Below are positions 1 to 64,000 of a DNA stretch of 64,000 bases, piece after piece. A program made the translations under genes and the position numbers. Origin of the DNA: a bacterium. GTDB taxonomy: Bacteria; RBG-13-61-14; DATKZS01. The stretch spans positions 256,001 through 320,000 of the forward strand of contig CAXXFL010000003.1 in assembly GCA_963674965.2 (NCBI GenBank), given 5' to 3'. Under the pieces are notes generated by a model. The model was not told where the DNA came from and did not search any database. It was given only the letters and a program-made list of their open reading frames with translations. How positions within the stretch are numbered: position 1 is the first letter of the stretch; each line of letters opens with the position of its first letter.

Positions 1-125
1 GCCATGGGCTTCATGGACGTGTTCGGATATGGAACGGGCACGGGGGAAGGAGAAGGAGGAGCCGGCGTCAAACACACGTCGGGCGCCCCAATGTCGTTTC
101 CCATCATCGAGCAGTTGGCGAACAT
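1..125 (-). CDS. DUF4150 / PAAR-like T6SS spike-tip protein (3' end cut by window edge)
   Basis: Not in the ORF track. Manual translation from ATG at 125 gives MFANCSMMGNDIGAPDVCLTPAPPSPSPVPVPYPNTSMKPM, with the PDVCxTP...PxPYPN DUF4150 signature. RBS AGAAGGGAG at 132-140; lies directly downstream of DUF3540. Confidence 0.88.
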   Translation of the reverse strand, partial: MFANCSMMGNDIGAPDVCLTPAPPSPSPVPVPYPNTSMKPM

Positions 126-155
126 AATAGTCTCCCTTCTTGCCGGCGGCGCTCG

Positions 156-815
156 TCAGGCCATGAATATGCGCTCGCCGTCGATCTTGGTGTCTTTCCT
201 GCTGACCATGATCGTGTTTTTCGAGTCCATGGAATACAGGCCGGCGACCTTGCGCGTCATCTGCCCCGCCTTGACCTGGTCGTAGTCCTCGGTGTGGCGG
301 ACGAAGCTTTTAAACCTGCCAATCGCCCGCGTCGCCATGGTGTTGATCATCCCGAACATGACCAGCGCCGACTTGAAGTCGGCCTTGAGGTCCGAGCCCC
401 TGGCCTTGAGCTCGCCGAAATCGACCACCGCCTCGCGGCTTGTATGCACGGCCCGGTCCGAGATGAAATTGAGTCCCTCCCCCGAGGCCATGGTGGTGGA
501 CCCTGTCGACATGAAGTTCATCGAGCCTCGCGACGCCACCATGGACGCGTCCGCCGGGAAGCGAACGGTCAGGTTCTGATCGCCCGGACGCTCGATTATT
601 CCGAGCACGTAATACCGGCCGGAGTCGTCCTCCGAGCAGATGACCAGGTCGCCCGCCCGGGGCTGGACCAGGCAACTGAAGGCGACCCCCGCCTTCATGG
701 CCCGCTCGCCCATTTCGATTTCAACAGCCCCGCCCGAAACGGACAGGACCCTTGCGTTTCGTACGCCCGGCGTTCTCTCTTTGCTTATTGGAACCACGTT
801 GGCGGCGTTCGTCAT
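156..815 (-). CDS. DUF3540 family T6SS-associated protein (TagC-like)
   Basis: Motifs AFSCLVQPRAGDLV, YVLGIIER and C-terminal KIDGERIFM. ATG at 815 overlaps the upstream stop (ATGA). Confidence 0.85.
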   Translation of the reverse strand: MTNAANVVPISKERTPGVRNARVLSVSGGAVEIEMGERAMKAGVAFSCLVQPRAGDLVICSEDDSGRYYVLGIIERPGDQNLTVRFPADASMVASRGSMNFMSTGSTTMASGEGLNFISDRAVHTSREAVVDFGELKARGSDLKADFKSALVMFGMINTMATRAIGRFKSFVRHTEDYDQVKAGQMTRKVAGLYSMDSKNTIMVSRKDTKIDGERIFMA

Positions 816-1867
816 TTTCCGTTCCCCCATTGTTCGGCTTTTTTACGTTTTTCGTCCCTGCCGCGCGCGAGCGTTTTGCTTGCGCCGGTCCATTTCGTTT
901 TGGCGTCGCGAGTCTCGTGCATGTTGGTCCTGAAAAGTATGGCGTTGGAGAAGTCGGACTCGAGAAGGGCCGCGTGAGACAGGTCGGCGTCGGTGAAGTC
1001 CGCCCCCGAGAAATTGGACCCCTGGGCCTTGATCTCGGTGAGCTGGGCCGCGTTCAAGTTGGCCGAGGACAAGTCGGCCCCCGACAAGACGGCCTTTTGC
1101 ATGCCCGCCTTTTCCAGGTTCGCTCCCTTGAAGCTCGCGCCCTCCAGGTTGGCCTCGTAGAAATTGGCCAGCTCGAGACAGGCCTCGTCGAAGTTCGATC
1201 CCGCCAGGCTGGCCTGGGTGAAGCCGCCCTGCCTCAGTTTGGACCCCTTGAAATTACATCCCTTCAGCTCGCATTCGCTGAACTGACACATGGTCAGGTC
1301 CATGCCGCTGAAATCCACGCCCTCAAGGGATGCCCTTTTAAAGTAGGACAGGTTAATGACCGCGGTCTGAAAAGCGTTGTCCTTGAACTCGCACTCGAGG
1401 AAAACCGACTTGTCCACCCGGGCCCCCGAGAAGATGACCCCCTTCAGGTCGCACTGCTGGAAGGCCGTCTTTTCCAAGTCCGCCTCGGAGAAATTAACCT
1501 GGCCAAGGTTCGACTCGCTGAACAGACCCATTTGCAAGCCGGCGCCGGCAAAGTCCGCCTCCGCGAGGTCGCACTTGACGAACTTGGTAAAGTCGATCTT
1601 GACCCCGGCGAAAATCGCTCCCGTAAAGTCGCTTTTGATCAAGTTGGCGTCCTTTAAATCCGCCCCGGCAAACTTCGCCTTTTTCACGCCGCAGTCGTTA
1701 AAGAGGGCTTCCCTTAAGTTCGAGCCGCTGAAGTCGCAGCCGCCGAAGTTGACGCGCTGGAAAATCCCTCCAGACAGGTCCGCGTTGGAGAAGTCCGAGC
1801 CGGAGAAATCCTCGTCACTGAAGACGTCTCCGGCCTTGACCTTAAGGGACAGCTCCTCGCCGTTCAT
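812..1867 (-). CDS. Pentapeptide repeat protein (TagB-like)
   Basis: 351 aa made almost entirely of A(D/N)(L/F)xx repeats; stop/start overlaps with both neighbours. Confidence 0.92.
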   Translation of the reverse strand: MNGEELSLKVKAGDVFSDEDFSGSDFSNADLSGGIFQRVNFGGCDFSGSNLREALFNDCGVKKAKFAGADLKDANLIKSDFTGAIFAGVKIDFTKFVKCDLAEADFAGAGLQMGLFSESNLGQVNFSEADLEKTAFQQCDLKGVIFSGARVDKSVFLECEFKDNAFQTAVINLSYFKRASLEGVDFSGMDLTMCQFSECELKGCNFKGSKLRQGGFTQASLAGSNFDEACLELANFYEANLEGASFKGANLEKAGMQKAVLSGADLSSANLNAAQLTEIKAQGSNFSGADFTDADLSHAALLESDFSNAILFRTNMHETRDAKTKWTGASKTLARGRDEKRKKAEQWGNGK

Positions 1868-4839
1868 TTGGGCCTCCAGCCTTCTATGATGGTGGACTCG
1901 AGGTTCGAGTCCCTGAAGTCCGTGTTGGTTATGGTCGATCTCAAGAAATCGACCGCGTAAAGGTTGGCCCGGGCGAAAGAGGCGTTGACCAGGTAGGCCT
2001 TGGAAAGGGACCCCTCCATCAGGTTGATACCGTCGAGTTTGGCCCCCGCCAGGTTGGCCTTTTTGAACATCGCGCTTTTGGCGTTCGCGCCGGACAAATC
2101 GGCCCCGGACAGGTCCGCGCCCATGAAGTTCGAGTTAATCATGACCGCGCCGGTGAAGTCCGCGCCCTGCATGTCCATGTCCATAAAGCTGGATTGGACC
2201 ACGCGCGCGCCCTTGAACCTGAGACCCCGGCTTTCCTTCTTCTCCGGGTCCTTGGCCGTGAAGCACGCCCCGGACAGGTCCGCCTCGTCAAAAACGACGT
2301 TGGTGAACTTCGTGTCCGAGAAAGCGCAGCGGTTCATCACCGCCCCCGTAAAGTCACAGTCCCTGATATCGCAACTGATAAAGGCGCCGGCCGTCAGGTC
2401 CGCCCCGGGGAACCCGGTCCCCGCGATCTCGGCCTCGAGAAAAGTCATGCCGGGCATATGGGCCCCGGCGAAGCTCGACCCGCTTATCACCACCTCGAGG
2501 GACTCGGCGTCCTTCAACTCGGCGCGCGTGAAGTCGGCGTCCTTGAAAACGCCCCTCGTCAGTTTGGCCGAATCGAGATTGGCCTCGGTGAAATTCGCCC
2601 GCGTCGCCCTGGCCGCGCCCAGGTTGGTCCCCTCGAGGTTGGCCCCCGTAAGGTCGGCGTTCTCGAGGTTGGCCCGGGCCATGATCGCCTTGCTCAGGTT
2701 CGCCCCTTTCAGGCTGGTCCTCGCGAAGTTCACCTGCTCCAGGAAGCAGCCGCTCAAATTTACGCCGGCAAGGTCCTGGCCGCTGAGGTCCAGGCAGGCC
2801 CAGTCACCGTTGGACACGTCCTCCCCTTGGGCGACGGCGGCGAGAAATTTTTCCGCCACCTTCTCCACCGGCTCCTTGTGCGGAGACAGGCCGGGAGAGA
2901 GCATGTGGGCCGCCATGATATAGCCGTCCTTGAACTGGCTTTCCGCCTGGAGCAGGGCCTCCCCGGTTTTCTCCTTGGCCGTTTTTATTCCCTCCATCGC
3001 CTCTTGTATCCGGTCCTCCAGGTCCCGCGTATTCTCATCCTCGATCCCCGCGGCCCGGGCGGAATTAAGGTGCTCGATGGCGCTTAACAGCTCGGGAGGG
3101 GGCTCGGTGGGAATGTCCGACATTTGCCCGATGACCTCCTCGGCGTTGAATCGGGGCAGGGCCACCTCCGGGTTTTCCTCCTGGTCCAGGGCCTCGAGCG
3201 CCTTATAGGTCTCCTGGATTTTTTCCTCCATCTCTTTTTGCGCCTTGTCGTCCATGGCGTCGGCGCCCTCTTTGATCGAGTCGAGTTTTTTCCCGATCTC
3301 GTCCTTGGACTTGGCTATTTCCTCCCTGGTCAAATCCATGACCTCTTTTTTCTTTTTGTCTCCGAACTCGCTTATGGCGCCGGCAATTTTATCGATCTTG
3401 TCAAAGGAGAACTCCTTGATATCGAGCTGGGCCGGGTCGCCCGCCATTATGCCCGGGAGGATGGAGTCGAGCTTTTGTTTAAGCGCCGCGACGTCCGGGT
3501 CGGGCTCGACCTCGGGCTTATTCTCGACCATCTTCCTAAGGTCCACCTTGGCCTCGTCGGGAAGCTGGTCCGAGGCCTGGTTGGGCATGTCCATGGCCTC
3601 CATCTTCTTTTCCGACTGGGCCACCGCCTCCTCGATCTTTTCGTCGACCTCCTTTTGCATGGCCTCGGACTTGGCCCCCATGTTCTTGGCCAGCTCGCTT
3701 TCGCCGCCGCCCTCGAGGCCCATCTTGAACAAGATCTCCATGGCGCAAAGCGATCCGACGGGGATAAGGTCCGAGGTGTTGAGCTCGTTTAAAAGCGGAT
3801 CGTTTCCGTTCATTCTCTTTTCCATGGCCGCCTTGTAATGCTCGAGGTCTCGCGGCGGGTGGGACCGGTCCTCATAGGCGGCCAGGACGTGGGTGATCTC
3901 CTCGGCCTCGTCGTCGCGCACCTCGATCCCCTTGCGCCAGATAAGGAGGGCCATGAGTTTTTCCGGAAAGAACCAGACCGTGTCCAGGTTCATGGATATC
4001 TCGGCGAACTCCGGTCCTTTTTCCTCCCTCTCGCGCAGGATGAAAAGGCGGACCCAATATCCGGGGAGATTGCCCTCGACGCGCGGCATGGTGGGATGCA
4101 TATTGGTAAGGCAAAAGCTCTCGTTGCCGATAAAGAAGTCATCGATCCACTGGTCCTCGGGCGCGCAAAGGAAATGGCGCCAGTCCATGTCCTCGGGATA
4201 GCCCGGGTAATATTTCCTTTTGTAGTCCTGGTTGTAAGTCCCCGCGAAGCGCATGCGCGTTGGAAGCGAAGGGTCGAGGGGCGCGAGTCCCACCGGCTCG
4301 GGCCTGTCCGAGGGAGACCCGATAAGTTTTTTCGGGTCCAGTACGTTGGGCAGGGGCTGGGCCATCCCGCCTTTATCTCCCTTTACCGGGGCGCAGCCCT
4401 TGCCATGGGGGTTGGGCGTGTACCCCTCCCCTCCGAAGGCCCTGCTCCAGCTTATTTCCATTTCCGTGAAGGGCTCGGGGTCGGATATGACCGCGCCCAG
4501 CCCCCCGGACTGCTTCCAGATTCTGTCGCCCATGACGTAAAGGGTCTTCTTGACGGGACCGATCTCGAGCCTGACCTCATTGGCCGGCACGGGCTTATTG
4601 TCCTTGGCGAAGCACTTGCCCGAGACCAGGACCTCGCCGTTGGGCTTGGGCATGCCCACGTCGGGCAGGGGGGGATCGCCCATGCACTCGAAGGCGTCCT
4701 TTATCTGCTCGAACTCGAGCAGGGCCTCCCCCGTCGGGAGACGGACGCCAAGGGTCGCCGAGGCGGTGAAATAGAACTTCCTGCCCTTTTCCAGGACCCG
4801 GTTGCAAAAGCTTATCTGTAGCGGCCGATATATTTGCAT
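1864..4839 (-). CDS. DUF2169 T6SS adaptor fused to an acidic helical linker and C-terminal pentapeptide repeats (TagAB-like)
   Basis: N-terminal DUF2169 motifs (PKPNGEVLVSG, WSRAFGG, NPHGKG, RFAGTY, APEDQ, LDTVWFFP) and about 300 aa of pentapeptide repeats at the C-terminus. ATG overlaps the vgrG stop. Confidence 0.9.
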   Translation of the reverse strand: MQIYRPLQISFCNRVLEKGRKFYFTASATLGVRLPTGEALLEFEQIKDAFECMGDPPLPDVGMPKPNGEVLVSGKCFAKDNKPVPANEVRLEIGPVKKTLYVMGDRIWKQSGGLGAVISDPEPFTEMEISWSRAFGGEGYTPNPHGKGCAPVKGDKGGMAQPLPNVLDPKKLIGSPSDRPEPVGLAPLDPSLPTRMRFAGTYNQDYKRKYYPGYPEDMDWRHFLCAPEDQWIDDFFIGNESFCLTNMHPTMPRVEGNLPGYWVRLFILREREEKGPEFAEISMNLDTVWFFPEKLMALLIWRKGIEVRDDEAEEITHVLAAYEDRSHPPRDLEHYKAAMEKRMNGNDPLLNELNTSDLIPVGSLCAMEILFKMGLEGGGESELAKNMGAKSEAMQKEVDEKIEEAVAQSEKKMEAMDMPNQASDQLPDEAKVDLRKMVENKPEVEPDPDVAALKQKLDSILPGIMAGDPAQLDIKEFSFDKIDKIAGAISEFGDKKKKEVMDLTREEIAKSKDEIGKKLDSIKEGADAMDDKAQKEMEEKIQETYKALEALDQEENPEVALPRFNAEEVIGQMSDIPTEPPPELLSAIEHLNSARAAGIEDENTRDLEDRIQEAMEGIKTAKEKTGEALLQAESQFKDGYIMAAHMLSPGLSPHKEPVEKVAEKFLAAVAQGEDVSNGDWACLDLSGQDLAGVNLSGCFLEQVNFARTSLKGANLSKAIMARANLENADLTGANLEGTNLGAARATRANFTEANLDSAKLTRGVFKDADFTRAELKDAESLEVVISGSSFAGAHMPGMTFLEAEIAGTGFPGADLTAGAFISCDIRDCDFTGAVMNRCAFSDTKFTNVVFDEADLSGACFTAKDPEKKESRGLRFKGARVVQSSFMDMDMQGADFTGAVMINSNFMGADLSGADLSGANAKSAMFKKANLAGAKLDGINLMEGSLSKAYLVNASFARANLYAVDFLRSTITNTDFRDSNLESTIIEGWRPK

Positions 4840-7800
4840 CACACTTTTATCTGCACGAGATCGATGTTGTCGATGGCCGACTGGACTTTGTTGAAATTCA
4901 ACGCGATGGCCTCCATGGTAACCTCGGCTTTCGTCGCCTTAACGGCCGCCTCCTTGGCCGCCTGGAAGCCTATGGCCTTGAACTTCACGCTCCCGTCGGC
5001 CTCCAATACTCCCACTCCTCCGACGCGGGCGTCAAGATCGAAACCAAAGGCCGCGCCTATCTGCGCCTTGAAGCAAAAGGGAACGGCCAGAAGGCTGACG
5101 CTTATGGGGACTGAAAGTCCCGTGAACAAGTCTATGTCCGCCTTGAGCGACGAGCAGACGTTGAGGTTGATATTGGCGGCCACGCCCACGTTGACCGCCA
5201 GTTTAGCGGCCAGATAAGCGTTGATCGCCAGGTCGAGAGAAAGCTTGCACGAGAAGTCGAACCCGGCCGCGAAACTGAACGAGCACTTGATGGTGTTGTC
5301 CCACCTGTAGTCGAAGTGGTAATGACTGTGCGAGACGTTGGTGTTGGTATGGCTGTAGGCCATGGGCCAGCCGTCGTATTTGTCCCATTTCCACTCGTCC
5401 TTGAAGCCGCCGCCGGACTTGCAGTAATAGGTTTTCACTCCGCTGCTGTATTTTTCCTCGATACTCCTGGCCGAGACCTTGATTTCCTGAGAGGACCCCT
5501 TTTGGATGGACAGGGTATTGCCTTCCCGGTACTCGTAGGCGTCGCCGAACTTTTTCTCCACCCAGATGTTTTTCCATCCCTTCGAGCTTTTATGGGTCGC
5601 CGCCGGCACGTCCTTTTGCTGGTCGTCGTCCCATTTGGTCCAGGAGGCCAACTCGTTGGACGAGCTCCTGCCGAAAACGCTTTTCGTGGCGTCCTCCGTG
5701 ATCGTCGAGAACTCTTCCCAATCGGGACCGCCCTTCTTTAAAAGGTCCCATGACAAAGTCTCATTCAACTTGGCTTTCTGGTCCAGGTGATTCTCCACGT
5801 AGCTGTTGCCCAGGTTATACACCCAGTAGCCTCCGAAGTCGTAAATGTTCCCTTCCTGATGGATAAAGGTGTCGCCCTTGGCGATCTTCAGCCGTCCCGT
5901 CTGAACCAATGACTCCAGGTCCGCCGTGTCCACGGGGTTGGTTATCTGCTCTTCATCCTTGTCCTTGCCGTAGGTGTAGGCTTTGAGGTTGGTGGGACCG
6001 AAGGGCGACTTGTAGTTGTTGCCCTTATACCTCCCCTTGGTGGGCTGGGGCGTTTTCGAGGGGTTGAACCTCTCCCACAAGTACTGCAGCCCCGGCGGGA
6101 CCTTGTCCAGGGCGTCGGGCCCTCGAACGGTGTAATCACCGTACCTTTCCTTGGCCTCGAGCCAGATATTGTCGCTCGATCGTATCCTTATTCCCCTGCC
6201 CGGGTCCTGGTCCACCACCGGCTGCTGGACGTTAAGGGTCGTGGTGACCTCCCGGTAGAAGGCCACCGACCCCGTCTGGAAGTCCTCGATGTTCACGTCC
6301 GATACCAGCTTCCACTTCCCGCCGTCGATGTTGTGCTCGGAACCCGCGGCGGGCGCGTCAGTCCCCGAGGTCGCCAGGGTGGTGCGCGGGATCACGTTCA
6401 GGACCGTGTAACTGGCCCCGAGCCGGCGCACGTCGTAACTCTTGTCCAGCCGGTAGGTTATGGACTTCCCGTTGTCGTCCATGGAGGCGACGGCGTTCTT
6501 GACCTGGCTGCTCGGCGAAAGCTTCCAGCTTCCCTGGGAGTCGTTGAACTGATCGATCGGGTCGCCCTCGTACACGCTGTGGGGGTTCGCGGGATCGTTG
6601 GGGTAGCCGACGCGGACCCATGAGTTCGAGGTGGGCGAGCTCATCAGCACCCTTTGCTTGCCCCGCATGTCCTCGAAGTGCATGACGTTGCCGCCGGCGC
6701 TGCGTATGAGGTTCTTGCTCGAGTTCTCGTGATTGATCACGCTCTGGCCCTCGGCTCCCGGCACGGCGCCCGCTATGATGGGCCGGTCGGGGTCCCCGTC
6801 CATGAAGGTGATGATGACCTCGGCCCCCTTGCGAAGGGGAAAGTGCAAGCCCTCGTCGGGTCCGCAGTAGGGCTGGGCCATCCTGATCCAGCGGGATGCC
6901 CGCTGGCCCGCCAGGTCGCTGCGGTCGAAGGGCATCTTGACCTTGTATCTGCCGTACTCGTCAAGTTCCGCGTATTGGCCCTCGCCCTCGGACTCGACCT
7001 TGGCGTTGATCGTGCCGTGGAACCGGGGCTTGGGGGTTTCGATCTCGGGCCGAAACTGGACGTCGCTTTTAATGGCCTGGAAAGAGTTGCGGTAAAAGGG
7101 CCGCTTCTCGGCGTCGGTGGGCGAGGCCGCCACGCCGGCCGCCAGCAGGGATGCCTGGCTTCCCTCGTGCTCGAGGCCGACGAGGAGGTACTTCGCGTTA
7201 AAGTCCTTTCGGAAGTGACGCTCGAGGTCGAAGAAGTATCCCGGCCGGAGGAAGGCCGCCGCGCTTTCCGCGTGGTAGGCGTTCCGGCGGCACAGGATTT
7301 TTTCCGCCCGCAGCCTGGCGTATTCATTGGCCTCGTCCTCGTTTTTAACGTGCTCTCCATAAAGATAGACCTCGCCCTGGCCGTCCGGGGAAACCGTCGC
7401 CTGTCCCGTTATCACGGGCGGGGACTTGCGGTAGTTGAAGTCCTGCACGACCACCTTCTCGGGAACGGGACGGCGGCTCGAGAGGAAAGCCGTGCACGCC
7501 CTTTTCTGCACGCCCTGCTCGAGACCGGAGGGGGGAGAGTACTGGACCTTCTTCTCGTCGCCGGGCAGGTCCACGTGGGCCAGGCTCGTGTCGGTGACGA
7601 TCAGCTTGGCCCCCGACTCTTCCTGCTCCCAGTAGTAATACATCCCTTCCCTCTCCATCCAGCGGGAGATGAAGTTGAAGTGGGTTTCCTGGTACTGGCA
7701 AACGTAGGACCAGGTCCGGTAGCCCCGCTTGGTTTTTATTTCAAAGTCCAGCGAGGACAGGCCGCCCTCGCTCAAGACCTTCTCGATGATGGACGGAACG

Positions 7801-8147
7801 GTCATGTCCAGATAGACCTCGCTCACCTTGTACCCGGTGAGCTTCCAGAGCTTCGGGGACAGGACCGCCCGATAGATGTAGTTGCCGTCCACCTCCTGAA
7901 GCTGCTCGAAATTGGACACGATCCCGTGAACGGGAAGGCCCTTGTCAGCGTTCAGGTAGAGCGTGGCGTCATGGGTCATGACGGCGTCGAAGTCGATCTC
8001 CGGGTCCTTGCTAATCAGCGTGATCTTGAACTCGTAGAGCCGGGAAATCCCCTCGCTCCCGCTGAAGCTCACCACCGTAAAGGTATCGGGCCCAAGACCG
8101 GGGGCCTTGCTTTCAAAGAAAAAGGACTTCTCCTCAAGGTATGACAT
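4839..8147 (-). CDS. vgrG: Type VI secretion spike protein VgrG/TssI with long C-terminal extension
   Basis: FSGSEGISRLYEF, YVCQYQETHFNFISRWMEREGMYYYW, DEYGRYKV and the gp5 OB-fold SRWIRMAQPY...HFPLRKGAEVIITFMDGDPDRPII. GGAGG RBS precedes ATG 8147. Confidence 0.95.
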   Translation of the reverse strand: MSYLEEKSFFFESKAPGLGPDTFTVVSFSGSEGISRLYEFKITLISKDPEIDFDAVMTHDATLYLNADKGLPVHGIVSNFEQLQEVDGNYIYRAVLSPKLWKLTGYKVSEVYLDMTVPSIIEKVLSEGGLSSLDFEIKTKRGYRTWSYVCQYQETHFNFISRWMEREGMYYYWEQEESGAKLIVTDTSLAHVDLPGDEKKVQYSPPSGLEQGVQKRACTAFLSSRRPVPEKVVVQDFNYRKSPPVITGQATVSPDGQGEVYLYGEHVKNEDEANEYARLRAEKILCRRNAYHAESAAAFLRPGYFFDLERHFRKDFNAKYLLVGLEHEGSQASLLAAGVAASPTDAEKRPFYRNSFQAIKSDVQFRPEIETPKPRFHGTINAKVESEGEGQYAELDEYGRYKVKMPFDRSDLAGQRASRWIRMAQPYCGPDEGLHFPLRKGAEVIITFMDGDPDRPIIAGAVPGAEGQSVINHENSSKNLIRSAGGNVMHFEDMRGKQRVLMSSPTSNSWVRVGYPNDPANPHSVYEGDPIDQFNDSQGSWKLSPSSQVKNAVASMDDNGKSITYRLDKSYDVRRLGASYTVLNVIPRTTLATSGTDAPAAGSEHNIDGGKWKLVSDVNIEDFQTGSVAFYREVTTTLNVQQPVVDQDPGRGIRIRSSDNIWLEAKERYGDYTVRGPDALDKVPPGLQYLWERFNPSKTPQPTKGRYKGNNYKSPFGPTNLKAYTYGKDKDEEQITNPVDTADLESLVQTGRLKIAKGDTFIHQEGNIYDFGGYWVYNLGNSYVENHLDQKAKLNETLSWDLLKKGGPDWEEFSTITEDATKSVFGRSSSNELASWTKWDDDQQKDVPAATHKSSKGWKNIWVEKKFGDAYEYREGNTLSIQKGSSQEIKVSARSIEEKYSSGVKTYYCKSGGGFKDEWKWDKYDGWPMAYSHTNTNVSHSHYHFDYRWDNTIKCSFSFAAGFDFSCKLSLDLAINAYLAAKLAVNVGVAANINLNVCSSLKADIDLFTGLSVPISVSLLAVPFCFKAQIGAAFGFDLDARVGGVGVLEADGSVKFKAIGFQAAKEAAVKATKAEVTMEAIALNFNKVQSAIDNIDLVQIKV

Positions 8148-8544
8148 TGACACGTCCTCCATGGCGTCGTTTAAAATGGCCGGGTCCGAAAAGCTCTGGT
8201 ACAGCTCGCGGCGTAAATTCCAATCGATCGTTCACAAATTTTGCCCCGCCTTTTCAGGGATTACGATGAGGTTACCATCCTGGGCTGACGAGGCCTCATT
8301 TTTTATAACGCTCCGGCGCCCCTGATGGAGGACTTGCCGCTATTAAGCTCTTTTACCTTTGCCAATCCCGTCCCTTTGTCCGGGTACACTTTCATATCAT
8401 TAATTTTCCAGGAAAACTATAGATATCAGTCCATTTGGATTTGGCTCAAGCATAGCAATCGGCCAAGTCCAATGTCAAACACGTTTTTCGAGATGGTTAG
8501 GACGATTTTTGGGAAAAAGAGAAAGACCCAACTCCCCTTGTGCT

Positions 8545-9315
8545 TTACCGGTCCTCTCGGGCGTCCGCGGGGCCGTGTTTGGCCATCAACTCGAAAAGCC
8601 TCGGCCTTACGACGCGGTTGGCCACCTCGTATTCCTCTTCCCGAGTCAGGCTCGAGCCGTAATATTCCTCGAGCTCGAAGGGCTGGCCGAACTCGATCTT
8701 CAGCTTGGCGGGCAAGGTGAAGGGCAAGATGAGGGGGTCGTTAGGTCCGTGGTCCCGCTCGATTTCCCCTAATATGGGCGAGGCGTAATGGAAGCCGACC
8801 ATGGCCGTCGGCACGAGAGGCACGCGATAGCGGAGGGCGATCCGGACCACGCCGGGAAAGAACTTGTGGAGCGAGTGGCGGTCCCTGAACGTGCCCGAGT
8901 GTCCCTCCGGATAGATCGAGACCAGGGACGGGTACATCTGGCCCCCCTCTTTCAGGTACGGGTCGATGTACTCCCACCTTACGCCGCCGCGCGTCCATAA
9001 AGGGATGCCGCCGCCCACCCAGTAGCGGCCCCATTTGCTGAAAAGGAAATGCCAGTCGCTCGCTATCAGCCCGTGGATCGGCCTGTCCGGCAGGGCGCAG
9101 TCGGAAAGGGAAACTATATCGAGGTCGAACCCGCCCCCATGCCTGGCCACGATAAGGGCCGGTCCCGCCGGCACGCTCGAGGCCCCGATGACCTCGAGCC
9201 GGTGATAATATTTGAAGTAGGCCCGGAAAAAGGCCTTCCTCTTTTCGTTATACCCGGCGAACTCGGACCGGTAGCGGTCCATGCGCTCCAGGTTTCTCTT
9301 GTATTCCTCGTCCAT
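8545..9315 (-). CDS. Lysophospholipid/glycerol-3-phosphate acyltransferase family protein (PlsC-like)
   Basis: HX4D motif (HGGGFD), IYPEG motif, G-V-V-R-I-A-L...VPLVP and IEFGQP. Start placed at MDEEY (uncertain). Confidence 0.8.
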   Translation of the reverse strand: MDEEYKRNLERMDRYRSEFAGYNEKRKAFFRAYFKYYHRLEVIGASSVPAGPALIVARHGGGFDLDIVSLSDCALPDRPIHGLIASDWHFLFSKWGRYWVGGGIPLWTRGGVRWEYIDPYLKEGGQMYPSLVSIYPEGHSGTFRDRHSLHKFFPGVVRIALRYRVPLVPTAMVGFHYASPILGEIERDHGPNDPLILPFTLPAKLKIEFGQPFELEEYYGSSLTREEEYEVANRVVRPRLFELMAKHGPADAREDR

Positions 9316-9377
9316 GCCCTTGTCGCGTCGATCGTACAACGTCCCATCCTCCCGCCGCAAACCTGGGGCCGCCGCGG

Positions 9378-11483
9378 CTAGACGATCTTGAAGTCCAGCG
9401 TGGCCAGGTCCTCCTTTTTGCTCGAGCCGCCCACGTGGGCCTTGTAAGATATGCTTTCCACGACCCACTCGCCTTCTTCAACGTCGTAATAGGCCAGCTC
9501 GGCGGCGCGAATGGTCATGGTCACGGTCCCGGTCCGGCCGGGCTCGAGATGGACCCGGGCAAAGCCCTTGAGTTCCTTTTCCGGCCGGTCGACCCTCGAG
9601 CCTATTGCCCCAACGTAAAGCTGGACTACCTCCTCGCCCTCTTTTTCGCCGGCGTTCGTTACGTCCACCGCCAGCACGATCTCGCCGTTTTTATCCATCG
9701 TGGCGGACGAGAGACGGGGTTTCCCGTACTCGAAGCGAGCGTAGGAAAGGCCGTGTCCGAAGTGGAAGGCCGGCTCGAGCCCGTTCTTATCGAGGAGCTT
9801 GTAGCCGTGATAATAGTCGTATACGACCTCTCTGGCCTTGTTATCGAAGGGAGGAAGCTGGTCGAGGGACCGGGGCATTACCATGGGCAGCTTGCCCGAG
9901 GGGCTTATATCGCCGAAGAGTATCTCGGCCAGCGCCGTCCCGCCCTCCATGCCGGGATACCAGGCCATGAGCACCGCGGGGACCTCGTCTTTCCAGGACT
10001 CCATTATCACCGCGCTTCCCGACTCGATGATAACGGCCACGTTCCGGTTGGCGTCGGCGACCGCCTTGATCAGTTCCTCGTCGGCGGGCGAGAGTCGAAG
10101 GTCCTCCCGGTCCCCTCCCAGGTTGGCCTCGCGTATGTACTCGCCCTCCTTCCTCCAGTCGAAGCCGGCCACCACCACCGCCGCGTCGGCCTCTCCGGCG
10201 GCCCGCGCCGCCGCGCTCTTGTCCGAGCCGGCGTAGACCACCTCGAGACCCGGGCCGGCGAGCTTCTTTATGCCCTCGAGCGGAGTTACCGAGTAGGGCG
10301 GCCTCACGACGCTCGAGCCCTTGTCGCCCAGGTTTACCTTTTTGGCCAGACGTCCGATCACGGCCAGACTCTTCATCCGTCCGCGGTCGAAAGGCAGGAG
10401 AGGTCCCTCGTTTTTGAGGAGCACCGTCCCTTTCCTGGCGGCCTCGAGGGCGAGGGCCGCGTGCTCGGGCCCGGCGATCATGGACTTGTCGTAATCCTTT
10501 CTATCCTCGAGGTGAGCGAAGCGGAGCTTTTGCCTGACGATCCGGAGGGCGGCCTCGTCGATAACCGATTCGGACACCTCTTGGGCCTTGACGGCCCTCT
10601 CGAGCTTCTTGCCGTAATGGCGGCGCATGGGCATCTCGACGTCGAGCCCTCCGTTGGCCGCCTCGGCCGTGTCCTCCACCCCGTAGAAGAAGTCGGAGAT
10701 CACGAAGCCCTCGAATCCCCAGTCGCCCTTCAATATATCGCGCAGGAGATGCTCGTTGTGAGAGCAGAGTTCTCCGTTCACGTCGTTATAGGCGCTCATG
10801 ATGGAGGCGACCCCATTGTCCACGCACTTCTTGAAATGAGGCAGGTACACCTCGCGGAGGGTCCTTTCATCGACCTTGACGTTGACGAAGAACCTCGATT
10901 CCTCGATGCTGTTGCAGGCGTAGTGCTTGGCGCAGGCCATGACGTGCTCCTGCAGGCCGCGCATGGATGCGACACCCATTTGGCCCAGGTGATAAGGGTC
11001 CTCGCCGAAGGTCTCCTGGGCCCTTCCCCAGGAGGGATGACGCAGCACGTTGATGCAAAGGGCCCCCGTGAAGTTGGCCCCTTGCGCCGCCATCTCGTAC
11101 CCGATGGCCCTTCCGATCCTCTCCTCGAGGTCCACGTCGAAGGCGGCGCCCCTGGCCATGGACACGGGAAAGCAGGTGGAACCCCTCCGGTTGGGACCGC
11201 GCGGTCCGTCCATGAAGCGGATGCCGGCGAGCCCGAGCCTTTTGTTGGGGGCCGTGCCGACGATGGTGCCTCTCCCGCTGAGCTGGTCATAGGCCTCGTC
11301 GAGCATCAGCCAGTAGGGCTCGGGCGTCATCTGGTCCACCTTTTCCGCCAGGCTCATCTTCGCCACGATGGACCTGGCCCTCTCCTCGATATCCGCGCCG
11401 GCCTCCTCGCTTACTTGAGCCGCCAGGCCGGCGGGGGCCAGGGCCATTACGCCGGCCGCCTTGATAAAATCACGCCTTTTCAT
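9378..11483 (-). CDS. Glycoside hydrolase family 3 (beta-glucosidase/beta-xylosidase) with Tat signal and Fn3-like C-terminus
   Basis: MKRRDFIK twin-arginine signal, DGPRG, WGRAQETFGEDP, KHY, ISDF nucleophile, FHFGHGLSY, EVVQLY. True start at 11483 after GAGAGGGG. Confidence 0.93.
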   Translation of the reverse strand: MKRRDFIKAAGVMALAPAGLAAQVSEEAGADIEERARSIVAKMSLAEKVDQMTPEPYWLMLDEAYDQLSGRGTIVGTAPNKRLGLAGIRFMDGPRGPNRRGSTCFPVSMARGAAFDVDLEERIGRAIGYEMAAQGANFTGALCINVLRHPSWGRAQETFGEDPYHLGQMGVASMRGLQEHVMACAKHYACNSIEESRFFVNVKVDERTLREVYLPHFKKCVDNGVASIMSAYNDVNGELCSHNEHLLRDILKGDWGFEGFVISDFFYGVEDTAEAANGGLDVEMPMRRHYGKKLERAVKAQEVSESVIDEAALRIVRQKLRFAHLEDRKDYDKSMIAGPEHAALALEAARKGTVLLKNEGPLLPFDRGRMKSLAVIGRLAKKVNLGDKGSSVVRPPYSVTPLEGIKKLAGPGLEVVYAGSDKSAAARAAGEADAAVVVAGFDWRKEGEYIREANLGGDREDLRLSPADEELIKAVADANRNVAVIIESGSAVIMESWKDEVPAVLMAWYPGMEGGTALAEILFGDISPSGKLPMVMPRSLDQLPPFDNKAREVVYDYYHGYKLLDKNGLEPAFHFGHGLSYARFEYGKPRLSSATMDKNGEIVLAVDVTNAGEKEGEEVVQLYVGAIGSRVDRPEKELKGFARVHLEPGRTGTVTMTIRAAELAYYDVEEGEWVVESISYKAHVGGSSKKEDLATLDFKIV

Positions 11484-12718
11484 TCCCCTCTCCTCTCTTG
11501 TCTTGATATGGTTTTCCAAAATCGCAAGCGGCCGCGAAGCGCGCTCATCCAGGGGGGCGGGTCCTTGGCGGCCACGTCCACCGCCACGGCCGCGGCCAGC
11601 ACGCCGCCTCTTACCACGAGTTGCATCCAGTTCTCGAGGCCCGTGTAGTCCATGCCCTGGATGACCGTGGCCATGACCAGCGCGCCGAGAAAAGTGCCGA
11701 ACACCGAGCCCCGGCCGCCCATCAGGCTGGTGCCGCCGATGACGCAGGCGGCGATGGCGTAAAGCTCGTACCACTCCCCCGCCTTCTGCGTCGCGCCCTG
11801 GTTCTGGGCCATCCACACTATGCCCGCCACGCCGGCCAGAAGCCCCATCAGCCCGAACACTGCCACCGTGTTGCGCTCGACGCGTATGCCCGAGAGCCGC
11901 GCCGCCTCCGGGTTCCCGCCGATGGCGAACACCCTCCTGCCGAACCTCGCGTGGCGGGCTATGACGTAGGTGACGACTAAAACTGCCGCCATCAAGAGGG
12001 TCTGCGCGGGAATGCCCCTGTACTGATTGGCCAGGTAAACGAAAAGCAAAATGCAACCTGAAGGAACGAGGGTTTTCAGGGCCAGGCCGATCTTATCGGC
12101 CGGGGCGCCCGACAGCGCGCTCTTTCGTTTTTCGCCGTATACGACCGCGGCGGCCAGAAGCAGGCAAGCGGCGCAGGCGATGGCCCATCCCGCCCAATCG
12201 GGCAGGTAATTGAAACCCAGGGCGTTGACCCACCTGTCGTCCGGAACGCGGGGGTCCCTGGCCGACACCCGCTGCGTTAGTCCCCTGAAGATGAACAGCC
12301 CCGCCAGGGTCACGATGAACGCGGGCACGCGGAAATAAGCCACCAGGAACCCCTGCCACAGCCCGAGCCCCAGCCCCACCAAAAGCGCGGCGGCCACGGC
12401 CAGGGTGGTCGAGACGCCGAGCCCTTCCTCGGGGTCCATGAGAAAGGCGCAAGTCCCCACCACCAGGGCGAGGAGGGAACCCACGGAGAGGTCGATGTTG
12501 CCCGAGACGATCACCAGGGTCATGCCCGCGGCCAGGATGGTCCAGGTGGCCATGTCCCGACTCAGCTTGGCTATGCTTTCGCCGCTGAAGTAGAAGTCTC
12601 CCACCTGGAGGCGGAAGAATATCCACATGGCCGCCAGGATGAGGACCATGGACACAAGGCGCAGGTCGGCCTTAAAGGGAGCGGGCTTGTCCGTTCCCGA
12701 GTCCTTTAAATTGCTCAA
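11480..12718 (-). CDS. xylH: Xylose ABC transporter permease
   Basis: GMTLVIVSGNIDLSVGS, VPAFIVTLAG, FGRRVFAIGGNPEAARLSGI, ELYAIAACVIGGTSLMGG. TTG start overlaps the xylG stop, with GGAGG upstream. Confidence 0.88.
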   Translation of the reverse strand: MSNLKDSGTDKPAPFKADLRLVSMVLILAAMWIFFRLQVGDFYFSGESIAKLSRDMATWTILAAGMTLVIVSGNIDLSVGSLLALVVGTCAFLMDPEEGLGVSTTLAVAAALLVGLGLGLWQGFLVAYFRVPAFIVTLAGLFIFRGLTQRVSARDPRVPDDRWVNALGFNYLPDWAGWAIACAACLLLAAAVVYGEKRKSALSGAPADKIGLALKTLVPSGCILLFVYLANQYRGIPAQTLLMAAVLVVTYVIARHARFGRRVFAIGGNPEAARLSGIRVERNTVAVFGLMGLLAGVAGIVWMAQNQGATQKAGEWYELYAIAACVIGGTSLMGGRGSVFGTFLGALVMATVIQGMDYTGLENWMQLVVRGGVLAAAVAVDVAAKDPPPWMSALRGRLRFWKTISRQERRGE

Positions 12719-14250
12719 GTCGCCGCCTCCATAATTTTTTCGGCCGCGGCCTCGCCTCGGTCGAGACGGGCCGCGACCTTCCCTTCCCGAAGGACCAGTA
12801 TCTCGTCGGAGACCCCCAGCACCTCGGGCAGCTCGCTCGAGGCCATGATCACGGCCATGCCCTTCGCAGCCAGTCTTCCGATGTTCTCGTGCACCTCGGC
12901 CTTGGCTCCCACGTCGATGCCCCGAGTGGGCTCGTCCAGGAGCAGGACCCGGGGAGCGCGGAGGAGCCATTTGCCGAGCACCACCTTCTGCTGGTTGCCG
13001 CCCGACAGGGTCTCGACGGCCGCCTCGAGGGACGGGGCCTTGACGCCCATGGCCGCCGCGGCCTCCCGGCAGGCCTCCCGCTCCCTGGCCGAGTCCACCA
13101 GGCCGAAACGAACGAAGTCGTCAAGATGTACCATGGACAGGTTGTCCTTGACCGAAAAGGACCGGATCAAGCCGTGAAGCTTCCTGTCCTCCGGCGCCAG
13201 GGCCAGGCCCGCCGCTATCGCCTGGGACGGTGAATCGATCTGGACCTCGACCCCCCTCACCTTGATCCTGCCAGTCCTTTTGCCGGGGGGCGATCCGAAA
13301 AGAGCGGACAATAAAGACGTCCGGCCCGAGCCCATCAGGCCCGCCACCCCCAGTATCCGGCCTTCCCTCACGCTGAAGCTGACCTTGTCCAGGATGTAAA
13401 CGCCCGGACGGCCGGGGGCCTCGATTGACAAGTCCTCCACCTCGAGGGCCACCGGGCCGGGGGAGCGATCGACGCGGGGAAAAACCTCCGATACCTCCCG
13501 CCCGACCATGGCGCCGATGACCTCTTGCCGGGTCCAGTCCGAGGCCCGGCGGGAGGCGACCGACTTGCCGTCGCGCAGGACCGTGATCCTGTCGGCGACG
13601 GCGAAGACTTCCTCCAGCTTGTGCGAGATGTAGACGATAGCCGCTCCCTGGTCCCTGAGCGACGCGATAAGGTCGAGGAGGGCCTTGACCTCCCGGCTGG
13701 CCAGGGCGGCCGTGGGCTCGTCCAGGACGAGGACCCGGCTTTTTTTCCGGACGGCCTTGGCTATCTCGACCATCTGCTTGAGGCTTACCCCCAGTTCGCC
13801 CACCATGGACCCGGCGTCCACCTCGACGCCGAGCGAGCCGAGAAGCTCCATGGACCGGGCGTACATTTTCTCGAAATCGACCAGGCCAAACCGAACCGGC
13901 TCGTCGCCCAGAAAAATATTTTCCGCCGCGGTCATGTAGTCAACCAGCGCCAGTTCCTGGTGGATAACGCCTATTCCCGCTCGTTCCGAGTCGCCTATGC
14001 CCCGGAACTTTACCGCCCGGCCGTCCACCCTCACTTCTCCCTCGAAGCTCCCGTGGGGATGGACGCCGCTCAGGACCTTGATGAGCGTGGACTTGCCCGC
14101 GCCGTTCTCGCCCACCAGGGCGTGGACCTCGCCCGGGTGGACCGCGAAGCTCACGCCGTCCAGGGCCCGGGCGCCGGGAAAGTCCTTGACCACGTTCCTC
14201 GCCTCGAGGACGAAAGACGCGTCATGGGCCATCGCTCGGGCGGCGGTCAT
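12715..14250 (-). CDS. xylG: Xylose ABC transporter ATP-binding protein (tandem NBDs)
   Basis: GENGAGKST, LDEPT, LSGGNQQKV, LDEPTRGIDVGAK. Confidence 0.92.
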   Translation of the reverse strand: MTAARAMAHDASFVLEARNVVKDFPGARALDGVSFAVHPGEVHALVGENGAGKSTLIKVLSGVHPHGSFEGEVRVDGRAVKFRGIGDSERAGIGVIHQELALVDYMTAAENIFLGDEPVRFGLVDFEKMYARSMELLGSLGVEVDAGSMVGELGVSLKQMVEIAKAVRKKSRVLVLDEPTAALASREVKALLDLIASLRDQGAAIVYISHKLEEVFAVADRITVLRDGKSVASRRASDWTRQEVIGAMVGREVSEVFPRVDRSPGPVALEVEDLSIEAPGRPGVYILDKVSFSVREGRILGVAGLMGSGRTSLLSALFGSPPGKRTGRIKVRGVEVQIDSPSQAIAAGLALAPEDRKLHGLIRSFSVKDNLSMVHLDDFVRFGLVDSAREREACREAAAAMGVKAPSLEAAVETLSGGNQQKVVLGKWLLRAPRVLLLDEPTRGIDVGAKAEVHENIGRLAAKGMAVIMASSELPEVLGVSDEILVLREGKVAARLDRGEAAAEKIMEAAT

Positions 14251-15386
14251 GGGGCGGGCCTTTCCTCCTCCGGCACGTTGGCGTAAACCTTGTCCAGCGG
14301 ATGCCAGCCGTCGGCGATTACCGTCTCCATCATGTTCTCCCTGGTCACGAACACGGGCTCGAGATATATGCTGGGCACGTCCTTTTGGCCGTTGCTCAGC
14401 GCGTTGACCTCATAGCCCATGGCCAAAATGGCATCCTCCGGGCTTTCGCCCCCGGCCAGGCGCAGGGCCAGCTCGGCCGCGGCCGTGGCCAGCTTCTCGA
14501 TGGGCTTATATACCGTCACGGTCTGGGTCCCCTCGGCCACCCGCTGGCAGGCGGCCAGCTCCGCGTCCTGTCCCGATACCGCCACCTTGCCGTCCAGCCC
14601 CTCCGCCTTGAGGGCGGCTATGGCCCCGCCGGCGGTCGAGTCGTTCGAGGCCACGATGGCGTGGACCTCTTTGCCCTCCGCCTTGAAGCGGGTCAGGAGG
14701 TTGCTCACCTTGCGGCGGGCCTCATCCCGGTCCCATCCGTCGAGGAACTGATCGTCAAGCACCGTGATTTTCTTTCCCGCGGTTTTTTCATGTTCCTCGA
14801 TGGCCCTGAGCTGGCCCGCCCGCAGGAGCTTGGCGTTGTTGTCGCTGGCGGCCCCTCCCAGCAGGATGTAGTTTCCCTCGGGGACTTTTTCCAGGATGCC
14901 CTTGGCCTGGAGGTATCCCACCTTCTCGTTGTCAAAGGTAATGTACGCGTCGAGGTCGCAATTCAGGATCAGCCGGTCATAGGCCAGGACGGGGACCTCT
15001 TTCTCGTGGGCGCTCTTGACTATGCGGGCGGAGGTCTTCAGGTTCTTCGGCACCACCACCAGCACGTTCACGCCGGTGGCCAGGAAGGTATCCGCCTGCT
15101 GGTTCTGGCGGTCCTGGTCCCCGTTGGCCACGGCCCGGATGATCTCGGCCCCCGCCGACTCGGCTTTTTTCTTGAAATACTCCTCGTCCCTTGACCAGCG
15201 GGACAGGTCGTAGGTCTCCATAAGAAAACCGATCTTGACCTTGCCTGATTTTTCCTTGACGCCCGGCTCGCCCCCGGCCTCGGCGGATTCCGTCTGCTTT
15301 TGCGAGGGCGAACACGAAACCAGGAACGCCAATACCAACGTCGCCGCGGCCGCCAGGCGGGCAATAAAAATTCCATTGTTTCTCAT
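14247..15386 (-). CDS. xylF: Xylose ABC transporter substrate-binding lipoprotein
   Basis: Lipobox LVSC, RWSRDE, AYDRLI, FDNEKVG, DNNA, ASNDSTAGG, SGQDA, TVYKP. Confidence 0.9.
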   Translation of the reverse strand: MRNNGIFIARLAAAATLVLAFLVSCSPSQKQTESAEAGGEPGVKEKSGKVKIGFLMETYDLSRWSRDEEYFKKKAESAGAEIIRAVANGDQDRQNQQADTFLATGVNVLVVVPKNLKTSARIVKSAHEKEVPVLAYDRLILNCDLDAYITFDNEKVGYLQAKGILEKVPEGNYILLGGAASDNNAKLLRAGQLRAIEEHEKTAGKKITVLDDQFLDGWDRDEARRKVSNLLTRFKAEGKEVHAIVASNDSTAGGAIAALKAEGLDGKVAVSGQDAELAACQRVAEGTQTVTVYKPIEKLATAAAELALRLAGGESPEDAILAMGYEVNALSNGQKDVPSIYLEPVFVTRENMMETVIADGWHPLDKVYANVPEEERPAP

Positions 15387-15405
15387 AACCGGTCCTCCCT
15401 GGTTT

Positions 15406-16719
15406 TCATTTGACGTATTGGTTAAGGATGTTTTCCAAAAGCTCCTGCCTGCCGCTCTTCACCGCCGGCTCTCCATTTTCCAGCGCGTATTTCTCGAGGT
15501 CGTCAAAATCGGCCTTGCCGCTGCTTATTTTTTGTCCCAGCCCGCTTTCCCACTCGAGATACCTTTGCTTTTTGAAATCCTCGAGCGCCCCGTCCTCGAT
15601 CAAGCTCGCCGCGTTTTTAAGACCCCGGGCAAAGGCGTCCATCGCCCCTATATGGGCGTGAAACAAGTCCTCCGCGTCGATGGATTGCCTTCTTACGTGG
15701 GCGTCGAAATTGAGGCCGCCCTTTTTAAACCCGCCGCCTTTGAGAATCGAGTACATGGCCAGGGTCGCGTCGTAAATATCGGTGGGGAACTGGTCCGTGT
15801 CCCATCCCAGGAGCGGGTCTCCCCGGTTGGCGTCAACCGAGCCGAAGGCGTCGTTGGCGATGGCGAACTCGAGTTCATGGATAAACGAGTGGCCGGCCAG
15901 GGTGGCGTGGTTGGCCTCGATATTGAGCTTATAGTCCTTGTCCAGGCCGTGCTTTACAAGGAACCCGTGCACGGCCGAGGCGGAAAAGTCGTACTGGTGC
16001 TTGGTGGGTTCCTTGGGTTTGGGCTCGATCATGAGCTGGCCCTCGAAGCCGATTTTCTTTTTATGGTCCGCCGCCATTTTCAGGAACATGGCCATGTGCT
16101 CGAGCTCGGCCTTCATGTCCGTGTTGAGGATGGTCTCGTATCCCTCGCGGCCTCCCCAGAAGACGTAGCCCTGGCCGCCTAGGCGGTGGGTGATCTCCAT
16201 GGCCTTCTTGACCTGGCTCGCGGCGCAGGCGAAGACGTGAGGCGACGGGTTGGTCGAGGCCCCGGCCATGAACCGGCGATGGGAAAAGGCGTTGGTCGTT
16301 CCCCACAAAAGCCTCACCCCCGTTTCCGACTGAAGCTTCCCGGCCAAGTCCGCCATGACGTCCAGCCTCTTGTTGGTCTCGGCCAGGGTCTCGGCCTCGG
16401 GGGCTATGTCACGGTCGTGGAAGCACCAGAAGTCAACGCCCAGCTTGGTGAAGAACTCGAAGGCCGCTCGCATGGTCCACTCGGCCTCCTCCATGGGGTC
16501 GTCCGGCCTTTGCCATTCCCGGATTATCGTGCCCGGGCCGAACGGGTCCTGGCCCGTGGCCTTGAAGGTGTGCCAGTAGCAGACGGCGAACCTCAGATGC
16601 TCCGCCATGGTCTTGCCCATGACCGCCTGGTCCCGGTCGTAATGCTTGAACGAAAAGGGGTCCCTCGAATCGGGGCCTTTATACTCGATCCGCTTTATGC
16701 CCGGAAAAAACTCTTTCAT
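15406..16719 (-). CDS. xylA: Xylose isomerase (class II)
   Basis: LRFAVCYWHT, FHDRD, VFWGGREGY, IEPKPKEP, LNIEANHA, GWDTDQF, GGLNFD. Confidence 0.98.
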   Translation of the reverse strand: MKEFFPGIKRIEYKGPDSRDPFSFKHYDRDQAVMGKTMAEHLRFAVCYWHTFKATGQDPFGPGTIIREWQRPDDPMEEAEWTMRAAFEFFTKLGVDFWCFHDRDIAPEAETLAETNKRLDVMADLAGKLQSETGVRLLWGTTNAFSHRRFMAGASTNPSPHVFACAASQVKKAMEITHRLGGQGYVFWGGREGYETILNTDMKAELEHMAMFLKMAADHKKKIGFEGQLMIEPKPKEPTKHQYDFSASAVHGFLVKHGLDKDYKLNIEANHATLAGHSFIHELEFAIANDAFGSVDANRGDPLLGWDTDQFPTDIYDATLAMYSILKGGGFKKGGLNFDAHVRRQSIDAEDLFHAHIGAMDAFARGLKNAASLIEDGALEDFKKQRYLEWESGLGQKISSGKADFDDLEKYALENGEPAVKSGRQELLENILNQYVK

Positions 16720-16751
16720 GGCTTCCTCCCTTTTTCTCCGCTTGTCCGGAC

Positions 16752-17990
16752 CTATTCCATCTTCTCCGGCAAGATGGGCCGGTTGTATATTTCATCCAGC
16801 ACCAGGGCCGCGGCCCCGACCGCGCAGGCGTTGGGCCCGTGAAGCGACTCCGTCACCACCGCGCCCCTGGCCGCCTGGGCCAGGGCGTTTTCCATCGCCG
16901 TGCTCTTGAGTAGGGGCATGACGTAGGGCCCGGCCTCGAGTATCTCTCCCCCGATTACCACCATGTCGGGGTTGAAGATATTGAGGATGCTGGCCACGCC
17001 CTGTCCCAGGCCGGCGGCAACCTCCGCCAGGACCTCGCGGCAAAGCGCGTCTCCCTCCGCCGCCGCCCGGGCTATGGACGGGAAGTCGATATCCTCCGGA
17101 GAGCCGGGCAAACCGGCCGGGACCTCGCCCCCCCGTTCCTCCTCGAGTCGGGCCTTAACCTTCCTCACCGCCGCGGAGGGACCGGCCTCGGTCTCCCAGC
17201 AGCCGCGGCGGCCGCATCCGCAAAGTTCCCCGTTGGGGTCGACCCGCATGTGGCCTATCTCGCCCGCGTAGCCCGAGGCCCCGCCGCAAAGGGCGCCGTC
17301 CATCATCACCGCGCCCCCGATGCCCACGCCCACGCTGAGGTAAACGAAGCCGGCCGCGCCTTTGGCCGCGCCGAAATAATACTCGCCCATGGCCGCCGCG
17401 TTGGCCTCGTTTTCCACGAAGAGGGGGGCCTTGAATTTTTTGGCCCAGGGATTTTTCAGGTCCAGGTCGCGCCACTTCAAGTTGGGGGCGAAATCCAAGA
17501 CGCCCAGCTTCCTGTTCACCAGGCCGGGAAGCCCCACGCCTATGCCCAAGAGTCTCAGACCGCGCCCGGCCCCGAACTCGAGGGCCCGCGAGATCAGCCG
17601 CTCCGTCCTTTCCAGGATTATCGGCTGAGGATCGAGCGGGCTGGAGGGGTCCTTGCTCTCCCACAAGACCCGGGCGCCAAAGTCGGCGCAGACGACGCGG
17701 ACATAGTTGACGTTCAGGTCCACGCCGATGGCGCACCCTCCCTCGGGATTGATCTTGAGGAGCATGCCCGGGCGGCCTTTTTTCGGGGCCTCCAGTTCCG
17801 ACTCCACCACCAGGCCGGCCCCGATAAGATCGGCCACGATGCTGGAGGCGGTCGCTCGAGTCAGTCCGAGTTCCTTGGCCAGCCCCGCCCTCGAGTATGG
17901 ACCCCGCTCGAGTATGGCCCTCAGGGCCATGGCCGTGTTGTGCATTCTCACGTCGGCCTTGCCGTCGGCTTTTTTATTCGCGTTTATCAT
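16752..17990 (-). CDS. xylR: ROK-family xylose repressor
   Basis: N-terminal HTH (SRAGLAKELGLTRATAS, GRP), ENEANAAAMGE, GEIGH, CGCGRRGCWE; first gene of the xyl operon. Confidence 0.88.
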   Translation of the reverse strand: MINANKKADGKADVRMHNTAMALRAILERGPYSRAGLAKELGLTRATASSIVADLIGAGLVVESELEAPKKGRPGMLLKINPEGGCAIGVDLNVNYVRVVCADFGARVLWESKDPSSPLDPQPIILERTERLISRALEFGAGRGLRLLGIGVGLPGLVNRKLGVLDFAPNLKWRDLDLKNPWAKKFKAPLFVENEANAAAMGEYYFGAAKGAAGFVYLSVGVGIGGAVMMDGALCGGASGYAGEIGHMRVDPNGELCGCGRRGCWETEAGPSAAVRKVKARLEEERGGEVPAGLPGSPEDIDFPSIARAAAEGDALCREVLAEVAAGLGQGVASILNIFNPDMVVIGGEILEAGPYVMPLLKSTAMENALAQAARGAVVTESLHGPNACAVGAAALVLDEIYNRPILPEKME

Positions 17991-18101
17991 TCGTTTTCGC
18001 CCAATTTCTTTTCCGTTTTCCGCGCGTATTCTCGGGCGTCTTGGGTTATGGGGTTGATTTTTTTGACGCCGATCTATGGCGTTAATATTTCAGGCCTCCC
18101 T

Positions 18102-18126
18102 TTGGTTTGTTTAATGAACAAACAAA
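18102..18126. promoter_or_regulatory. XylR operator palindrome
   Basis: TTGGTTTGTTTAATGAACAAACAAA matches the GTTTGTT-N5-AACAAAC operator of ROK-type XylR. It lies immediately downstream of the -10 box. Confidence 0.85.
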
Positions 18127-18154
18127 TATTAGCCGGTTATGCAATTTTTGTCAA
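18126..18154 (-). promoter_or_regulatory. Sigma70 promoter of the xyl operon
   Basis: TTGACA (18154-18149), 17 bp, TAATAT (18131-18126) on the minus strand. Confidence 0.75.
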
Positions 18155-18346
18155 GAAGTATTTGTTCATGGCTAAATAAAATTGATTAATCTGTATCATA
18201 TCAGGCATTTAGTACAAATATCTTTTTTGACATGCGAATTCGCGACTCATCCAAACAAAGCTTTATCATCAACGGAGATATCAAGGGCGCCTTCTTACTC
18301 CAGAGGTATTGAGCTTCTTGCAAAAGTACTTTTCTTTGCGGCATAG

Positions 18347-18380
18347 CCGCTTTGGAGTGCGGTCGCTTGAGACCGCTTTC
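18347..18380 (+). repeat. REP-like element; its inverted partner is split by IS481 (18446-18459 plus 19912-19930)
   Basis: CCGCTTTGGAGTGCGG at 18347-18362 is the exact reverse complement of CCGCACTCCAAAGCGG at 19915-19930. Each copy carries a GCGG..CCGC hairpin. Confidence 0.75.
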
Positions 18381-18459
18381 GATGGCCTTGGCTTGACAAG
18401 GCCTATTAATACACCGGCTTGCCTCGCGTCAAGCCGCTCGGAAGAAAAGCGGCGTCGAG

Positions 18460-19907
18460 TGTACAGACCGGAGACATGGGTAACAGGTGTTCGGAGACAT
18501 GGGTAACAGTTGGTACATTCTTCTGTATGTCAATACAGGAGAAGAAAGATGCCATGGAATGAGGTTACCGAAGTGTCTCAGAGGAAGGATTTTGTTTATT
18601 TAGCGATGCAGCCAGGTTCCAACATAAGCGAGTTATGCCGTCGATTCGGTATCAGTCGCCGCACCGGCTACAAGTGGATCAGCCGTGGGCAAAGCGGTGA
18701 AGAGGACTGGGCATGTGACAGGTCCCGCCGTCCCAGGCGATCTCCCCAGCGTGTTTGCCCGGAGGTCGAGCAGTTGGTGCTTTCGGTTCGCGACGAGCAT
18801 CCGACCTGGGGAGGGCGCAAAATCGAGCGGCGGCTGATCGATCTTGGTCACGACGAAGTGCCAAGGCCGAGCACGATCACGGCGATCCTCGACCGCAACG
18901 GCAGGCTGCGGGACGCCCAGCGCAAGGCTCGCGGTCCCATGAAGCGTTTCGAACGAGAGGCTCCCAACCAGTTGTGGCAGATGGATTTCAAGGGACATTT
19001 TCCGACGGCGGCCGGTTCCTGTCACCCTCTCACCGTGGTGGACGACCACTCCAGGTTCGCGTTGACGGTCACCGCCTGCTCCAACGAACGGGCGGACACC
19101 GTGCGGGCAAGCCTGGCGCCGGTCTTCATGCGCTACGGCCTGCCCAGCCGCATACTTACCGACAACGGATCGAGCTTCTGCGCGCCGAACTCGCGTTACA
19201 ACTACATGAGCGCCTGGCTGATCAGGCTCGGCGTCGGCATCAGCCACGGCCGTCCCTTTCATCCCCAGACCCAGGGCAAGAACGAGCGGTTCAACCGGAC
19301 CCTTAAGGAGGAGGCGATAAGGGGACGCAACTTCGGCGACCTGAACGACTGTCAGAAAGCCTTCGACCGTTTTCGCGACTGCTATAACCATGAACGTCCC
19401 CACGAGGCCCTGGACATGAACACGCCGGCCAGCCGTTACGCGATGAGCCCCTTTGCCTATCCCGAGACTCTGCCCGAAGTCTGGTATCGGGATGATTGGC
19501 CGACTTGCAAGGTGAACCCGGGCGGGGCGGTTAGAATCAAAGGCGAGTTTTATCCGGTGGGGCGGGCCTTCGTTGGTGAAAAGGTCGGCTTGCGAAATAC
19601 ACAAGTGGACGGCGTGATCGAGGTTTATTACTGCCGCCAACGGATCATGGTCGTCGATCTGCGAGACCATAGCTGGAGGCAAACGTGATAAAAGGTTTTC
19701 TCGACCATGAGGACGATAGCATCTCCACGAGGCCCGTCAAGGGTAAATCCCTGCGGGACGGCTGCGCCGCCCTTGACTGGCCACGTGATCGATGCATAGA
19801 TAAACTTAGGTCGAGGAAAAATAGGTCAATAGCAGGAGCGCGAGCAAGCGAGGAAATATGTTACCTATGTGCCCGAACACTTGTGAAGCATGTCTCCGGT
19901 CTGTACA
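18460..19907 (+). mobile_element. IS481-family insertion sequence, complete
   Basis: TGT...ACA ends, perfect 19-bp TIR TGTACAGACCGGAGACATG, repeated subterminal GGAGACATGGGTAACAG motifs, and a 4-bp direct repeat CGAG (18456-18459, 19908-19911). Confidence 0.93.
18549..19688 (+). CDS. IS481-family DDE transposase
   Basis: MPW start, HTH (ISELCRRFGISRRTGYKW), integrase core LWQMDFKG, DDHSRF, LTDNG, PQTQGKNERFNRTLKEE. Confidence 0.96.
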   Translation: MPWNEVTEVSQRKDFVYLAMQPGSNISELCRRFGISRRTGYKWISRGQSGEEDWACDRSRRPRRSPQRVCPEVEQLVLSVRDEHPTWGGRKIERRLIDLGHDEVPRPSTITAILDRNGRLRDAQRKARGPMKRFEREAPNQLWQMDFKGHFPTAAGSCHPLTVVDDHSRFALTVTACSNERADTVRASLAPVFMRYGLPSRILTDNGSSFCAPNSRYNYMSAWLIRLGVGISHGRPFHPQTQGKNERFNRTLKEEAIRGRNFGDLNDCQKAFDRFRDCYNHERPHEALDMNTPASRYAMSPFAYPETLPEVWYRDDWPTCKVNPGGAVRIKGEFYPVGRAFVGEKVGLRNTQVDGVIEVYYCRQRIMVVDLRDHSWRQT

Positions 19908-20181
19908 CGAGCCGCCGCACTCCAAAGCGGGAATTTTGCAAGAGGCTAGTATTAATAAAAATAAGGAAGATAAATAGAGGCGTTGGAATCTCAAGGTTTG
20001 TGATTCATTTTCAATATCCTTTTGTTGAAGAAACGACGTCTCCAATAAAAAGACTAACGTCGTCGTCGAGCTTTATTACTTGAAGGAAATGGACGCCATC
20101 ACTCAAAGTGAAAAGGAAGTCCAATGTAAATTATGCTCCTGAAGGGCTCTGTCCATCCTCTTGATCTCCCGCGGCGCGGGC

Positions 20182-21288
20182 TTATTCGTGTTTCTCCTCG
20201 AGTCGTAAGGTCACGTCGAGCCAGGGGGCCATGGAAGTCGCGGCCAGATCGGCCCCCATTGGAGTGAAATGACATTGGTCGTAAAAGATCGGCTGATCGC
20301 GCGCCTGCTTTATCGCCGGCAATAAATCGAACATGGGCAGTCCCAATTTCGCCGCGATGGTCCTCACGCGTCGCTGGGGCAAATCGTCGCCAACCCTCGA
20401 GTACGCCTGGACCGAGACGGGAAATACCACCACTGACAGGCCGGCCCCGTTTTCCTCGCAGATTTTTTTGAGCCGTCCCATCTCTTTTTCAATGGCCGGC
20501 CAGGAATCGTCTCGCCAGGCGGCCCCGAAGTCGTCGGAGGCCAGCTTGACGATCCGGTCATAGGCCGCTCGGTCGTTCCTCCATTCTCCCTCCTCGAACA
20601 ACCTGCCCCATTCTTCGTTGAGCTTGTAGGTTTTTACAAGCCTTCTCGAAAGCCACCCTTCCCAGGCCCGGTTGAAAACGGCGCTTGTCTTCCTGCCCCG
20701 AGTGACGGTCCCCGCCCAGAAATCGCCAAGGTCGCCGTACTCCTCGGTCAAGATGATCGATCTCACCGAGTCGTTCAGATAAAAACCCAGGAGTACGTGG
20801 TCCGGGTCCGCTTTTTCGACGATCTCCTCCAACAGGCCGGCCTCGTCTTTCAGGCTCATGCCCGGGACCCCGGCGTTTACAACCTCCACCCGCCCCCCGA
20901 GACGGAGGCCGAGGCGGTAAGGAACGGTCTCGTTTTCAGCCAGGCCGGGCCCGAAGACCACCGAGTCGCCGAGAAAGAGGATACGTTGTACTCCCCTTGG
21001 CTTCACGCCGCTTATCCGGGGTCCCCTCAAGCCCAGGGAATTTATCCGCAGCGGGATGGCCGCGCCGTTTAGACGCGCTCTGATTCGAAGATTGGTATCC
21101 GGCTTCATGCGCGGCCCCTCCGGCCCGATCTCCATCCAAGGATGAGTCGAAAGGGTCAGGTCCGCCGGCGAAAGCCCAAAAACGTATCGGGCAAGACACT
21201 CCGCCCCCGCCGCGGCCAGAAAAAACGATACCGTCGCTAAAGCGAGCCTTGTTATCAAGCGGCGCGTTATCGGCGGGGGTAGTTTCAT
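20182..21288 (-). CDS. SGNH/GDSL hydrolase family protein, membrane-anchored
   Basis: N-terminal TM helix; blocks GDS, NAGVPG, GFYLND and DxxH (DQCHF). Confidence 0.85.
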   Translation of the reverse strand: MKLPPPITRRLITRLALATVSFFLAAAGAECLARYVFGLSPADLTLSTHPWMEIGPEGPRMKPDTNLRIRARLNGAAIPLRINSLGLRGPRISGVKPRGVQRILFLGDSVVFGPGLAENETVPYRLGLRLGGRVEVVNAGVPGMSLKDEAGLLEEIVEKADPDHVLLGFYLNDSVRSIILTEEYGDLGDFWAGTVTRGRKTSAVFNRAWEGWLSRRLVKTYKLNEEWGRLFEEGEWRNDRAAYDRIVKLASDDFGAAWRDDSWPAIEKEMGRLKKICEENGAGLSVVVFPVSVQAYSRVGDDLPQRRVRTIAAKLGLPMFDLLPAIKQARDQPIFYDQCHFTPMGADLAATSMAPWLDVTLRLEEKHE

Positions 21289-21370
21289 GAGGTTAGCCTA
21301 TCATCAGTTTCAATAAGGTTAAACTCATTTTATGCGCTGCATTTCGGCGAGGCCCCGTAACGGGAAGCGC

Positions 21371-21420
21371 TCAGCCCGCGGCTGACGCCGCCCACGCATG
21401 GACGCGATGGGCGACCCGGA
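21371..21420 (-). repeat. Palindromic repeat family A copy
   Basis: TCAGCCCGCGGCTGACGCCGCCCACGC..GCGATGGGCGACCCGG resembles the copies at 61938 and 62040. Confidence 0.65.
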
Positions 21421-21531
21421 TCGCGTTTCCTGACGCGCCCGGAATCTTGTTGTAGAGGATTTTTTTGTTGCGTCTTCTCGCGTTTTTTCATAGAATAACT
21501 GGTCTTGAATCGATCGGCGCGGGAGGGAGTA

Positions 21532-22041
21532 TTGGCTAAGAAGAAGGTAATAGCGGCGTATCCGGGGAGTTTCGATCCCCCGACCCTTGGGCACCTTAAC
21601 ATCGTGTCCCGCTCGGCGGCCATTTTCGACGAGGTCATCATCGCGGTGGCCGACAGCACCAGCAAGCGTTACGTGTTCTCCACCGAGGAGCGTCTTGACC
21701 TTTGGAGGAAAATCCTTCCCAAGGGCCTTTCGAACGTCAAGGTCGACTCCTTTAAGAAGAGCCTGCTCGTGGACTACGCCGAGGGAAAGGGCGCCGGCAT
21801 CCTGCTGCGCGGACTTCGCAACACCACCGACTTCGAGTACGAGATAGCCATGGCCCATACCAACCGCCAGATGAAGCCCGCGGTCGAGACCCTGTTCATG
21901 ATGACCGAGGGATGCTATTCGCACTTGTCCTCCAGCCTGATCAAGGAGATCGTCATGCTGGGCGGGTCGGTCAAGGGCATGGTCCCGCCACTGGTCGAGA
22001 AAGAACTGATTAAACGCATCGGACCGAACGCGAAAAAATAA
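21532..22041 (+). CDS. coaD: Phosphopantetheine adenylyltransferase
   Basis: YPGSFDPPTLGH, LRGLR, DFEYE, SSSLIKE; TTG start after GGAGGGAG. Confidence 0.96.
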   Translation: MAKKKVIAAYPGSFDPPTLGHLNIVSRSAAIFDEVIIAVADSTSKRYVFSTEERLDLWRKILPKGLSNVKVDSFKKSLLVDYAEGKGAGILLRGLRNTTDFEYEIAMAHTNRQMKPAVETLFMMTEGCYSHLSSSLIKEIVMLGGSVKGMVPPLVEKELIKRIGPNAKK

Positions 22042-22141
22042 CCCCTCCTCCCGAGGGGAACAAAAAGCATGGTATACTAACGCGCGGCCCCGGCCGAGAA
22101 CAAAGCCGGGAGCGGCAATTTGCGCTTGAAAGGAGAATGAA

Positions 22142-23335
22142 ATGGGATTGGCTGGAAGAGTGAAAAAAATTAAACCCTCGGCCACGCTGGCCGTGACCGC
22201 GGCGGCCAAGGCCATGAGGGCCCAGGGGATAGACGTGATCGGCTTCGGGGCGGGCGAGCCCGACTTCGACACGCCCGACCACATCAAAAAGGCCGCCATC
22301 AAGGCCCTCGAGAGCGGCTTCACCAAGTACACGGTGGCCAGCGGCATAATCGAGCTCAAACAGGCGGTGGTGGACAAGTTCAAGCGCGACAACGGCCTCA
22401 ACTACAAGACCGACCAGGTGATAATAAGCTGCGGCGGCAAGCACTGCCTTTACAACCTGTTCATGGCCGTACTGCAGGGCGGCGACGAGGTGGTCATTCC
22501 CGCGCCCTATTGGGTGAGCTACCCGGACATGGCCCTCCTTTGCGGGGCTCGGCCCGCCTTCGTGCCGGCCATGGCCGACCAGGGCTTCAAGATCACGCCC
22601 TCCCAGCTCGATAAGGCCGTTAACAAGAAGACCAAGCTGGTGGTCATGAACAGCCCCTCCAACCCCACGGGCTCGGCCTATACCAAAAAGGAACTGGCCG
22701 CCCTGGCCGAGGTCCTGGAAAAAAGCGACTGCTACGTGGTGGCCGACGACATCTACGAGTCCATCGTCTACGACGGGTTCAAGTTTTTCTCCTTCGCCTC
22801 CGCGGCCAAGAAGGAACTGCGCGAGAGGTGCGTGGTCATCAACGGCGTGTCCAAGACCTACTCGATGACCGGATGGCGCATCGGCTACGCGGCCGGGCCC
22901 AGGGACGTCATCGGCGCCATGAGCAAAATCCAGGGACAGAGCACCTCCAACCCCACCAGCTTCGCCCAGAGCGGGGCCGTGGCCGCCCTGGCCGGGCCGC
23001 AGGGCTTCCTCAAAAAGATGGTGAAGGAGTTCCAGAAAAGGCGAGACTACGCGGTCAAGACCCTGAACGCCATGCCCGGCGTCACCTGCTACAACCCGCA
23101 GGGCGCCTTCTACGTGCTGCCCGACTTCAGCGCCTATATCGGCAAAAGCTACAAGGGCAAGAAGATCAAAAACGACGTCGAGCTCTGCCAGTACCTGCTC
23201 GAGAAGGTCAAGGTGGCGGCCGTGCCCGGAGACGCCTTCGGCGCGCCCGGCTACATCCGTCTTTCCTACGCCACCAGCATGGACAACGTCAAGGAGGGAT
23301 TGAAGAGGATTAAAGAGGGAATCTCCGAGCTGTAA
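22142..23335 (+). CDS. aspC: Aspartate aminotransferase (class I/II PLP-dependent)
   Basis: GAGEPDFDTP, NSPSNPTG, DDIY, NGVSKTYSMTGWRIGY. Confidence 0.92.
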   Translation: MGLAGRVKKIKPSATLAVTAAAKAMRAQGIDVIGFGAGEPDFDTPDHIKKAAIKALESGFTKYTVASGIIELKQAVVDKFKRDNGLNYKTDQVIISCGGKHCLYNLFMAVLQGGDEVVIPAPYWVSYPDMALLCGARPAFVPAMADQGFKITPSQLDKAVNKKTKLVVMNSPSNPTGSAYTKKELAALAEVLEKSDCYVVADDIYESIVYDGFKFFSFASAAKKELRERCVVINGVSKTYSMTGWRIGYAAGPRDVIGAMSKIQGQSTSNPTSFAQSGAVAALAGPQGFLKKMVKEFQKRRDYAVKTLNAMPGVTCYNPQGAFYVLPDFSAYIGKSYKGKKIKNDVELCQYLLEKVKVAAVPGDAFGAPGYIRLSYATSMDNVKEGLKRIKEGISEL

Positions 23336-23346
23336 ACCTCCCGCCG

Positions 23347-23395
23347 CCAAGGCCCGGAAACCGCCGGGCCTTGCGGGGCGGACCCCCGCCTTTTT
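23347..23395 (+). terminator. Probable intrinsic terminator after aspC
   Basis: Hairpins CAAGGCCCGG/CCGGGCCTTG and GGCGG/CCGCC followed by TTTTT. Confidence 0.55.
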
Positions 23396-23648
23396 GGCCG
23401 CATGGTTTATAAATGAGTTATTCAATCATGCGGCGTTTCTTGGTCAGGATAGTAATGTTCAAGCAATTTCCAGAATTGCGGGTATTTCTCAATCGTTTTC
23501 TTTCTTTCACGCGAACGATGTATGACCTCAAGTGCTTGAACGAAATCTTCTGTTTCGGTATTGCCATATTCCGCGGCTCCTCGCCGATCGATAAACCTCA
23601 TCAAAATCACCTTAAATCCGTCGGATGGTCCGGTGAAATGGGGAGGTA

Positions 23649-23924
23649 CCGGGGTCGCCCACGCATATTGCGTGGGTGAGCGAAGCGAACGGGCTTCAGT
23701 CTCCTCGGCCGAGGGCGCCTGGAGGCGTTTTCCGGCGTGTTCCGGCCGGCGATTGGAGGGGCCCGGTGGCGGGAGAAGATCAGCCCGCGGCTTACGCCCA
23801 GGCTTGAAGGTCGTTGCACAACTTCCAGCCTCCTCATCTCCGGGGTCGCCCACGCATATTGCGTGGGTGAGAGAAGCGAACGGGCTTCAGTCTCCTCGGC
23901 CGAGGGCGCCTGGAGGCGTTTTCC
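23649..23924 (+). repeat. 85-bp direct repeat (23649-23733 and 23840-23924) containing the family A palindrome
   Basis: Two copies differ at one base; core CCCACGCATATTGCGTGGG. Confidence 0.92.
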
Positions 23925-23925
23925 C

Positions 23926-24062
23926 GCGTAAGCCGTTGGATCGTTATGCACGCGCCCGGCGGACCGTCGCCCCTTTCCCGCGCCTTCGGCGCCCAGATAG
24001 CGAAGCTATCCGGTCCACCCGCGAAGCTATCCGGGCCCGCGCGAAGCTATCCGGTCCACCCG
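23926..24062 (+). repeat. Repeat family B copy followed by three tandem GCGAAGCTATCCGG units
   Basis: GCGTAAGCCGTTGGATCGTTAT...CCCCTTTCCCGCGCCTTCGGCGCCCAGATAGCG is shared with 60006-60094 and, inverted, 62092-62156. Tandem units at 24000, 24021 and 24041. Confidence 0.85.
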
Positions 24063-24192
24063 CGGGAGAAGATCAGGCGGGGGCTTTCGCCTTTCCTAAC
24101 AAAATCCTAACGATCGTATTAATTCGTCTTATTTTTTGTTATCATAGGGGTCAGGTAGTTATGAAGTTCGATTTTCCCATGGGTTGGCTGTA

Positions 24193-25815
24193 ATGAACGG
24201 CAACGCAATGATCTTGAGCTTGATGGGCGGGGTTTTGCTCCTTCTTTACGGCGTGAACCTGGCGGGGGAGGGCCTGAAGGGATGGGCCGGCGCCCGGATC
24301 AAGACGGCCCTCGAGACCATGACCAAGAACCGCTTTACCGCCCTCTTGACGGGGATCGGCATTACCTTCGTCCTCCAGTCCAGCTCGGCCTCGACCGTCA
24401 CCGTCATCAGCCTTATCGACGCGGGACTCATGACCTTTACCCAGTCCCTGGCCGTCACGCTGGGGGCGGGCATCGGCGCGACCATTACGGTGCAGCTCAT
24501 CTCTTTTCGGATTTACGACTATTCCCTTTTTATCTGCGGCGTGGGCCTTCTCATCAACTTCATGTCCGACGACGTGAGGAGGAAGAGCGCGGGCAGGGGA
24601 GTTTTCGGTTTCGGACTCATCCTGCTCTCCATCATGCTGTTGTCCGACGTTATCGCGCCTTTAAAGGAAAACGAGCTGTTTCAGACCAACCTCCGGGCCG
24701 TGGGCGACAACCCCTTCCTGGGCATCATCGTGTCTTTGGTCCTGACGGCCATCATCCAATCGAGCGCGGCGACGATCGGTCTTGCCATCACCTTCGCCAT
24801 CACGGGCATGATGGACCTTAACGCGGCCGTTCCCATCGTGCTGGGCGCGAACATCGGCACCTGCGCCACGGGTCTTATCTCGGCGGCCAAGAGCGGGACC
24901 GAGGCGAAGAGGGCGGCCATTGCCCACGCCCTATTCAGGATCATCGGGGTGGTCCTTTTCCTTCCCTTCATCGGGGTCTTCTCGGACCTGATGGCCCGCA
25001 CCGGCGGGGACGTTGCCCGGCAGATCGCCAACGCCCACACGGTTTTCAACGGCGTGGTGGCGGTAGTGCTTCTTCCGTTCATCGGGTACATCGGGAAGCT
25101 GGTCGAGATGTGGGTGCCGGACAAGACGGGCGAGAGCGAGGAGTTCAAGCCCAAGTACCTTAACCCCTCGATGCTGCAGACCCCGGCCCTGGCCCTGGCC
25201 CAGGCTAAACGGGAGTCCCTTCGCATGGCCGAGATCGTGCAGGACATGTACAAGCTGACCCTGCCCGCCATCATGCAATGCGACGAGAAGCTCATCGAGC
25301 GCGTCGAGTCCATGGACGACGAGGTGGACATTCTCGACGATTCCATCCGCCGATACCTCACCCAGCTCGCCAAGGAGCAGCTCGGGTCGGACGAGGCCCG
25401 GACCCAGATGGACGTTCTGGTTTTCATTTCCAACATGGAGACCATAGGCGACGTTATCGACACGAACCTTATGGAACTGGCCAGGAAAAAGTCCAAGAAG
25501 TGCGTGCAGTTCTCGAGGGAGGGCCAGCGCGATATCGAGGACCTTTACGGACGGGTGCTCGAGAACCTCGAGCTGGCCATCTCCGCCGTGACCACGGGCG
25601 AGCGGGCCCTGGCCGAGAGGGTCCAGAAAAACGACTCGAGGATCAAGGAACTCGAGCGCGAGTACAACCGCCGCCACATCGAGAGGCTCGAGAGCGGGCT
25701 TTCCGAGTCCCTCGAGACGAGCTCGATCCACCTGGACGTTTTGACCAACTTCGTAAGAGTAAACAACCACGTCACCAACATCGTCTATTCCATGCTCGGC
25801 TCGTCGCTGTTTTAA
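24193..25815 (+). CDS. Na+/Pi cotransporter family protein with C-terminal PhoU-like domains
   Basis: Two QSSS-type repeats (LQSSSAST, IQSSAAT), GANIGT, AHTVFN and a helical PhoU-like tail. Confidence 0.92.
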   Translation: MNGNAMILSLMGGVLLLLYGVNLAGEGLKGWAGARIKTALETMTKNRFTALLTGIGITFVLQSSSASTVTVISLIDAGLMTFTQSLAVTLGAGIGATITVQLISFRIYDYSLFICGVGLLINFMSDDVRRKSAGRGVFGFGLILLSIMLLSDVIAPLKENELFQTNLRAVGDNPFLGIIVSLVLTAIIQSSAATIGLAITFAITGMMDLNAAVPIVLGANIGTCATGLISAAKSGTEAKRAAIAHALFRIIGVVLFLPFIGVFSDLMARTGGDVARQIANAHTVFNGVVAVVLLPFIGYIGKLVEMWVPDKTGESEEFKPKYLNPSMLQTPALALAQAKRESLRMAEIVQDMYKLTLPAIMQCDEKLIERVESMDDEVDILDDSIRRYLTQLAKEQLGSDEARTQMDVLVFISNMETIGDVIDTNLMELARKKSKKCVQFSREGQRDIEDLYGRVLENLELAISAVTTGERALAERVQKNDSRIKELEREYNRRHIERLESGLSESLETSSIHLDVLTNFVRVNNHVTNIVYSMLGSSLF

Positions 25816-25888
25816 TTGCAAGTCATGTCGAATGGGGCTTTCCCCGGCTTCTATCTGGCCGATAACTTTGGGTTTGTAAATTATTGTC

Positions 25889-25916
25889 TTGCCATTTGGG
25901 TCCGAGCCGTGATAAT
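25889..25916 (+). promoter_or_regulatory. Possible sigma70 promoter for dnaB
   Basis: TTGCCA, 16 bp, GATAAT. Confidence 0.35.
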
Positions 25917-25989
25917 CTTACACAATTTAACCGATTATGGAGCCGCTTCCAGAGAAGCGGAAATAGCGTTAGGTTTAAAGAGGTTATAG

Positions 25990-27378
25990 ATGTCAGACGA
26001 GCGTTCCCTGGATAAGGCCCCACCCAGCCGCGTCGAGGCGGAACTGGCCGTGCTTTCGGCGGTCCTCCTCGATAACCAGGCGCTTATCACGGTCATGGAA
26101 ATGCTCGAGCCCGACGACTTCTACGTGGGTACGCACCGGGTCATCTTCACGGCCATGCGCGAGATGTCGGACAAGGCCATGCCCGTGGACATCCTGACCC
26201 TGACCGACCACCTCAAGGCCACGGGAAGGCTCGAGACGGTGGGCGGCTTCTCGGCCGTCACCGAAATTTCCGGCCGGGTCTCGACGGCGGCCAACGTGAG
26301 CTACTGGGCCCGGATCGTCAAAGACAAGGCCCTGCTCAGGAATTTTATCAGCGAGACGACCGCCCTCATAACCGAGGCTTACGGCGAGCCCGAGGAGGTC
26401 GAGGAATTTCTCGACCGGGCCGAGGGCAAGATCATGGAAATCTCGAGCAACCAGACCGTCACCACTTACGCCCCGATAAACCAGGTGGTTACGGACACTT
26501 TCAAGATAATCGAGGAACTGGACAAAAGAAAAGGGGCCGTCTCCGGCATCGGGACCGGCTTCGCGGACCTGGATAAAATGACCTCGGGCTTCCAAAGGGG
26601 AGACCTGATTATCCTGGCCGGCCGTCCCTCGATGGGCAAGACGGCCCTGGCCCTTAACTTCATGCGCAACGCCGCGGTGAACGACGAGGCCAAGGTCGCC
26701 TTTTTCTCCCTCGAGATGGCCGCCACCCAACTGGTGATGAGGATGATATGCTCCGAGGCCATGATCCCCTTCGACCGCCTCAGGCTGGGCAGCCTGCCCG
26801 AGAAGTTCTGGATCAAGCTGACCAACGCGGCCAACACCCTCTCCCGAGCGGGCGTCTACATCGAGGACAGCGCCAATTTGAGCGTGCTCGAGTTGAAGGC
26901 CAAGGCGAGAAGGATTAAGATCGAGTTCGGCCTGGACATGGTGGTGGTGGATTACCTCCAGCTCGTTCGAGGCACGGGCTCGAAAAAAAGCCAGGGCAGC
27001 AGGGAACAGGAAATCGCGGAGATATCCCGCTCCCTAAAGGGCATGGCCAAGGAGCTCGAGATACCGGTCCTGGCCCTCAGCCAGCTCAACCGGGCCCCCG
27101 AGCAAAGGGAAAGCGGCGAGCCCAAGCTCTCGGACCTTCGCGAGTCGGGCTCCCTCGAGCAGGACGCCGACCTGGTCATGCTTATACATCGGCCGGGAGC
27201 TTATAAAAAGAAAAAAGAAGAAGAGGAAGTAGAACAGGAAGACAACCGGACCGTTCTTAAGATCGAGAAACAAAGAAACGGGCCCACCGGTCCCATCGAC
27301 CTGGTATTCCTTAAAAAATACACCAAGTTCGAGCCGTACGAGGGAAGGTACGACTCCGCTTATATGCCTGAAAATTAA
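25990..27378 (+). CDS. dnaB: Replicative DNA helicase
   Basis: AGRPSMGKT, FFSLEM, VDYLQL, LSQLNR, SDLRESGSLEQDAD, KQRNGPTG; no intein. Confidence 0.98.
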   Translation: MSDERSLDKAPPSRVEAELAVLSAVLLDNQALITVMEMLEPDDFYVGTHRVIFTAMREMSDKAMPVDILTLTDHLKATGRLETVGGFSAVTEISGRVSTAANVSYWARIVKDKALLRNFISETTALITEAYGEPEEVEEFLDRAEGKIMEISSNQTVTTYAPINQVVTDTFKIIEELDKRKGAVSGIGTGFADLDKMTSGFQRGDLIILAGRPSMGKTALALNFMRNAAVNDEAKVAFFSLEMAATQLVMRMICSEAMIPFDRLRLGSLPEKFWIKLTNAANTLSRAGVYIEDSANLSVLELKAKARRIKIEFGLDMVVVDYLQLVRGTGSKKSQGSREQEIAEISRSLKGMAKELEIPVLALSQLNRAPEQRESGEPKLSDLRESGSLEQDADLVMLIHRPGAYKKKKEEEEVEQEDNRTVLKIEKQRNGPTGPIDLVFLKKYTKFEPYEGRYDSAYMPEN

Positions 27379-27461
27379 AATGTTTTACTGGGATCGAAAC
27401 AATAGCTCGAATGATTTTGTCAAAGCCCTTTAATTCCAATCGAACGTTACAAGGGGGAAAC

Positions 27462-28844
27462 ATGCGCTTTTTCCAGAAGGGTTTTCTGAAGATTATCGCT
27501 TTATTAGGCGTAACGTCGGCCGTTGCCGGCTTAGGACCTTTAACCATGCCGACCCGGGCCCTGGCCCAGGACGAGACCATACCGATCATCGACGTGTCCA
27601 AAATACCCCGGCCGCCCATCGTGGCCGTGCCCGATTTTCGGCCTATGAACGACATGTCCAGGGGCGACGACGCGGGCTTTCGGCTGGGCCGCTCGACCCG
27701 CGAGACTATCGACTTCACGGGCCTTTGCGAGGTGGCCGACCCGGCCCTTTACCCCACCTCGATGGCCTCGGGCACCGAGGCCGAGGACTTCTCAGCCTGG
27801 AAGGCCCTTGGCGCCGAGTACCTGATCCGGGGCGACTTCGAGCGGCTCGACGGGGGCAGGTACAAGGTCGAGTTCCGCCTTTTCGACGTGAGGCTGCAAA
27901 AGATGGAACTGGGCAAGCGCTACACGGGCGAGCGCGACGCCCTGGACCGCATGGTCATGAAGTTCATGGACGAGTTCATCGGTTTCCTTCGTCCCGGCAA
28001 CAAGAAGGGCGCCCTGGACTCGAAGATAGCCTACATCACCGACAAGTCGGGACGGAGCGAGGTCCACATGATGGACACCGACGGCTCCCACGACACGGCC
28101 ATCACCTCGAACCACACCCTTAACGTCTCTCCCGCCTGGTCCCACGACGGCAAGTACCTGCTTTACACCAGCTACCGCGCCCGCAACCCGGACCTTTACA
28201 TCCGCGACGTGTACAAGGGAAGCGAGATCAAGTTCTTCTCCGCCCGGGGCCTCAACACGGCGGGCGAGTTCAGTCCCGACGGCTCGAGGGTGGCCTTCTC
28301 CCGGGAGGGTGACGACGGCAACATCGATATCTATATCATCGGGGTGAACGGCAAGGGGCTCAAAAGGGTGACCACCTCCTCGGCCATCGAGGTCTCGCCC
28401 ACCTGGTCGCCGGACGGAAACTTCATGGCCTTCGTGTCGGACCGGACGGGCCGGCCCCAGATATACCTTCTCGATCTCCGCCAGGGGGCGGAGGGAACGT
28501 CCAATCCCGCGGTCAGACTGACCTACCAGGGCGACTACAACACCTCACCCGCCTGGTCGCCCGACGGCCGCAAGCTGGCCTACACGGGCAGGACCGGCGG
28601 ACAGTTCGACCTTTATCTTATCATAATGGAGGCCTCGGACCGGCCCGTGAAGCGCATTACCCAGACCATGGCCAACGAGGAAAACCCCTCCTGGTCGCCC
28701 GACGGCCTTTTCCTGGTTTACGATTCCAACCGGTACGGCAATTACGACATATATATCATCAGTATCTATAAAAAAGTCCCCAGGCGGCTGACCACCGGAT
28801 CGGCCAAGGACAGGATGGCCACCTGGTCGCCCAAGGTCAACTAG
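27462..28844 (+). CDS. tolB: Tol-Pal system beta-propeller protein TolB
   Basis: Signal peptide, N-terminal alpha/beta domain and six PD40-type (S/P)xWSPDG repeats; followed by pal. Confidence 0.9.
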   Translation: MRFFQKGFLKIIALLGVTSAVAGLGPLTMPTRALAQDETIPIIDVSKIPRPPIVAVPDFRPMNDMSRGDDAGFRLGRSTRETIDFTGLCEVADPALYPTSMASGTEAEDFSAWKALGAEYLIRGDFERLDGGRYKVEFRLFDVRLQKMELGKRYTGERDALDRMVMKFMDEFIGFLRPGNKKGALDSKIAYITDKSGRSEVHMMDTDGSHDTAITSNHTLNVSPAWSHDGKYLLYTSYRARNPDLYIRDVYKGSEIKFFSARGLNTAGEFSPDGSRVAFSREGDDGNIDIYIIGVNGKGLKRVTTSSAIEVSPTWSPDGNFMAFVSDRTGRPQIYLLDLRQGAEGTSNPAVRLTYQGDYNTSPAWSPDGRKLAYTGRTGGQFDLYLIIMEASDRPVKRITQTMANEENPSWSPDGLFLVYDSNRYGNYDIYIISIYKKVPRRLTTGSAKDRMATWSPKVN

Positions 28845-28866
28845 CCGTTCGTCTCAGGAGAGAAAG

Positions 28867-29610
28867 ATGACTCGATATGCCTCACGGCCCGCCGTTGTAC
28901 TTCTATTAACCGTGCTGTCCTTTACCGTGACCTCCTGCTGGCGCGAGGCCGAGAAGGCCATCGACGCCGCCGAGGTCGCCTTGAAGGACGCGAAAAAGGC
29001 CGACGCCGACGAGTACGCTCCCGTCGAGTACCAGTCCGCGGAGGACAGCCTCGCGGCGGCCAGGGACCACTACGATTACTCCCGCTATCAAAAGGCCAGG
29101 GAGGAGGCGGAAAAAAGCCAGGACATGTCCCGGCTCGCCCACCAGAAGGCCCTCGAGGAAAAGGCGCGAACCGACGAGGAAACGCGCAAGGCCAGGATGG
29201 AACAACTGGCGGTGATGAACACATACAACCCCTCGAGCCTCTTCGACGAGGACGTGCCCAGGCCGCCGGACAAGAACGCGCTATTGAAGGACGTCTATTT
29301 CGGGGTCGACTCCGAGGTCCTCTCCGCTGAGGCGCAATCGACCCTCTCCGAGGTGGCCGCCTGGCTTAGAGCCAACGACTTCGTCAAAATCGAGATCGAG
29401 GGCCACTGCGACGAAAGAGGGACCGAGGAATATAACCAGGCCCTCGGCGCCAAAAGGGCCCAGACCGTCAAGTCCTACCTCGTCTCCCTCGGCGTCCCCT
29501 CCTCCCGACTCCGAACCATCAGCTACGGAGAGTCCGTCCCCAAAGACCCCGGCCACGACGAGGCCGCCTGGGCAAGAAACAGACGGGCCCACTTCGCCAT
29601 TCTGAGGTGA
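28867..29610 (+). CDS. pal: Peptidoglycan-associated lipoprotein with an extra N-terminal helical (DUF4398-like) domain
   Basis: Lipobox VTSC; IEGHCDERGTEEYNQALGAKRA, ISYGE, NRRA; Ala/Glu/Lys-rich helical segment containing ADEYAP. Confidence 0.88.
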   Translation: MTRYASRPAVVLLLTVLSFTVTSCWREAEKAIDAAEVALKDAKKADADEYAPVEYQSAEDSLAAARDHYDYSRYQKAREEAEKSQDMSRLAHQKALEEKARTDEETRKARMEQLAVMNTYNPSSLFDEDVPRPPDKNALLKDVYFGVDSEVLSAEAQSTLSEVAAWLRANDFVKIEIEGHCDERGTEEYNQALGAKRAQTVKSYLVSLGVPSSRLRTISYGESVPKDPGHDEAAWARNRRAHFAILR

Positions 29611-29708
29611 ATAATTGTCCGCCTCCGGCGCTCAATCGCGGGACGAGAATAGGACCCTCGCCCCCAGCGTTATGGGGTTTCAATTTCGTTTCTGATGAAA
29701 TCCGTTCA

Positions 29709-31325
29709 TTATCGGCCTGAAAACATCTTCTTCACTTTATAGGCCCGGGAGCGAAGGGCTCGGGCCAGGCCCAGCTTCCAGTTGGCCGCTCGCAGGAAAA
29801 GGCAAAGGGCCTGGTGGAGTATAATCGGCCGCTCCCGCAAAAACCTCGAGCGCGAAAGGAGCCGGACAAGGGCCCGGGGCGCGACGTGGAAGGAGTCGGA
29901 AAAGCCGTCCGAGAAAAAGAGCAGCTCCATCCTCTTGCGCGAATATTTCAGGGCCTCGATCCAGGCCAGGGTCATGAAGAAGGAGTTGTCCTTGTCCCGG
30001 CCGCTGAAGTGGTTGGCCCAAAGCCCGGTAAATCCCTTTTTCGAGACGTGGTCCATGTCCTCGGGCGAGATGGTCCCGTCGGCCAGGGCCCGCTCGGCTA
30101 TCTTGGATCCCGGCAGGTAGCAGAGCGAGAATATCTTGAAGTTGTGGGGGCGGGAAAGGCTCAGCATCAGCTCGAGGGTCCGCTCCAGGTCCTCGCCGTT
30201 TTCATAGGGGTCGTTGAAGATAAAGTCGTACCACGTGGACAGGCCCGCGTCGTGACAGGCCTCGGACGCCCGCTTTATCTCCTCGTCCGTCTCGGGACGC
30301 CCGTACTCCTCGAGCCTGGCCCGCTCCGAGCCGCTTTGCACGCCCATGTGAACCGACACCCCGCCGGCGTCCTTCATGCTTTGCGCGAACTCGGCCGTCA
30401 CCGACTTGGGATGAAGCTCGACCACGAAGGGCAATTTTATTTTTTCCTTATAAGCCTCGAAAAAGGGACCGCTCCATTTTTTGTTGGCGCTGAAGAGCTC
30501 GTCCTGAAACCCCACCGCCCGGACGTCCAGTTTTTCCCTGGCCCCCTCGAGTTCCAGGATCACGTTCTCGGGCGAGCGCTTCCGGAGGTAGGGACCGGCG
30601 GCGCCATAGATTTTCCTGAACGCGTCGTTACAGCAAAAGGTGCATTTGAACGGGCATCCCCTCGAGGCCACGATGGTGTAGAGAATGGGCTTGTCAGGGT
30701 CCAGGTAGGAATCCTTCTCGAGAAGTTCGTCTCCCTCGATGGTATAGGCCTTGAACCCGCCGATGGAGGGAAACCCGAGCGCGTCAAGGTCCTGGATAAG
30801 CGGCCTGATCGGGTTCCTCACCAGCTCGCCCCCCTCCCGAAGGCAAAGGTTGGGAACGCCTTTATAAGACGAGCCGTCCCGGAGCGCCCTCATAAGGTCA
30901 ACCATGGCGCCCTCGCCCTCGCCCACGCAAACCAGGTCCGCGTGATCGAGGCACTCCTCCGGCATAAGGGTGGGATGGCTCCCGCCCCATATCACCATCG
31001 AGCCGGCCCGCCTGGCCATCTCGGATATCCTCACCGCCATGTCCAGGGCGAAGCTGCGAAAGCTCACGCCCAGAACGTCGGGACGGCGCCGGGCCAGGAG
31101 CTCCTCCAACAGCTCGTACTCCCGCTCGGTGGGCCAGTAGGTGAAAGGCTCGGGCCTGTGTCTGAACCCTCCCTTCGTGAGGTTCTCCCGGAAAAGGATG
31201 AGGTCGCACTCGAAACCGCCGGCCATAAGCTCGGCCTGGATTATCCGGGGCCCGAGGGCGTAAACGTCGTAGATACTGACCAGCGCCGCGCGCGGCTTGG
31301 TGGTGGATTTATTATTGTCGGTCAT
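29709..31325 (-). CDS. B12-binding domain radical SAM protein
   Basis: WGGSHPT, VCVGEGE, SRGCPFKCTFC (CxxxCxxC), GVQSGS. Confidence 0.92.
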   Translation of the reverse strand: MTDNNKSTTKPRAALVSIYDVYALGPRIIQAELMAGGFECDLILFRENLTKGGFRHRPEPFTYWPTEREYELLEELLARRRPDVLGVSFRSFALDMAVRISEMARRAGSMVIWGGSHPTLMPEECLDHADLVCVGEGEGAMVDLMRALRDGSSYKGVPNLCLREGGELVRNPIRPLIQDLDALGFPSIGGFKAYTIEGDELLEKDSYLDPDKPILYTIVASRGCPFKCTFCCNDAFRKIYGAAGPYLRKRSPENVILELEGAREKLDVRAVGFQDELFSANKKWSGPFFEAYKEKIKLPFVVELHPKSVTAEFAQSMKDAGGVSVHMGVQSGSERARLEEYGRPETDEEIKRASEACHDAGLSTWYDFIFNDPYENGEDLERTLELMLSLSRPHNFKIFSLCYLPGSKIAERALADGTISPEDMDHVSKKGFTGLWANHFSGRDKDNSFFMTLAWIEALKYSRKRMELLFFSDGFSDSFHVAPRALVRLLSRSRFLRERPIILHQALCLFLRAANWKLGLARALRSRAYKVKKMFSGR

Positions 31326-31653
31326 GAGCGGATATTATACACTCGCACGGAAGGCGGCGACAAACCGGCCGAGTATTGAGCGCTCGATCTTTCCATGAGG
31401 GTCGCCTTATTTTATCGTTCAGGCTGGCCCGCGTCATCAATACCGATGGGAGTAAGGATCGATTGCTTGCGAAATTCCTTGCGAGCCTTGCGGCCGGCCC
31501 TAACGCGCTGTATTATAATATTGTCCTGGTTGGCCACGCGGTATTCGCCGGCCCCGCTTCAATGTATCTCTCCAGAGGACCGATATCATTTATGAATTTT
31601 GCCGTTTTCGTTTCCAAACGAAAGGGAGCGGCGCTTTATCGGGAGATAATGAA

Positions 31654-31881
31654 TTGACTAAAGAATGCCAGAATCTAATTAACTGCGGTTTTTTCAAGAA
31701 ACACGGGGTCAGCAAGGACCTTTCATGCCAGGGCTTCATCCTCAAATACTGCACCGGCCCGAAAATGGACCAGTGCAAAAGAAAGGAATACTTCCAGCAA
31801 AACGGGACCATGCCCCCCGACGACATGCTCCCCAACGGCCGCATACTGGTGACCGGGCCGGAGGACCGCGGGGAAGAGTAG
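31654..31881 (+). CDS. Small Cys-rich hypothetical protein (putative metal-binding)
   Basis: ECx5CGFF...YCx7CKR...PDDMLPNG pattern; TTG start after GGGAGA. Confidence 0.7.
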   Translation: MTKECQNLINCGFFKKHGVSKDLSCQGFILKYCTGPKMDQCKRKEYFQQNGTMPPDDMLPNGRILVTGPEDRGEE

Positions 31882-32280
31882 GCTAACCTTCCTTTCAATA
31901 TCCTCTTTTCCCGGGGCCTTCGCAATTTAATGCCAGGCCTTTCCCATCTCAGCTATCTGTTCATCCCCAGAATTTTATAAATAATACCTCAAGAAAAAAA
32001 GAGTTTTTTTTACGGCGTGAGGCATGGTTTGGAAAAACGCCGCATTGCCAGGCCCGCCTGGCCGGGGAGAGGTGGCGGGCGATGAATAATCCAAACGGGG
32101 ACGCTTAAGTCCGAAAGCCATCAGCGGTGTTTTGGGCATGGAAATTGATATTCAACTCCTGGGATATTGGCTGGGACCAAAAAAAGGAAGGTCCGTAAGA
32201 AGTGGCGGTTAAATATTTATAATTGCGGGGATTTTATCCGCCGATGTCCCGGAGGTTTCCTTTGATGCGGGAGATTTAGT

Positions 32281-32341
32281 TGATTATAAGTAAATTAAAT
32301 TAATATATAATTACATATAATTATATATAATTATAATAAAA
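32281..32341. repeat. Extremely AT-rich tract with 10-bp periodic ATATAATTA repeats
   Basis: TAATATATAATTACATATAATTATATATAATTATAATAAA upstream of the hybrid kinase. Confidence 0.8.
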
Positions 32342-32500
32342 AGATTTTGCCCGGACGATAAGAAGGAATCGAGAAGAAAAGGATGAGAAGAGCAACATGC
32401 CGAATTCGCTAAATAAAAATTGCAAGGCCCATGATTTTGCCAAGGGCGGGAATCGGCTGGACGTTTTTTCCCGATATCGGAAATTTGGCGGAGAGAATTG

Positions 32501-35500
32501 ATGAGTTACGACGCTAAAACTCGCGAGGAATTGATAAGGGAAATCGAGGACCTTAAAAAGAGGATCGAGCGTCACGAGGAGTCGGAAAGGGAGCGCAACC
32601 GGGTGGAACGGGAACTCCGTCGGGAGCACGACCGGAACCAGCTTTACCTGGACACGGCCGGCGTAATCCTTGTCGCCCTTGACAGGGAGGGCAAGGTCTC
32701 TCTTATCAATCGGGCTGGCCGGGAGATACTCGGGTTCGAGGAGCGCCAAATTCTTGGCCAGTCCTGGTTCGATCGCTTCCTTCCCGCCGACGCTCGGGCC
32801 AAGACCAGGGAAATCTTCGCGAGGCTCATGAAGGGCGAACTCGAGGCGGTCAAGCAGGCGGAAGGCCGCATACTTTGCCGTGACGGGTCCGAGCGGGAGG
32901 TACTGTGGACCAATTCCCTTATCTGGGACGACGGCGGCGAGATCATGGGCACGCTCAGCTCGGGTCTCGACGTGACGGGTGAGAAGTCGGCCCGCCGGGA
33001 GCTTCGGGAAAGCGAGGAAAAATTCCGCACCATCGCGGGTTCGGCCCAGGACGCCATCATCATGATGGACGGGAGCGGCAAAATTACCTTCTGGAACGAG
33101 GCGGCCCGTGACATCTTCGGTTGGGACTCGGGTGAAGTAATAGGCGAGGACCTCCACCGGGTGATCGCTCCCCAAAAGTATCATGAGGCCTACTCCCGGG
33201 GGCTTGGCCGCTTCTGGAAGGACGGGAGCGGCGCGGCGGTGGGCAACACCCTCGAGCTTACGGCCCTTCGCAAGGATGGTTTCGAGTTTCCCATCGAGAT
33301 ATCCGTGGCGGGCGTCGAGATGGGCGGCGAATGGCACGCGGTGGGCATCATTCGCGACATTACCGGGCGCAAGCTCGTGGAGGAGACCCTTCGCGAGAAC
33401 GAGGAGAAGTTCCGTACCATTTGCGACTCGGCCCAGGACGCCATCGTGATGATGGACCATCACGGCTCGGTCTCTTTCTGGAACGACGCGGCGGAGAAGA
33501 TATTCGGGTGGACGGCGGAGGAAACCTTTGGCGCGAACCTTCACGATCTCCTCGCTCCGCCGCGCTATCGAGAGGCCTCGGGCAAGGCCCTGGCCTCCTA
33601 TTTTCGGACCGGCCACGGCTCGGCCATCGGCAAGACCGTGTCCCTGGGCGCGATCAGAAAGGACGGCCGGGAGATACCGGTCGAGCTGTCCCTCGCCTCG
33701 GTCCATCTTCACGGGCAAAGGAGCGCCGTGGGCATCGTAAGGGACGTGACCGAGAGAAAGCGGATGGAGAGCAAGCTCAGCGAGAGCGAGGCCCGCATGA
33801 AGACGGTGCTCGAGGCCATCCATACCGGCGTGGTGGTGATAGACGCCGAGACTCGGGTCATTCTCGACGTGAACCCCTCCGCCGTCAAAATGATCGGGGC
33901 GCCCCGCGAAAAAATCGTCGGCAACGTCTGCCATCGCTTCATTTGTCCGCAGGGGGAGGGAAGGTGCCCAGTGTGCGACCTCAACCAGACGGTCGAGGAC
34001 GCGGAGGGGGTCCTGCTCCGGCCCAACGGCGGGCAGATTACCGTGCTTAAGACGGTGGTGCCGGTAACGATCCTGGGCAGGAAATGCCTCCTTGACTGCT
34101 TCGTGGACATTACCGAGAGAAAGAAAGCCGAGCTGGCACTGCACGAGGCCAAGGAGGCGGCCGAGGCCGCGGCCAGGGCCAAGAGCGAGTTCCTGGCCAA
34201 CATGAGCCACGAGATCAGGACCCCCATGAACGGAGTGATGGGCATGAACGGACTGCTGCTCGACACGGAGCTTACCCCCGAGCAGCGCGGCTACGCCGAG
34301 GCCGTTCAGAAAAGCGCCGAGTCCCTCTTAACGATCATCAACGACGTTTTGGATTATTCCAAGATCGAGGCGGGGAAAATAGACCTGGAGAAAATCGATT
34401 TCAATCCCCCGTCCCTTTTGGAGGAGGTCAACGACCTCATGGCGGTCAAGGCCCAGGAAAAGGGGATCGAGTACCTTTGCGAGGTCGGACGCGACGTGCC
34501 CTCCCTCTTGGCGGGCGACCAGGGAAGACTGAGGCAGGTGCTGACCAACCTGATCGGCAACGCGGTCAAGTTCACCGAAAAAGGGGAGATACTGGTCAAG
34601 GCCGAGCTCGAGGGGGAGGACGGCCTCGAGGCGGTCGTCAGGTTCTCGGTTACCGACACGGGGATCGGCGTGGATCCCGAGCGGCTCGAGTATCTTTTCC
34701 AGCCCTTCACTCAGGCCGACGCTTCCACCACTCGGAAGTACGGAGGCACCGGGCTTGGTCTGGGCATATCCCGCCGTCTGGCGCGGGCCATGGGCGGGCA
34801 AATCGGGGCCTGGAGCGTTCCCGGCCAAGGCTCGTCCTTCTGGTTCACGGCGCGGCTGGAGAAGCGACAAGGCGGGGCTGGGGTCGATTCCGGCGTGGAC
34901 CGGGACTTGAGGGGCGTGAGGGCGCTTATCGTGGACGATAATAGGACGAACCGCGCGGTGGTAAAAAAGTGGCTCGAGGAATGGGGGGCCGGCTGCGACG
35001 AGGCGGAGGATGGGCTGAAGGCCCTCGATATGACTCGCCGCGCCGCCGCCAATGGGCTCCCGTATCGGGCGGTCCTTATCGACATGCTGATGCCGGGCAT
35101 GGACGGTGAAAGCCTGGCCATGGAAATCAAGAAGGACGACGATATCGGGTCCGCCTCGCTGATCATGATGACCTCGATAGGGGGACTCGCAAGAGAGCGG
35201 GCCAGGGAGATCGGACTTCACTCCCTTTTAACCAAGCCCGTCAAGAAAAAGGAACTTCTGGCGTGTCTGCTTTCGGCCATCCGCGGCCATGATATCAAGG
35301 ACGAAAGCCCGGAAAGGCCCGTTCCCGTTCCAAGGGCCTTGAAAGGCGCCGCCAATAAGGGCCGCCTGATTTTGGTGGCCGAGGATAACCGGATCAACCA
35401 GATGGTGGCCCTTCGCGTGCTGGAGCGGCTGGGGTTCGAGGCCGAGGCGGTGGAGAACGGAAAAGAAGCCGTCTCGGCCGTGGCGGCCGGCAAATACGAT

Positions 35501-36118
35501 CTGGTGCTTATGGACGTGCAGATGCCGGAGATGGACGGGTTCGATGCGACAAAAAGGATACGGTCCGGAGAGGCGGGCGATGAATTCCGCTCGATCCCGA
35601 TAATCGCCATGACCGCTCACGCCATGAAGGGCGACATGGAAAGGTGCCTCGAGGCCGGCATGGACGATTATCTTTCCAAGCCCATCGACTCGTCCATGCT
35701 CGAGGCGGCGGTCAATCTCCACCTTGGCGACGGCCTGGAAAAATCCGCTTTGGACAAGGCGCCCGCCCCGCGCTCGAGGGAGGATGACGCCTTCGACGCC
35801 TCGGTCCTGGAGGAAAAACTGGAAGGAGACGAGGAACTGATTAAAATAATATTGCGGACCTTCCTGGAGGACGCGCCGCTTAGGATAGCCCAGATCAAGG
35901 AGGCGCTCTCGAGGGGCGACGGTGACGGCTATCGCGCTCCGGCCCATTCCTTGAAAGGGGCCTCGAGCAACGTGGGCGCCCGGGACATCCAGGAGTTGGC
36001 GCTTCGCATCGAGAAGGCCGGCACGGACGGCGACGCGGGACTGGCCATGGACCTGGTCGGGACGCTCGAGGAGAAATGGGAGCTTTTCAAAACGGCCGCC
36101 GGCGGCTATATTAATTGA
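32501..36118 (+). CDS. Cytoplasmic hybrid histidine kinase (4xPAS-HisKA-HATPase-REC-REC-Hpt)
   Basis: [37 protein letters not shown], two receiver domains and Hpt AHSLKGAS. Confidence 0.96.
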
Positions 36119-36152
36119 CGGTTTCTTGAATGTACGAAATGGAGACGGGTGG

Positions 36153-36782
36153 ATGAGAATACTGATAGCGGAGGACGACAACACGTCCCGCCTCGTGCTG
36201 GAGAGCGTTCTTAGGAAGGCCGGGCACGAGGTCATAAGCACGACCGACGGCGCGATGGCCCTGAAGGAGCTCCAGAAACCGGAGGCTCCCAGGCTGGCCA
36301 TACTCGACTGGATGATGCCGGAAATGGACGGCATCGACGTTTGCCGGCGGGTCAGGGCCATGGACAAGGGCGAGAGGGTCTATATACTAATGTTGACGGC
36401 GCTGGGCAACAAGTCGGATATAGTCTCGGGGCTGGACGCGGGCGCCAACGATTACCTGACCAAGCCCTTCAACAACGAGGAGCTTCGGGCCAGGATAAGG
36501 GTCGGCCGGCGGGTGCTCGAGCTCCAGGAGGCCCTGTCCGTCCGGGTGGCCGAGCTGGAGGAGGCCCTTCACCAGGTCAAGACCCTGCAGGGAATAATTC
36601 CCATCTGCATGCACTGCCATAAGATTCGCAACGACGAGGAGTCCTGGCTCCGTATGGAGAGGTACGTCGAGGACCATTCAAACGCGCAGTTCAGTCACAG
36701 CATATGCCCCGAGTGCATGGAGAAATATTATCCGGCCGACGACGAGGAACTCGAGGAGGAGGTGGTGGGGACCGCCGAATAA
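36153..36782 (+). CDS. Response regulator with Cys-rich C-terminal domain
   Basis: MRILIAEDD, LDWMMP, DYLTKPF; C-terminal PICMHCHKIR...FSHSICPEC. Confidence 0.92.
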   Translation: MRILIAEDDNTSRLVLESVLRKAGHEVISTTDGAMALKELQKPEAPRLAILDWMMPEMDGIDVCRRVRAMDKGERVYILMLTALGNKSDIVSGLDAGANDYLTKPFNNEELRARIRVGRRVLELQEALSVRVAELEEALHQVKTLQGIIPICMHCHKIRNDEESWLRMERYVEDHSNAQFSHSICPECMEKYYPADDEELEEEVVGTAE

Positions 36783-36792
36783 GGGGCCGGTC

Positions 36793-37296
36793 TCAATCCT
36801 CCGCCGGCCGATCTTCCTTTTTTCCGAGGGCCCGTTCGATCCTTTTAACGCACGCCACCGGGTCTTTTTTCAAGCGGCATTCCCAAATCCTTATCACGCT
36901 CCAGCCCCGGGCCCGAAGCTCCCGGCTCACCCTGGCGTCCCTCTTCCTGTTGCCCGATATCTTCGTTTCCCATTTCTCCGCGTTCGAGCGGGGCGTAAGG
37001 TTGCGGCCGCAGTCGTGGCCGTGCCAGAAACACCCGTCCACGAACACGGCCACCTTTTGGCGGGGCCAGACGAAGTCGGGCCTGCCGGGAAGGTCCGCGT
37101 GGCGCCTCCATCCCTTAAGACGCCTCGAGCGGAGCGTCTCCATCAGGCGCAGCTCGGTGGACTTGTTGCCCCGCGACCGGATTCGGCTCATGAGCTCGGA
37201 GCGGGTCAGGCCCCCGAAACCGGTCGTCTCGTCCCCGGGTCCCGCGGCCTTGTTTGTTTTATCGCGGGTCTTGTTTTTCGGCGTCCTGGATTTCAT
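36793..37296 (-). CDS. vsr: Very short patch repair endonuclease
   Basis: RSELMSRIRS, LPGRPDFV, VFVDGCFWHGH, W..KI..N..RD, GWSVIRIWEC. The start may lie further downstream. Confidence 0.93.
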   Translation of the reverse strand: MKSRTPKNKTRDKTNKAAGPGDETTGFGGLTRSELMSRIRSRGNKSTELRLMETLRSRRLKGWRRHADLPGRPDFVWPRQKVAVFVDGCFWHGHDCGRNLTPRSNAEKWETKISGNRKRDARVSRELRARGWSVIRIWECRLKKDPVACVKRIERALGKKEDRPAED

Positions 37297-37335
37297 CGCG
37301 CGGTCTTTTTTAAGTCGGTTGACTGGTTTTCCGTT

Positions 37336-38310
37336 TCAAAGCGGGTCGGGATAGAGGTATCGATAGGCGCTTTCCATGGCCTCGACCGCGGTGAGGGCGG
37401 GGGAATATCCGAGGACTTTCCTGGCCTTCTCGATCGAGTACTCGCCTCCCACCAGGGCGAACCTGGCCAGCTCGGCCGGGGTGGGCGAATATTGCTCGAA
37501 CCTCTCGATGAGGTCCACCACGCGCTCGGTCCATGCGACCGGGACCTGGAGAAGCCTCGATTTCGATCCCACCCTCGAGACGAGCTCGGCAAGGGCCCGG
37601 GAGCAGGGAGGAGCGTCGGCCGCGGCGATGGTAAAGGCCTCGCCGTCGGCCTCCTCGGCCTCGGCGCAAAGCGCGAAGGCCCGGCCCGCGTCCAGGGACG
37701 AGACCGAGGCCCAGGGCGCGTCGGGAGCGGCCGTCACCGGCACGGGCAGGCCTTTTCGGATCAGCTTGAAAAGGAGGGTCATCGAGGGCTCGTGGTAAAA
37801 GCCCGGGCCGAATATCATGGGCATGCGCGGGAAGACGACCTCGAGCCCGGTTTCATCCCTGATCTTTAACAGCCGCTTTTCGCACTCCCATTTGTTCCTC
37901 GAGTACACGCCCGTGAAGCGTTTCTCGTCGTCCTCCGAGACGGGGAACTCCTCGGGGTAGTAGAGGCCGTAAATCTCGATGGTGGAAGCGAACACGAGAC
38001 GGCGGACGCCGTTCTTAACGGCCGCTCCCGCCATGTTCAGGGTGGCCCCCACGTTTATCTCCCAGAAGCCCCGCGCCGTAAGGTCGGCCTGGGGCATGGA
38101 CGCGGCCAGGTGATGGATGACCTCGACGCCCTTGGCCGCCCGGTTTGCGGCCTCCCGATCGAGCACGCTTCCCCTCACGAAGGCCACGTCGCCCAAGAGG
38201 CCGTCGGGCGGCTTTTTCAGATCGAGCACGATGACGTCGTGGCCCTTCTCGAGAAGGGCCTTGATTACGGCCCTTCCCAGCACGCCGGCGCCGCCGGTTA
38301 CAAGGTGCAT
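37336..38310 (-). CDS. NAD-dependent epimerase/dehydratase family protein
   Basis: VTGGAGVLG Rossmann motif, HLAA, YxxxK (YSRNK). Confidence 0.9.
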   Translation of the reverse strand: MHLVTGGAGVLGRAVIKALLEKGHDVIVLDLKKPPDGLLGDVAFVRGSVLDREAANRAAKGVEVIHHLAASMPQADLTARGFWEINVGATLNMAGAAVKNGVRRLVFASTIEIYGLYYPEEFPVSEDDEKRFTGVYSRNKWECEKRLLKIRDETGLEVVFPRMPMIFGPGFYHEPSMTLLFKLIRKGLPVPVTAAPDAPWASVSSLDAGRAFALCAEAEEADGEAFTIAAADAPPCSRALAELVSRVGSKSRLLQVPVAWTERVVDLIERFEQYSPTPAELARFALVGGEYSIEKARKVLGYSPALTAVEAMESAYRYLYPDPL

Positions 38311-38339
38311 GGCGGTCTCCTTTTATCCATTCCCGAGGC

Positions 38340-38780
38340 TCAGTAGATGGTCTTGATCAGCGCCCGCTTCCTGCCGGCCGCCTCCTTGAAAAACGAGGCC
38401 AGTTCCCTGAACTTATCGTACGCCTCGTCTCCCACCTCCTCCTGGCAATCGCAATGGGCCTTCTCAAAGGCCCTTAAAAAAGCCTCCCTCGTCACGGTCT
38501 CCATGGCCGCCGCGGCCTCCCTCACCTTGGCCGCCGAGAGGAGACTGACCGGACACTCGTCGTCGCCGATCGATTTCTCGAGCGACACGGCCAGGTCCAG
38601 GCACGTGGACTCGATCTCGTCCATAAGATATGACAGGGCCGCGTCCACGTGGTAGCCGAAAAGCTCGAGCGAGAACCGGCCCTCGTCCCGACTCGCGGCC
38701 AGCTCGCGCGCCAGCCCGGGGTCTTTTCCGATCCGCTTGACCTCGGCCGAGGTCACCTGGACGTATATCTCTCCCGCCAT
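38340..38780 (-). CDS. DUF1877 (YfbM-like) hypothetical protein
   Basis: Size and pattern (LSYL, LSAAKVREAAAAM, FRELASFFKEAAGRKRALI) resemble DUF1877. Confidence 0.55.
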   Translation of the reverse strand: MAGEIYVQVTSAEVKRIGKDPGLARELAASRDEGRFSLELFGYHVDAALSYLMDEIESTCLDLAVSLEKSIGDDECPVSLLSAAKVREAAAAMETVTREAFLRAFEKAHCDCQEEVGDEAYDKFRELASFFKEAAGRKRALIKTIY

Positions 38781-38816
38781 GTCCCTTCATCTCCCGCCGC
38801 GAAAAGAGCGCCTAAT

Positions 38817-40343
38817 TCAGCGGCATTCGCCGGTTGCGAAGTCCAGCGACAAGGCCTCGCCCTTCTTGAGCCGCCGGCGGCACTCGAGGTCTTTCCAGGC
38901 GATCGCCGTCTCCGACGCGCCTTCCTCGCGGGTCTTCACCTCCACCGTTACCCCGTCGGCCGGAATTTCGAGCCTGACGCTGACGCCTTGGGCCTCATCG
39001 GGGAAAGCCGGACTGGCCGCGACGCCGCCCGGGTCCCGGCCGTAACCTATCAGGTCCTCGATCAGCATGGTATTGGCCAGGCCCGTCCAGCCCACGAAGT
39101 TGGGCCGGGGCTTGCCCCCCAGGGTCAGTTGCTTATACAGGTTGCCCTTTTTCCTGTGAAGCTCCCTGAAGTCGAAGCGGTCGGGGTCGTAGAACTCGAC
39201 CAGCTTGCCCGTGTTGCCGTAAGTACGGTAAACGCCGTCCACCAGCTTGAAGCACATGAGGGATGCCTCGTCCTCGTAGCCGTACCTTATAAGGCCGCGG
39301 GTGGCCATGTAGGCGGTGTTGAGCCAGATGGGTCCCCTCCAGCAGTCCTTCTCGAAGTGAGGGTCGTTCCTGGCCACCGAGGGAAGGGGCATGGGCGTGT
39401 TGAACTCATCGGGGTCCATAACCCGCTCGACGACCCTCCGCGCCCTCTCGGGAGAAGGGACGCCCGCCATAAGGGGGAATATGCCGGCCACGGTCCGTAT
39501 TTTGACCGGCTCTCCCGAGGCCAGGTCGAGGTCGTAATAAAAGCCCGTTTCCTCGTCCCAAAGACTCGCCTCGACGAGTTCCTTCAGCTCCTCGGCCTTG
39601 GCCCGAAAGTCTCCGGCTTCCTTCGTTCTCCCGAGGAGCCCGGCCATGGCCGCGAGCGACTCGTTCTGGAGGATCACGTACGAGCAGAGGTCGACCGCCG
39701 CCAGCTTCTCCATGTCCACCATGTAGGACTCGTCGGCCGAGCCGAAGCGGGGTGAGTTGTCAAGGCCCGACTCGTAGGAGTGCAGCCAGTGGAAAAGGCC
39801 GTTGTCCAGTCTCCGGTTGTCGTAGAGCCACCGGTTGTAGTCCTTGAGGACCGGGTAGGCCTTCTCGATAAAGTCGCGGCCGGCGCCTCCCTTTTGGTAG
39901 TTCTCCCATATGGACCAGGCCATGACCGGGGGCTGGGTATAGTCGCTCTTGCCCCATTGGCTGGAGTAATGCTGGAGCCTTCCGTCCCTGGCCTTGGAAA
40001 GCACGGCCCAGGTAACGTCCTGGGCCGCCTCCCGGTCCCAGGTCCGCCATACCTGGGAGATGAAGGCCGTGTCCCAAAGGTAAACGCCCCGGAAGATGGG
40101 AGATGGATAGGCGAACCTGACCTCGAAGAATCGGTTGGGGCCATGGAGATTTTTGAGAAGGGTACGGTAGACGGTCTCGAAGCCCTTTTCCCAGTCGCCC
40201 GAGCGCTCGAGTCCCGAGACCTCGATCGATGGAGCGGGACTGGATACGCCCTTGCCGGGACCGGCGGGTCCGGCGTCGGCCGCGCGGCCGAACGCGGCCG
40301 AGGCGGCGATGGCAAAAATCAAAAATGAGCGAAACGATTTCAA
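38817..40343 (-). CDS. GH63/MGH1-like (alpha/alpha)6 glycoside hydrolase, secreted
   Basis: Signal peptide; YLWDTAF, TQPPV, ESGLDNSPRF, WRGPIWLN, EFYDP, NFVGWT. Confidence 0.88.
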   Translation of the reverse strand: MKSFRSFLIFAIAASAAFGRAADAGPAGPGKGVSSPAPSIEVSGLERSGDWEKGFETVYRTLLKNLHGPNRFFEVRFAYPSPIFRGVYLWDTAFISQVWRTWDREAAQDVTWAVLSKARDGRLQHYSSQWGKSDYTQPPVMAWSIWENYQKGGAGRDFIEKAYPVLKDYNRWLYDNRRLDNGLFHWLHSYESGLDNSPRFGSADESYMVDMEKLAAVDLCSYVILQNESLAAMAGLLGRTKEAGDFRAKAEELKELVEASLWDEETGFYYDLDLASGEPVKIRTVAGIFPLMAGVPSPERARRVVERVMDPDEFNTPMPLPSVARNDPHFEKDCWRGPIWLNTAYMATRGLIRYGYEDEASLMCFKLVDGVYRTYGNTGKLVEFYDPDRFDFRELHRKKGNLYKQLTLGGKPRPNFVGWTGLANTMLIEDLIGYGRDPGGVAASPAFPDEAQGVSVRLEIPADGVTVEVKTREEGASETAIAWKDLECRRRLKKGEALSLDFATGECR

Positions 40344-40418
40344 TTTGGCATACCTCTTGGTCGGCGTCGCCGGGACGCTTTTTCAACGCGAGGGCCCGCG
40401 CGGGGAGCGGGGGGGACG

Positions 40419-43340
40419 CTAATCGGAGTCGAGATTGAATTCTCCCAGAAGTTCCCTTAAACCGTTGGCCATGCTTTTCAAGTTGGCGACGGTGCGCATC
40501 ATTTTTTCCACGCGAAGCTGGTTGTCGTCGGCCACGGACTTTATATGTCCCACGGCGTTGGAGACCTCGTCCGTGCTTTTGAGCTGCTCGCCCTGGGACA
40601 GGTTGATAAAGCCCGTGATCTCCGCGATGTGCTCGATGGCCTGGGTGATCTGCCTGCTGCCCTGGGCCTGCTCGAGCGTCGCCCTTTTAACCTGCTGGGC
40701 GATGTCCTCCATCTTGGCGGCGGTCGAGGCTATCTGGTCGCCGCTTTTGGTCTGCTCCTGGGTCGCCTGGGCCGCCTGGGTGATCATGGCGTTAAGTCCG
40801 TCCATGAACTCGAGGAACTCGGAGGACTTTTTCGCCTGCACCTTCGCGGCCTCGGCTATGGCGTGGGTCTGCTCCATGGATTTTCTGGCCGAGTCCTGAA
40901 TCTCGATAAGGGCGTCGCCGGCCTGCTCGGAGCGCTTGACTCCCTCCTCGATGGTCTGGGTCCCCTCCTTCATGCGCAGCACGGCCAGTTGGGCCCCGCC
41001 CTGCACGGCGTCGATGAGGTCGGCGATTTCCTTGGTGCTGGCGGCGGTCCTCTCGGCCAGGTCCTTGATCTCGTCGGCCACCACCGAGAACCCCCGGCCG
41101 TGCTCGCCGGCCTGGGCCGCGATGATGGCGGCGTTAAGGGCGAGCAGGTTGGTCTCGTCCGTCACGTCCTCGATGACGTTCAGGATGTTGCCGATTTCCG
41201 CGGCCCTCGCGCCCAGCTCGGAGATGACCTGGGACACTCCTCCCGAGGTGTCGCGGATTTTCTGAATGCCGTCGATGGTGAGGTTCACGGCCCGGGCGCC
41301 CTTCTCGGCGTCCTGCGCCACCCGGCCGCTGAGGGAAGCCGTCTCGGACGATCCCGAGTTGACGCGCGATATCATCCTTTCCATCTCGCCCAGGGAGTCC
41401 ATGGCGATCTGGGACCGGCGCGACAAATACTGAACGTTCTCGGCCACCTCCCTGGTTGAGGTGTTCATCTCCTGGATGGCCGCCGTGGTCTGTTCCACCG
41501 CGGCGGAAAGGTTCTCCACGTTCAGCCCCACCTCGTCGATGGTGGCCTGGACCTCGAGGATGGAGGCGCTGGACTCCTCGGCCGAGGAGGCCAGGGTCTG
41601 CACCGAGTCGGCTATGCCGCCGACCGATTCCTTCATGACCCCCATGGTCCGCGAGGTCTCGTCCACCAGCGACACCTGGGTGCGGCTGCCCTCGCTCATC
41701 TCGTCCCCCTCGGACTGGATGGCGCCCGCCGCGTCGTCCAGGGCGTGGGCGGCCTCCTCCATCCTTCCCAGCAGCCGCCTAAGGCCGAAGATGGCCGAGG
41801 CAACGGACCTGGACAATATGCCCATCTCGTCCCTGCCGGTCACGGTCACGTTCCTGGTCAAGTCCCCCTCGGCCATGGCCCCAAGGGACCCCATCAGAGA
41901 GACGATCGGGTCCCGAATCTCGGCCGAGGCCAAACCCGCGTACCGGACCGCGAAGAGGGGCAGGACGATAAGGACGGGGACCACCAGCCAGAGCATCTCG
42001 TTGACCGCGTAGGAGTAGCTCTCGTAGGGAGTGGCCACGAAGAGGTAACTATTGCCGGCCTCCGGCTCCTCTTTCGGAGCGAGGTACTTCTCGTCGTCCC
42101 TCGCCGCGTCCGCCGGCTCCGAGTAGCCGCTCTCGATATCGGTCTCGACGTTTTCGGTCTCGGGAGCGGCGCCCTCGTCGAATTCTTCCTCCGTGCCCAT
42201 GCTCGCCTCGGAGCCCTGGGGACCCTCGGCCCGGCCTTCCTCCTCCCGCATCCATTTCTCGAGGTCCTTGGACTCGTCGCTTATGTCAACCCGCACCAGG
42301 GAATACTCGGAAGCGCCCATCATCACCGAGTAGATTTTGCCGGGTACCAGGGTATGGATAGTGGGCCGCCGGAACTCGAGGGGGTCCTTGACTCCCCTGA
42401 CCACGACGTCCATGACCCGCTTGAAATCCTCGGGGACCTCCTCGTCCAGCCTGGAGTTGAAGTCCTCGTCAACCAGGAAGACCTTGTCGCGCTCCTTGTC
42501 GATGACGTACTTCTTGAGGTGCTCCTTGATGTTGCTCCCCGACACGCGGAACTGGACCATGGTGGAAAGCATGGGCTTTTGAGGCTCGAGAAGGTTCAGG
42601 TAAAAAGTCCCGAGCTGCCTTTTGTATCCCCTGTTGGCCCCGGATAAAAAGGCCACGCCCACCGTGACTATGCTCATGAACACGAGGAAAAGAAGGGCCC
42701 CCGTGAACTTGCCCCCGAGGTTGATCTCCATGAACCACTTGTCCTTGGCGTCGGTGAGCATGAGGTCGGGAAAGTCGGCGAGGATTTCCTCCTGGAACTC
42801 GAGGAGTCTTTTCCTGACCTTGTAGAACTGGAAGATGGAAATGACCCAGCCGGTGGCGGCGATGGCCATGATCATGGCGACGATCTGCCTCAGGGCGAAG
42901 CAGTAGGTGAACTGGAGGGCCCCCACCGCCGCGAAGGCCCCGGCGGTATAGAACACGCAGGACCAGAACATGGCGCGGTAAGGAAGGGTCTCGCTGGCGT
43001 AAAGGGCCGAGGAGGCGCTTGCCCTCAGTTCCTCGGGATCGGTACCGTTGGTGAGGGACAAATATTTCTCCGCCGGTCCCAGCACCCGGATGACCCAGTA
43101 ATAATGGCCCACCACGAAGGACGCGGAGATGGTCACCAGGATGATGAAATTTACGATAATGAAATAGGGGTCACGGGACCAGTCCCGGACCACGTTGGTC
43201 CACCTGGAAAGGGAACCCATGATCAAAAGGATGAAAAAAAGCAGGACGGGCATGCCGATCAGGTTGGTGTTGACGATGTTCCACCATACGGCCCATCTAA
43301 GGTCCTTTGCCGCCTCTTCTCCGGTCGCGCGCTCAGCCAT
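40419..43340 (-). CDS. Methyl-accepting chemotaxis protein, multi-TM N-terminus plus HAMP
   Basis: [36 protein letters not shown] signalling hairpin; HAMP GDL...RDEMG. Confidence 0.93.
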
Positions 43341-43372
43341 GCTTCCTCCCGCCCGGTTTCAGGCCCTCTCGT

Positions 43373-43789
43373 TCACGTCTGGTTAAGAATCCAAAGCAGG
43401 GTAAAACCGCCGATAATGGACTCGCAGATCACCGCGCCCGCCGCCGCGCCCACGCGGAGGGCCCCCTTTTCCCCGAACAGGTAGCCAAGGACCGACCCGG
43501 CGGCCACCCCGAAAATAACGCAGCCCAGGACCGGCCCGTTGCCGATGAGCAGCCAGTCGTACTGGTTGGGGTACAGGGTCGGCACGGGGTCCAGGACCGC
43601 CGTGAGAATGAAAAAGGATATCGTCATAATAACGGCCCCGAAGTAATTGGCCGCCTGTATCTTGTAGGGGATAAAGAAGTCCTCGAGGAAGTTGGACGCG
43701 ATGGAGTAAAGGGTCCAGTTGATCATCAGCGTCACCAGGATAACGTTGACGTCGAAAAACTCGGGCGTCAGCCATTCTTTAATCGTCAT
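43373..43789 (-). CDS. Hypothetical integral membrane protein (about 4 TM)
   Basis: Hydrophobic 138-aa ORF abutting the lipB stop codon (TAAATG). Confidence 0.65.
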   Translation of the reverse strand: MTIKEWLTPEFFDVNVILVTLMINWTLYSIASNFLEDFFIPYKIQAANYFGAVIMTISFFILTAVLDPVPTLYPNQYDWLLIGNGPVLGCVIFGVAAGSVLGYLFGEKGALRVGAAAGAVICESIIGGFTLLWILNQT

Positions 43790-44506
43790 TTACCAGGTCC
43801 CTCCGTCCAGCGCCGACAATATCTTCAGGGGGTCCGCGCTTACAAGCTCGATCCTCAACTCGCCCGCCATGTTTTCGGCCAGCGTCTCGATGATCTTTTT
43901 TCTATCAAGCTCAGCCGCGCCAAGCTTTTTAAGCGAGGTCACGGGTTTGTCCGTGATGCCGCAGGGCACGATATGTCCGAACATCGCGAGGTCCGGGTCC
44001 ACGTTCAGGGCGAACCCGTGAGTGGTGACGTTCTCGGCCACGCGGATTCCTATCGCCGCCACCTTCGCCCCCCCTACCCAGACGCCCGGATACTCGGGGT
44101 CGGCGTAGGGCTTGAGGCCCAGGTCGAAAAGCGTCTTCAACATAAGGGCCTCGAGTTTGCCCACGTACCTTTTCACTCCCAGCCTCATGCCCTTGAGGTT
44201 GAGCGCGGCGTAGCATACTATCTGCCCGGGCCCGTGGTACGTTGCCTTTCCTCCCCGGTCCACCTGGACGACCTTCACCCCGTCGGCCGCCAGTTTGTCC
44301 GGCCCGGACTTGATATTGGACCTTCCCTCGTCCCCCTTAAGGGAATATCCCAGGGTGATGGTGGGCGGATGCTCCAGAAAAACGACGGTACCTGGTCTCG
44401 AGGGATCGAGCGCCTTCTCGCGCAGGGCCTTTTGCAGCCTGGCCGATTCGAGGTATTCGACCAGCCCCAGGTCCGCCCACTCAGCCTTGTACACTCCGCC
44501 CGTCAT
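43790..44506 (-). CDS. lipB: Lipoyl(octanoyl) transferase
   Basis: LEHPPTITLG, RGGKATYHGPGQ, KVAAIG, HGFALN, IVPCGI. Confidence 0.96.
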   Translation of the reverse strand: MTGGVYKAEWADLGLVEYLESARLQKALREKALDPSRPGTVVFLEHPPTITLGYSLKGDEGRSNIKSGPDKLAADGVKVVQVDRGGKATYHGPGQIVCYAALNLKGMRLGVKRYVGKLEALMLKTLFDLGLKPYADPEYPGVWVGGAKVAAIGIRVAENVTTHGFALNVDPDLAMFGHIVPCGITDKPVTSLKKLGAAELDRKKIIETLAENMAGELRIELVSADPLKILSALDGGTW

Positions 44507-44602
44507 TTGTCGTTCAAGCCCGCCGCCTTCAGGGCCTATTATAAATATCGGAGATGGAAAAAATCAAGGAGGATCGAAATTTAGACGTTTTCCCGCCTGG
44601 GC

Positions 44603-47092
44603 CTACATGCTCTTGGCCTTTTTGCCGGGGTCTATTTTTCTTTCCGTGAGTATGACGGGCAGCTCGATGATGAAGGTCGTGCCCCTCGGCTCGTTGTCCG
44701 CCACCCGGATGTAGCCGTAATGGTCCGATATGATGCGTTGGACGATGGTGAGGCCCAGCCCGCTTCCTTGCGGCTTGGTCGAGTAATAGGGCTCGAAGAG
44801 CCTGTCCTTGACGTATTGCGGAATGCCGTGGCCGCTGTCCCTTATCTCGATGCGCACGATGTTGAGCTGGTCGTTGTACATGGTCTCCACCTCGACCTCG
44901 CCCTCGTCCTTGATGCTGGAGACCGCGTTGTCCAGAAGGTTTATGAAAACCCGCTTTATCTGTTCCCTGTCCAGCTCGATGAGAGGAAGGCGGTCGTCGC
45001 TTACGAGCTCGAACCTGACCCGGTGATGGGCCTCGCGGTAAAGGGGAAGGACCTCCCGCAGGATATCGTGGAGGTCGGAGGGCTCGGGCTTGATCGAGGG
45101 AAGGCGGGCGAAGAGCGAGAACTCGTTTACCAGGTGTTTGAGCTCCTCCACCTGCCGGATGATGGTCCGCGTGCATTGGCTGAAGACCTCGGCGTCCTCC
45201 CCCGTCAACTCCCCCGCGTAGCGGCGCTCGAGACGCTGGGCCGCGAGCTGAATGGGAGTAAGGGGGTTCTTGATCTCGTGGGCGATCCTTCTGGCGACCT
45301 CCCGCCAGGCCATGGCCCGGTGGGCCCTGACCAATTCGGACATGTCGTCAATCACGATAACCGAGCCCAGGCTCTGGCCCTGGGCGTCCCTCAGGGGACT
45401 CACGGTGATGAGTAGAACGGCCGAGTGGCCGCCGCGGAAAGTGCTGATCTGCCTCTGGGCCATGGACTTATCGTCCTTTTCCAGCTCGCCCGCCAGGGAC
45501 TTGATAACGTCCATCACGTCGGACTGGAGGACCTCGGCCAGGTCCTTGCCCCTCACCTCGGCCGGGCTTTCCTTGCCGATCATGGCCAGGCCCGCCGGGT
45601 TGATGGTCGAAATCCTCGCGTCGGGGTCGGTGGAAATGACGCCGGCCGCCACGTGGGCCAGCACCGTCTCGGTGTATTTCCTTCTCTGCTCCAGCTCGAG
45701 GTTGGTGTCCGAAAGGCTCCGGTAGGCGCTGTTAAGCTCGGACCTGCTTTTCGCCAGGTCGCCCGTCATTTTATTGAAGGACCTTACCAGCGCGGATATC
45801 TCGTCGTCCCCCGAGGACGACAGGTCGATCTTGTAGTCCAGGTTGCCCGAGGCCACCATCTCCGTGCCCTCGGCCAGGAGGATGATGGGCTCCGTGATCC
45901 CCTTGGACACGTAGAAGCCGAACCAGATGGCGAGAAAGATGACGATAAGGGTCACGAACATGAGCAAGATAAAATAGGAACCCTTGATGGGAAGCTCGAG
46001 ACGACGCAGCGTCTCGTAGTCCTCGCTCGCCTCCTCGGCCGCCGCCCGCGCTCCCTCGAGCTTGGCCAGGTCCTTTTCCGGCGCCCATGAAACCAGACGG
46101 CCGCAGACCACCACCCCCACCATCTCGGACTCCTCCGACCCCGCCCGCCGGGGCACGGGATAAAAGGAATAAATGACCGCGCCGCCAGCCACCTCGATGG
46201 GCGGATTGATGCCCACCGCCCCGCTAAGGGCCTTCTTCACGTCCTCAAGAGGGACCGGCGGCGCCTCCCAGTTTTCCTTTACCGCCCGGGCCAAAAGCCC
46301 GCCCGACTTGTTGTAAACGCTCACCGAGTCGAGGTTGTACTCCATGCGCTTGTACTTGATGAAAAGACCGAGCTGCTCGGTGGCCGTGGGAACGGACGCC
46401 GCCTCCTGGGTACCGCCGTCCAGCGCGGACCCCGGGCCGCCGAGGGAAGAGTCGTTCTCCGGGCCCTCGTCCGCGCCGGCGCTCGAGCCGTCCCTGGCCA
46501 CCACGTCGATCCAGCCCCGCTCGATGATGGAACGCGATATCTCCTCGGCGAAGTGCAGGGCGTCTTCGCCGTCGGCCTCGTACTTGGCCGCCAGGAGGGT
46601 ACGGGCCGCCTCGCCTATGTTGGCCGCCTTTACCAGCACGTCCTTGGACTGGACCGCCACGTTCATCACGTGGGGCTCGTAAAGGCGCTCGATCGAGGTG
46701 TTGAGGATAAAGGTGGAAAGGAAAAATAGGACCGCCGCCGGGCCGATGGTCAGGGTCATGAAGGCCATGATCAGGCGCATCCTGAGACGGGCCCCCATGA
46801 CGCCCCGGCGCCTCTCGAAGAGGAACTTGACCACGTTGCGGACGATGAGAAAAACCAGCACCAGGATGAGAACGAGAAGAAGGGCCCAAACCGCGAAATT
46901 GAAGAAATATATCAGCGGGTCCTGGGTAAAGGCGTTGCTTTGAGCCAAGTGAAAAAAGCGGTCCACCAGATAAAGAAGGGCGCCGACAAGAACGCCCATA
47001 AGCGCGATTATGACTCTCTCGCGCCGCCGCCTCCGCTCGTCCTTGCTGGCCGCGTCGAGTATCTGAGCGCGCTTGCTGCCACCATCGCCCAT
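44603..47092 (-). CDS. NtrY-like membrane sensor histidine kinase (HAMP-PAS-HisKA-HATPase)
   Basis: AWREVARRIAHEIKNPLTPIQL, NLLDNA, FEPYYSTK, GSGLGL. Confidence 0.92.
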   Translation of the reverse strand: MGDGGSKRAQILDAASKDERRRRRERVIIALMGVLVGALLYLVDRFFHLAQSNAFTQDPLIYFFNFAVWALLLVLILVLVFLIVRNVVKFLFERRRGVMGARLRMRLIMAFMTLTIGPAAVLFFLSTFILNTSIERLYEPHVMNVAVQSKDVLVKAANIGEAARTLLAAKYEADGEDALHFAEEISRSIIERGWIDVVARDGSSAGADEGPENDSSLGGPGSALDGGTQEAASVPTATEQLGLFIKYKRMEYNLDSVSVYNKSGGLLARAVKENWEAPPVPLEDVKKALSGAVGINPPIEVAGGAVIYSFYPVPRRAGSEESEMVGVVVCGRLVSWAPEKDLAKLEGARAAAEEASEDYETLRRLELPIKGSYFILLMFVTLIVIFLAIWFGFYVSKGITEPIILLAEGTEMVASGNLDYKIDLSSSGDDEISALVRSFNKMTGDLAKSRSELNSAYRSLSDTNLELEQRRKYTETVLAHVAAGVISTDPDARISTINPAGLAMIGKESPAEVRGKDLAEVLQSDVMDVIKSLAGELEKDDKSMAQRQISTFRGGHSAVLLITVSPLRDAQGQSLGSVIVIDDMSELVRAHRAMAWREVARRIAHEIKNPLTPIQLAAQRLERRYAGELTGEDAEVFSQCTRTIIRQVEELKHLVNEFSLFARLPSIKPEPSDLHDILREVLPLYREAHHRVRFELVSDDRLPLIELDREQIKRVFINLLDNAVSSIKDEGEVEVETMYNDQLNIVRIEIRDSGHGIPQYVKDRLFEPYYSTKPQGSGLGLTIVQRIISDHYGYIRVADNEPRGTTFIIELPVILTERKIDPGKKAKSM

Positions 47093-47189
47093 GACCGGAT
47101 GATATCACATCGGGGAAAGCCGGACAAAGGGGCCCCAGAGCGAAGAGTTGCCCTTATTGGACGCGTTTTATGGTGTGATTAAGCGAGGA

Positions 47190-47561
47190 TCAGACTTCGC
47201 CCAGTCCTTTTCTGACTTTCCTTTTGAGCTCGTCGATGTCGAAGGGTTTTCCGATCACGTCGTCTCCCCCGCACTGCTTCACCGCCCCCGCCGCCTGGGA
47301 GACCCCCCTGGCGGTGACGAAAAGCACGTAAACGCCGCTGGTGTCGGGCTCGTTTTTAAGGGCCTCGCATACCTGGTATCCGACCATGCCCGGCATCATG
47401 ACGTCGAGTATGACCAGGTCGGGCTTGATCAGGCGTCCCCTTTCCAGGGCCTCGATCCCGTCCCGGGCCAGGTGGACGTCGTAACCGGCGGACTCGAGCA
47501 GAATCCTTATGGCGGTCCTTATGTCCTCGTCGTCTTCAGCCACCAATATTTTCTTCGACAT
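47190..47561 (-). CDS. Single-domain response regulator
   Basis: ILVAEDD, LDVMMP, VTA, KPF. Confidence 0.93.
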   Translation of the reverse strand: MSKKILVAEDDEDIRTAIRILLESAGYDVHLARDGIEALERGRLIKPDLVILDVMMPGMVGYQVCEALKNEPDTSGVYVLFVTARGVSQAAGAVKQCGGDDVIGKPFDIDELKRKVRKGLGEV

Positions 47562-50094
47562 TTTCGACTTCTCCCGCTTCGCTTATGTTACCCCCCGGGA
47601 GAGGAAGAGTAAAATAAAACTCGCTTCCCCGTCCCGGCTCCGACTTGACTCCGACCTCCCCGCCGTGGCGCTCGACGATTTGGCGGACCAGGGCCAGGCC
47701 CAGACCGCTGCCCTGCTCCTTATCCCGCATCAGCTTGTCGCCCTGCTGGAACTTGTCGAAAAGCCTCTCTCGCAGTTCCTCGGCCACGCCCGGCCCGGTG
47801 TCCGCCACCGTTACCCGGGCAAGGGGACGGTCGCCGCGCTCGAGGGCCAGGCTCACGGTGACCTCTCCTCCCGGGGGCGTGAACTTCATGGCGTTGGACA
47901 GGAGGTTGACCAGGACCTGGTCGAGACGGTCCCGGTCGCCGATCACCACGGCGTCCTCCTCCGCCGTCTCCCGGCGAAGGGCGACGTCCTTTTCCCGCGC
48001 CAGCGCTCGAAAGGCCTCTCGGGCGTCGCGTATGACGGCCTTCAGGTCCACCGGGTCCGAGGCCATGGTCATCTTGCCCGCCTCGAGGCGCTGGATGTCA
48101 AGCAGGTTGTTGATCAGCCTGGTGAGGCGCTTGCTCTGCTTGATAATGACGTCGAGATACTTGGCCTGCTCCTCCTTGCCCAGGTCGTCCAGGCCGCTCC
48201 TGATTATCTGGGCGTAGGCCACGATGCCGGTCATGGGGGTCCTCAGGTCGTGGCTGACCATGGAAAGGAAGTTGTCCTTCATCTCGTCGAGCTTCTTGAG
48301 CTCGTGGTAGGAGGTCTCGATCTGAACCATCCTTTTGAGCTCCTCGACTTTTTTCGCGTTCTCGATCGAGACCGCCGTCTGCGTCATCAGGGCCTCGAGT
48401 ATCTCCTCGTCCCCGCTCGAGTACCAGGCCCCCGTCATCTTGGGACCCAGGCCGAGAATGCCGATCAGCTCCTCCTGGAAAAGCACGGGAATCACCGCCA
48501 CGATCTCGAGCTCGTGCATAAGCCTGAGCATGGGAAGGCGGTCCGGATCGCTCTCGGGCATTTCCTCGATATCGTTCATCTGGATGGCCCTGCCCTCGAT
48601 TTCCAGCCGCCTGAAGAGAGGGTGCTCGATTCCCTCGATCTCGTAGTCCAGGGAACGGTAATAGGTGGGGTCGGGATCGTCGGGAACGCCGCCCGACCTG
48701 TCGCGAAGGGCGTAAAGCTTGAACTGGCCGCCTTCCCGCTCGCGCAGCAGGATAAAGCCCCTCGCTATCTTGATGGCGTCCATGACCGTGTCCAGCATCT
48801 TGCCCAGAAGCTCGTCAAGCTCGATGTAGGAGCCCAGGATTTTTCCCGCCTCGCTTATCGCCCTCTGGTACTCGTACTTGTCGCGGAAAAACCTGCGCTC
48901 GATGGCCAGGTCCACGTGGTCCCGGAGGGGACGGAAGACCACCACCATGATGAAGATGGTGCCGAGGGCCGCTATCTCCGAGCTGAAGCCGGAAATGTCC
49001 CGGAGGGCCAGGCTGAACCCGCTTATAAGCAGAAGGGAGATAAACATGACCAGGGCCGACACCGCGAGATAACTCGAGCTTCGAACGATGAAGACGTCCG
49101 CGTCGAAAAGGTTGTGCTTGACTATGGCGTAGGCCATGCTGAGGGGAAAGAAGGTGAGGGGAATAAAGGCCCAATAGATGGTGATGACGCGCAGGAAGTT
49201 GGTGCCCACGAGCACCGCCGCCACCCCGGTAAATGACACGCCTATCGAGAAAAGCACCACCTTGGCCCTCTGCCTGACCACCGGGTCGTCGGTGGCCATG
49301 AAGTCCCGGACGATTATGGCGATGGCCGTCACGCAGCACAGTAAATTGTTTATCACCATCAGGGTGTCGAAGACGATGAAGACGCGCGGGACCCGGAAAA
49401 ATATGGCGTTCAGCGCCAGTATGGCGGCGGTGATGGACCAGGCGATCAGGGCGATGGTTTTGAGACGCCCGTGTTTTCTGGGGAAATAAAGGCCGAAAAG
49501 GAGAAGGGAAGGGCCGGACATGATCACGGTGAACATTGGCAGCATGAAAACGTGCGTCACGCAGTACTCGGGGTTGGCCGCAAGCGTAAGCCCCGCCAGG
49601 GTGCAAAAGAAAAGGAAGGCCCGGGAGGACGCAAGGTCGGGCTTCATTAAAAAGACCGCGACTCCGAGGCCGAAAAACACCAGGCCGAAAAATATGAAAA
49701 AGGGAAAAATAAGGACGTAATACCTCAAGGTGAAAAGGGAGACGGGTATGGTCAGCTCGATTTTCTCCCCTCCCCGCAGGATCGAATAGGTCACCTCCTG
49801 GCCCGGGCGTTTTCCAGCGATCTCCTCGTTAAGATCGACCCCCTTGCCGACGCGAACGCCGTCAACCGCCACGATCGCGTCGCCGAACTTGATCCCCCTT
49901 TGGAAACCATCCCACTCGGGAAGCCAGATTATGGAAACCACGTTGTTGGGCAGAACCGTGAAGCCGGGGAAGGGCTTGCCCACGGCGCCGTATCCCATAA
50001 CCAGGCCGAAAACGGAAACGGCCAGAAGCAAAAGGGTCAGAACGCCAGAGATAATATATCTGACCGGCCTCGTTATTAGTCCGTCGCGCGCCAT
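47536..50094 (-). CDS. Membrane sensor histidine kinase with PDZ, multi-TM and GAF domains
   Basis: GIKFGDAIVAVDG (PDZ), TM block ending YAIVKHNLFD, GAF domain, SHDLRTPMT, NAMKFT, GSGLGL. Start placed at ATG 50094. Confidence 0.9.
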   Translation of the reverse strand: MARDGLITRPVRYIISGVLTLLLLAVSVFGLVMGYGAVGKPFPGFTVLPNNVVSIIWLPEWDGFQRGIKFGDAIVAVDGVRVGKGVDLNEEIAGKRPGQEVTYSILRGGEKIELTIPVSLFTLRYYVLIFPFFIFFGLVFFGLGVAVFLMKPDLASSRAFLFFCTLAGLTLAANPEYCVTHVFMLPMFTVIMSGPSLLLFGLYFPRKHGRLKTIALIAWSITAAILALNAIFFRVPRVFIVFDTLMVINNLLCCVTAIAIIVRDFMATDDPVVRQRAKVVLFSIGVSFTGVAAVLVGTNFLRVITIYWAFIPLTFFPLSMAYAIVKHNLFDADVFIVRSSSYLAVSALVMFISLLLISGFSLALRDISGFSSEIAALGTIFIMVVVFRPLRDHVDLAIERRFFRDKYEYQRAISEAGKILGSYIELDELLGKMLDTVMDAIKIARGFILLREREGGQFKLYALRDRSGGVPDDPDPTYYRSLDYEIEGIEHPLFRRLEIEGRAIQMNDIEEMPESDPDRLPMLRLMHELEIVAVIPVLFQEELIGILGLGPKMTGAWYSSGDEEILEALMTQTAVSIENAKKVEELKRMVQIETSYHELKKLDEMKDNFLSMVSHDLRTPMTGIVAYAQIIRSGLDDLGKEEQAKYLDVIIKQSKRLTRLINNLLDIQRLEAGKMTMASDPVDLKAVIRDAREAFRALAREKDVALRRETAEEDAVVIGDRDRLDQVLVNLLSNAMKFTPPGGEVTVSLALERGDRPLARVTVADTGPGVAEELRERLFDKFQQGDKLMRDKEQGSGLGLALVRQIVERHGGEVGVKSEPGRGSEFYFTLPLPGGNISEAGEVENVEENIGG

Positions 50095-50300
50095 GAAAGT
50101 AATTTGAAGGGGCCCTGGCCTCGGGCCTTTATATCTCGAGCGAGAACTAAAGGCCCGTCCCACCTAAGGACCGCGTCGCTCCTCTTTTTTCAGTTTAATT
50201 TAGCCTGTGCCAATGGTCCCGGGACCTCAGGGTCTTCTGACCGTAAAGCGGCCGATGGGCTATTATGCCAAATCGCCGGGCGAAAAACCATTTGCGGCCA

Positions 50301-53300
50301 TCATCTTTTTTTGTCGTCCCGGACCGGCACGAGTTTATTCAACCTGGTGAAATAGATACCCGTCTCCTTGACCTTTTCGCCCAGGCACGCCTCGAGGCTT
50401 TCCTTGTACAGCTCGACTTGAGGCGCGTATCTTTTCGCCTCCCTCTTCGCCGCGGCCTCGGTCACGGCGTCGGTCTTATAATCGATCACCACCCAGCCGT
50501 CCTCTTCCCGGAAGGCCAGATCGATTACGCCTTTTATCAATAGCGGCTTGGACGAGTCCTTGGCCACCGCTCGCTGGAAAGGTACCTCGGTTAAGACGAC
50601 TTTCGCCCGGGCGGCCCGCCGCCAGACGTCCGAGGCCATGACCGAGGAGACGACGCCCAGGGCCTCGCTCGCGAGCGACGGGTCCAGGTCGTTATCCTGG
50701 AGAATGGCCTCGGCGTAAGAGCAAAGGTCGGCGCCGGGTTTTCGCGCCGCCAGATGAAGGAGCTGGTGGATGACCGATCCCCACTCCGGGCCGCTTTCCC
50801 CGGCGCGGCTTTCGGAAAAGGGCGTCGGCTGGCCCGACGTCCCGGTCCCGGTATCGGCGGGTCGGACCTTGGCCGCCGCCCCGTGAGCCTCGGCCGAGGA
50901 CAAGGCGTAATCCTTGGCGCCCCGGGAATCGATACTCGGCTCCCTCGAGGCGCGGTAACGCTCCGCCATGGCGCGCCCGGCCTCGGCCGCCTCCTCCGGG
51001 GACATGGCCGCGGCGTCCCTGGCCGTCGGCGGCTGGGCCTCGGGGTCGGATATCTCAGGCGCGTCCGCCAGGCGTTCCCCGAAAAAACGCCAGGGGTTGT
51101 GACCGTTATAACTTCCCTTTTGCGTAACGATAAGGGCCGAGCCCGCCCGGGTGGCGGCCACGTATCTAAGGCGAAGCTCCTCGGCCTTTAAAAAGCCCCG
51201 CTCCTTTTCCATCAGGTCCTTCCAGTCAGCGGAGTGCGCCAGGAGAGGGCCTTGTCCCCGGCCCTTACTCTCCCCGTACAGCGCCATGTAGCCTCGTGTA
51301 ACTCCCCCCGAGCGGTCAACGTGGAGGGTCACCGGATGATCGCCTCCACCAGAGGCGTCGGCCAGGAAGACGACGGGGGCCTCCAGTCCCTTGGCCTTGT
51401 GAAGGTTCATGATCCTGACGCGGGGCTCGAGGTCGGCCGTGGCCGGGATTCCGTCCTCTTTGGCCTCCCCCGAGGCGATCGAGCCCAGCAGATCGGCCAT
51501 CCCCGCGACGGACCGGGACCGCCCGTTCTCGAGGCGGGCCAGCTCGACGGCCTTGGCCAGCCCGCCCGCCGCCAAGTCTCCCGCGGGGCGGGCCGAGGCC
51601 AGGGCGAAAAGGCCCAAGTCCGAGGCGATCCTTTCCAACGCGGCCGCCGCGGGCATGGAGGCCAGCCATTCCGAGTAAGTCGAGAGCCTGGAAAAGGCCT
51701 CGATGATCGCTCGGCCCCCCTCTCCCTCGAGCCCTTCCGGAGGCGGCGCCTTGAAGTTGAATTCGCCGCCGCCCTTTTTGAACTCGTATAGCGCCGCGTC
51801 GCTCGCCCCGAAAAGCTCGCTCCTTAAGAGACCGACCAGGGCCGAGGGATCGTCCGGCCGGTTAAGGCAAAGAAGACACTTGTAAAGCAGTCCGATTTCC
51901 TCGATCTCGGCCAGTGACGACCCTCCGGTCACGCGGCAGGGTATTCCGTAGCCGGCCAGCCCGGCCTCGAAGGCGCTCAGGTTTGTCGTGTTGCGCGTGA
52001 TAATAAGGAAGTCAGAGGCGTTAACCCTGGACGAGGCGCCATGGGCCAACTCCTTTTCCGAGCGGGTCACGGTCAGCCCCTTGTCAAGGGCGTCCCTGAT
52101 GATCCTGGCTATCCGGCCGGTCTCGTACTCCAGGGCCGCCGCCTTATTGCCGCACCGGCTTTTGGGGATGGTGAGCTTGAAAGGCCCGGTCAGATCGCCG
52201 ATCTCTCCGTCGCCCCGTCCGACCTCGAGCCGAGAGTAGGCGGGCGACTCGTCCGATGGGGCGGACCTGAACCGGAGCATGTCGCCCTTTTCGCCGAAGG
52301 TCTCGCCGCCGTCCGGGCCGAAGACCTGGTTGACCCAGCCGATGACCGAGCCCGTGGTCCTGAAGTTGGCCGTCAGGTTTACCACCGTTCCGCCGCCGGC
52401 CTCGATGATTTTCTTGACCTCGTTATAGGTCATGACGTCGGCGCGCCGGAAGCGGTAGATCGACTGCTTGGGGTCTCCCACCACGAAGAGGGACCCCGGC
52501 CGGGGAACGCATTTGCGCCAGTCTTTCTCGACCTGGCTCGAGGCCGTGAGCAGCGTCATGACCTCGGCCTGGATGGGGTCCGTGTCCTGGAACTCGTCCA
52601 CCAAAAGGTGACTCCAGCGCCTGGCGAAGTAGCGCCTTACGTGAGGAAAGTCGCGAAGGAGGCGGGCCGAGATCATAAGAAGGTCCTGGAAGTTTAAAAG
52701 CCCCCGCGACCTCCTGGCCTCGTCGTAAATCTCCCGCGCCTTGATCAGGGCCGCGAGGGCGGCAGCGTACCGCTTCTCCCGCCACCTGGCCAGAAGGGGG
52801 GCCGCCGCCTCGTTCATCTCCATCCAGCGGGCCTTCTCCGCCTTGGCGTCGTCTCCGGTAAAGACCTTGGTTTTTATCCACTCCTTTTGCACGATGGAGG
52901 GATTGGACTCGAAGCAACACAAAACCTCGGCCGCGCAGGCCGGGTCGGACATGTCTCCCCTGTGCCTCACCAGAAGGGGAACGCTTTTATACTTCGGTAT
53001 CAGAGCGTCGTTTCCGCACTCGTCGGGAAGATGAGGGCGCGTCTCGAGCATGTGGTCCACGTAGCTTAGGACCTTTTTCGCCACGCCCGAGGAGATAAGA
53101 TCGACGTCCGCGGGCTCGGGCGCGGGCCATTCGTCCACGTCGGGAAAGTCGGCGAAGCGCCTGAAAGCGCCGGCCAGGTCTCCGGCCCCCAGTCCGGCTT
53201 CCCTTAGCTTCGCGGCCGTCTCCGCTTCCGCCCCGGCCGCGAGCCTGGCGGCGAACTCGTTCCAGGCCTCGTCCCGAAGCGCCGCGTCGGCCTCGTCGTC

Positions 53301-53708
53301 CATCTCCTGGAAGGCCAGGTCCACCCGCGCCTCGACCGGCCGCTCGCGGAGCAGTCTCGCGCAAAAGGAATGGATGGTGCCGATGAAGCACTTGTCCACG
53401 TCGGCCGCGGCCCTTGCCAGCCGGTCCCGCTCGGCCCCGTCCGCCTCGGCGGCTGCCCGCTCGAGGGCCACCCGGAACTTGGCCCGAAGCTCGGAGGCCG
53501 CCTTGCGGGTAAAGGTCACGGCCGCCATCTTGCCGACGGACGAGCATTTTCCCGAGCGGATCAGGGCCGTCATCCTGCCGATCATGCTCGTGGTTTTGCC
53601 CGCTCCGGCTCCGGCCTCGACCAGCATGCTTTGGCCCAGCTCGGTCAGTATAAGCTCCCGGGCCTCGTTGTCCGGCGGAAGGGAAGGGCGATGATCGGAT
53701 CGGCTCAT
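50301..53708 (-). CDS. addA: AddA-like UvrD helicase-nuclease
   Basis: EAGAGAGKT, TIHSFC, VDEFQDT, VGDPKQSIYRFR, HKAKGLE, YVAATRA and C-terminal GVIDL...IDYKT nuclease. Confidence 0.9.
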   Translation of the reverse strand: MSRSDHRPSLPPDNEARELILTELGQSMLVEAGAGAGKTTSMIGRMTALIRSGKCSSVGKMAAVTFTRKAASELRAKFRVALERAAAEADGAERDRLARAAADVDKCFIGTIHSFCARLLRERPVEARVDLAFQEMDDEADAALRDEAWNEFAARLAAGAEAETAAKLREAGLGAGDLAGAFRRFADFPDVDEWPAPEPADVDLISSGVAKKVLSYVDHMLETRPHLPDECGNDALIPKYKSVPLLVRHRGDMSDPACAAEVLCCFESNPSIVQKEWIKTKVFTGDDAKAEKARWMEMNEAAAPLLARWREKRYAAALAALIKAREIYDEARRSRGLLNFQDLLMISARLLRDFPHVRRYFARRWSHLLVDEFQDTDPIQAEVMTLLTASSQVEKDWRKCVPRPGSLFVVGDPKQSIYRFRRADVMTYNEVKKIIEAGGGTVVNLTANFRTTGSVIGWVNQVFGPDGGETFGEKGDMLRFRSAPSDESPAYSRLEVGRGDGEIGDLTGPFKLTIPKSRCGNKAAALEYETGRIARIIRDALDKGLTVTRSEKELAHGASSRVNASDFLIITRNTTNLSAFEAGLAGYGIPCRVTGGSSLAEIEEIGLLYKCLLCLNRPDDPSALVGLLRSELFGASDAALYEFKKGGGEFNFKAPPPEGLEGEGGRAIIEAFSRLSTYSEWLASMPAAAALERIASDLGLFALASARPAGDLAAGGLAKAVELARLENGRSRSVAGMADLLGSIASGEAKEDGIPATADLEPRVRIMNLHKAKGLEAPVVFLADASGGGDHPVTLHVDRSGGVTRGYMALYGESKGRGQGPLLAHSADWKDLMEKERGFLKAEELRLRYVAATRAGSALIVTQKGSYNGHNPWRFFGERLADAPEISDPEAQPPTARDAAAMSPEEAAEAGRAMAERYRASREPSIDSRGAKDYALSSAEAHGAAAKVRPADTGTGTSGQPTPFSESRAGESGPEWGSVIHQLLHLAARKPGADLCSYAEAILQDNDLDPSLASEALGVVSSVMASDVWRRAARAKVVLTEVPFQRAVAKDSSKPLLIKGVIDLAFREEDGWVVIDYKTDAVTEAAAKREAKRYAPQVELYKESLEACLGEKVKETGIYFTRLNKLVPVRDDKKR

Positions 53709-56700
53709 CTCTTGCCCTCCTCTTTGGCTCGAAGGCGGGCGAAGGCCGCAAGGCGCGGGTCGGAGGCCATCTTGGCGAGGACCGAGCGGGCCCGTTCCTC
53801 CATCTCCGCCTCCGGCCCGAAGGCCGCGCCGTAGTCGGTGAATTTCACGTCGTCCACCTCGCTGGTAAAGGGGAAAGTTCCCGAGGCTATCATCGAGCAG
53901 AGGTCCTCGATGATTTCCCGGCCCCGGAGGAGGTCCTCGGCCTTCCAGCCAAGGCGCTCGCCGTATCCTTTCGGGCCCGTGAACAAATAGGAAAAGCCGT
54001 CGGCCTCGGCGCCGGGAAAAGTCTCGTCAAGTCGCGCCTGGAGCATGGCCAGGTACAGGGCCCCCTGGAGGGACCGCCCGCAATTGAAAGGCGGAGCGAT
54101 CTTGAACTTGTAGGGTGACCCGGTTTTGTAATCGACCACCGAGTAGCCGGCCCCTATCGAGCCGAGGTCGGAGTCGACCCGGTCTATCCGTCCCCTGACC
54201 CGGACGCGCCCGCCCGAGGGCAGCTCGATCTCGACGGGAGACCTCGAGTCGAGGGGGGTCCCGTCCCCCACCGGAGGAAGCCCGATCGAGGCCTCGAGGA
54301 AACAGGGACGAGAAGAGCGGCGGCACTCCTCCTCCTCGGCGGCGAATATTCCCGCGGCCAGGTGAAGCTCGGCCCGGTCGCGCTCGAGGGCCTCGGGGTT
54401 GGGAGGAGGGTTGTCGGCCTTCTCGAGCTCGATCAGCTCGTCCACCACGCGTATAAGCTCGGGCAGGTCCCTTTCCTTTCGGGGCGAGAGTCCGTTTTTC
54501 TCGAGGCGGTCCACGAACCTGCGAAAGGCCTCGTGAAGAAGTCCTCCCTTTTCTCCGGCGTCCAGCCAGGAAAAGGGATCGGGCTCGTAGTCCTCGGGCA
54601 AGGATATCTCGAGCGCGTAGCGGAAAAAAAATTCCATCGGGCACCTGGCCAGAAGCTCGAGCCCGCTCGAGGACAGCGTCATGCCCCCGGGAAGGAAGGG
54701 ATCGAGGTCCACGCCGGCGGCTTCCACGCGGCCGTCGTACTCGGTGAAGGCGCTCGAGCGCCGGGCCTCCCTCGCGAGTTTGCCCCGCCCCAGGTTGGGA
54801 AAACAAAGCGCCGCTATCTCCTCGGCGTTCGAGGGCTTGTTCTTCCCGGCCAGCCTCCACGTCCACCACTCGTGGGCCAGGGCGGCCCCCTCCCCCGAGG
54901 AGGCGGAAAAGGACTCGGGCGGGCCAAGCCAGGCCGCCATGTCCTCGAGGGCACCGTCCCGGCGGCCCGATAAAATCCTGTAGGCGTTGATGAGGAAAAG
55001 ACCGGGAAAGTTATCCCGCCCATCCTCCACCGACGAGCTCGGGTAGCTGAGGCAAACCTTACCCCTCGAGCGGCATAAAAGCCGGACCAGGTCCTCGGCC
55101 CCCCGTCTAACGCGGCCGGCCGCGGTGGGTAGGGCCGAGCTTAAGTTGCCCCTCTCCTCGTCGAGGATGATGGGGTCCTGGAGGCCCGCGCCGGGAAAGC
55201 GGCCCTCATCGAGCCCGATGACGAAGAGGCAGGGCCGGCCCGAGTGGCCCCCGCCCCGAAGAGACGACACGTGGACCCGGCCGGGACGAGGTCCAAGGCC
55301 CTCGGCGCTCATGCCATCGGGAAGCTCCTCGATCCAGCTCAAGGCGTCGAAGCCAGGAACGTCGCCCTCCTCCAGGACCTCGGCCATCTCCCGGAGGCGC
55401 CTTTGCATGGCGTGGAGAACGTACTCGTCCAGCCTGTTGGCCGAGCGGGCCATGGCCTCGGCCATCTCGGCCGCCTTGGAAAGGATTCGGCCCTGCCCGT
55501 CGCCGGGACCGGGCGAGAAACCCATAAGCCGCTCGGCCAGGTCGGCCAGTCCCTTCAGCGCGGCCAGTCTTCTTTTAAGCGAATCGGAAGAAGGAGAGTC
55601 GTCCTCGAGGGCCCCGATCTTTCTCGAGCGCTTTATCCTGGCGGACAAGGCGTCGATCTCGCGCTCGATAATGGGCTGGTACGAGTCCCGCCCCAGTCCG
55701 ATGGGAAGGGGACGGAGGGCGGCGGCCAGGGCCGAGTAACCGGCCGAGCCGCTCTCGGCCGCCTCGGCGATCAGGAGTCCTTCCCCGATCATCCGGGCCA
55801 GGCTCGACTGCGGATACCCGTCCTTTATCCACCGGGCCCAGGCGGACAGCGCCCGGGCGGGGCGGGCGTACCTGGCGGGTATCCCCTCCGCGAAGGTGGC
55901 GGGTATCTCGCCGGACTCGCCGGCGGCCAGGAGGGAGGCCGTCTCGAACAGGCGGGGAACGTAGGCGCCGTAGTCGGTGTGCACGATCTCGACCTGGTCG
56001 AAGGGCACGCCCTCGGCAAGTACGCGGCGGAACACGGCCCGGACCTCGTTGGTCTCTCCCGCGGCGCTGAAGATGGAGGCCGAGCCGTCGCCCCTGGCCG
56101 CGGGCGCCCTCGAGGGCTCGCCTATCCATGAGAGGAGAGAGGCGTCGGAGCCGGCGTCGGGCCTGGCCGAGCCGGGCCGGTCCACCGGGAGCGTGGCCCG
56201 GGTCCCCTGTGGAATCGACTGCCACAGCTTCTTCTCGAGGCCCGTCAGGCGCTCGGCGTCGTCGGCGGGCATGATGACGACGGCGCCCTCACCCAGGACG
56301 TCGTCCTCAACGCGGACCCGCTCCGAGGCCATGGCCAGGACGTCGGCGTAGTCGGCGAGCTTTTGGCGATCGAGCTCGGACTCGTACTCGGACAGGGCGT
56401 CCAGGACCTCGCGTCCTTTGTCCTGCACCTCGAAGGCCGCGGGGTTGAGTCGAAACGATCCCACCCCCGCCATCCTCAAGTCCAGGAGGGTTGAAAGGAG
56501 CGCCCCGTAAACGCCGGGACCGGGCTCGAGGCTGGCCAGGTAGTCGTGGCCCTTGTCCTGGAGGCGGGAGAATATTTCGGCCGCCAGCGCCTCCTGCCTG
56601 GCGCCGGCCAAATAGGACATGCCTTGCCGTCCTAGCTCGGCCGAGGCCAGCTCGAGGGCCAGGCCGGCCATGGTGGTCACTCGGGCGTTAAAGGCGGGCG

Positions 56701-56839
56701 CCCCGGCCAGGGTTGCCGCGTCGAGCCATTGTCTTCCCACCCTTCTGGTGGGGGCCAGGATTATCTTAGGCTCCAGCCGCCTTTTCTGGAGGACTCGAGC
56801 GAGGGCGCCGGTCATTTCATTCAAAACGGTTGAGGTCAC
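53705..56839 (-). CDS. addB: AddB-like inactivated helicase with PD-(D/E)XK nuclease
   Basis: LSSSGLELLARCP, RGRIDRVD, VDYKTG, LQGALY; overlaps the addA start. Confidence 0.85.
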   Translation of the reverse strand: MTSTVLNEMTGALARVLQKRRLEPKIILAPTRRVGRQWLDAATLAGAPAFNARVTTMAGLALELASAELGRQGMSYLAGARQEALAAEIFSRLQDKGHDYLASLEPGPGVYGALLSTLLDLRMAGVGSFRLNPAAFEVQDKGREVLDALSEYESELDRQKLADYADVLAMASERVRVEDDVLGEGAVVIMPADDAERLTGLEKKLWQSIPQGTRATLPVDRPGSARPDAGSDASLLSWIGEPSRAPAARGDGSASIFSAAGETNEVRAVFRRVLAEGVPFDQVEIVHTDYGAYVPRLFETASLLAAGESGEIPATFAEGIPARYARPARALSAWARWIKDGYPQSSLARMIGEGLLIAEAAESGSAGYSALAAALRPLPIGLGRDSYQPIIEREIDALSARIKRSRKIGALEDDSPSSDSLKRRLAALKGLADLAERLMGFSPGPGDGQGRILSKAAEMAEAMARSANRLDEYVLHAMQRRLREMAEVLEEGDVPGFDALSWIEELPDGMSAEGLGPRPGRVHVSSLRGGGHSGRPCLFVIGLDEGRFPGAGLQDPIILDEERGNLSSALPTAAGRVRRGAEDLVRLLCRSRGKVCLSYPSSSVEDGRDNFPGLFLINAYRILSGRRDGALEDMAAWLGPPESFSASSGEGAALAHEWWTWRLAGKNKPSNAEEIAALCFPNLGRGKLAREARRSSAFTEYDGRVEAAGVDLDPFLPGGMTLSSSGLELLARCPMEFFFRYALEISLPEDYEPDPFSWLDAGEKGGLLHEAFRRFVDRLEKNGLSPRKERDLPELIRVVDELIELEKADNPPPNPEALERDRAELHLAAGIFAAEEEECRRSSRPCFLEASIGLPPVGDGTPLDSRSPVEIELPSGGRVRVRGRIDRVDSDLGSIGAGYSVVDYKTGSPYKFKIAPPFNCGRSLQGALYLAMLQARLDETFPGAEADGFSYLFTGPKGYGERLGWKAEDLLRGREIIEDLCSMIASGTFPFTSEVDDVKFTDYGAAFGPEAEMEERARSVLAKMASDPRLAAFARLRAKEEGKR

Positions 56840-57042
56840 TTGGCTTTTTTCTCCCTTTGATCGATATGCGTCGTCCCGGGCGTATTTTCGCCCAATCCGT
56901 GATTAATTTCCAGCCGGAGGGGGCGGGAGGCCCCGGCGCGGGAGGGCCGGCCAATTTTTCGATGGACAACGGCGCAAGGTTTGGTTATGATAGACGCCGT
57001 GCCGATCGGCCGTTTTGGTATCCGTTCAAGGAGGAGCGCGAA

Positions 57043-58365
57043 ATGAGGAGCTGGGCGTCATTGGTGGTAACGTTGTTGGCGGTAGCGCTTTGCCATTCCT
57101 GCGCGGTGAAGAGCTATCCGCGCTCGGTCAACGCCCTCGAGGAATACGCCACCACCGCGGCCCACACCGTCGATATAGTGGCGGGCAAGGTGGCCCCGAA
57201 GGAAAAGACGGGAAGGAAATACGACCTGACCCGCCAGACCCCCTTTATCGAGTACTCCTTTTACATGGACGACAGGTTCAAGGGAAACCCCAAGGCCTTT
57301 TACCCGGCGCCCAAGACCGTTCCCCTCGTCCAGATAGTGGACAAGTTCAAGGACAACAAGAAGCGCGAGATAATGCTCATGAAATGGAAGAGCCAGTACC
57401 GGCCCCAGAACCCGGACTTCGCGCTTTACTACGAGACCTACGTCGAGAACCAGGACGCCTGGGCTATCTTCGCCCGGAGCAAGAAAAAGAACCAGGGCGC
57501 CATCATCGTATGCCACAAGTGGACGGGAACGGACCTCCGTCGCGTCTGGAGGCGCGGCAACTACGACAAATATCTGAAGAAGGGCTACGACGTTCTTCTT
57601 CTCCAGCAGCCCTATCACGGTTTCCGCAGCCTCGAGGGATCGGTCTTCTCGGGCGAGAAGAACCTCTCCGGCGAGGTGGCATCGGTCAACGAGGCCATGT
57701 GCCAGGCCGTGACCGATATTAGGAGCATGGTAAGCTGGCTCAAGAAAAAGCGGGAGTACGAGGTAGTGGGAGTGCTGGGCTACAGCCTGGGCGGGACCGC
57801 GGCACTCCAGGCGGCGGTGGTGGACAAGAACATCGACTTCGTGGTGGCCTGGAAGCCGCCCACCTCTCTGGGCGACGTGAGCCAGGAGTCTCCCCTCGCG
57901 CCCTTCGCCGTCCAGGCCATGAGGATGTCCGACCTGGACCAGGAGGCGGTCAAGAGGATACTGTACGTGTCCGGCCCGGCCAACTTCAATCCCTCCGTCA
58001 GCCCCGACGACGTGATCGTCTTCGCCGGCATGGGCGATACCTTCGTCCCGCCCGAGCAGCCCCTGTTCCTGATCAACCGGTGGGGCGTGAGCAAGGTCGT
58101 CTGGTACGCGGGCGGCCATTACCTCAATATGCAAAAGCCCCTTTGCAAGCGGGAGGAAAGGAAGTTCCTCGACCGGCGGCTGCCCGGCTACGAGGAGCCG
58201 CCCGAGTTCAGTTGGGACAAGCTCTTCAAAAAGGACAAGGACAAGAACAAGGACGTAAAAGACCAGGACAAGGACGGGGCGAAAGAGGAAAAGAAGTCGA
58301 AAAAGAAAAAGAAATGGTGGGACGCGAGGACCTGGAAAAAGGACAAGCCCAAAGATGGGAAATAA
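57043..58365 (+). CDS. Alpha/beta hydrolase lipoprotein with Lys/Asp-rich tail
   Basis: GGAGGAG RBS, lipobox CHSC, GYSLGG nucleophile elbow, D(TFVP) and GGH catalytic motifs. Confidence 0.85.
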   Translation: MRSWASLVVTLLAVALCHSCAVKSYPRSVNALEEYATTAAHTVDIVAGKVAPKEKTGRKYDLTRQTPFIEYSFYMDDRFKGNPKAFYPAPKTVPLVQIVDKFKDNKKREIMLMKWKSQYRPQNPDFALYYETYVENQDAWAIFARSKKKNQGAIIVCHKWTGTDLRRVWRRGNYDKYLKKGYDVLLLQQPYHGFRSLEGSVFSGEKNLSGEVASVNEAMCQAVTDIRSMVSWLKKKREYEVVGVLGYSLGGTAALQAAVVDKNIDFVVAWKPPTSLGDVSQESPLAPFAVQAMRMSDLDQEAVKRILYVSGPANFNPSVSPDDVIVFAGMGDTFVPPEQPLFLINRWGVSKVVWYAGGHYLNMQKPLCKREERKFLDRRLPGYEEPPEFSWDKLFKKDKDKNKDVKDQDKDGAKEEKKSKKKKKWWDARTWKKDKPKDGK

Positions 58366-58470
58366 AGAGGGCTATGGGCCTCCTTCTGGTTCGCGCGTCG
58401 CCACTGGATGATAACCATGGGCGGCCCGGAAAGCCGTCCGCGTCACCCGGGGCGGGGAAGACGTGATTTA

Positions 58471-58499
58471 TTGGCAAGCTCACTTGCCCCTGCTATATT
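58471..58499 (+). promoter_or_regulatory. Possible sigma70 promoter (extended -10) for the repeat lipoprotein
   Basis: TTGGCA, 17 bp, TATATT, preceded by TG. Confidence 0.45.
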
Positions 58500-58577
58500 G
58501 ATATAAGGGAACTGGAAAAATAAATCCGGCTTGAACAATTATTTCGTCCGTAACCTCGGACGGCGGAGGATTCGACC

Positions 58578-59864
58578 ATGAAAGCCATGTTCAGAACCAT
58601 ATTGATTATCGCCCTGGCCATCGCGCCCTACGTGCTTACCCTGGGCTGCGCCGACTTCAAGGGCGAGGACGGCGCCGACGGCAGCACCGGCGACATGGGG
58701 CCTCAAGGTCCCGCCGGCTTTCCCTGCGGCTCGCCCGGCTGCGTCCAGACCGACGACATAGCCGACGAGGCCATCACGCTCGCTAAAATGGCGGAGCACT
58801 CGGTGGGTTACGACCAGTTGGTGACCTACCCTATCATCGGGACCACCGTGATAAGGGACGACGCCGTGAACGGGGATAAAATCGATGACGACTCGATTAC
58901 CTCCGATCATATTCTGGACGGAGAGGTCGATACCGATGATATCGCGACGGACGCCGTGACCTCGAACGAGATTGAAGACTTCACCATTTTGCGCGCGGAC
59001 ATGCATGACAACGCCGTCGACACGGACGTTATCCAGGACCTGAGCGTCGGGAACGTGGACCTGGCCGACGACGCGGTGAACTCGAATAAAATCGAGGACC
59101 TGAGCATATCGGAGGACGATATAGCGGACGGGCAGATAACCTACGTGAAAATGGGAAGCAGCGCCATCGGCTTCGAGCAGATGAGGGCCGACGCTATAGG
59201 TTCCAGCGCCCTTAGGACCGACTCGGTGGGCGTCGACGAAATCGCGCCCAACGCGGTGGGCCTCTCCGAGATGGCGGACAACGCCATCGGCCTCGCGGAG
59301 ATGCGGGACGACGCCATCGGCCTCGCGGAGATGCGGGACAACGCCATCGGAAACGACGAGATGCGGGACAACGCCGTGGACACGGCCGAGATCGCCAACG
59401 GCGGGGTCCATACCGAGGACATAGCCTTGAACGCCGTGTCGAACGTTTATACCAACTCGGACGTGAGCCAAGCGGACTTGACCCTGGATATCCAATGGGA
59501 CGACTCGGCTTATCAAACCTTTGTATCCAGGTCTTTTACCGTGGCCCGAGACAACGGTTTCCAGGTGATCATGGTGGATTTCGACGTTCTAAAAGTGAAT
59601 ATGTCCATTCCGCCGGAAAATTCATCGAGCACGATCGGACTTTTTATCGATACCGATACCGATCCCAGAACCGTGGTTACCGCGGGCGGGAGTTCAGGCG
59701 ATATGTCGGTGCATTTCCACTGGGCCGGCCAACTCACTCAGGGCTCGCATGACGTGTATATCAAGATCAAAGACACGAATATCGCCAATCAACACACCAG
59801 GTTTGTAAACAGGCCGGACTCGGAGGGCCACAGGACCATTACCGTCCTGGACTTCGCCCGGTAA
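58578..59864 (+). CDS. Lipoprotein with short collagen-like segment and about 24 acidic decapeptide repeats (fibre/adhesin-like)
   Basis: GGAGG RBS, lipobox LGC, GEDGADGSTGDMGPQGPAG, repeats of the form (I/M)xDxA(V/I)xxxx, and a beta-rich C-terminal domain. Confidence 0.8.
   Translation: MKAMFRTILIIALAIAPYVLTLGCADFKGEDGADGSTGDMGPQGPAGFPCGSPGCVQTDDIADEAITLAKMAEHSVGYDQLVTYPIIGTTVIRDDAVNGDKIDDDSITSDHILDGEVDTDDIATDAVTSNEIEDFTILRADMHDNAVDTDVIQDLSVGNVDLADDAVNSNKIEDLSISEDDIADGQITYVKMGSSAIGFEQMRADAIGSSALRTDSVGVDEIAPNAVGLSEMADNAIGLAEMRDDAIGLAEMRDNAIGNDEMRDNAVDTAEIANGGVHTEDIALNAVSNVYTNSDVSQADLTLDIQWDDSAYQTFVSRSFTVARDNGFQVIMVDFDVLKVNMSIPPENSSSTIGLFIDTDTDPRTVVTAGGSSGDMSVHFHWAGQLTQGSHDVYIKIKDTNIANQHTRFVNRPDSEGHRTITVLDFAR
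59259..59378 (+). repeat. 30-bp in-frame tandem repeat (about 4 copies)
   Basis: GAGATGCGGGACAACGCCATCGGCCTCGCG-like units. Confidence 0.85.
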
Positions 59865-59874
59865 CGGCCGGGTC

Positions 59875-60678
59875 CCGGGTGACCCGTCCGGTTTCAAAGA
59901 AACCGCGCGGGTCCCGCGAAGCGGGATGGCTATGGAGCCGCTCATCTCTCGTTACCGTTTCTTTCCATCGTTCTCCGACGTCTTGCCAATGTACCTATCC
60001 GCGCGGCGTAAGCCGTTGGATCGTTATATGAGCGACCGGCGAACCTTAGCCCCCTTTCCCGCGCCTTCGGCGCCCAGATAGCGGAGCTATCCGGGCCACC
60101 GCGGCAAAACCGGCCGGGCCATCCCGCCGTTAGCAATGTTGGTTCCCCGATAAGTCCCGTAGGGACGGCGGTCTATAGCCCAGGGTGAAGGCCGCGATTG
60201 GCGGCCGAAACCCTGGGAGAAGATGACGATAAACAAATGAGTCCCAAAGGTACGGCGAAAATGAGGAAAGGCCCGGTAAAATACGGCCATCTTCCTGGCT
60301 GGAAATTTTACGCCGCGCCTTCAGCGCTCGGGTTCTTGCTTGATCTCATACCCAGGGTTACGGACGCGGAGCGCGTCCTCCACCCTGGGCTGTAGATCAT
60401 CGCCCCATCCGGGGCTTTAAAGGAGCGAAAAGAGAGCGGTGGCCCGGCAGGTTTTCAAGAAACCGAGCGGGTCCGGAGAAGCCGGATAGGAACGGGGTCT
60501 CCCTCGGTATTCGATTGTCAAAGAGCAAGGCGGGTCGCGCCGCCGGGGCCTGACTTGGATCGCCATGCCGTCATCGCGTGAAAGCCGCGGGACGCCGGGT
60601 GACCCGTCCGGTTTCGTAAGAAACCGCGCGGGTCCCGCGAAGCGGGATGGGTACGGGGCCGCGTATTTCTCGTTACCG
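59875..60678 (+). repeat. Repeat mosaic: family C (59875-59957, 60595-60678, partial at about 60452), family B (60006-60094) and a REP-like inverted pair (60154-60415)
   Basis: CCGGGTGACCCGTCCGGTTTC..AGAAACCGCGCGGGTCCCGCGAAGCGGGATGG occurs twice; CCCAGGGT..ACCCTGGG hairpins at 60179-60217 and 60351-60389. Confidence 0.85.
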
Positions 60679-61580
60679 CGTATTTCCCACCTGCCCATAC
60701 ACCTATCCGGCTCCACCGGCCCCGGGCGGTTTTTGGCAAAACCGGCCGGGGCACCCCACCAAGGCGATCGTCCTTTGCCAAAGGCCAGACAAGGACCGTC
60801 ACGGGGGCGGGCGCAGTCGGACTCGAGGAAGTCAGCGCGAAAGACCGGCCAGCCGGCTTTTTCGATCATCGATGCCATCGCGGCCAGGCCGCCGTCGCTT
60901 CCGACTTCAGCCAGATAAGGATTGCCTTTGATAGGACTGTAAACCGGGCCGCGTAAAAGATAGACCAGGAGCAGGAACTGAAAAGCCTCGAAATCGTCGT
61001 CGGCGTGGGCCCGGGCGTAATGGTAACCGTCGATCAGGATGGCCGGGCCGAAGCTGAAGGCCAAGTCGAAGGCCTGGTCGCGAGGAACGCCCATTTCATC
61101 AAGGCCGTCGATGACCTCGTCCGGCACGTCAATAAGATAGTCGGGGATTTTGGCGGTCCTTAGCCACGTCTGTATTTGATACCCCACGTGCTCCGGCTCG
61201 GCCGGGGTCCCGAAGAAGCCGTGGTCGAACTCGTCCAGCTCCTTCAACCCGGCTTTCACCGCCGGGCACTCGGGGCAGGTCGAGAGCCAGCGGCCGCATT
61301 GTATGGTTATCTCGCCCGACCGGGTCTCGGTGAGTTTGATGAGTAAGTTGCGGGCCAGGACGCGAGCGATCCGCTTGAACTTCACCGTGGACAACCCGCA
61401 CCGCTTTGCCCAGGCCCCGGCGGGCAAAGTCAGGGCCCGGTTCTCCTCCCCCTCGGCCCGCTCGGCCAGTATCTCGATAAGATAATAGTAAAGCCCGTAG
61501 CCCTCGAGCCCGCACCTCTTCATCACCTCGCTCTTGGCCCAGTCCCGGCCCGCGTCCACCTCATGCTTGAACCAGCGCAT
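60417..61580 (-). CDS. DUF4373 (Lin1244/Lin1753-like) phage replication-organiser-type N-terminal domain protein; C-terminus reads through repeats
   Basis: MRWFKH...GLEGYGLYYYLIEILAE motif, GAGGAGGAG RBS, following HTH-like segment; the last ~110 codons are repeat-derived. Confidence 0.65.
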   Translation of the reverse strand: MRWFKHEVDAGRDWAKSEVMKRCGLEGYGLYYYLIEILAERAEGEENRALTLPAGAWAKRCGLSTVKFKRIARVLARNLLIKLTETRSGEITIQCGRWLSTCPECPAVKAGLKELDEFDHGFFGTPAEPEHVGYQIQTWLRTAKIPDYLIDVPDEVIDGLDEMGVPRDQAFDLAFSFGPAILIDGYHYARAHADDDFEAFQFLLLVYLLRGPVYSPIKGNPYLAEVGSDGGLAAMASMIEKAGWPVFRADFLESDCARPRDGPCLAFGKGRSPWWGAPAGFAKNRPGPVEPDRCMGRWEIRGNEKYAAPYPSRFAGPARFLTKPDGSPGVPRLSRDDGMAIQVRPRRRDPPCSLTIEYRGRPRSYPASPDPLGFLKTCRATALFSLL

Positions 61581-61808
61581 GTTCTCCTCCTCGCAAAAAA
61601 TGCCCTTCTATATATGGCGAAACGGGTGCATTTTTGTGGAGCGCCGGTTGACGAAATGCTGGGTTTACGCGCCCGCGATGATATACCGTTATGGTTAAAT
61701 ACATAATTCCGGGAGGTAAGGGGCGCCGAAAAAAATATCGTCCATCCCTAATATACGACTTCAATTCCATCTCCGCTCGACGGTAAAACCCGGCCGTATC
61801 ACGAATCA

Positions 61809-62180
61809 GGGTCGCCCACGCGTTTTGCGTGGGTGAGCGCGGCGAACGGGCTGAGCGTATAAAGGTTGATCGCATGTTGATTATACTCCTAGTGGCCTCG
61901 ACACGGAGAGGGATGAGGCCTGAAAAGTGGGAGGAACTCAGCCGGCGGCTACGCCGCCCATGCAGAATGCATGGGCGACCCCGCCGTTTAATTTGAAAAG
62001 AATATCATATTGCGTGCTTACTTCTGAATGAAATAATACTCAGCCCGCGGCTTACGCCGCCCATGCAGGATGCATGGGCGACCCCGGCTGGCCGAAGGCG
62101 TGGGAAAGGGGGCTACGGTCCGCCGGGCGCTTACATAAGAATCCAACGGCTTACGCCGCGCGGATAGGCGAGCTATCCGC
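61809..62180. repeat. Repeat mosaic: three family A palindromes (61809, 61938, 62040) and an inverted family B copy (62092-62168)
   Basis: GGGTCGCCCACGC..GCGTGGG and its reverse complement CCCATGCA..TGCATGGGCGACCC. Confidence 0.85.
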
Positions 62181-62441
62181 GCCACCCGCGACTTGATACT
62201 CATAACCGCCGATCTTGTAATGATCCACGTAATATGCCTCGTATTTATCCGTTTCCACGTCCTTAAGCTTGACGCCGAGGGAATTTTCCATATCGGCTTT
62301 GTCCATGTCCCAGCTCAAGTCCTTGAAGCATTGCGCCGGTATCCCTGGCTTGGTCTCCTTTTGATTGGTCTCCCCTTGTCCATGCGCGGCCATGAGGAAA
62401 GCGGCCAGGACGCCGATTGAAATAAGGACCGTACTTCGCAT
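62151..62441 (-). pseudogene. Secreted hypothetical protein, apparently truncated by a repeat element
   Basis: AAGGAGG RBS and signal peptide; the frame runs into the family B repeat and stops within it. Confidence 0.55.
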
Positions 62442-62724
62442 GATTATACCTCCTTAAATAATTCCTTGCATTACGCCCGTCTCTTGTCAACCCTGCGTTG
62501 TCCCTTTCCATACATATCCCACATGGCTCCGCTATGTGGACGAGCATGGCGAGCGGGTCATGGCGTCCCGCAAAGCGGGATGGGCAGGCCGCCACGACTT
62601 CCCTCGCGACCTCATCTTTCCACCGTCCTTTTCCATCTTGCCCATCACCTATCCGGCTTCGCCGCCGTTTTTTATCAACCCTTCGTCATCCCGCCCTTCG
62701 TTGTTCCCCGCCATCCCTCCCGTT

Positions 62725-64000
62725 TCAAATATCTATCGGATACCTCCCGTATTTCTTGCAGGCCTCGACCATGGCGCGGTAGTTTTCGGGCTTGACGTAG
62801 TCGGGCACGGAGTTGGAGGCGGCCAGTCCCCAGCCGCCGCCGGGGGCCAGCTCGCGTATGCGCTTTTTCACCTGCTCCTCCACCTCGGCCGCCGTGCCCA
62901 GGGTGAGGGTGTAATCGAGGTCGATGTTGCCGAAGATACAGAAGCGGCCGCCGTGGTTTTTCTTCACCTCCACTATATCCATGGCCTGCGGCTCGATGGG
63001 ATGGATGGCCTTGATACCGCAGTCGGCCAGGTCGTCCAGGACCGACAGGAGCGTCCCGTCGGAATGGAAGATGAAGGGCAGGCCCGCGTCGTCCAGGACC
63101 TCGCCGAACTTCTTGTACCAGGGGAAGACGTACTTGCGATACACCGCGGGCGAGACCAGGGTCCCGGTGGTGTGGGCCAGGTCGTCGGACATGAACACGG
63201 CCCCGAGGCGGGGCATGGTCGCGAGCTTTCTGGCAATTTTGAGGTAGCTCGATCCGATGATCTCGAACATGGCCTCGATCACGGCGGGGTCGTCGTAGAG
63301 GGCGTAGGAGAAGTTCTGCAGGCCCATGCTCTGGGAGGTGTTGCCGAAAACCGCGGCCGGGCTGAGCATGCCGATGATTTTCATCTTGGGCGGGAGCAGG
63401 TCGGCCATCTCGTAAAAGGAGGAAAAGTCCACCTGGTCGGGGTCGGGCCAGGGGAACTTCTCCACGTCCGCGATGGTCTTGATGATGCCCTCGCTCTCGG
63501 TCAGCCAGGCCCGCTCCCGGTCGGACTCGGCCATGGTCCCGTCCGCGTCCGCGGCCGTGCGCATAAGCCGGGGCGTGAAAAAGGGAGGCAGCACGGGCAC
63601 GAAGTCGTAGCCGGCCCGGACGTAGAACTCGATCTCGTCCTCCGCGCTGGCGATCTCGCGGCCGAGGAAGCTCTCCTGGATGGGGATGGCTATCTCGGCC
63701 TCGAACTGCGGCACCCGGTCGGCCTCCTCCCGGCGGAGGGCGGCCTCGAGGCGGGAGAAGTCGGGATCGAGAGGGACGCCGCCGAGTTCTCCCGTCACCT
63801 GGACCGGCCCTTTCGGCTTTTCCCCCCCGCTAAAGACACCCTTCAGGCGGCCCCAGAAAGAGCCCCTCCCGGACTCCCCAAGAGAGTCCGACACCTTGAG
63901 CGTGGCGCCGCCGTACTCGTTGGTGATAAAGCTTATCTTGATCGTGTGTTTGCCCGGAGAGAGCCGCTGGCCCTTGACCTGGATAAGGAGCCTCGAGTCC
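62725..64000 (-). CDS. Uroporphyrinogen decarboxylase (URO-D/MtaA-CmuA) family protein with additional N-terminal domain; 5' end outside window
   Basis: ADRVP, WPDP, SDDLA, FHSDG, IHPIEP, GNID, SNSVP, ENYRAM. The frame stays open to the window edge (DSRLLIQVKGQRLSPGKHTIKISF...). Confidence 0.88.
   Translation of the reverse strand, partial: DSRLLIQVKGQRLSPGKHTIKISFITNEYGGATLKVSDSLGESGRGSFWGRLKGVFSGGEKPKGPVQVTGELGGVPLDPDFSRLEAALRREEADRVPQFEAEIAIPIQESFLGREIASAEDEIEFYVRAGYDFVPVLPPFFTPRLMRTAADADGTMAESDRERAWLTESEGIIKTIADVEKFPWPDPDQVDFSSFYEMADLLPPKMKIIGMLSPAAVFGNTSQSMGLQNFSYALYDDPAVIEAMFEIIGSSYLKIARKLATMPRLGAVFMSDDLAHTTGTLVSPAVYRKYVFPWYKKFGEVLDDAGLPFIFHSDGTLLSVLDDLADCGIKAIHPIEPQAMDIVEVKKNHGGRFCIFGNIDLDYTLTLGTAAEVEEQVKKRIRELAPGGGWGLAASNSVPDYVKPENYRAMVEACKKYGRYPIDI

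Follow-up and report, generated by a model that had tools for sequence, protein, structure and literature searches.

A highly abundant CTCGAG palindrome in a bacterial genome may arise from overlapping favoured short words rather than from a six-base signal

The stretch of DNA analysed here, referred to as the window, comprises 64,000 nucleotides of a 6.50-Mb bacterial genome and carries 159 CTCGAG sites, whereas 100 shuffles that preserved dinucleotides averaged 29.7 and never exceeded 41 (Table 1). The abundance claimed in a sequence-only reading of this DNA is thereby borne out, and the sites estimated there by eye at about 18 in 54240-56800 and about 18 in 1-8100 number 18 and 19. In the gene for an AddB-like nuclease, 11 of the 18 sites fall in frame 0 (CTC-GAG), six in frame 2 and one in frame 1; the frames assigned by eye were right, those at 54243, 54666, 54753 and 55065 being of the xxC-TCG-AGx type (Ser-Arg or Ser-Ser) and the one at 56794 reading GCT-CGA-GTC (Ala-Arg-Val). 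The densest cluster of the window lies in a Na/Pi-cotransporter gene (24184-25815) directly upstream of dnaB, where CTCGAG tracks Leu-Glu and Ser-Arg residues in a helical protein segment. As had also been claimed, the IS481-family element and the interval 58400-60800 (six half-sites, GC 0.595) contain no CTCGAG at all; these blanks of 1.45 kb and 2.4 kb are unusual only when set against the density of the host, as fewer than one site would be expected in each for generic DNA of like composition. The Vsr gene stands alone, and the only C5-methyltransferase gene of the genome is located 43 kb from it, about 6 kb upstream of the window.

Table 1. Positions of the features discussed, numbered along the 64,000-nucleotide window.
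Feature	Position	Strand	Details
Dispersed CTCGAG sites, n=159	959..63997	.	117 CTC-GAG, 35 xxC-TCG-AGx, 3 xCT-CGA-Gxx, 4 intergenic (according to our own gene calls)
IS481-family element	18460..19907	+	transposase ORF 18510-19688; 0 CTCGAG, 7 half-sites (TCGAG or CTCGA)
Densest CTCGAG cluster of the window, 7 sites in 205 bp	25512..25716	+	PhoU-domain end of Na/Pi-cotransporter gene
Vsr (T:G mismatch endonuclease) gene, sole one in the genome	36793..37296	-	between response regulator and NAD-epimerase
Gene for 1044-aa PD-(D/E)XK (AddB-like) nuclease	53705..56839	-	18 CTCGAG, 5.7 per kb
CTCGAG-free stretch, 3.2 kb	57637..60821	.	contains ORF 58578-59864 without Pfam match

The abundance is a property of the whole genome, in which no hexamer is commoner than CTCGAG (10,762 sites, one per 604 bp or 1.66 per kb); among the papers listed by our full-text search of the literature, none reports a genome-wide over-representation of CTCGAG in a bacterium. 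With at most 0.07 bit per position in their flanks across the genome, the sites do not represent copies of a repeat element. In terms of density, CTCGAG thus resembles the highly iterated palindromes (HIPs), which occur about once per kb or more often. The ratio of observed to expected sites is 5.27, 4.20 and 3.14 under Markov models of order 0, 1 and 2, and falls to 1.22 at order 3 and 0.94 at order 4. The gaps between sites are over-dispersed (coefficient of variation 1.49, against 1.11-1.32 for nine comparison hexamers), and no regular or quasi-periodic spacing was found genome-wide.

In coding sequences, defined by our own simple gene finder, CTCGAG occurs 10,111 times where 3,669 sites are expected (2.76x, z=106) under a null that keeps the protein sequence, the codon usage per GC3 decile and the dinucleotides at codon junctions. 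It ranks first among hexamers under this null, followed in the top list by words that overlap it. The excess in the three frames is 2.65, 2.11 and 3.41x under the junction-preserving shuffle, and 2.85, 4.16 and 3.33x in 608 high-confidence genes. The sequence-only reading had held that codon-pair preference is insufficient, and had named two outcomes that would speak against its view: the excess was neither erased by an amino-acid-preserving shuffle, which leaves about 2.8x, nor confined to the Leu-Glu frame. Because the excess survives the shuffle and appears in all three frames, codon preference alone does not explain it.

Selection at the level of translation, acting on the CTC-GAG codon pair and on neighbouring pairs, could nevertheless be considered, given that CTC-GAG makes up 78% of the coding sites (7,932 of 10,111), that 60% of the 13,150 Leu-Glu dipeptides are written in this way where 20% is expected, and that codon-pair biases are strong in this genome in general. 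We consider this explanation very unlikely, as the enrichment is equal out of frame, the context dependencies described below are mirror images across frames, and the ribosomal and rpoBC region shows no stronger effect (57 sites against 23.7 expected, 2.4x). The excess is also present in short spacers of 40-300 nt (121 sites, 1.9-3.0x). The non-coding support is weaker than it appeared at first sight: a lenient intergenic set (2.5-2.9x) was dropped as clean evidence, since a coding-like three-base periodicity around its sites betrays contamination by coding sequence; divergent spacers hold 14 sites at 1.45-1.9x; and a stringent non-coding set gives only 1.24-1.66x (0.80 at order 4), with a mask that is biased in the opposite direction because CTC and GAG score as coding. 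The Leu-Glu/Glu-Leu ratio is 1.16 here and 0.83-1.03 in relatives; therefore, the pressure also shifts the amino-acid sequence, as both drives and selection do.

The sequence-only reading proposed a HIP-type six-base motif, and this part of it does not hold. Together with the order-4 ratio given above, the Karlin-type contrast of 0.97 shows that the hexamer as such is not in excess; the spacing also speaks against a HIP, and the whole word does not behave as a unit in the tests of half-sites and flanks either. At each length, the top word comes from the CTCGAG family (CGAG/CTCG 1.29 and TCGA 1.28 among tetramers, CTCGA/TCGAG 1.86 among pentamers). Half-site weights for the base next to TCGA, fitted on the six non-palindromic NTCGAN classes only, are 1.61 for C, 1.00 for A, 1.04 for G and 0.73 for T, and they predict a 2.58-fold excess of CTCGAG, while 2.76-fold is observed (1.07 of the prediction). 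C precedes TCGAG in a fraction of 0.42 and precedes TCGA followed by another base in a fraction of 0.47, and the two flanks of TCGA thus act independently. At four-fold sites, C is found at position 1 of the hexamer in 75% against 48%, which requires T2, C3 and G4, and not G6; C at position 3 (77%) requires G4, A5 and G6, and not C1; and G at position 4 (76% against 33%) requires C1 and T2. These preferences depend only on neighbours three to four bases off, and they point to CTCG/CGAG plus A/T as the favoured words. The dependencies are mirror images of each other in different reading frames, which indicates a cause at the level of DNA.

One-off variants of CTCGAG are enriched at its outer positions, ATCGAG and GTCGAG among them, but neutral bases on either side of the TCGA core bring no enrichment (ATCGAT 1.04, ATCGAC 1.05). 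No single one-step neighbour of CTCGAG is strongly depleted; a simple one-step mutation bias predicts such depletion, and its lack leaves room for weak selection on words. In pairs of paralogues or repeats, which are not independent of each other, CTCGAG is conserved somewhat above average (0.56 against 0.46, and 0.91 against 0.74), and so are ATCGAG and CCTCGA.

HIP1 (GCGATCGC) of cyanobacteria is over-represented 15- to 300-fold according to Elhai 2015 (PMC4390886), and alternate hexamer or pentamer HIPs besides HIP1 are described in that paper and in Xu et al. 2018 (PMC5861425). CTCGAG shares with HIP1 that it is a GC-rich palindrome, present about once per kb or more often and in all frames, in a genome with a cognate (here candidate) methyltransferase gene. 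In contrast to HIP1, the excess of CTCGAG is only 2.8x (5.3x by composition), lacks a hexamer-level component, cooperativity and regular spacing, and is not family-wide. Elhai's account of HIP1 also contains the observations that the core alone is not over-represented and that it is chiefly the terminal bases at which one-off variants differ (PMC4390886). The behaviour of neutral-flank cores and outer-position variants reported above agrees with this account, and would fit a HIP-like drive tied to methylation, as in Elhai's model, in which a methylated palindromic core (TCGA or CTCGAG) would be lengthened or maintained through repair biased on each flank separately, giving a weak or young HIP. 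We regard such a drive as unlikely, since the excess has neither a hexamer-level component nor cooperativity and the spacing is over-dispersed; further evidence on both sides comes from the relatives and from the methyltransferase genes.

Relatives were sampled at 38-200 kb each, and the comparison within the phylum covers eight genomes, this one (G000) among them. In same-family genomes of equal GC and GC3, CTCGAG is found at 0.81, 1.02 and 1.58x, and the excess is therefore not conserved in the way expected of a HIP. The effect at four-fold sites is largest in G012 (2.13) and G000 (1.99), followed by G010 (1.53, n=30) and G004 (0.84); in G001, G002, G003 and G011 it is close to zero. This patchy pattern over the phylum hints at a factor that is gained or lost, such as a methyltransferase. 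In agreement with a HIP-like drive, four of the phylum genomes have a candidate CTCGAG methyltransferase, and three of these (G000, G012 and G010) show a strong effect, whereas three of the remaining four, which have no such candidate, show none; against it, G011 has a 70%-identical methyltransferase and shows no effect. Vsr does not follow the effect, which is 1.99, 0.84, 1.53 and 0.07 in the phylum genomes with Vsr and -0.21, 0.10, -0.17 and 2.13 in those without, and Dcm/Vsr did not co-occur with the CTCGAG excess across genomes. No restriction-modification (RM), C5-methyltransferase or Vsr gene is tied to the excess by the cross-genome checks. In a scan of metagenomes for relatives that would allow changes to be polarised, the closest DnaB matches reached 65-69% protein identity at best.

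CTCGAG-rich genomes of the Deinococcota provide a comparison from outside the phylum. As in this genome, CTCGAG is their commonest hexamer (2-3.5 per kb, against 1.66 here) and GTCGAC is avoided; unlike in this genome, the hexamer acts as a unit, with ratios of 2.3-2.6 at order 3 and 1.1-1.3 at order 4. In two of them, C precedes TCGAG in a fraction of 0.71 against 0.52 otherwise, and of 0.69 against 0.36, whereas the corresponding fractions here do not rise; these two, G088 and G079, are our positive controls and pass this test of flank cooperativity. ATCGAG reaches only 0.9-2.6 in the rich Deinococcota, compared with 6.5-10 for CTCGAG, whereas the flanks in G000 are independent. The distribution of enzymes in the Deinococcota does not favour a drive by methylation: the beta-class methyltransferase was found, at E <= 1e-60, in 0 of 14 CTCGAG-rich and in 20 of 77 other genomes, and the five richest genomes contain no Vsr (0/5) and a C5-methyltransferase in two cases (2/5).

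The genome encodes an intact XhoI-family endonuclease (238 aa, 299 bits, covering positions 2-190 of the 191-position Pfam profile), whose gene overlaps by 4 bp that of a beta-class SPPY methyltransferase of 295 aa, and thus has the adjacent, intact genes of an orthodox type II RM system. This pairing, which occurs in three of 91 Deinococcota sampled, counts in favour of a HIP-like drive. CTCGAG is the predicted target of the pair, a specificity taken from the family name only, and all 10,762 sites are presumably methylated by it. The avoidance expected of a resident RM target is not seen for CTCGAG, as its Karlin-type contrast shows, and other sites have low contrasts (CAGCTG 0.27, GGATCC 0.29, AGATCT 0.30, GTCGAC 0.60); GTCGAC, for which the genome also has a XamI-family system, reaches only 0.42 of the value predicted from its half-sites. 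The XhoI-family pair neither lowers nor demonstrably raises the number of CTCGAG sites. Its locus is compositionally atypical (GC 0.526) and hence may be younger than the excess, which again argues against a drive. A parallel is CCGG in Helicobacter, which is over-represented although an orthodox type II system that targets it is resident, and for which the authors found no explanation (Rusinov et al. 2015, PMC4687349). Both sites are not avoided in spite of a resident system; CTCGAG differs in that its Karlin contrast is normal and the excess resides in lower-order words.

Repair of the very-short-patch (VSP) type, directed by methylation, had been put forward as one process that could maintain the motif. 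The data speak against it: CTTGAG/CTCAAG stands at 1.10, transversion variants at 0.59-0.66 and TTCGAG at 1.20, so that replacing the inner C by T brings no selective depletion, and TTCG is depleted whichever base comes next. The Dcm/Vsr system of E. coli reportedly leaves a VSP footprint in which CCWGG is raised and CTAG-containing words are lowered (Bhagwat and McClelland 1992; Glaesner et al. 1995). Like E. coli, this genome has both a Vsr and a C5-methyltransferase (one of each, the latter an orphan) and a graded enrichment that tolerates changes of the outer base, at which C is raised (1.61), T lowered (0.73) and A and G are neutral, as in a VSP footprint. Unlike in E. coli, TTCG is low in every context, the transition variant of the inner C is not depleted, and the association across genomes fails. 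Furthermore, CTCGAG is at 0.52 of expectation in the pooled flanks of 34 hosts of C5-methyltransferases at least 57% identical to the one here. A specificity for this enzyme did not emerge from Pfam, NCBIfam or PDB matches or from the names of 120 homologues, and pooled palindrome avoidance in 80 host loci singled out no site. In G010 and G011, the homologue is grouped with DUF4928 and Vsr; DUF4928 was not found in G000 by a search that was also blank in 14 of 14 control genomes and is hence weak. A methyltransferase with a TaqI_C domain was rejected as the cause, as it is vertically inherited across the order and cannot explain a lineage-specific excess.

CTCGAG could instead be a selected functional site, namely an uptake, nucleoid-protein, replication-control or epigenetic signal. 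Its density resembles that of uptake sequences, it is less common in some mobile islands, the shift at the amino-acid level would be in line with selection, and Nocardia is reported to have orphan CTCGAG methyltransferases together with clusters of sites near the origin (PMC4752239). We judge this highly improbable. The hexamer is not a unit, and ATCGAG and GTCGAG are enriched with it; spacing is not regular; seven sites within 300 bp occur in only two windows genome-wide, both coding so far as checked; and the excess is not conserved within the family. DNA uptake sequences have 9-12 bases and an excess of the 100-fold class, compared with six bases and 2.8x for CTCGAG. The claim that CTCGAG marks native as opposed to acquired DNA stands in part: the ratio is 1.84 in the lowest GC3 decile and 2.7-3.0 in deciles 2-10, but multi-copy DNA, with 295 sites in 239 kb, does not conform to it. 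Restriction avoidance in CTCGAG-poor islands (0.26-0.44 of the half-site expectation) was discarded as an argument, since choosing the islands by their long site-free gaps biased the figure; in low-GC windows picked without this bias it is 0.82, against 0.94.

Taken together, we favour, with a probability of about 0.55, the view that CTCGAG is the commonest hexamer through the overlap of favoured short words and is not a six-letter signal to the cell. The reverse-complementary words CTCG(A) and (T)CGAG would each be favoured separately and overlap at the central CG, and the preferred codons CTC and GAG, together with the common Leu-Glu dipeptide, would multiply the effect. The preference affects both strands symmetrically, extends over no more than about 4-5 bases and amounts, on a scaled basis, to about ln 2.8 = 1 for each full site. 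It is alike in all frames, whatever the expression level, and throughout resident DNA of nearly every GC3 level; among lineages, it is confined to this one and a few scattered relatives. Its cause, we infer, would be a context-dependent substitution bias, through mutation or repair, and not selection for a six-base signal. The best reading is hence a lineage-specific, strand-symmetric, short-range bias of this kind, multiplied by CTC/GAG codon usage. A bolder reading, which we think rather improbable, is a weak or nascent HIP outside the cyanobacteria, in which the two flanks of a methylated TCGA-type core would be biased separately by some factor that lineages gain or lose, so that CTCGAG is built half-site by half-site; the factor might be a methyltransferase or repair enzyme, would have to be common to G000, G012 and G010 and absent from their closer kin, and the Deinococcota genomes with a cooperative hexamer would represent the mature state of this process.

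In summary, the outcome mostly deflates the HIP reading, and provides a clean worked example of how a true iterated palindrome can be told from a hexamer made by overlapping favoured short words, the same tests separating this genome from the CTCGAG-rich Deinococcota. It also reveals an unusual contrast: the intact restriction enzyme of the genome is predicted to cut its commonest hexamer, with about 10,800 sites all needing methylation, while the same genome strongly avoids GTCGAC, RGATCY and CAGCTG sites. With this contrast, a candidate phylum of 13 species could become a place to test why certain restriction sites escape purging.

CTCGAG is strongly over-represented in the window, with 159 copies where 100 dinucleotide-preserving shuffles average 29.7 and never exceed 41, and in the source genome as a whole (G000; 6.50 Mb in 7 contigs, the window being C3:256001-320000), where its 10,762 copies, 1 per 604 bp, rank it first among all hexamers. 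The local counts of the sequence-only reading hold: 18 sites lie in 54240-56800 and 19 in 1-8100 (about 18 each had been given), there are none in 18460-19907 or in 58400-60800, and the codon frames assigned to individual sites were correct on recheck. Genome-wide, observed/expected is 5.27 under base composition; under Markov nulls of orders 1 to 4 it is 4.20, 3.14, 1.22 and 0.94, respectively.

Within genes called by a purpose-written simple finder (4,537 genes, 84% of the genome), CTCGAG occurs 7,932 times as CTC-GAG, 199 times as xCT-CGA-Gxx and 1,980 times as xxC-TCG-AGx (frames 0, 1 and 2), where a per-gene shuffle of synonymous codons expects 2,875, 58 and 685 copies (2.76-, 3.44- and 2.89-fold excesses). 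A strict null, which also keeps the codon-junction dinucleotides and is run inside GC3 deciles, gives 2.65, 2.11 and 3.41 for the three frames and 2.76 in total (z = 106), and under it CTCGAG is the most enriched hexamer, the runners-up being words that overlap it. Miscalled frames can be ruled out as the cause, because 608 long high-scoring genes likewise show an excess in every frame (2.85, 4.16 and 3.33). The codon pair CTC-GAG encodes 60% of the 13,150 Leu-Glu dipeptides versus 20% expected. Ratios of 2.7-3.0 hold across GC3 deciles 2-10, dropping to 1.84 in the bottom decile, and they do not increase at higher expression; the region of ribosomal-protein, elongation-factor and rpoBC genes has 57 sites versus 23.7 expected (2.4-fold). 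The excess outlives amino-acid-preserving shuffles and is not limited to the Leu-Glu frame, the two points on which the claim had been made to depend beforehand. Since it persists under the shuffle nulls in all three frames, codon and codon-pair preference are insufficient, and the excess is genuine and larger than they allow. The codon usage itself is odd for 58% GC, AGG being the top Arg codon (28%) and ATA making up 23% of Ile codons; A/T runs are 6-8 times over-represented, and TTGACA-like words are enriched in intergenic DNA.

The excess is likely also extragenic, with a magnitude between 1.2- and 3-fold. Lenient intergenic sets gave 2.3-2.9-fold, a figure that we rejected as clean non-coding evidence because the flanks of their sites have the three-base periodicity typical of coding DNA, which indicates contamination. 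Masking all open frames of at least 35 codons with a positive coding score left 595 kb, in which, with a mask biased against CTC/GAG-rich frames, 163 sites correspond to 1.24, 1.54 and 1.66 at orders 0-2 and to 0.80 at order 4. In short intergenic spacers (40-300 nt, flanked by called genes), 121 sites were counted (1.9-3.0-fold); the divergent ones account for 14 (1.45-1.9-fold) and the convergent ones for 17 (2.7-3.5-fold).

The ranking of words, the independence of the flanks and the dependencies at four-fold sites show that the favoured unit is CTCG/CGAG, that it reaches weakly out to CTCGA/TCGAG, and that the hexamer arises where these overlap. Ranked against the strict null, the leading tetramers are CGAG/CTCG (1.29) and TCGA (1.28), the leading pentamer is CTCGA/TCGAG (1.86) and the leading hexamer CTCGAG (2.76). 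The 16 NTCGAN words are fitted by the product of two independent flank weights; derived from the six non-palindromic classes alone (C 1.61, A 1.00, G 1.04, T 0.73), these predict 2.58 for CTCGAG versus 2.76 observed, 0.99 versus 1.04 for ATCGAT, 1.07 versus 0.45 for GTCGAC and 0.54 versus 0.34 for TTCGAA. The log excess of CTCGAG (1.01) divides into 0.14, 0.68, 0.40, -0.22 and 0.01 for interaction orders 2-6, and its Karlin-type highest-order contrast is 0.97, that of CAGCTG being 0.27, GGATCC 0.29, AGATCT 0.30 and GTCGAC 0.60. At four-fold degenerate sites, C at position 1 goes from 48% to 75% when the remaining five bases match and is still 74% despite a mismatch at position 6, with 40-53% for a mismatch at 2, 3 or 4; C at position 3 (77%) is indifferent to position 1 and is lost with a mismatch at 5 or 6; and G at position 4 (76% versus 33%) is lost with a mismatch at 1 or 2. 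A translation-level cause would not predict such mirror-image dependencies drawn from different reading frames, which argue instead for a strand-symmetric cause at the DNA level.

Genomes in which CTCGAG is a true hexamer unit differ from the source genome. At least 2 CTCGAG per kb are present in 14 of the 91 sampled Deinococcota genomes, and two CTCGAG-rich ones, read as samples, give order-3 and order-4 ratios of 2.29 and 1.11 (G088) and of 2.59 and 1.28 (G079), with C preceding TCGAG in fractions of 0.71 and 0.69, versus 0.52 and 0.36 before TCGA plus another base. Because the corresponding values of the source genome are low (1.22 and 0.94; 0.42 versus 0.47), it lacks the property that both Deinococcota genomes display, and the earlier description of CTCGAG as a highly iterated palindrome is not supported.

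The source genome encodes an XhoI-family endonuclease (PF04555, 299 bits, 238 aa), whose gene overlaps by 4 bp that of a beta-class methyltransferase. This 295-aa enzyme carries an SPPY motif and closely resembles T. thermophilus TTHA0409 (PDB 2ZIE, E = 9e-116). XhoI cleaves CTCGAG, and XamI, a SalI isoschizomer, cleaves GTCGAC; all enzyme specificities here are predictions from family names. The locus of the XhoI-type pair has a GC content of 0.526 and 2 CTCGAG, and our simple gene finder missed the endonuclease gene, consistent with an atypical composition. The SPPY motif has been tied to N4-cytosine enzymes (PMC10406627). Other loci are listed below.

Loci in the source genome (G000) and the window
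Feature	Location	Remarks
Type VI secretion spike module	window 156-8162, minus strand	VgrG (Phage_GPD), DUF2169 fused to pentapeptide repeats, second pentapeptide-repeat protein, DUF3540
Vsr gene	window 36793-37296	sole Vsr in G000
Vsr with adjoining epimerase	window 36793-38310	
C5-methyltransferase	about 6 kb upstream of window	sole one in G000
XamI-family endonuclease (PF09572, 366 bits) and gamma-class methyltransferase	G000:C1:173763-176308	outside window
Mobile/defence island	G000:C6:288001-388000	lower-GC, CTCGAG-poor; outside window
Gamma-class methyltransferase, 714 aa	G000:C7:448645-450786	TaqI_C specificity domain; kept across the order

Despite the resident XhoI-family system, CTCGAG is not depressed, whereas GTCGAC, the predicted XamI-family target (0.42 of the half-site prediction), RGATCY and CAGCTG are strongly avoided. 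Under a codon-aware null, only about 0.1 of the expected copies of CAGCTG and of the RGATCY words (AGATCC, AGATCT, GGATCC, GGATCT) are present, in the window as elsewhere in the genome; most genomes of the phylum, as sampled, share this avoidance, which is thus old and clade-wide. Rusinov et al. (PMC4687349) count only 47 over-represented targets of resident orthodox systems and offer no explanation for them; CCGG in Helicobacter makes up 41. Unlike that CCGG, CTCGAG in the source genome is normal by the same kind of measure.

Of the candidate genes (the XhoI-type pair, the XamI-family pair, the C5-methyltransferase and Vsr), none follows the distribution of the excess. Two relatives have the beta-class methyltransferase at 70-71% identity: G011, where the effect is absent, and G012, where it is strong and the neighbour is an unrelated 280-aa ORF. 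In Deinococcota, 20 of 91 genomes have it, all of them outside the 14 that are CTCGAG-rich. XhoI-family genes occur in 4 of those 91 genomes, three adjoining that beta-class methyltransferase and one copy being broken. In the pooled flanks of 34 hosts whose methyltransferase shares at least 57% identity with the orphan C5-methyltransferase, CTCGAG stands at 0.52 of expectation. Maintenance by methylation-directed VSP repair, as had been proposed, is not supported: transition variants of CTCGAG are not selectively depleted in the source genome, and among the five richest Deinococcota genomes none has Vsr and two have a C5-methyltransferase. Homologues of the latter accompany DUF4928 and Vsr in relatives G010 (L047, G010:C423) and G011 (L048, G011:C3, with Vsr and the methyltransferase fused in a single 551-aa protein), and DUF4928 is probably the endonuclease of a widespread C5-methyltransferase/DUF4928/Vsr system, left unnamed by Pfam and NCBIfam. 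Relative G002 has a truncated XhoI gene alongside methyltransferase fragments, and G010 a 34-residue XhoI fragment alongside a gamma-class methyltransferase. The epimerase adjoining Vsr is 53% identical to one in G010 (L090, G010:C255), which has the decayed XhoI gene and the accompanying methyltransferase two genes away, and the locus may be a restriction-modification hot spot common to both genomes. The TaqI_C-domain protein looks like a conserved orphan methyltransferase, the identity of its orthologues declining with distance (58, 55, 55, 48, 42, 38, 37 and 36%).

Across the phylum (13 species genomes in all, the relatives read as sampled portions and kin not being independent), the preference is patchy. 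Same-family genomes of equal GC (0.57-0.62) have 0.35-0.64 CTCGAG per kb, below the reversed control word. Synonymous-shuffle ratios are 0.81 in G001, 1.02 in G002 and 1.58 in G004 (105-200 kb samples), 1.88-1.98 in G010 (38 kb sample) and 2.0 in G012, and the four-fold-site effect at CT_ GAG, as log-odds change, is 1.99 in the source genome, 2.13 in G012, 1.53 in G010 (n = 30) and 0.84 in G004, with -0.21, 0.10, -0.17 and 0.07 in G001, G002, G003 and G011. Avoidance is extreme in two genomes of the same order, G006 and G008, with just 23 and 45 CTCGAG in 2.6 Mb each where the reversed control word has 617 and 733 copies; yet a search for XhoI-family genes found none in either. GAGCTC stands at 0.45 of expectation in the source genome, is low also in G010-G012 and is enriched 1.2-1.6-fold in the four same-family genomes. 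The ratio of Leu-Glu to Glu-Leu is 1.16 in the source genome, the only one in which Glu-Leu is, correspondingly, the rarer, versus 0.83-1.03 in relatives.

The excess is thus shown to be a short-range, strand-symmetric preference of near-constant strength across resident DNA, multiplied by codon usage. A context-dependent substitution bias is the likeliest source of this preference for CTCG/CGAG words. Selection, or a transferable factor, is a less likely alternative that three findings keep alive: the patchiness among relatives, the dipeptide ratio and the lack of strong depletion in any one neighbour word.

CTCGAG had also been proposed to separate native from acquired DNA. The spacing of sites is over-dispersed (gap CV 1.49), and the 33 site-free gaps longer than 6 kb lie mainly in lower-GC DNA. 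A 96-kb stretch of contig C6 has 13 sites, about 0.5 of expectation, a biased deficit because such stretches were picked by their gaps. The C6 island, like the 96-kb stretch, contains serine recombinases, transposases, a 1308-aa MmeI-like methyltransferase adjoining a 1173-aa helicase, and a DnaE2-like polymerase; its recombinases are two large proteins, its transposases comprise several of the rve and DDE types, and it also has a phage gp34-like gene. In unbiased classes, windows below 53% GC give a hexamer/half-site ratio of 0.82, all other windows 0.94, and the density in multi-copy DNA is 1.23 CTCGAG per kb. Because these GC and copy-number classes differ only mildly, CTCGAG does not mark the boundary sharply, and is a soft marker of long residence in the genome.
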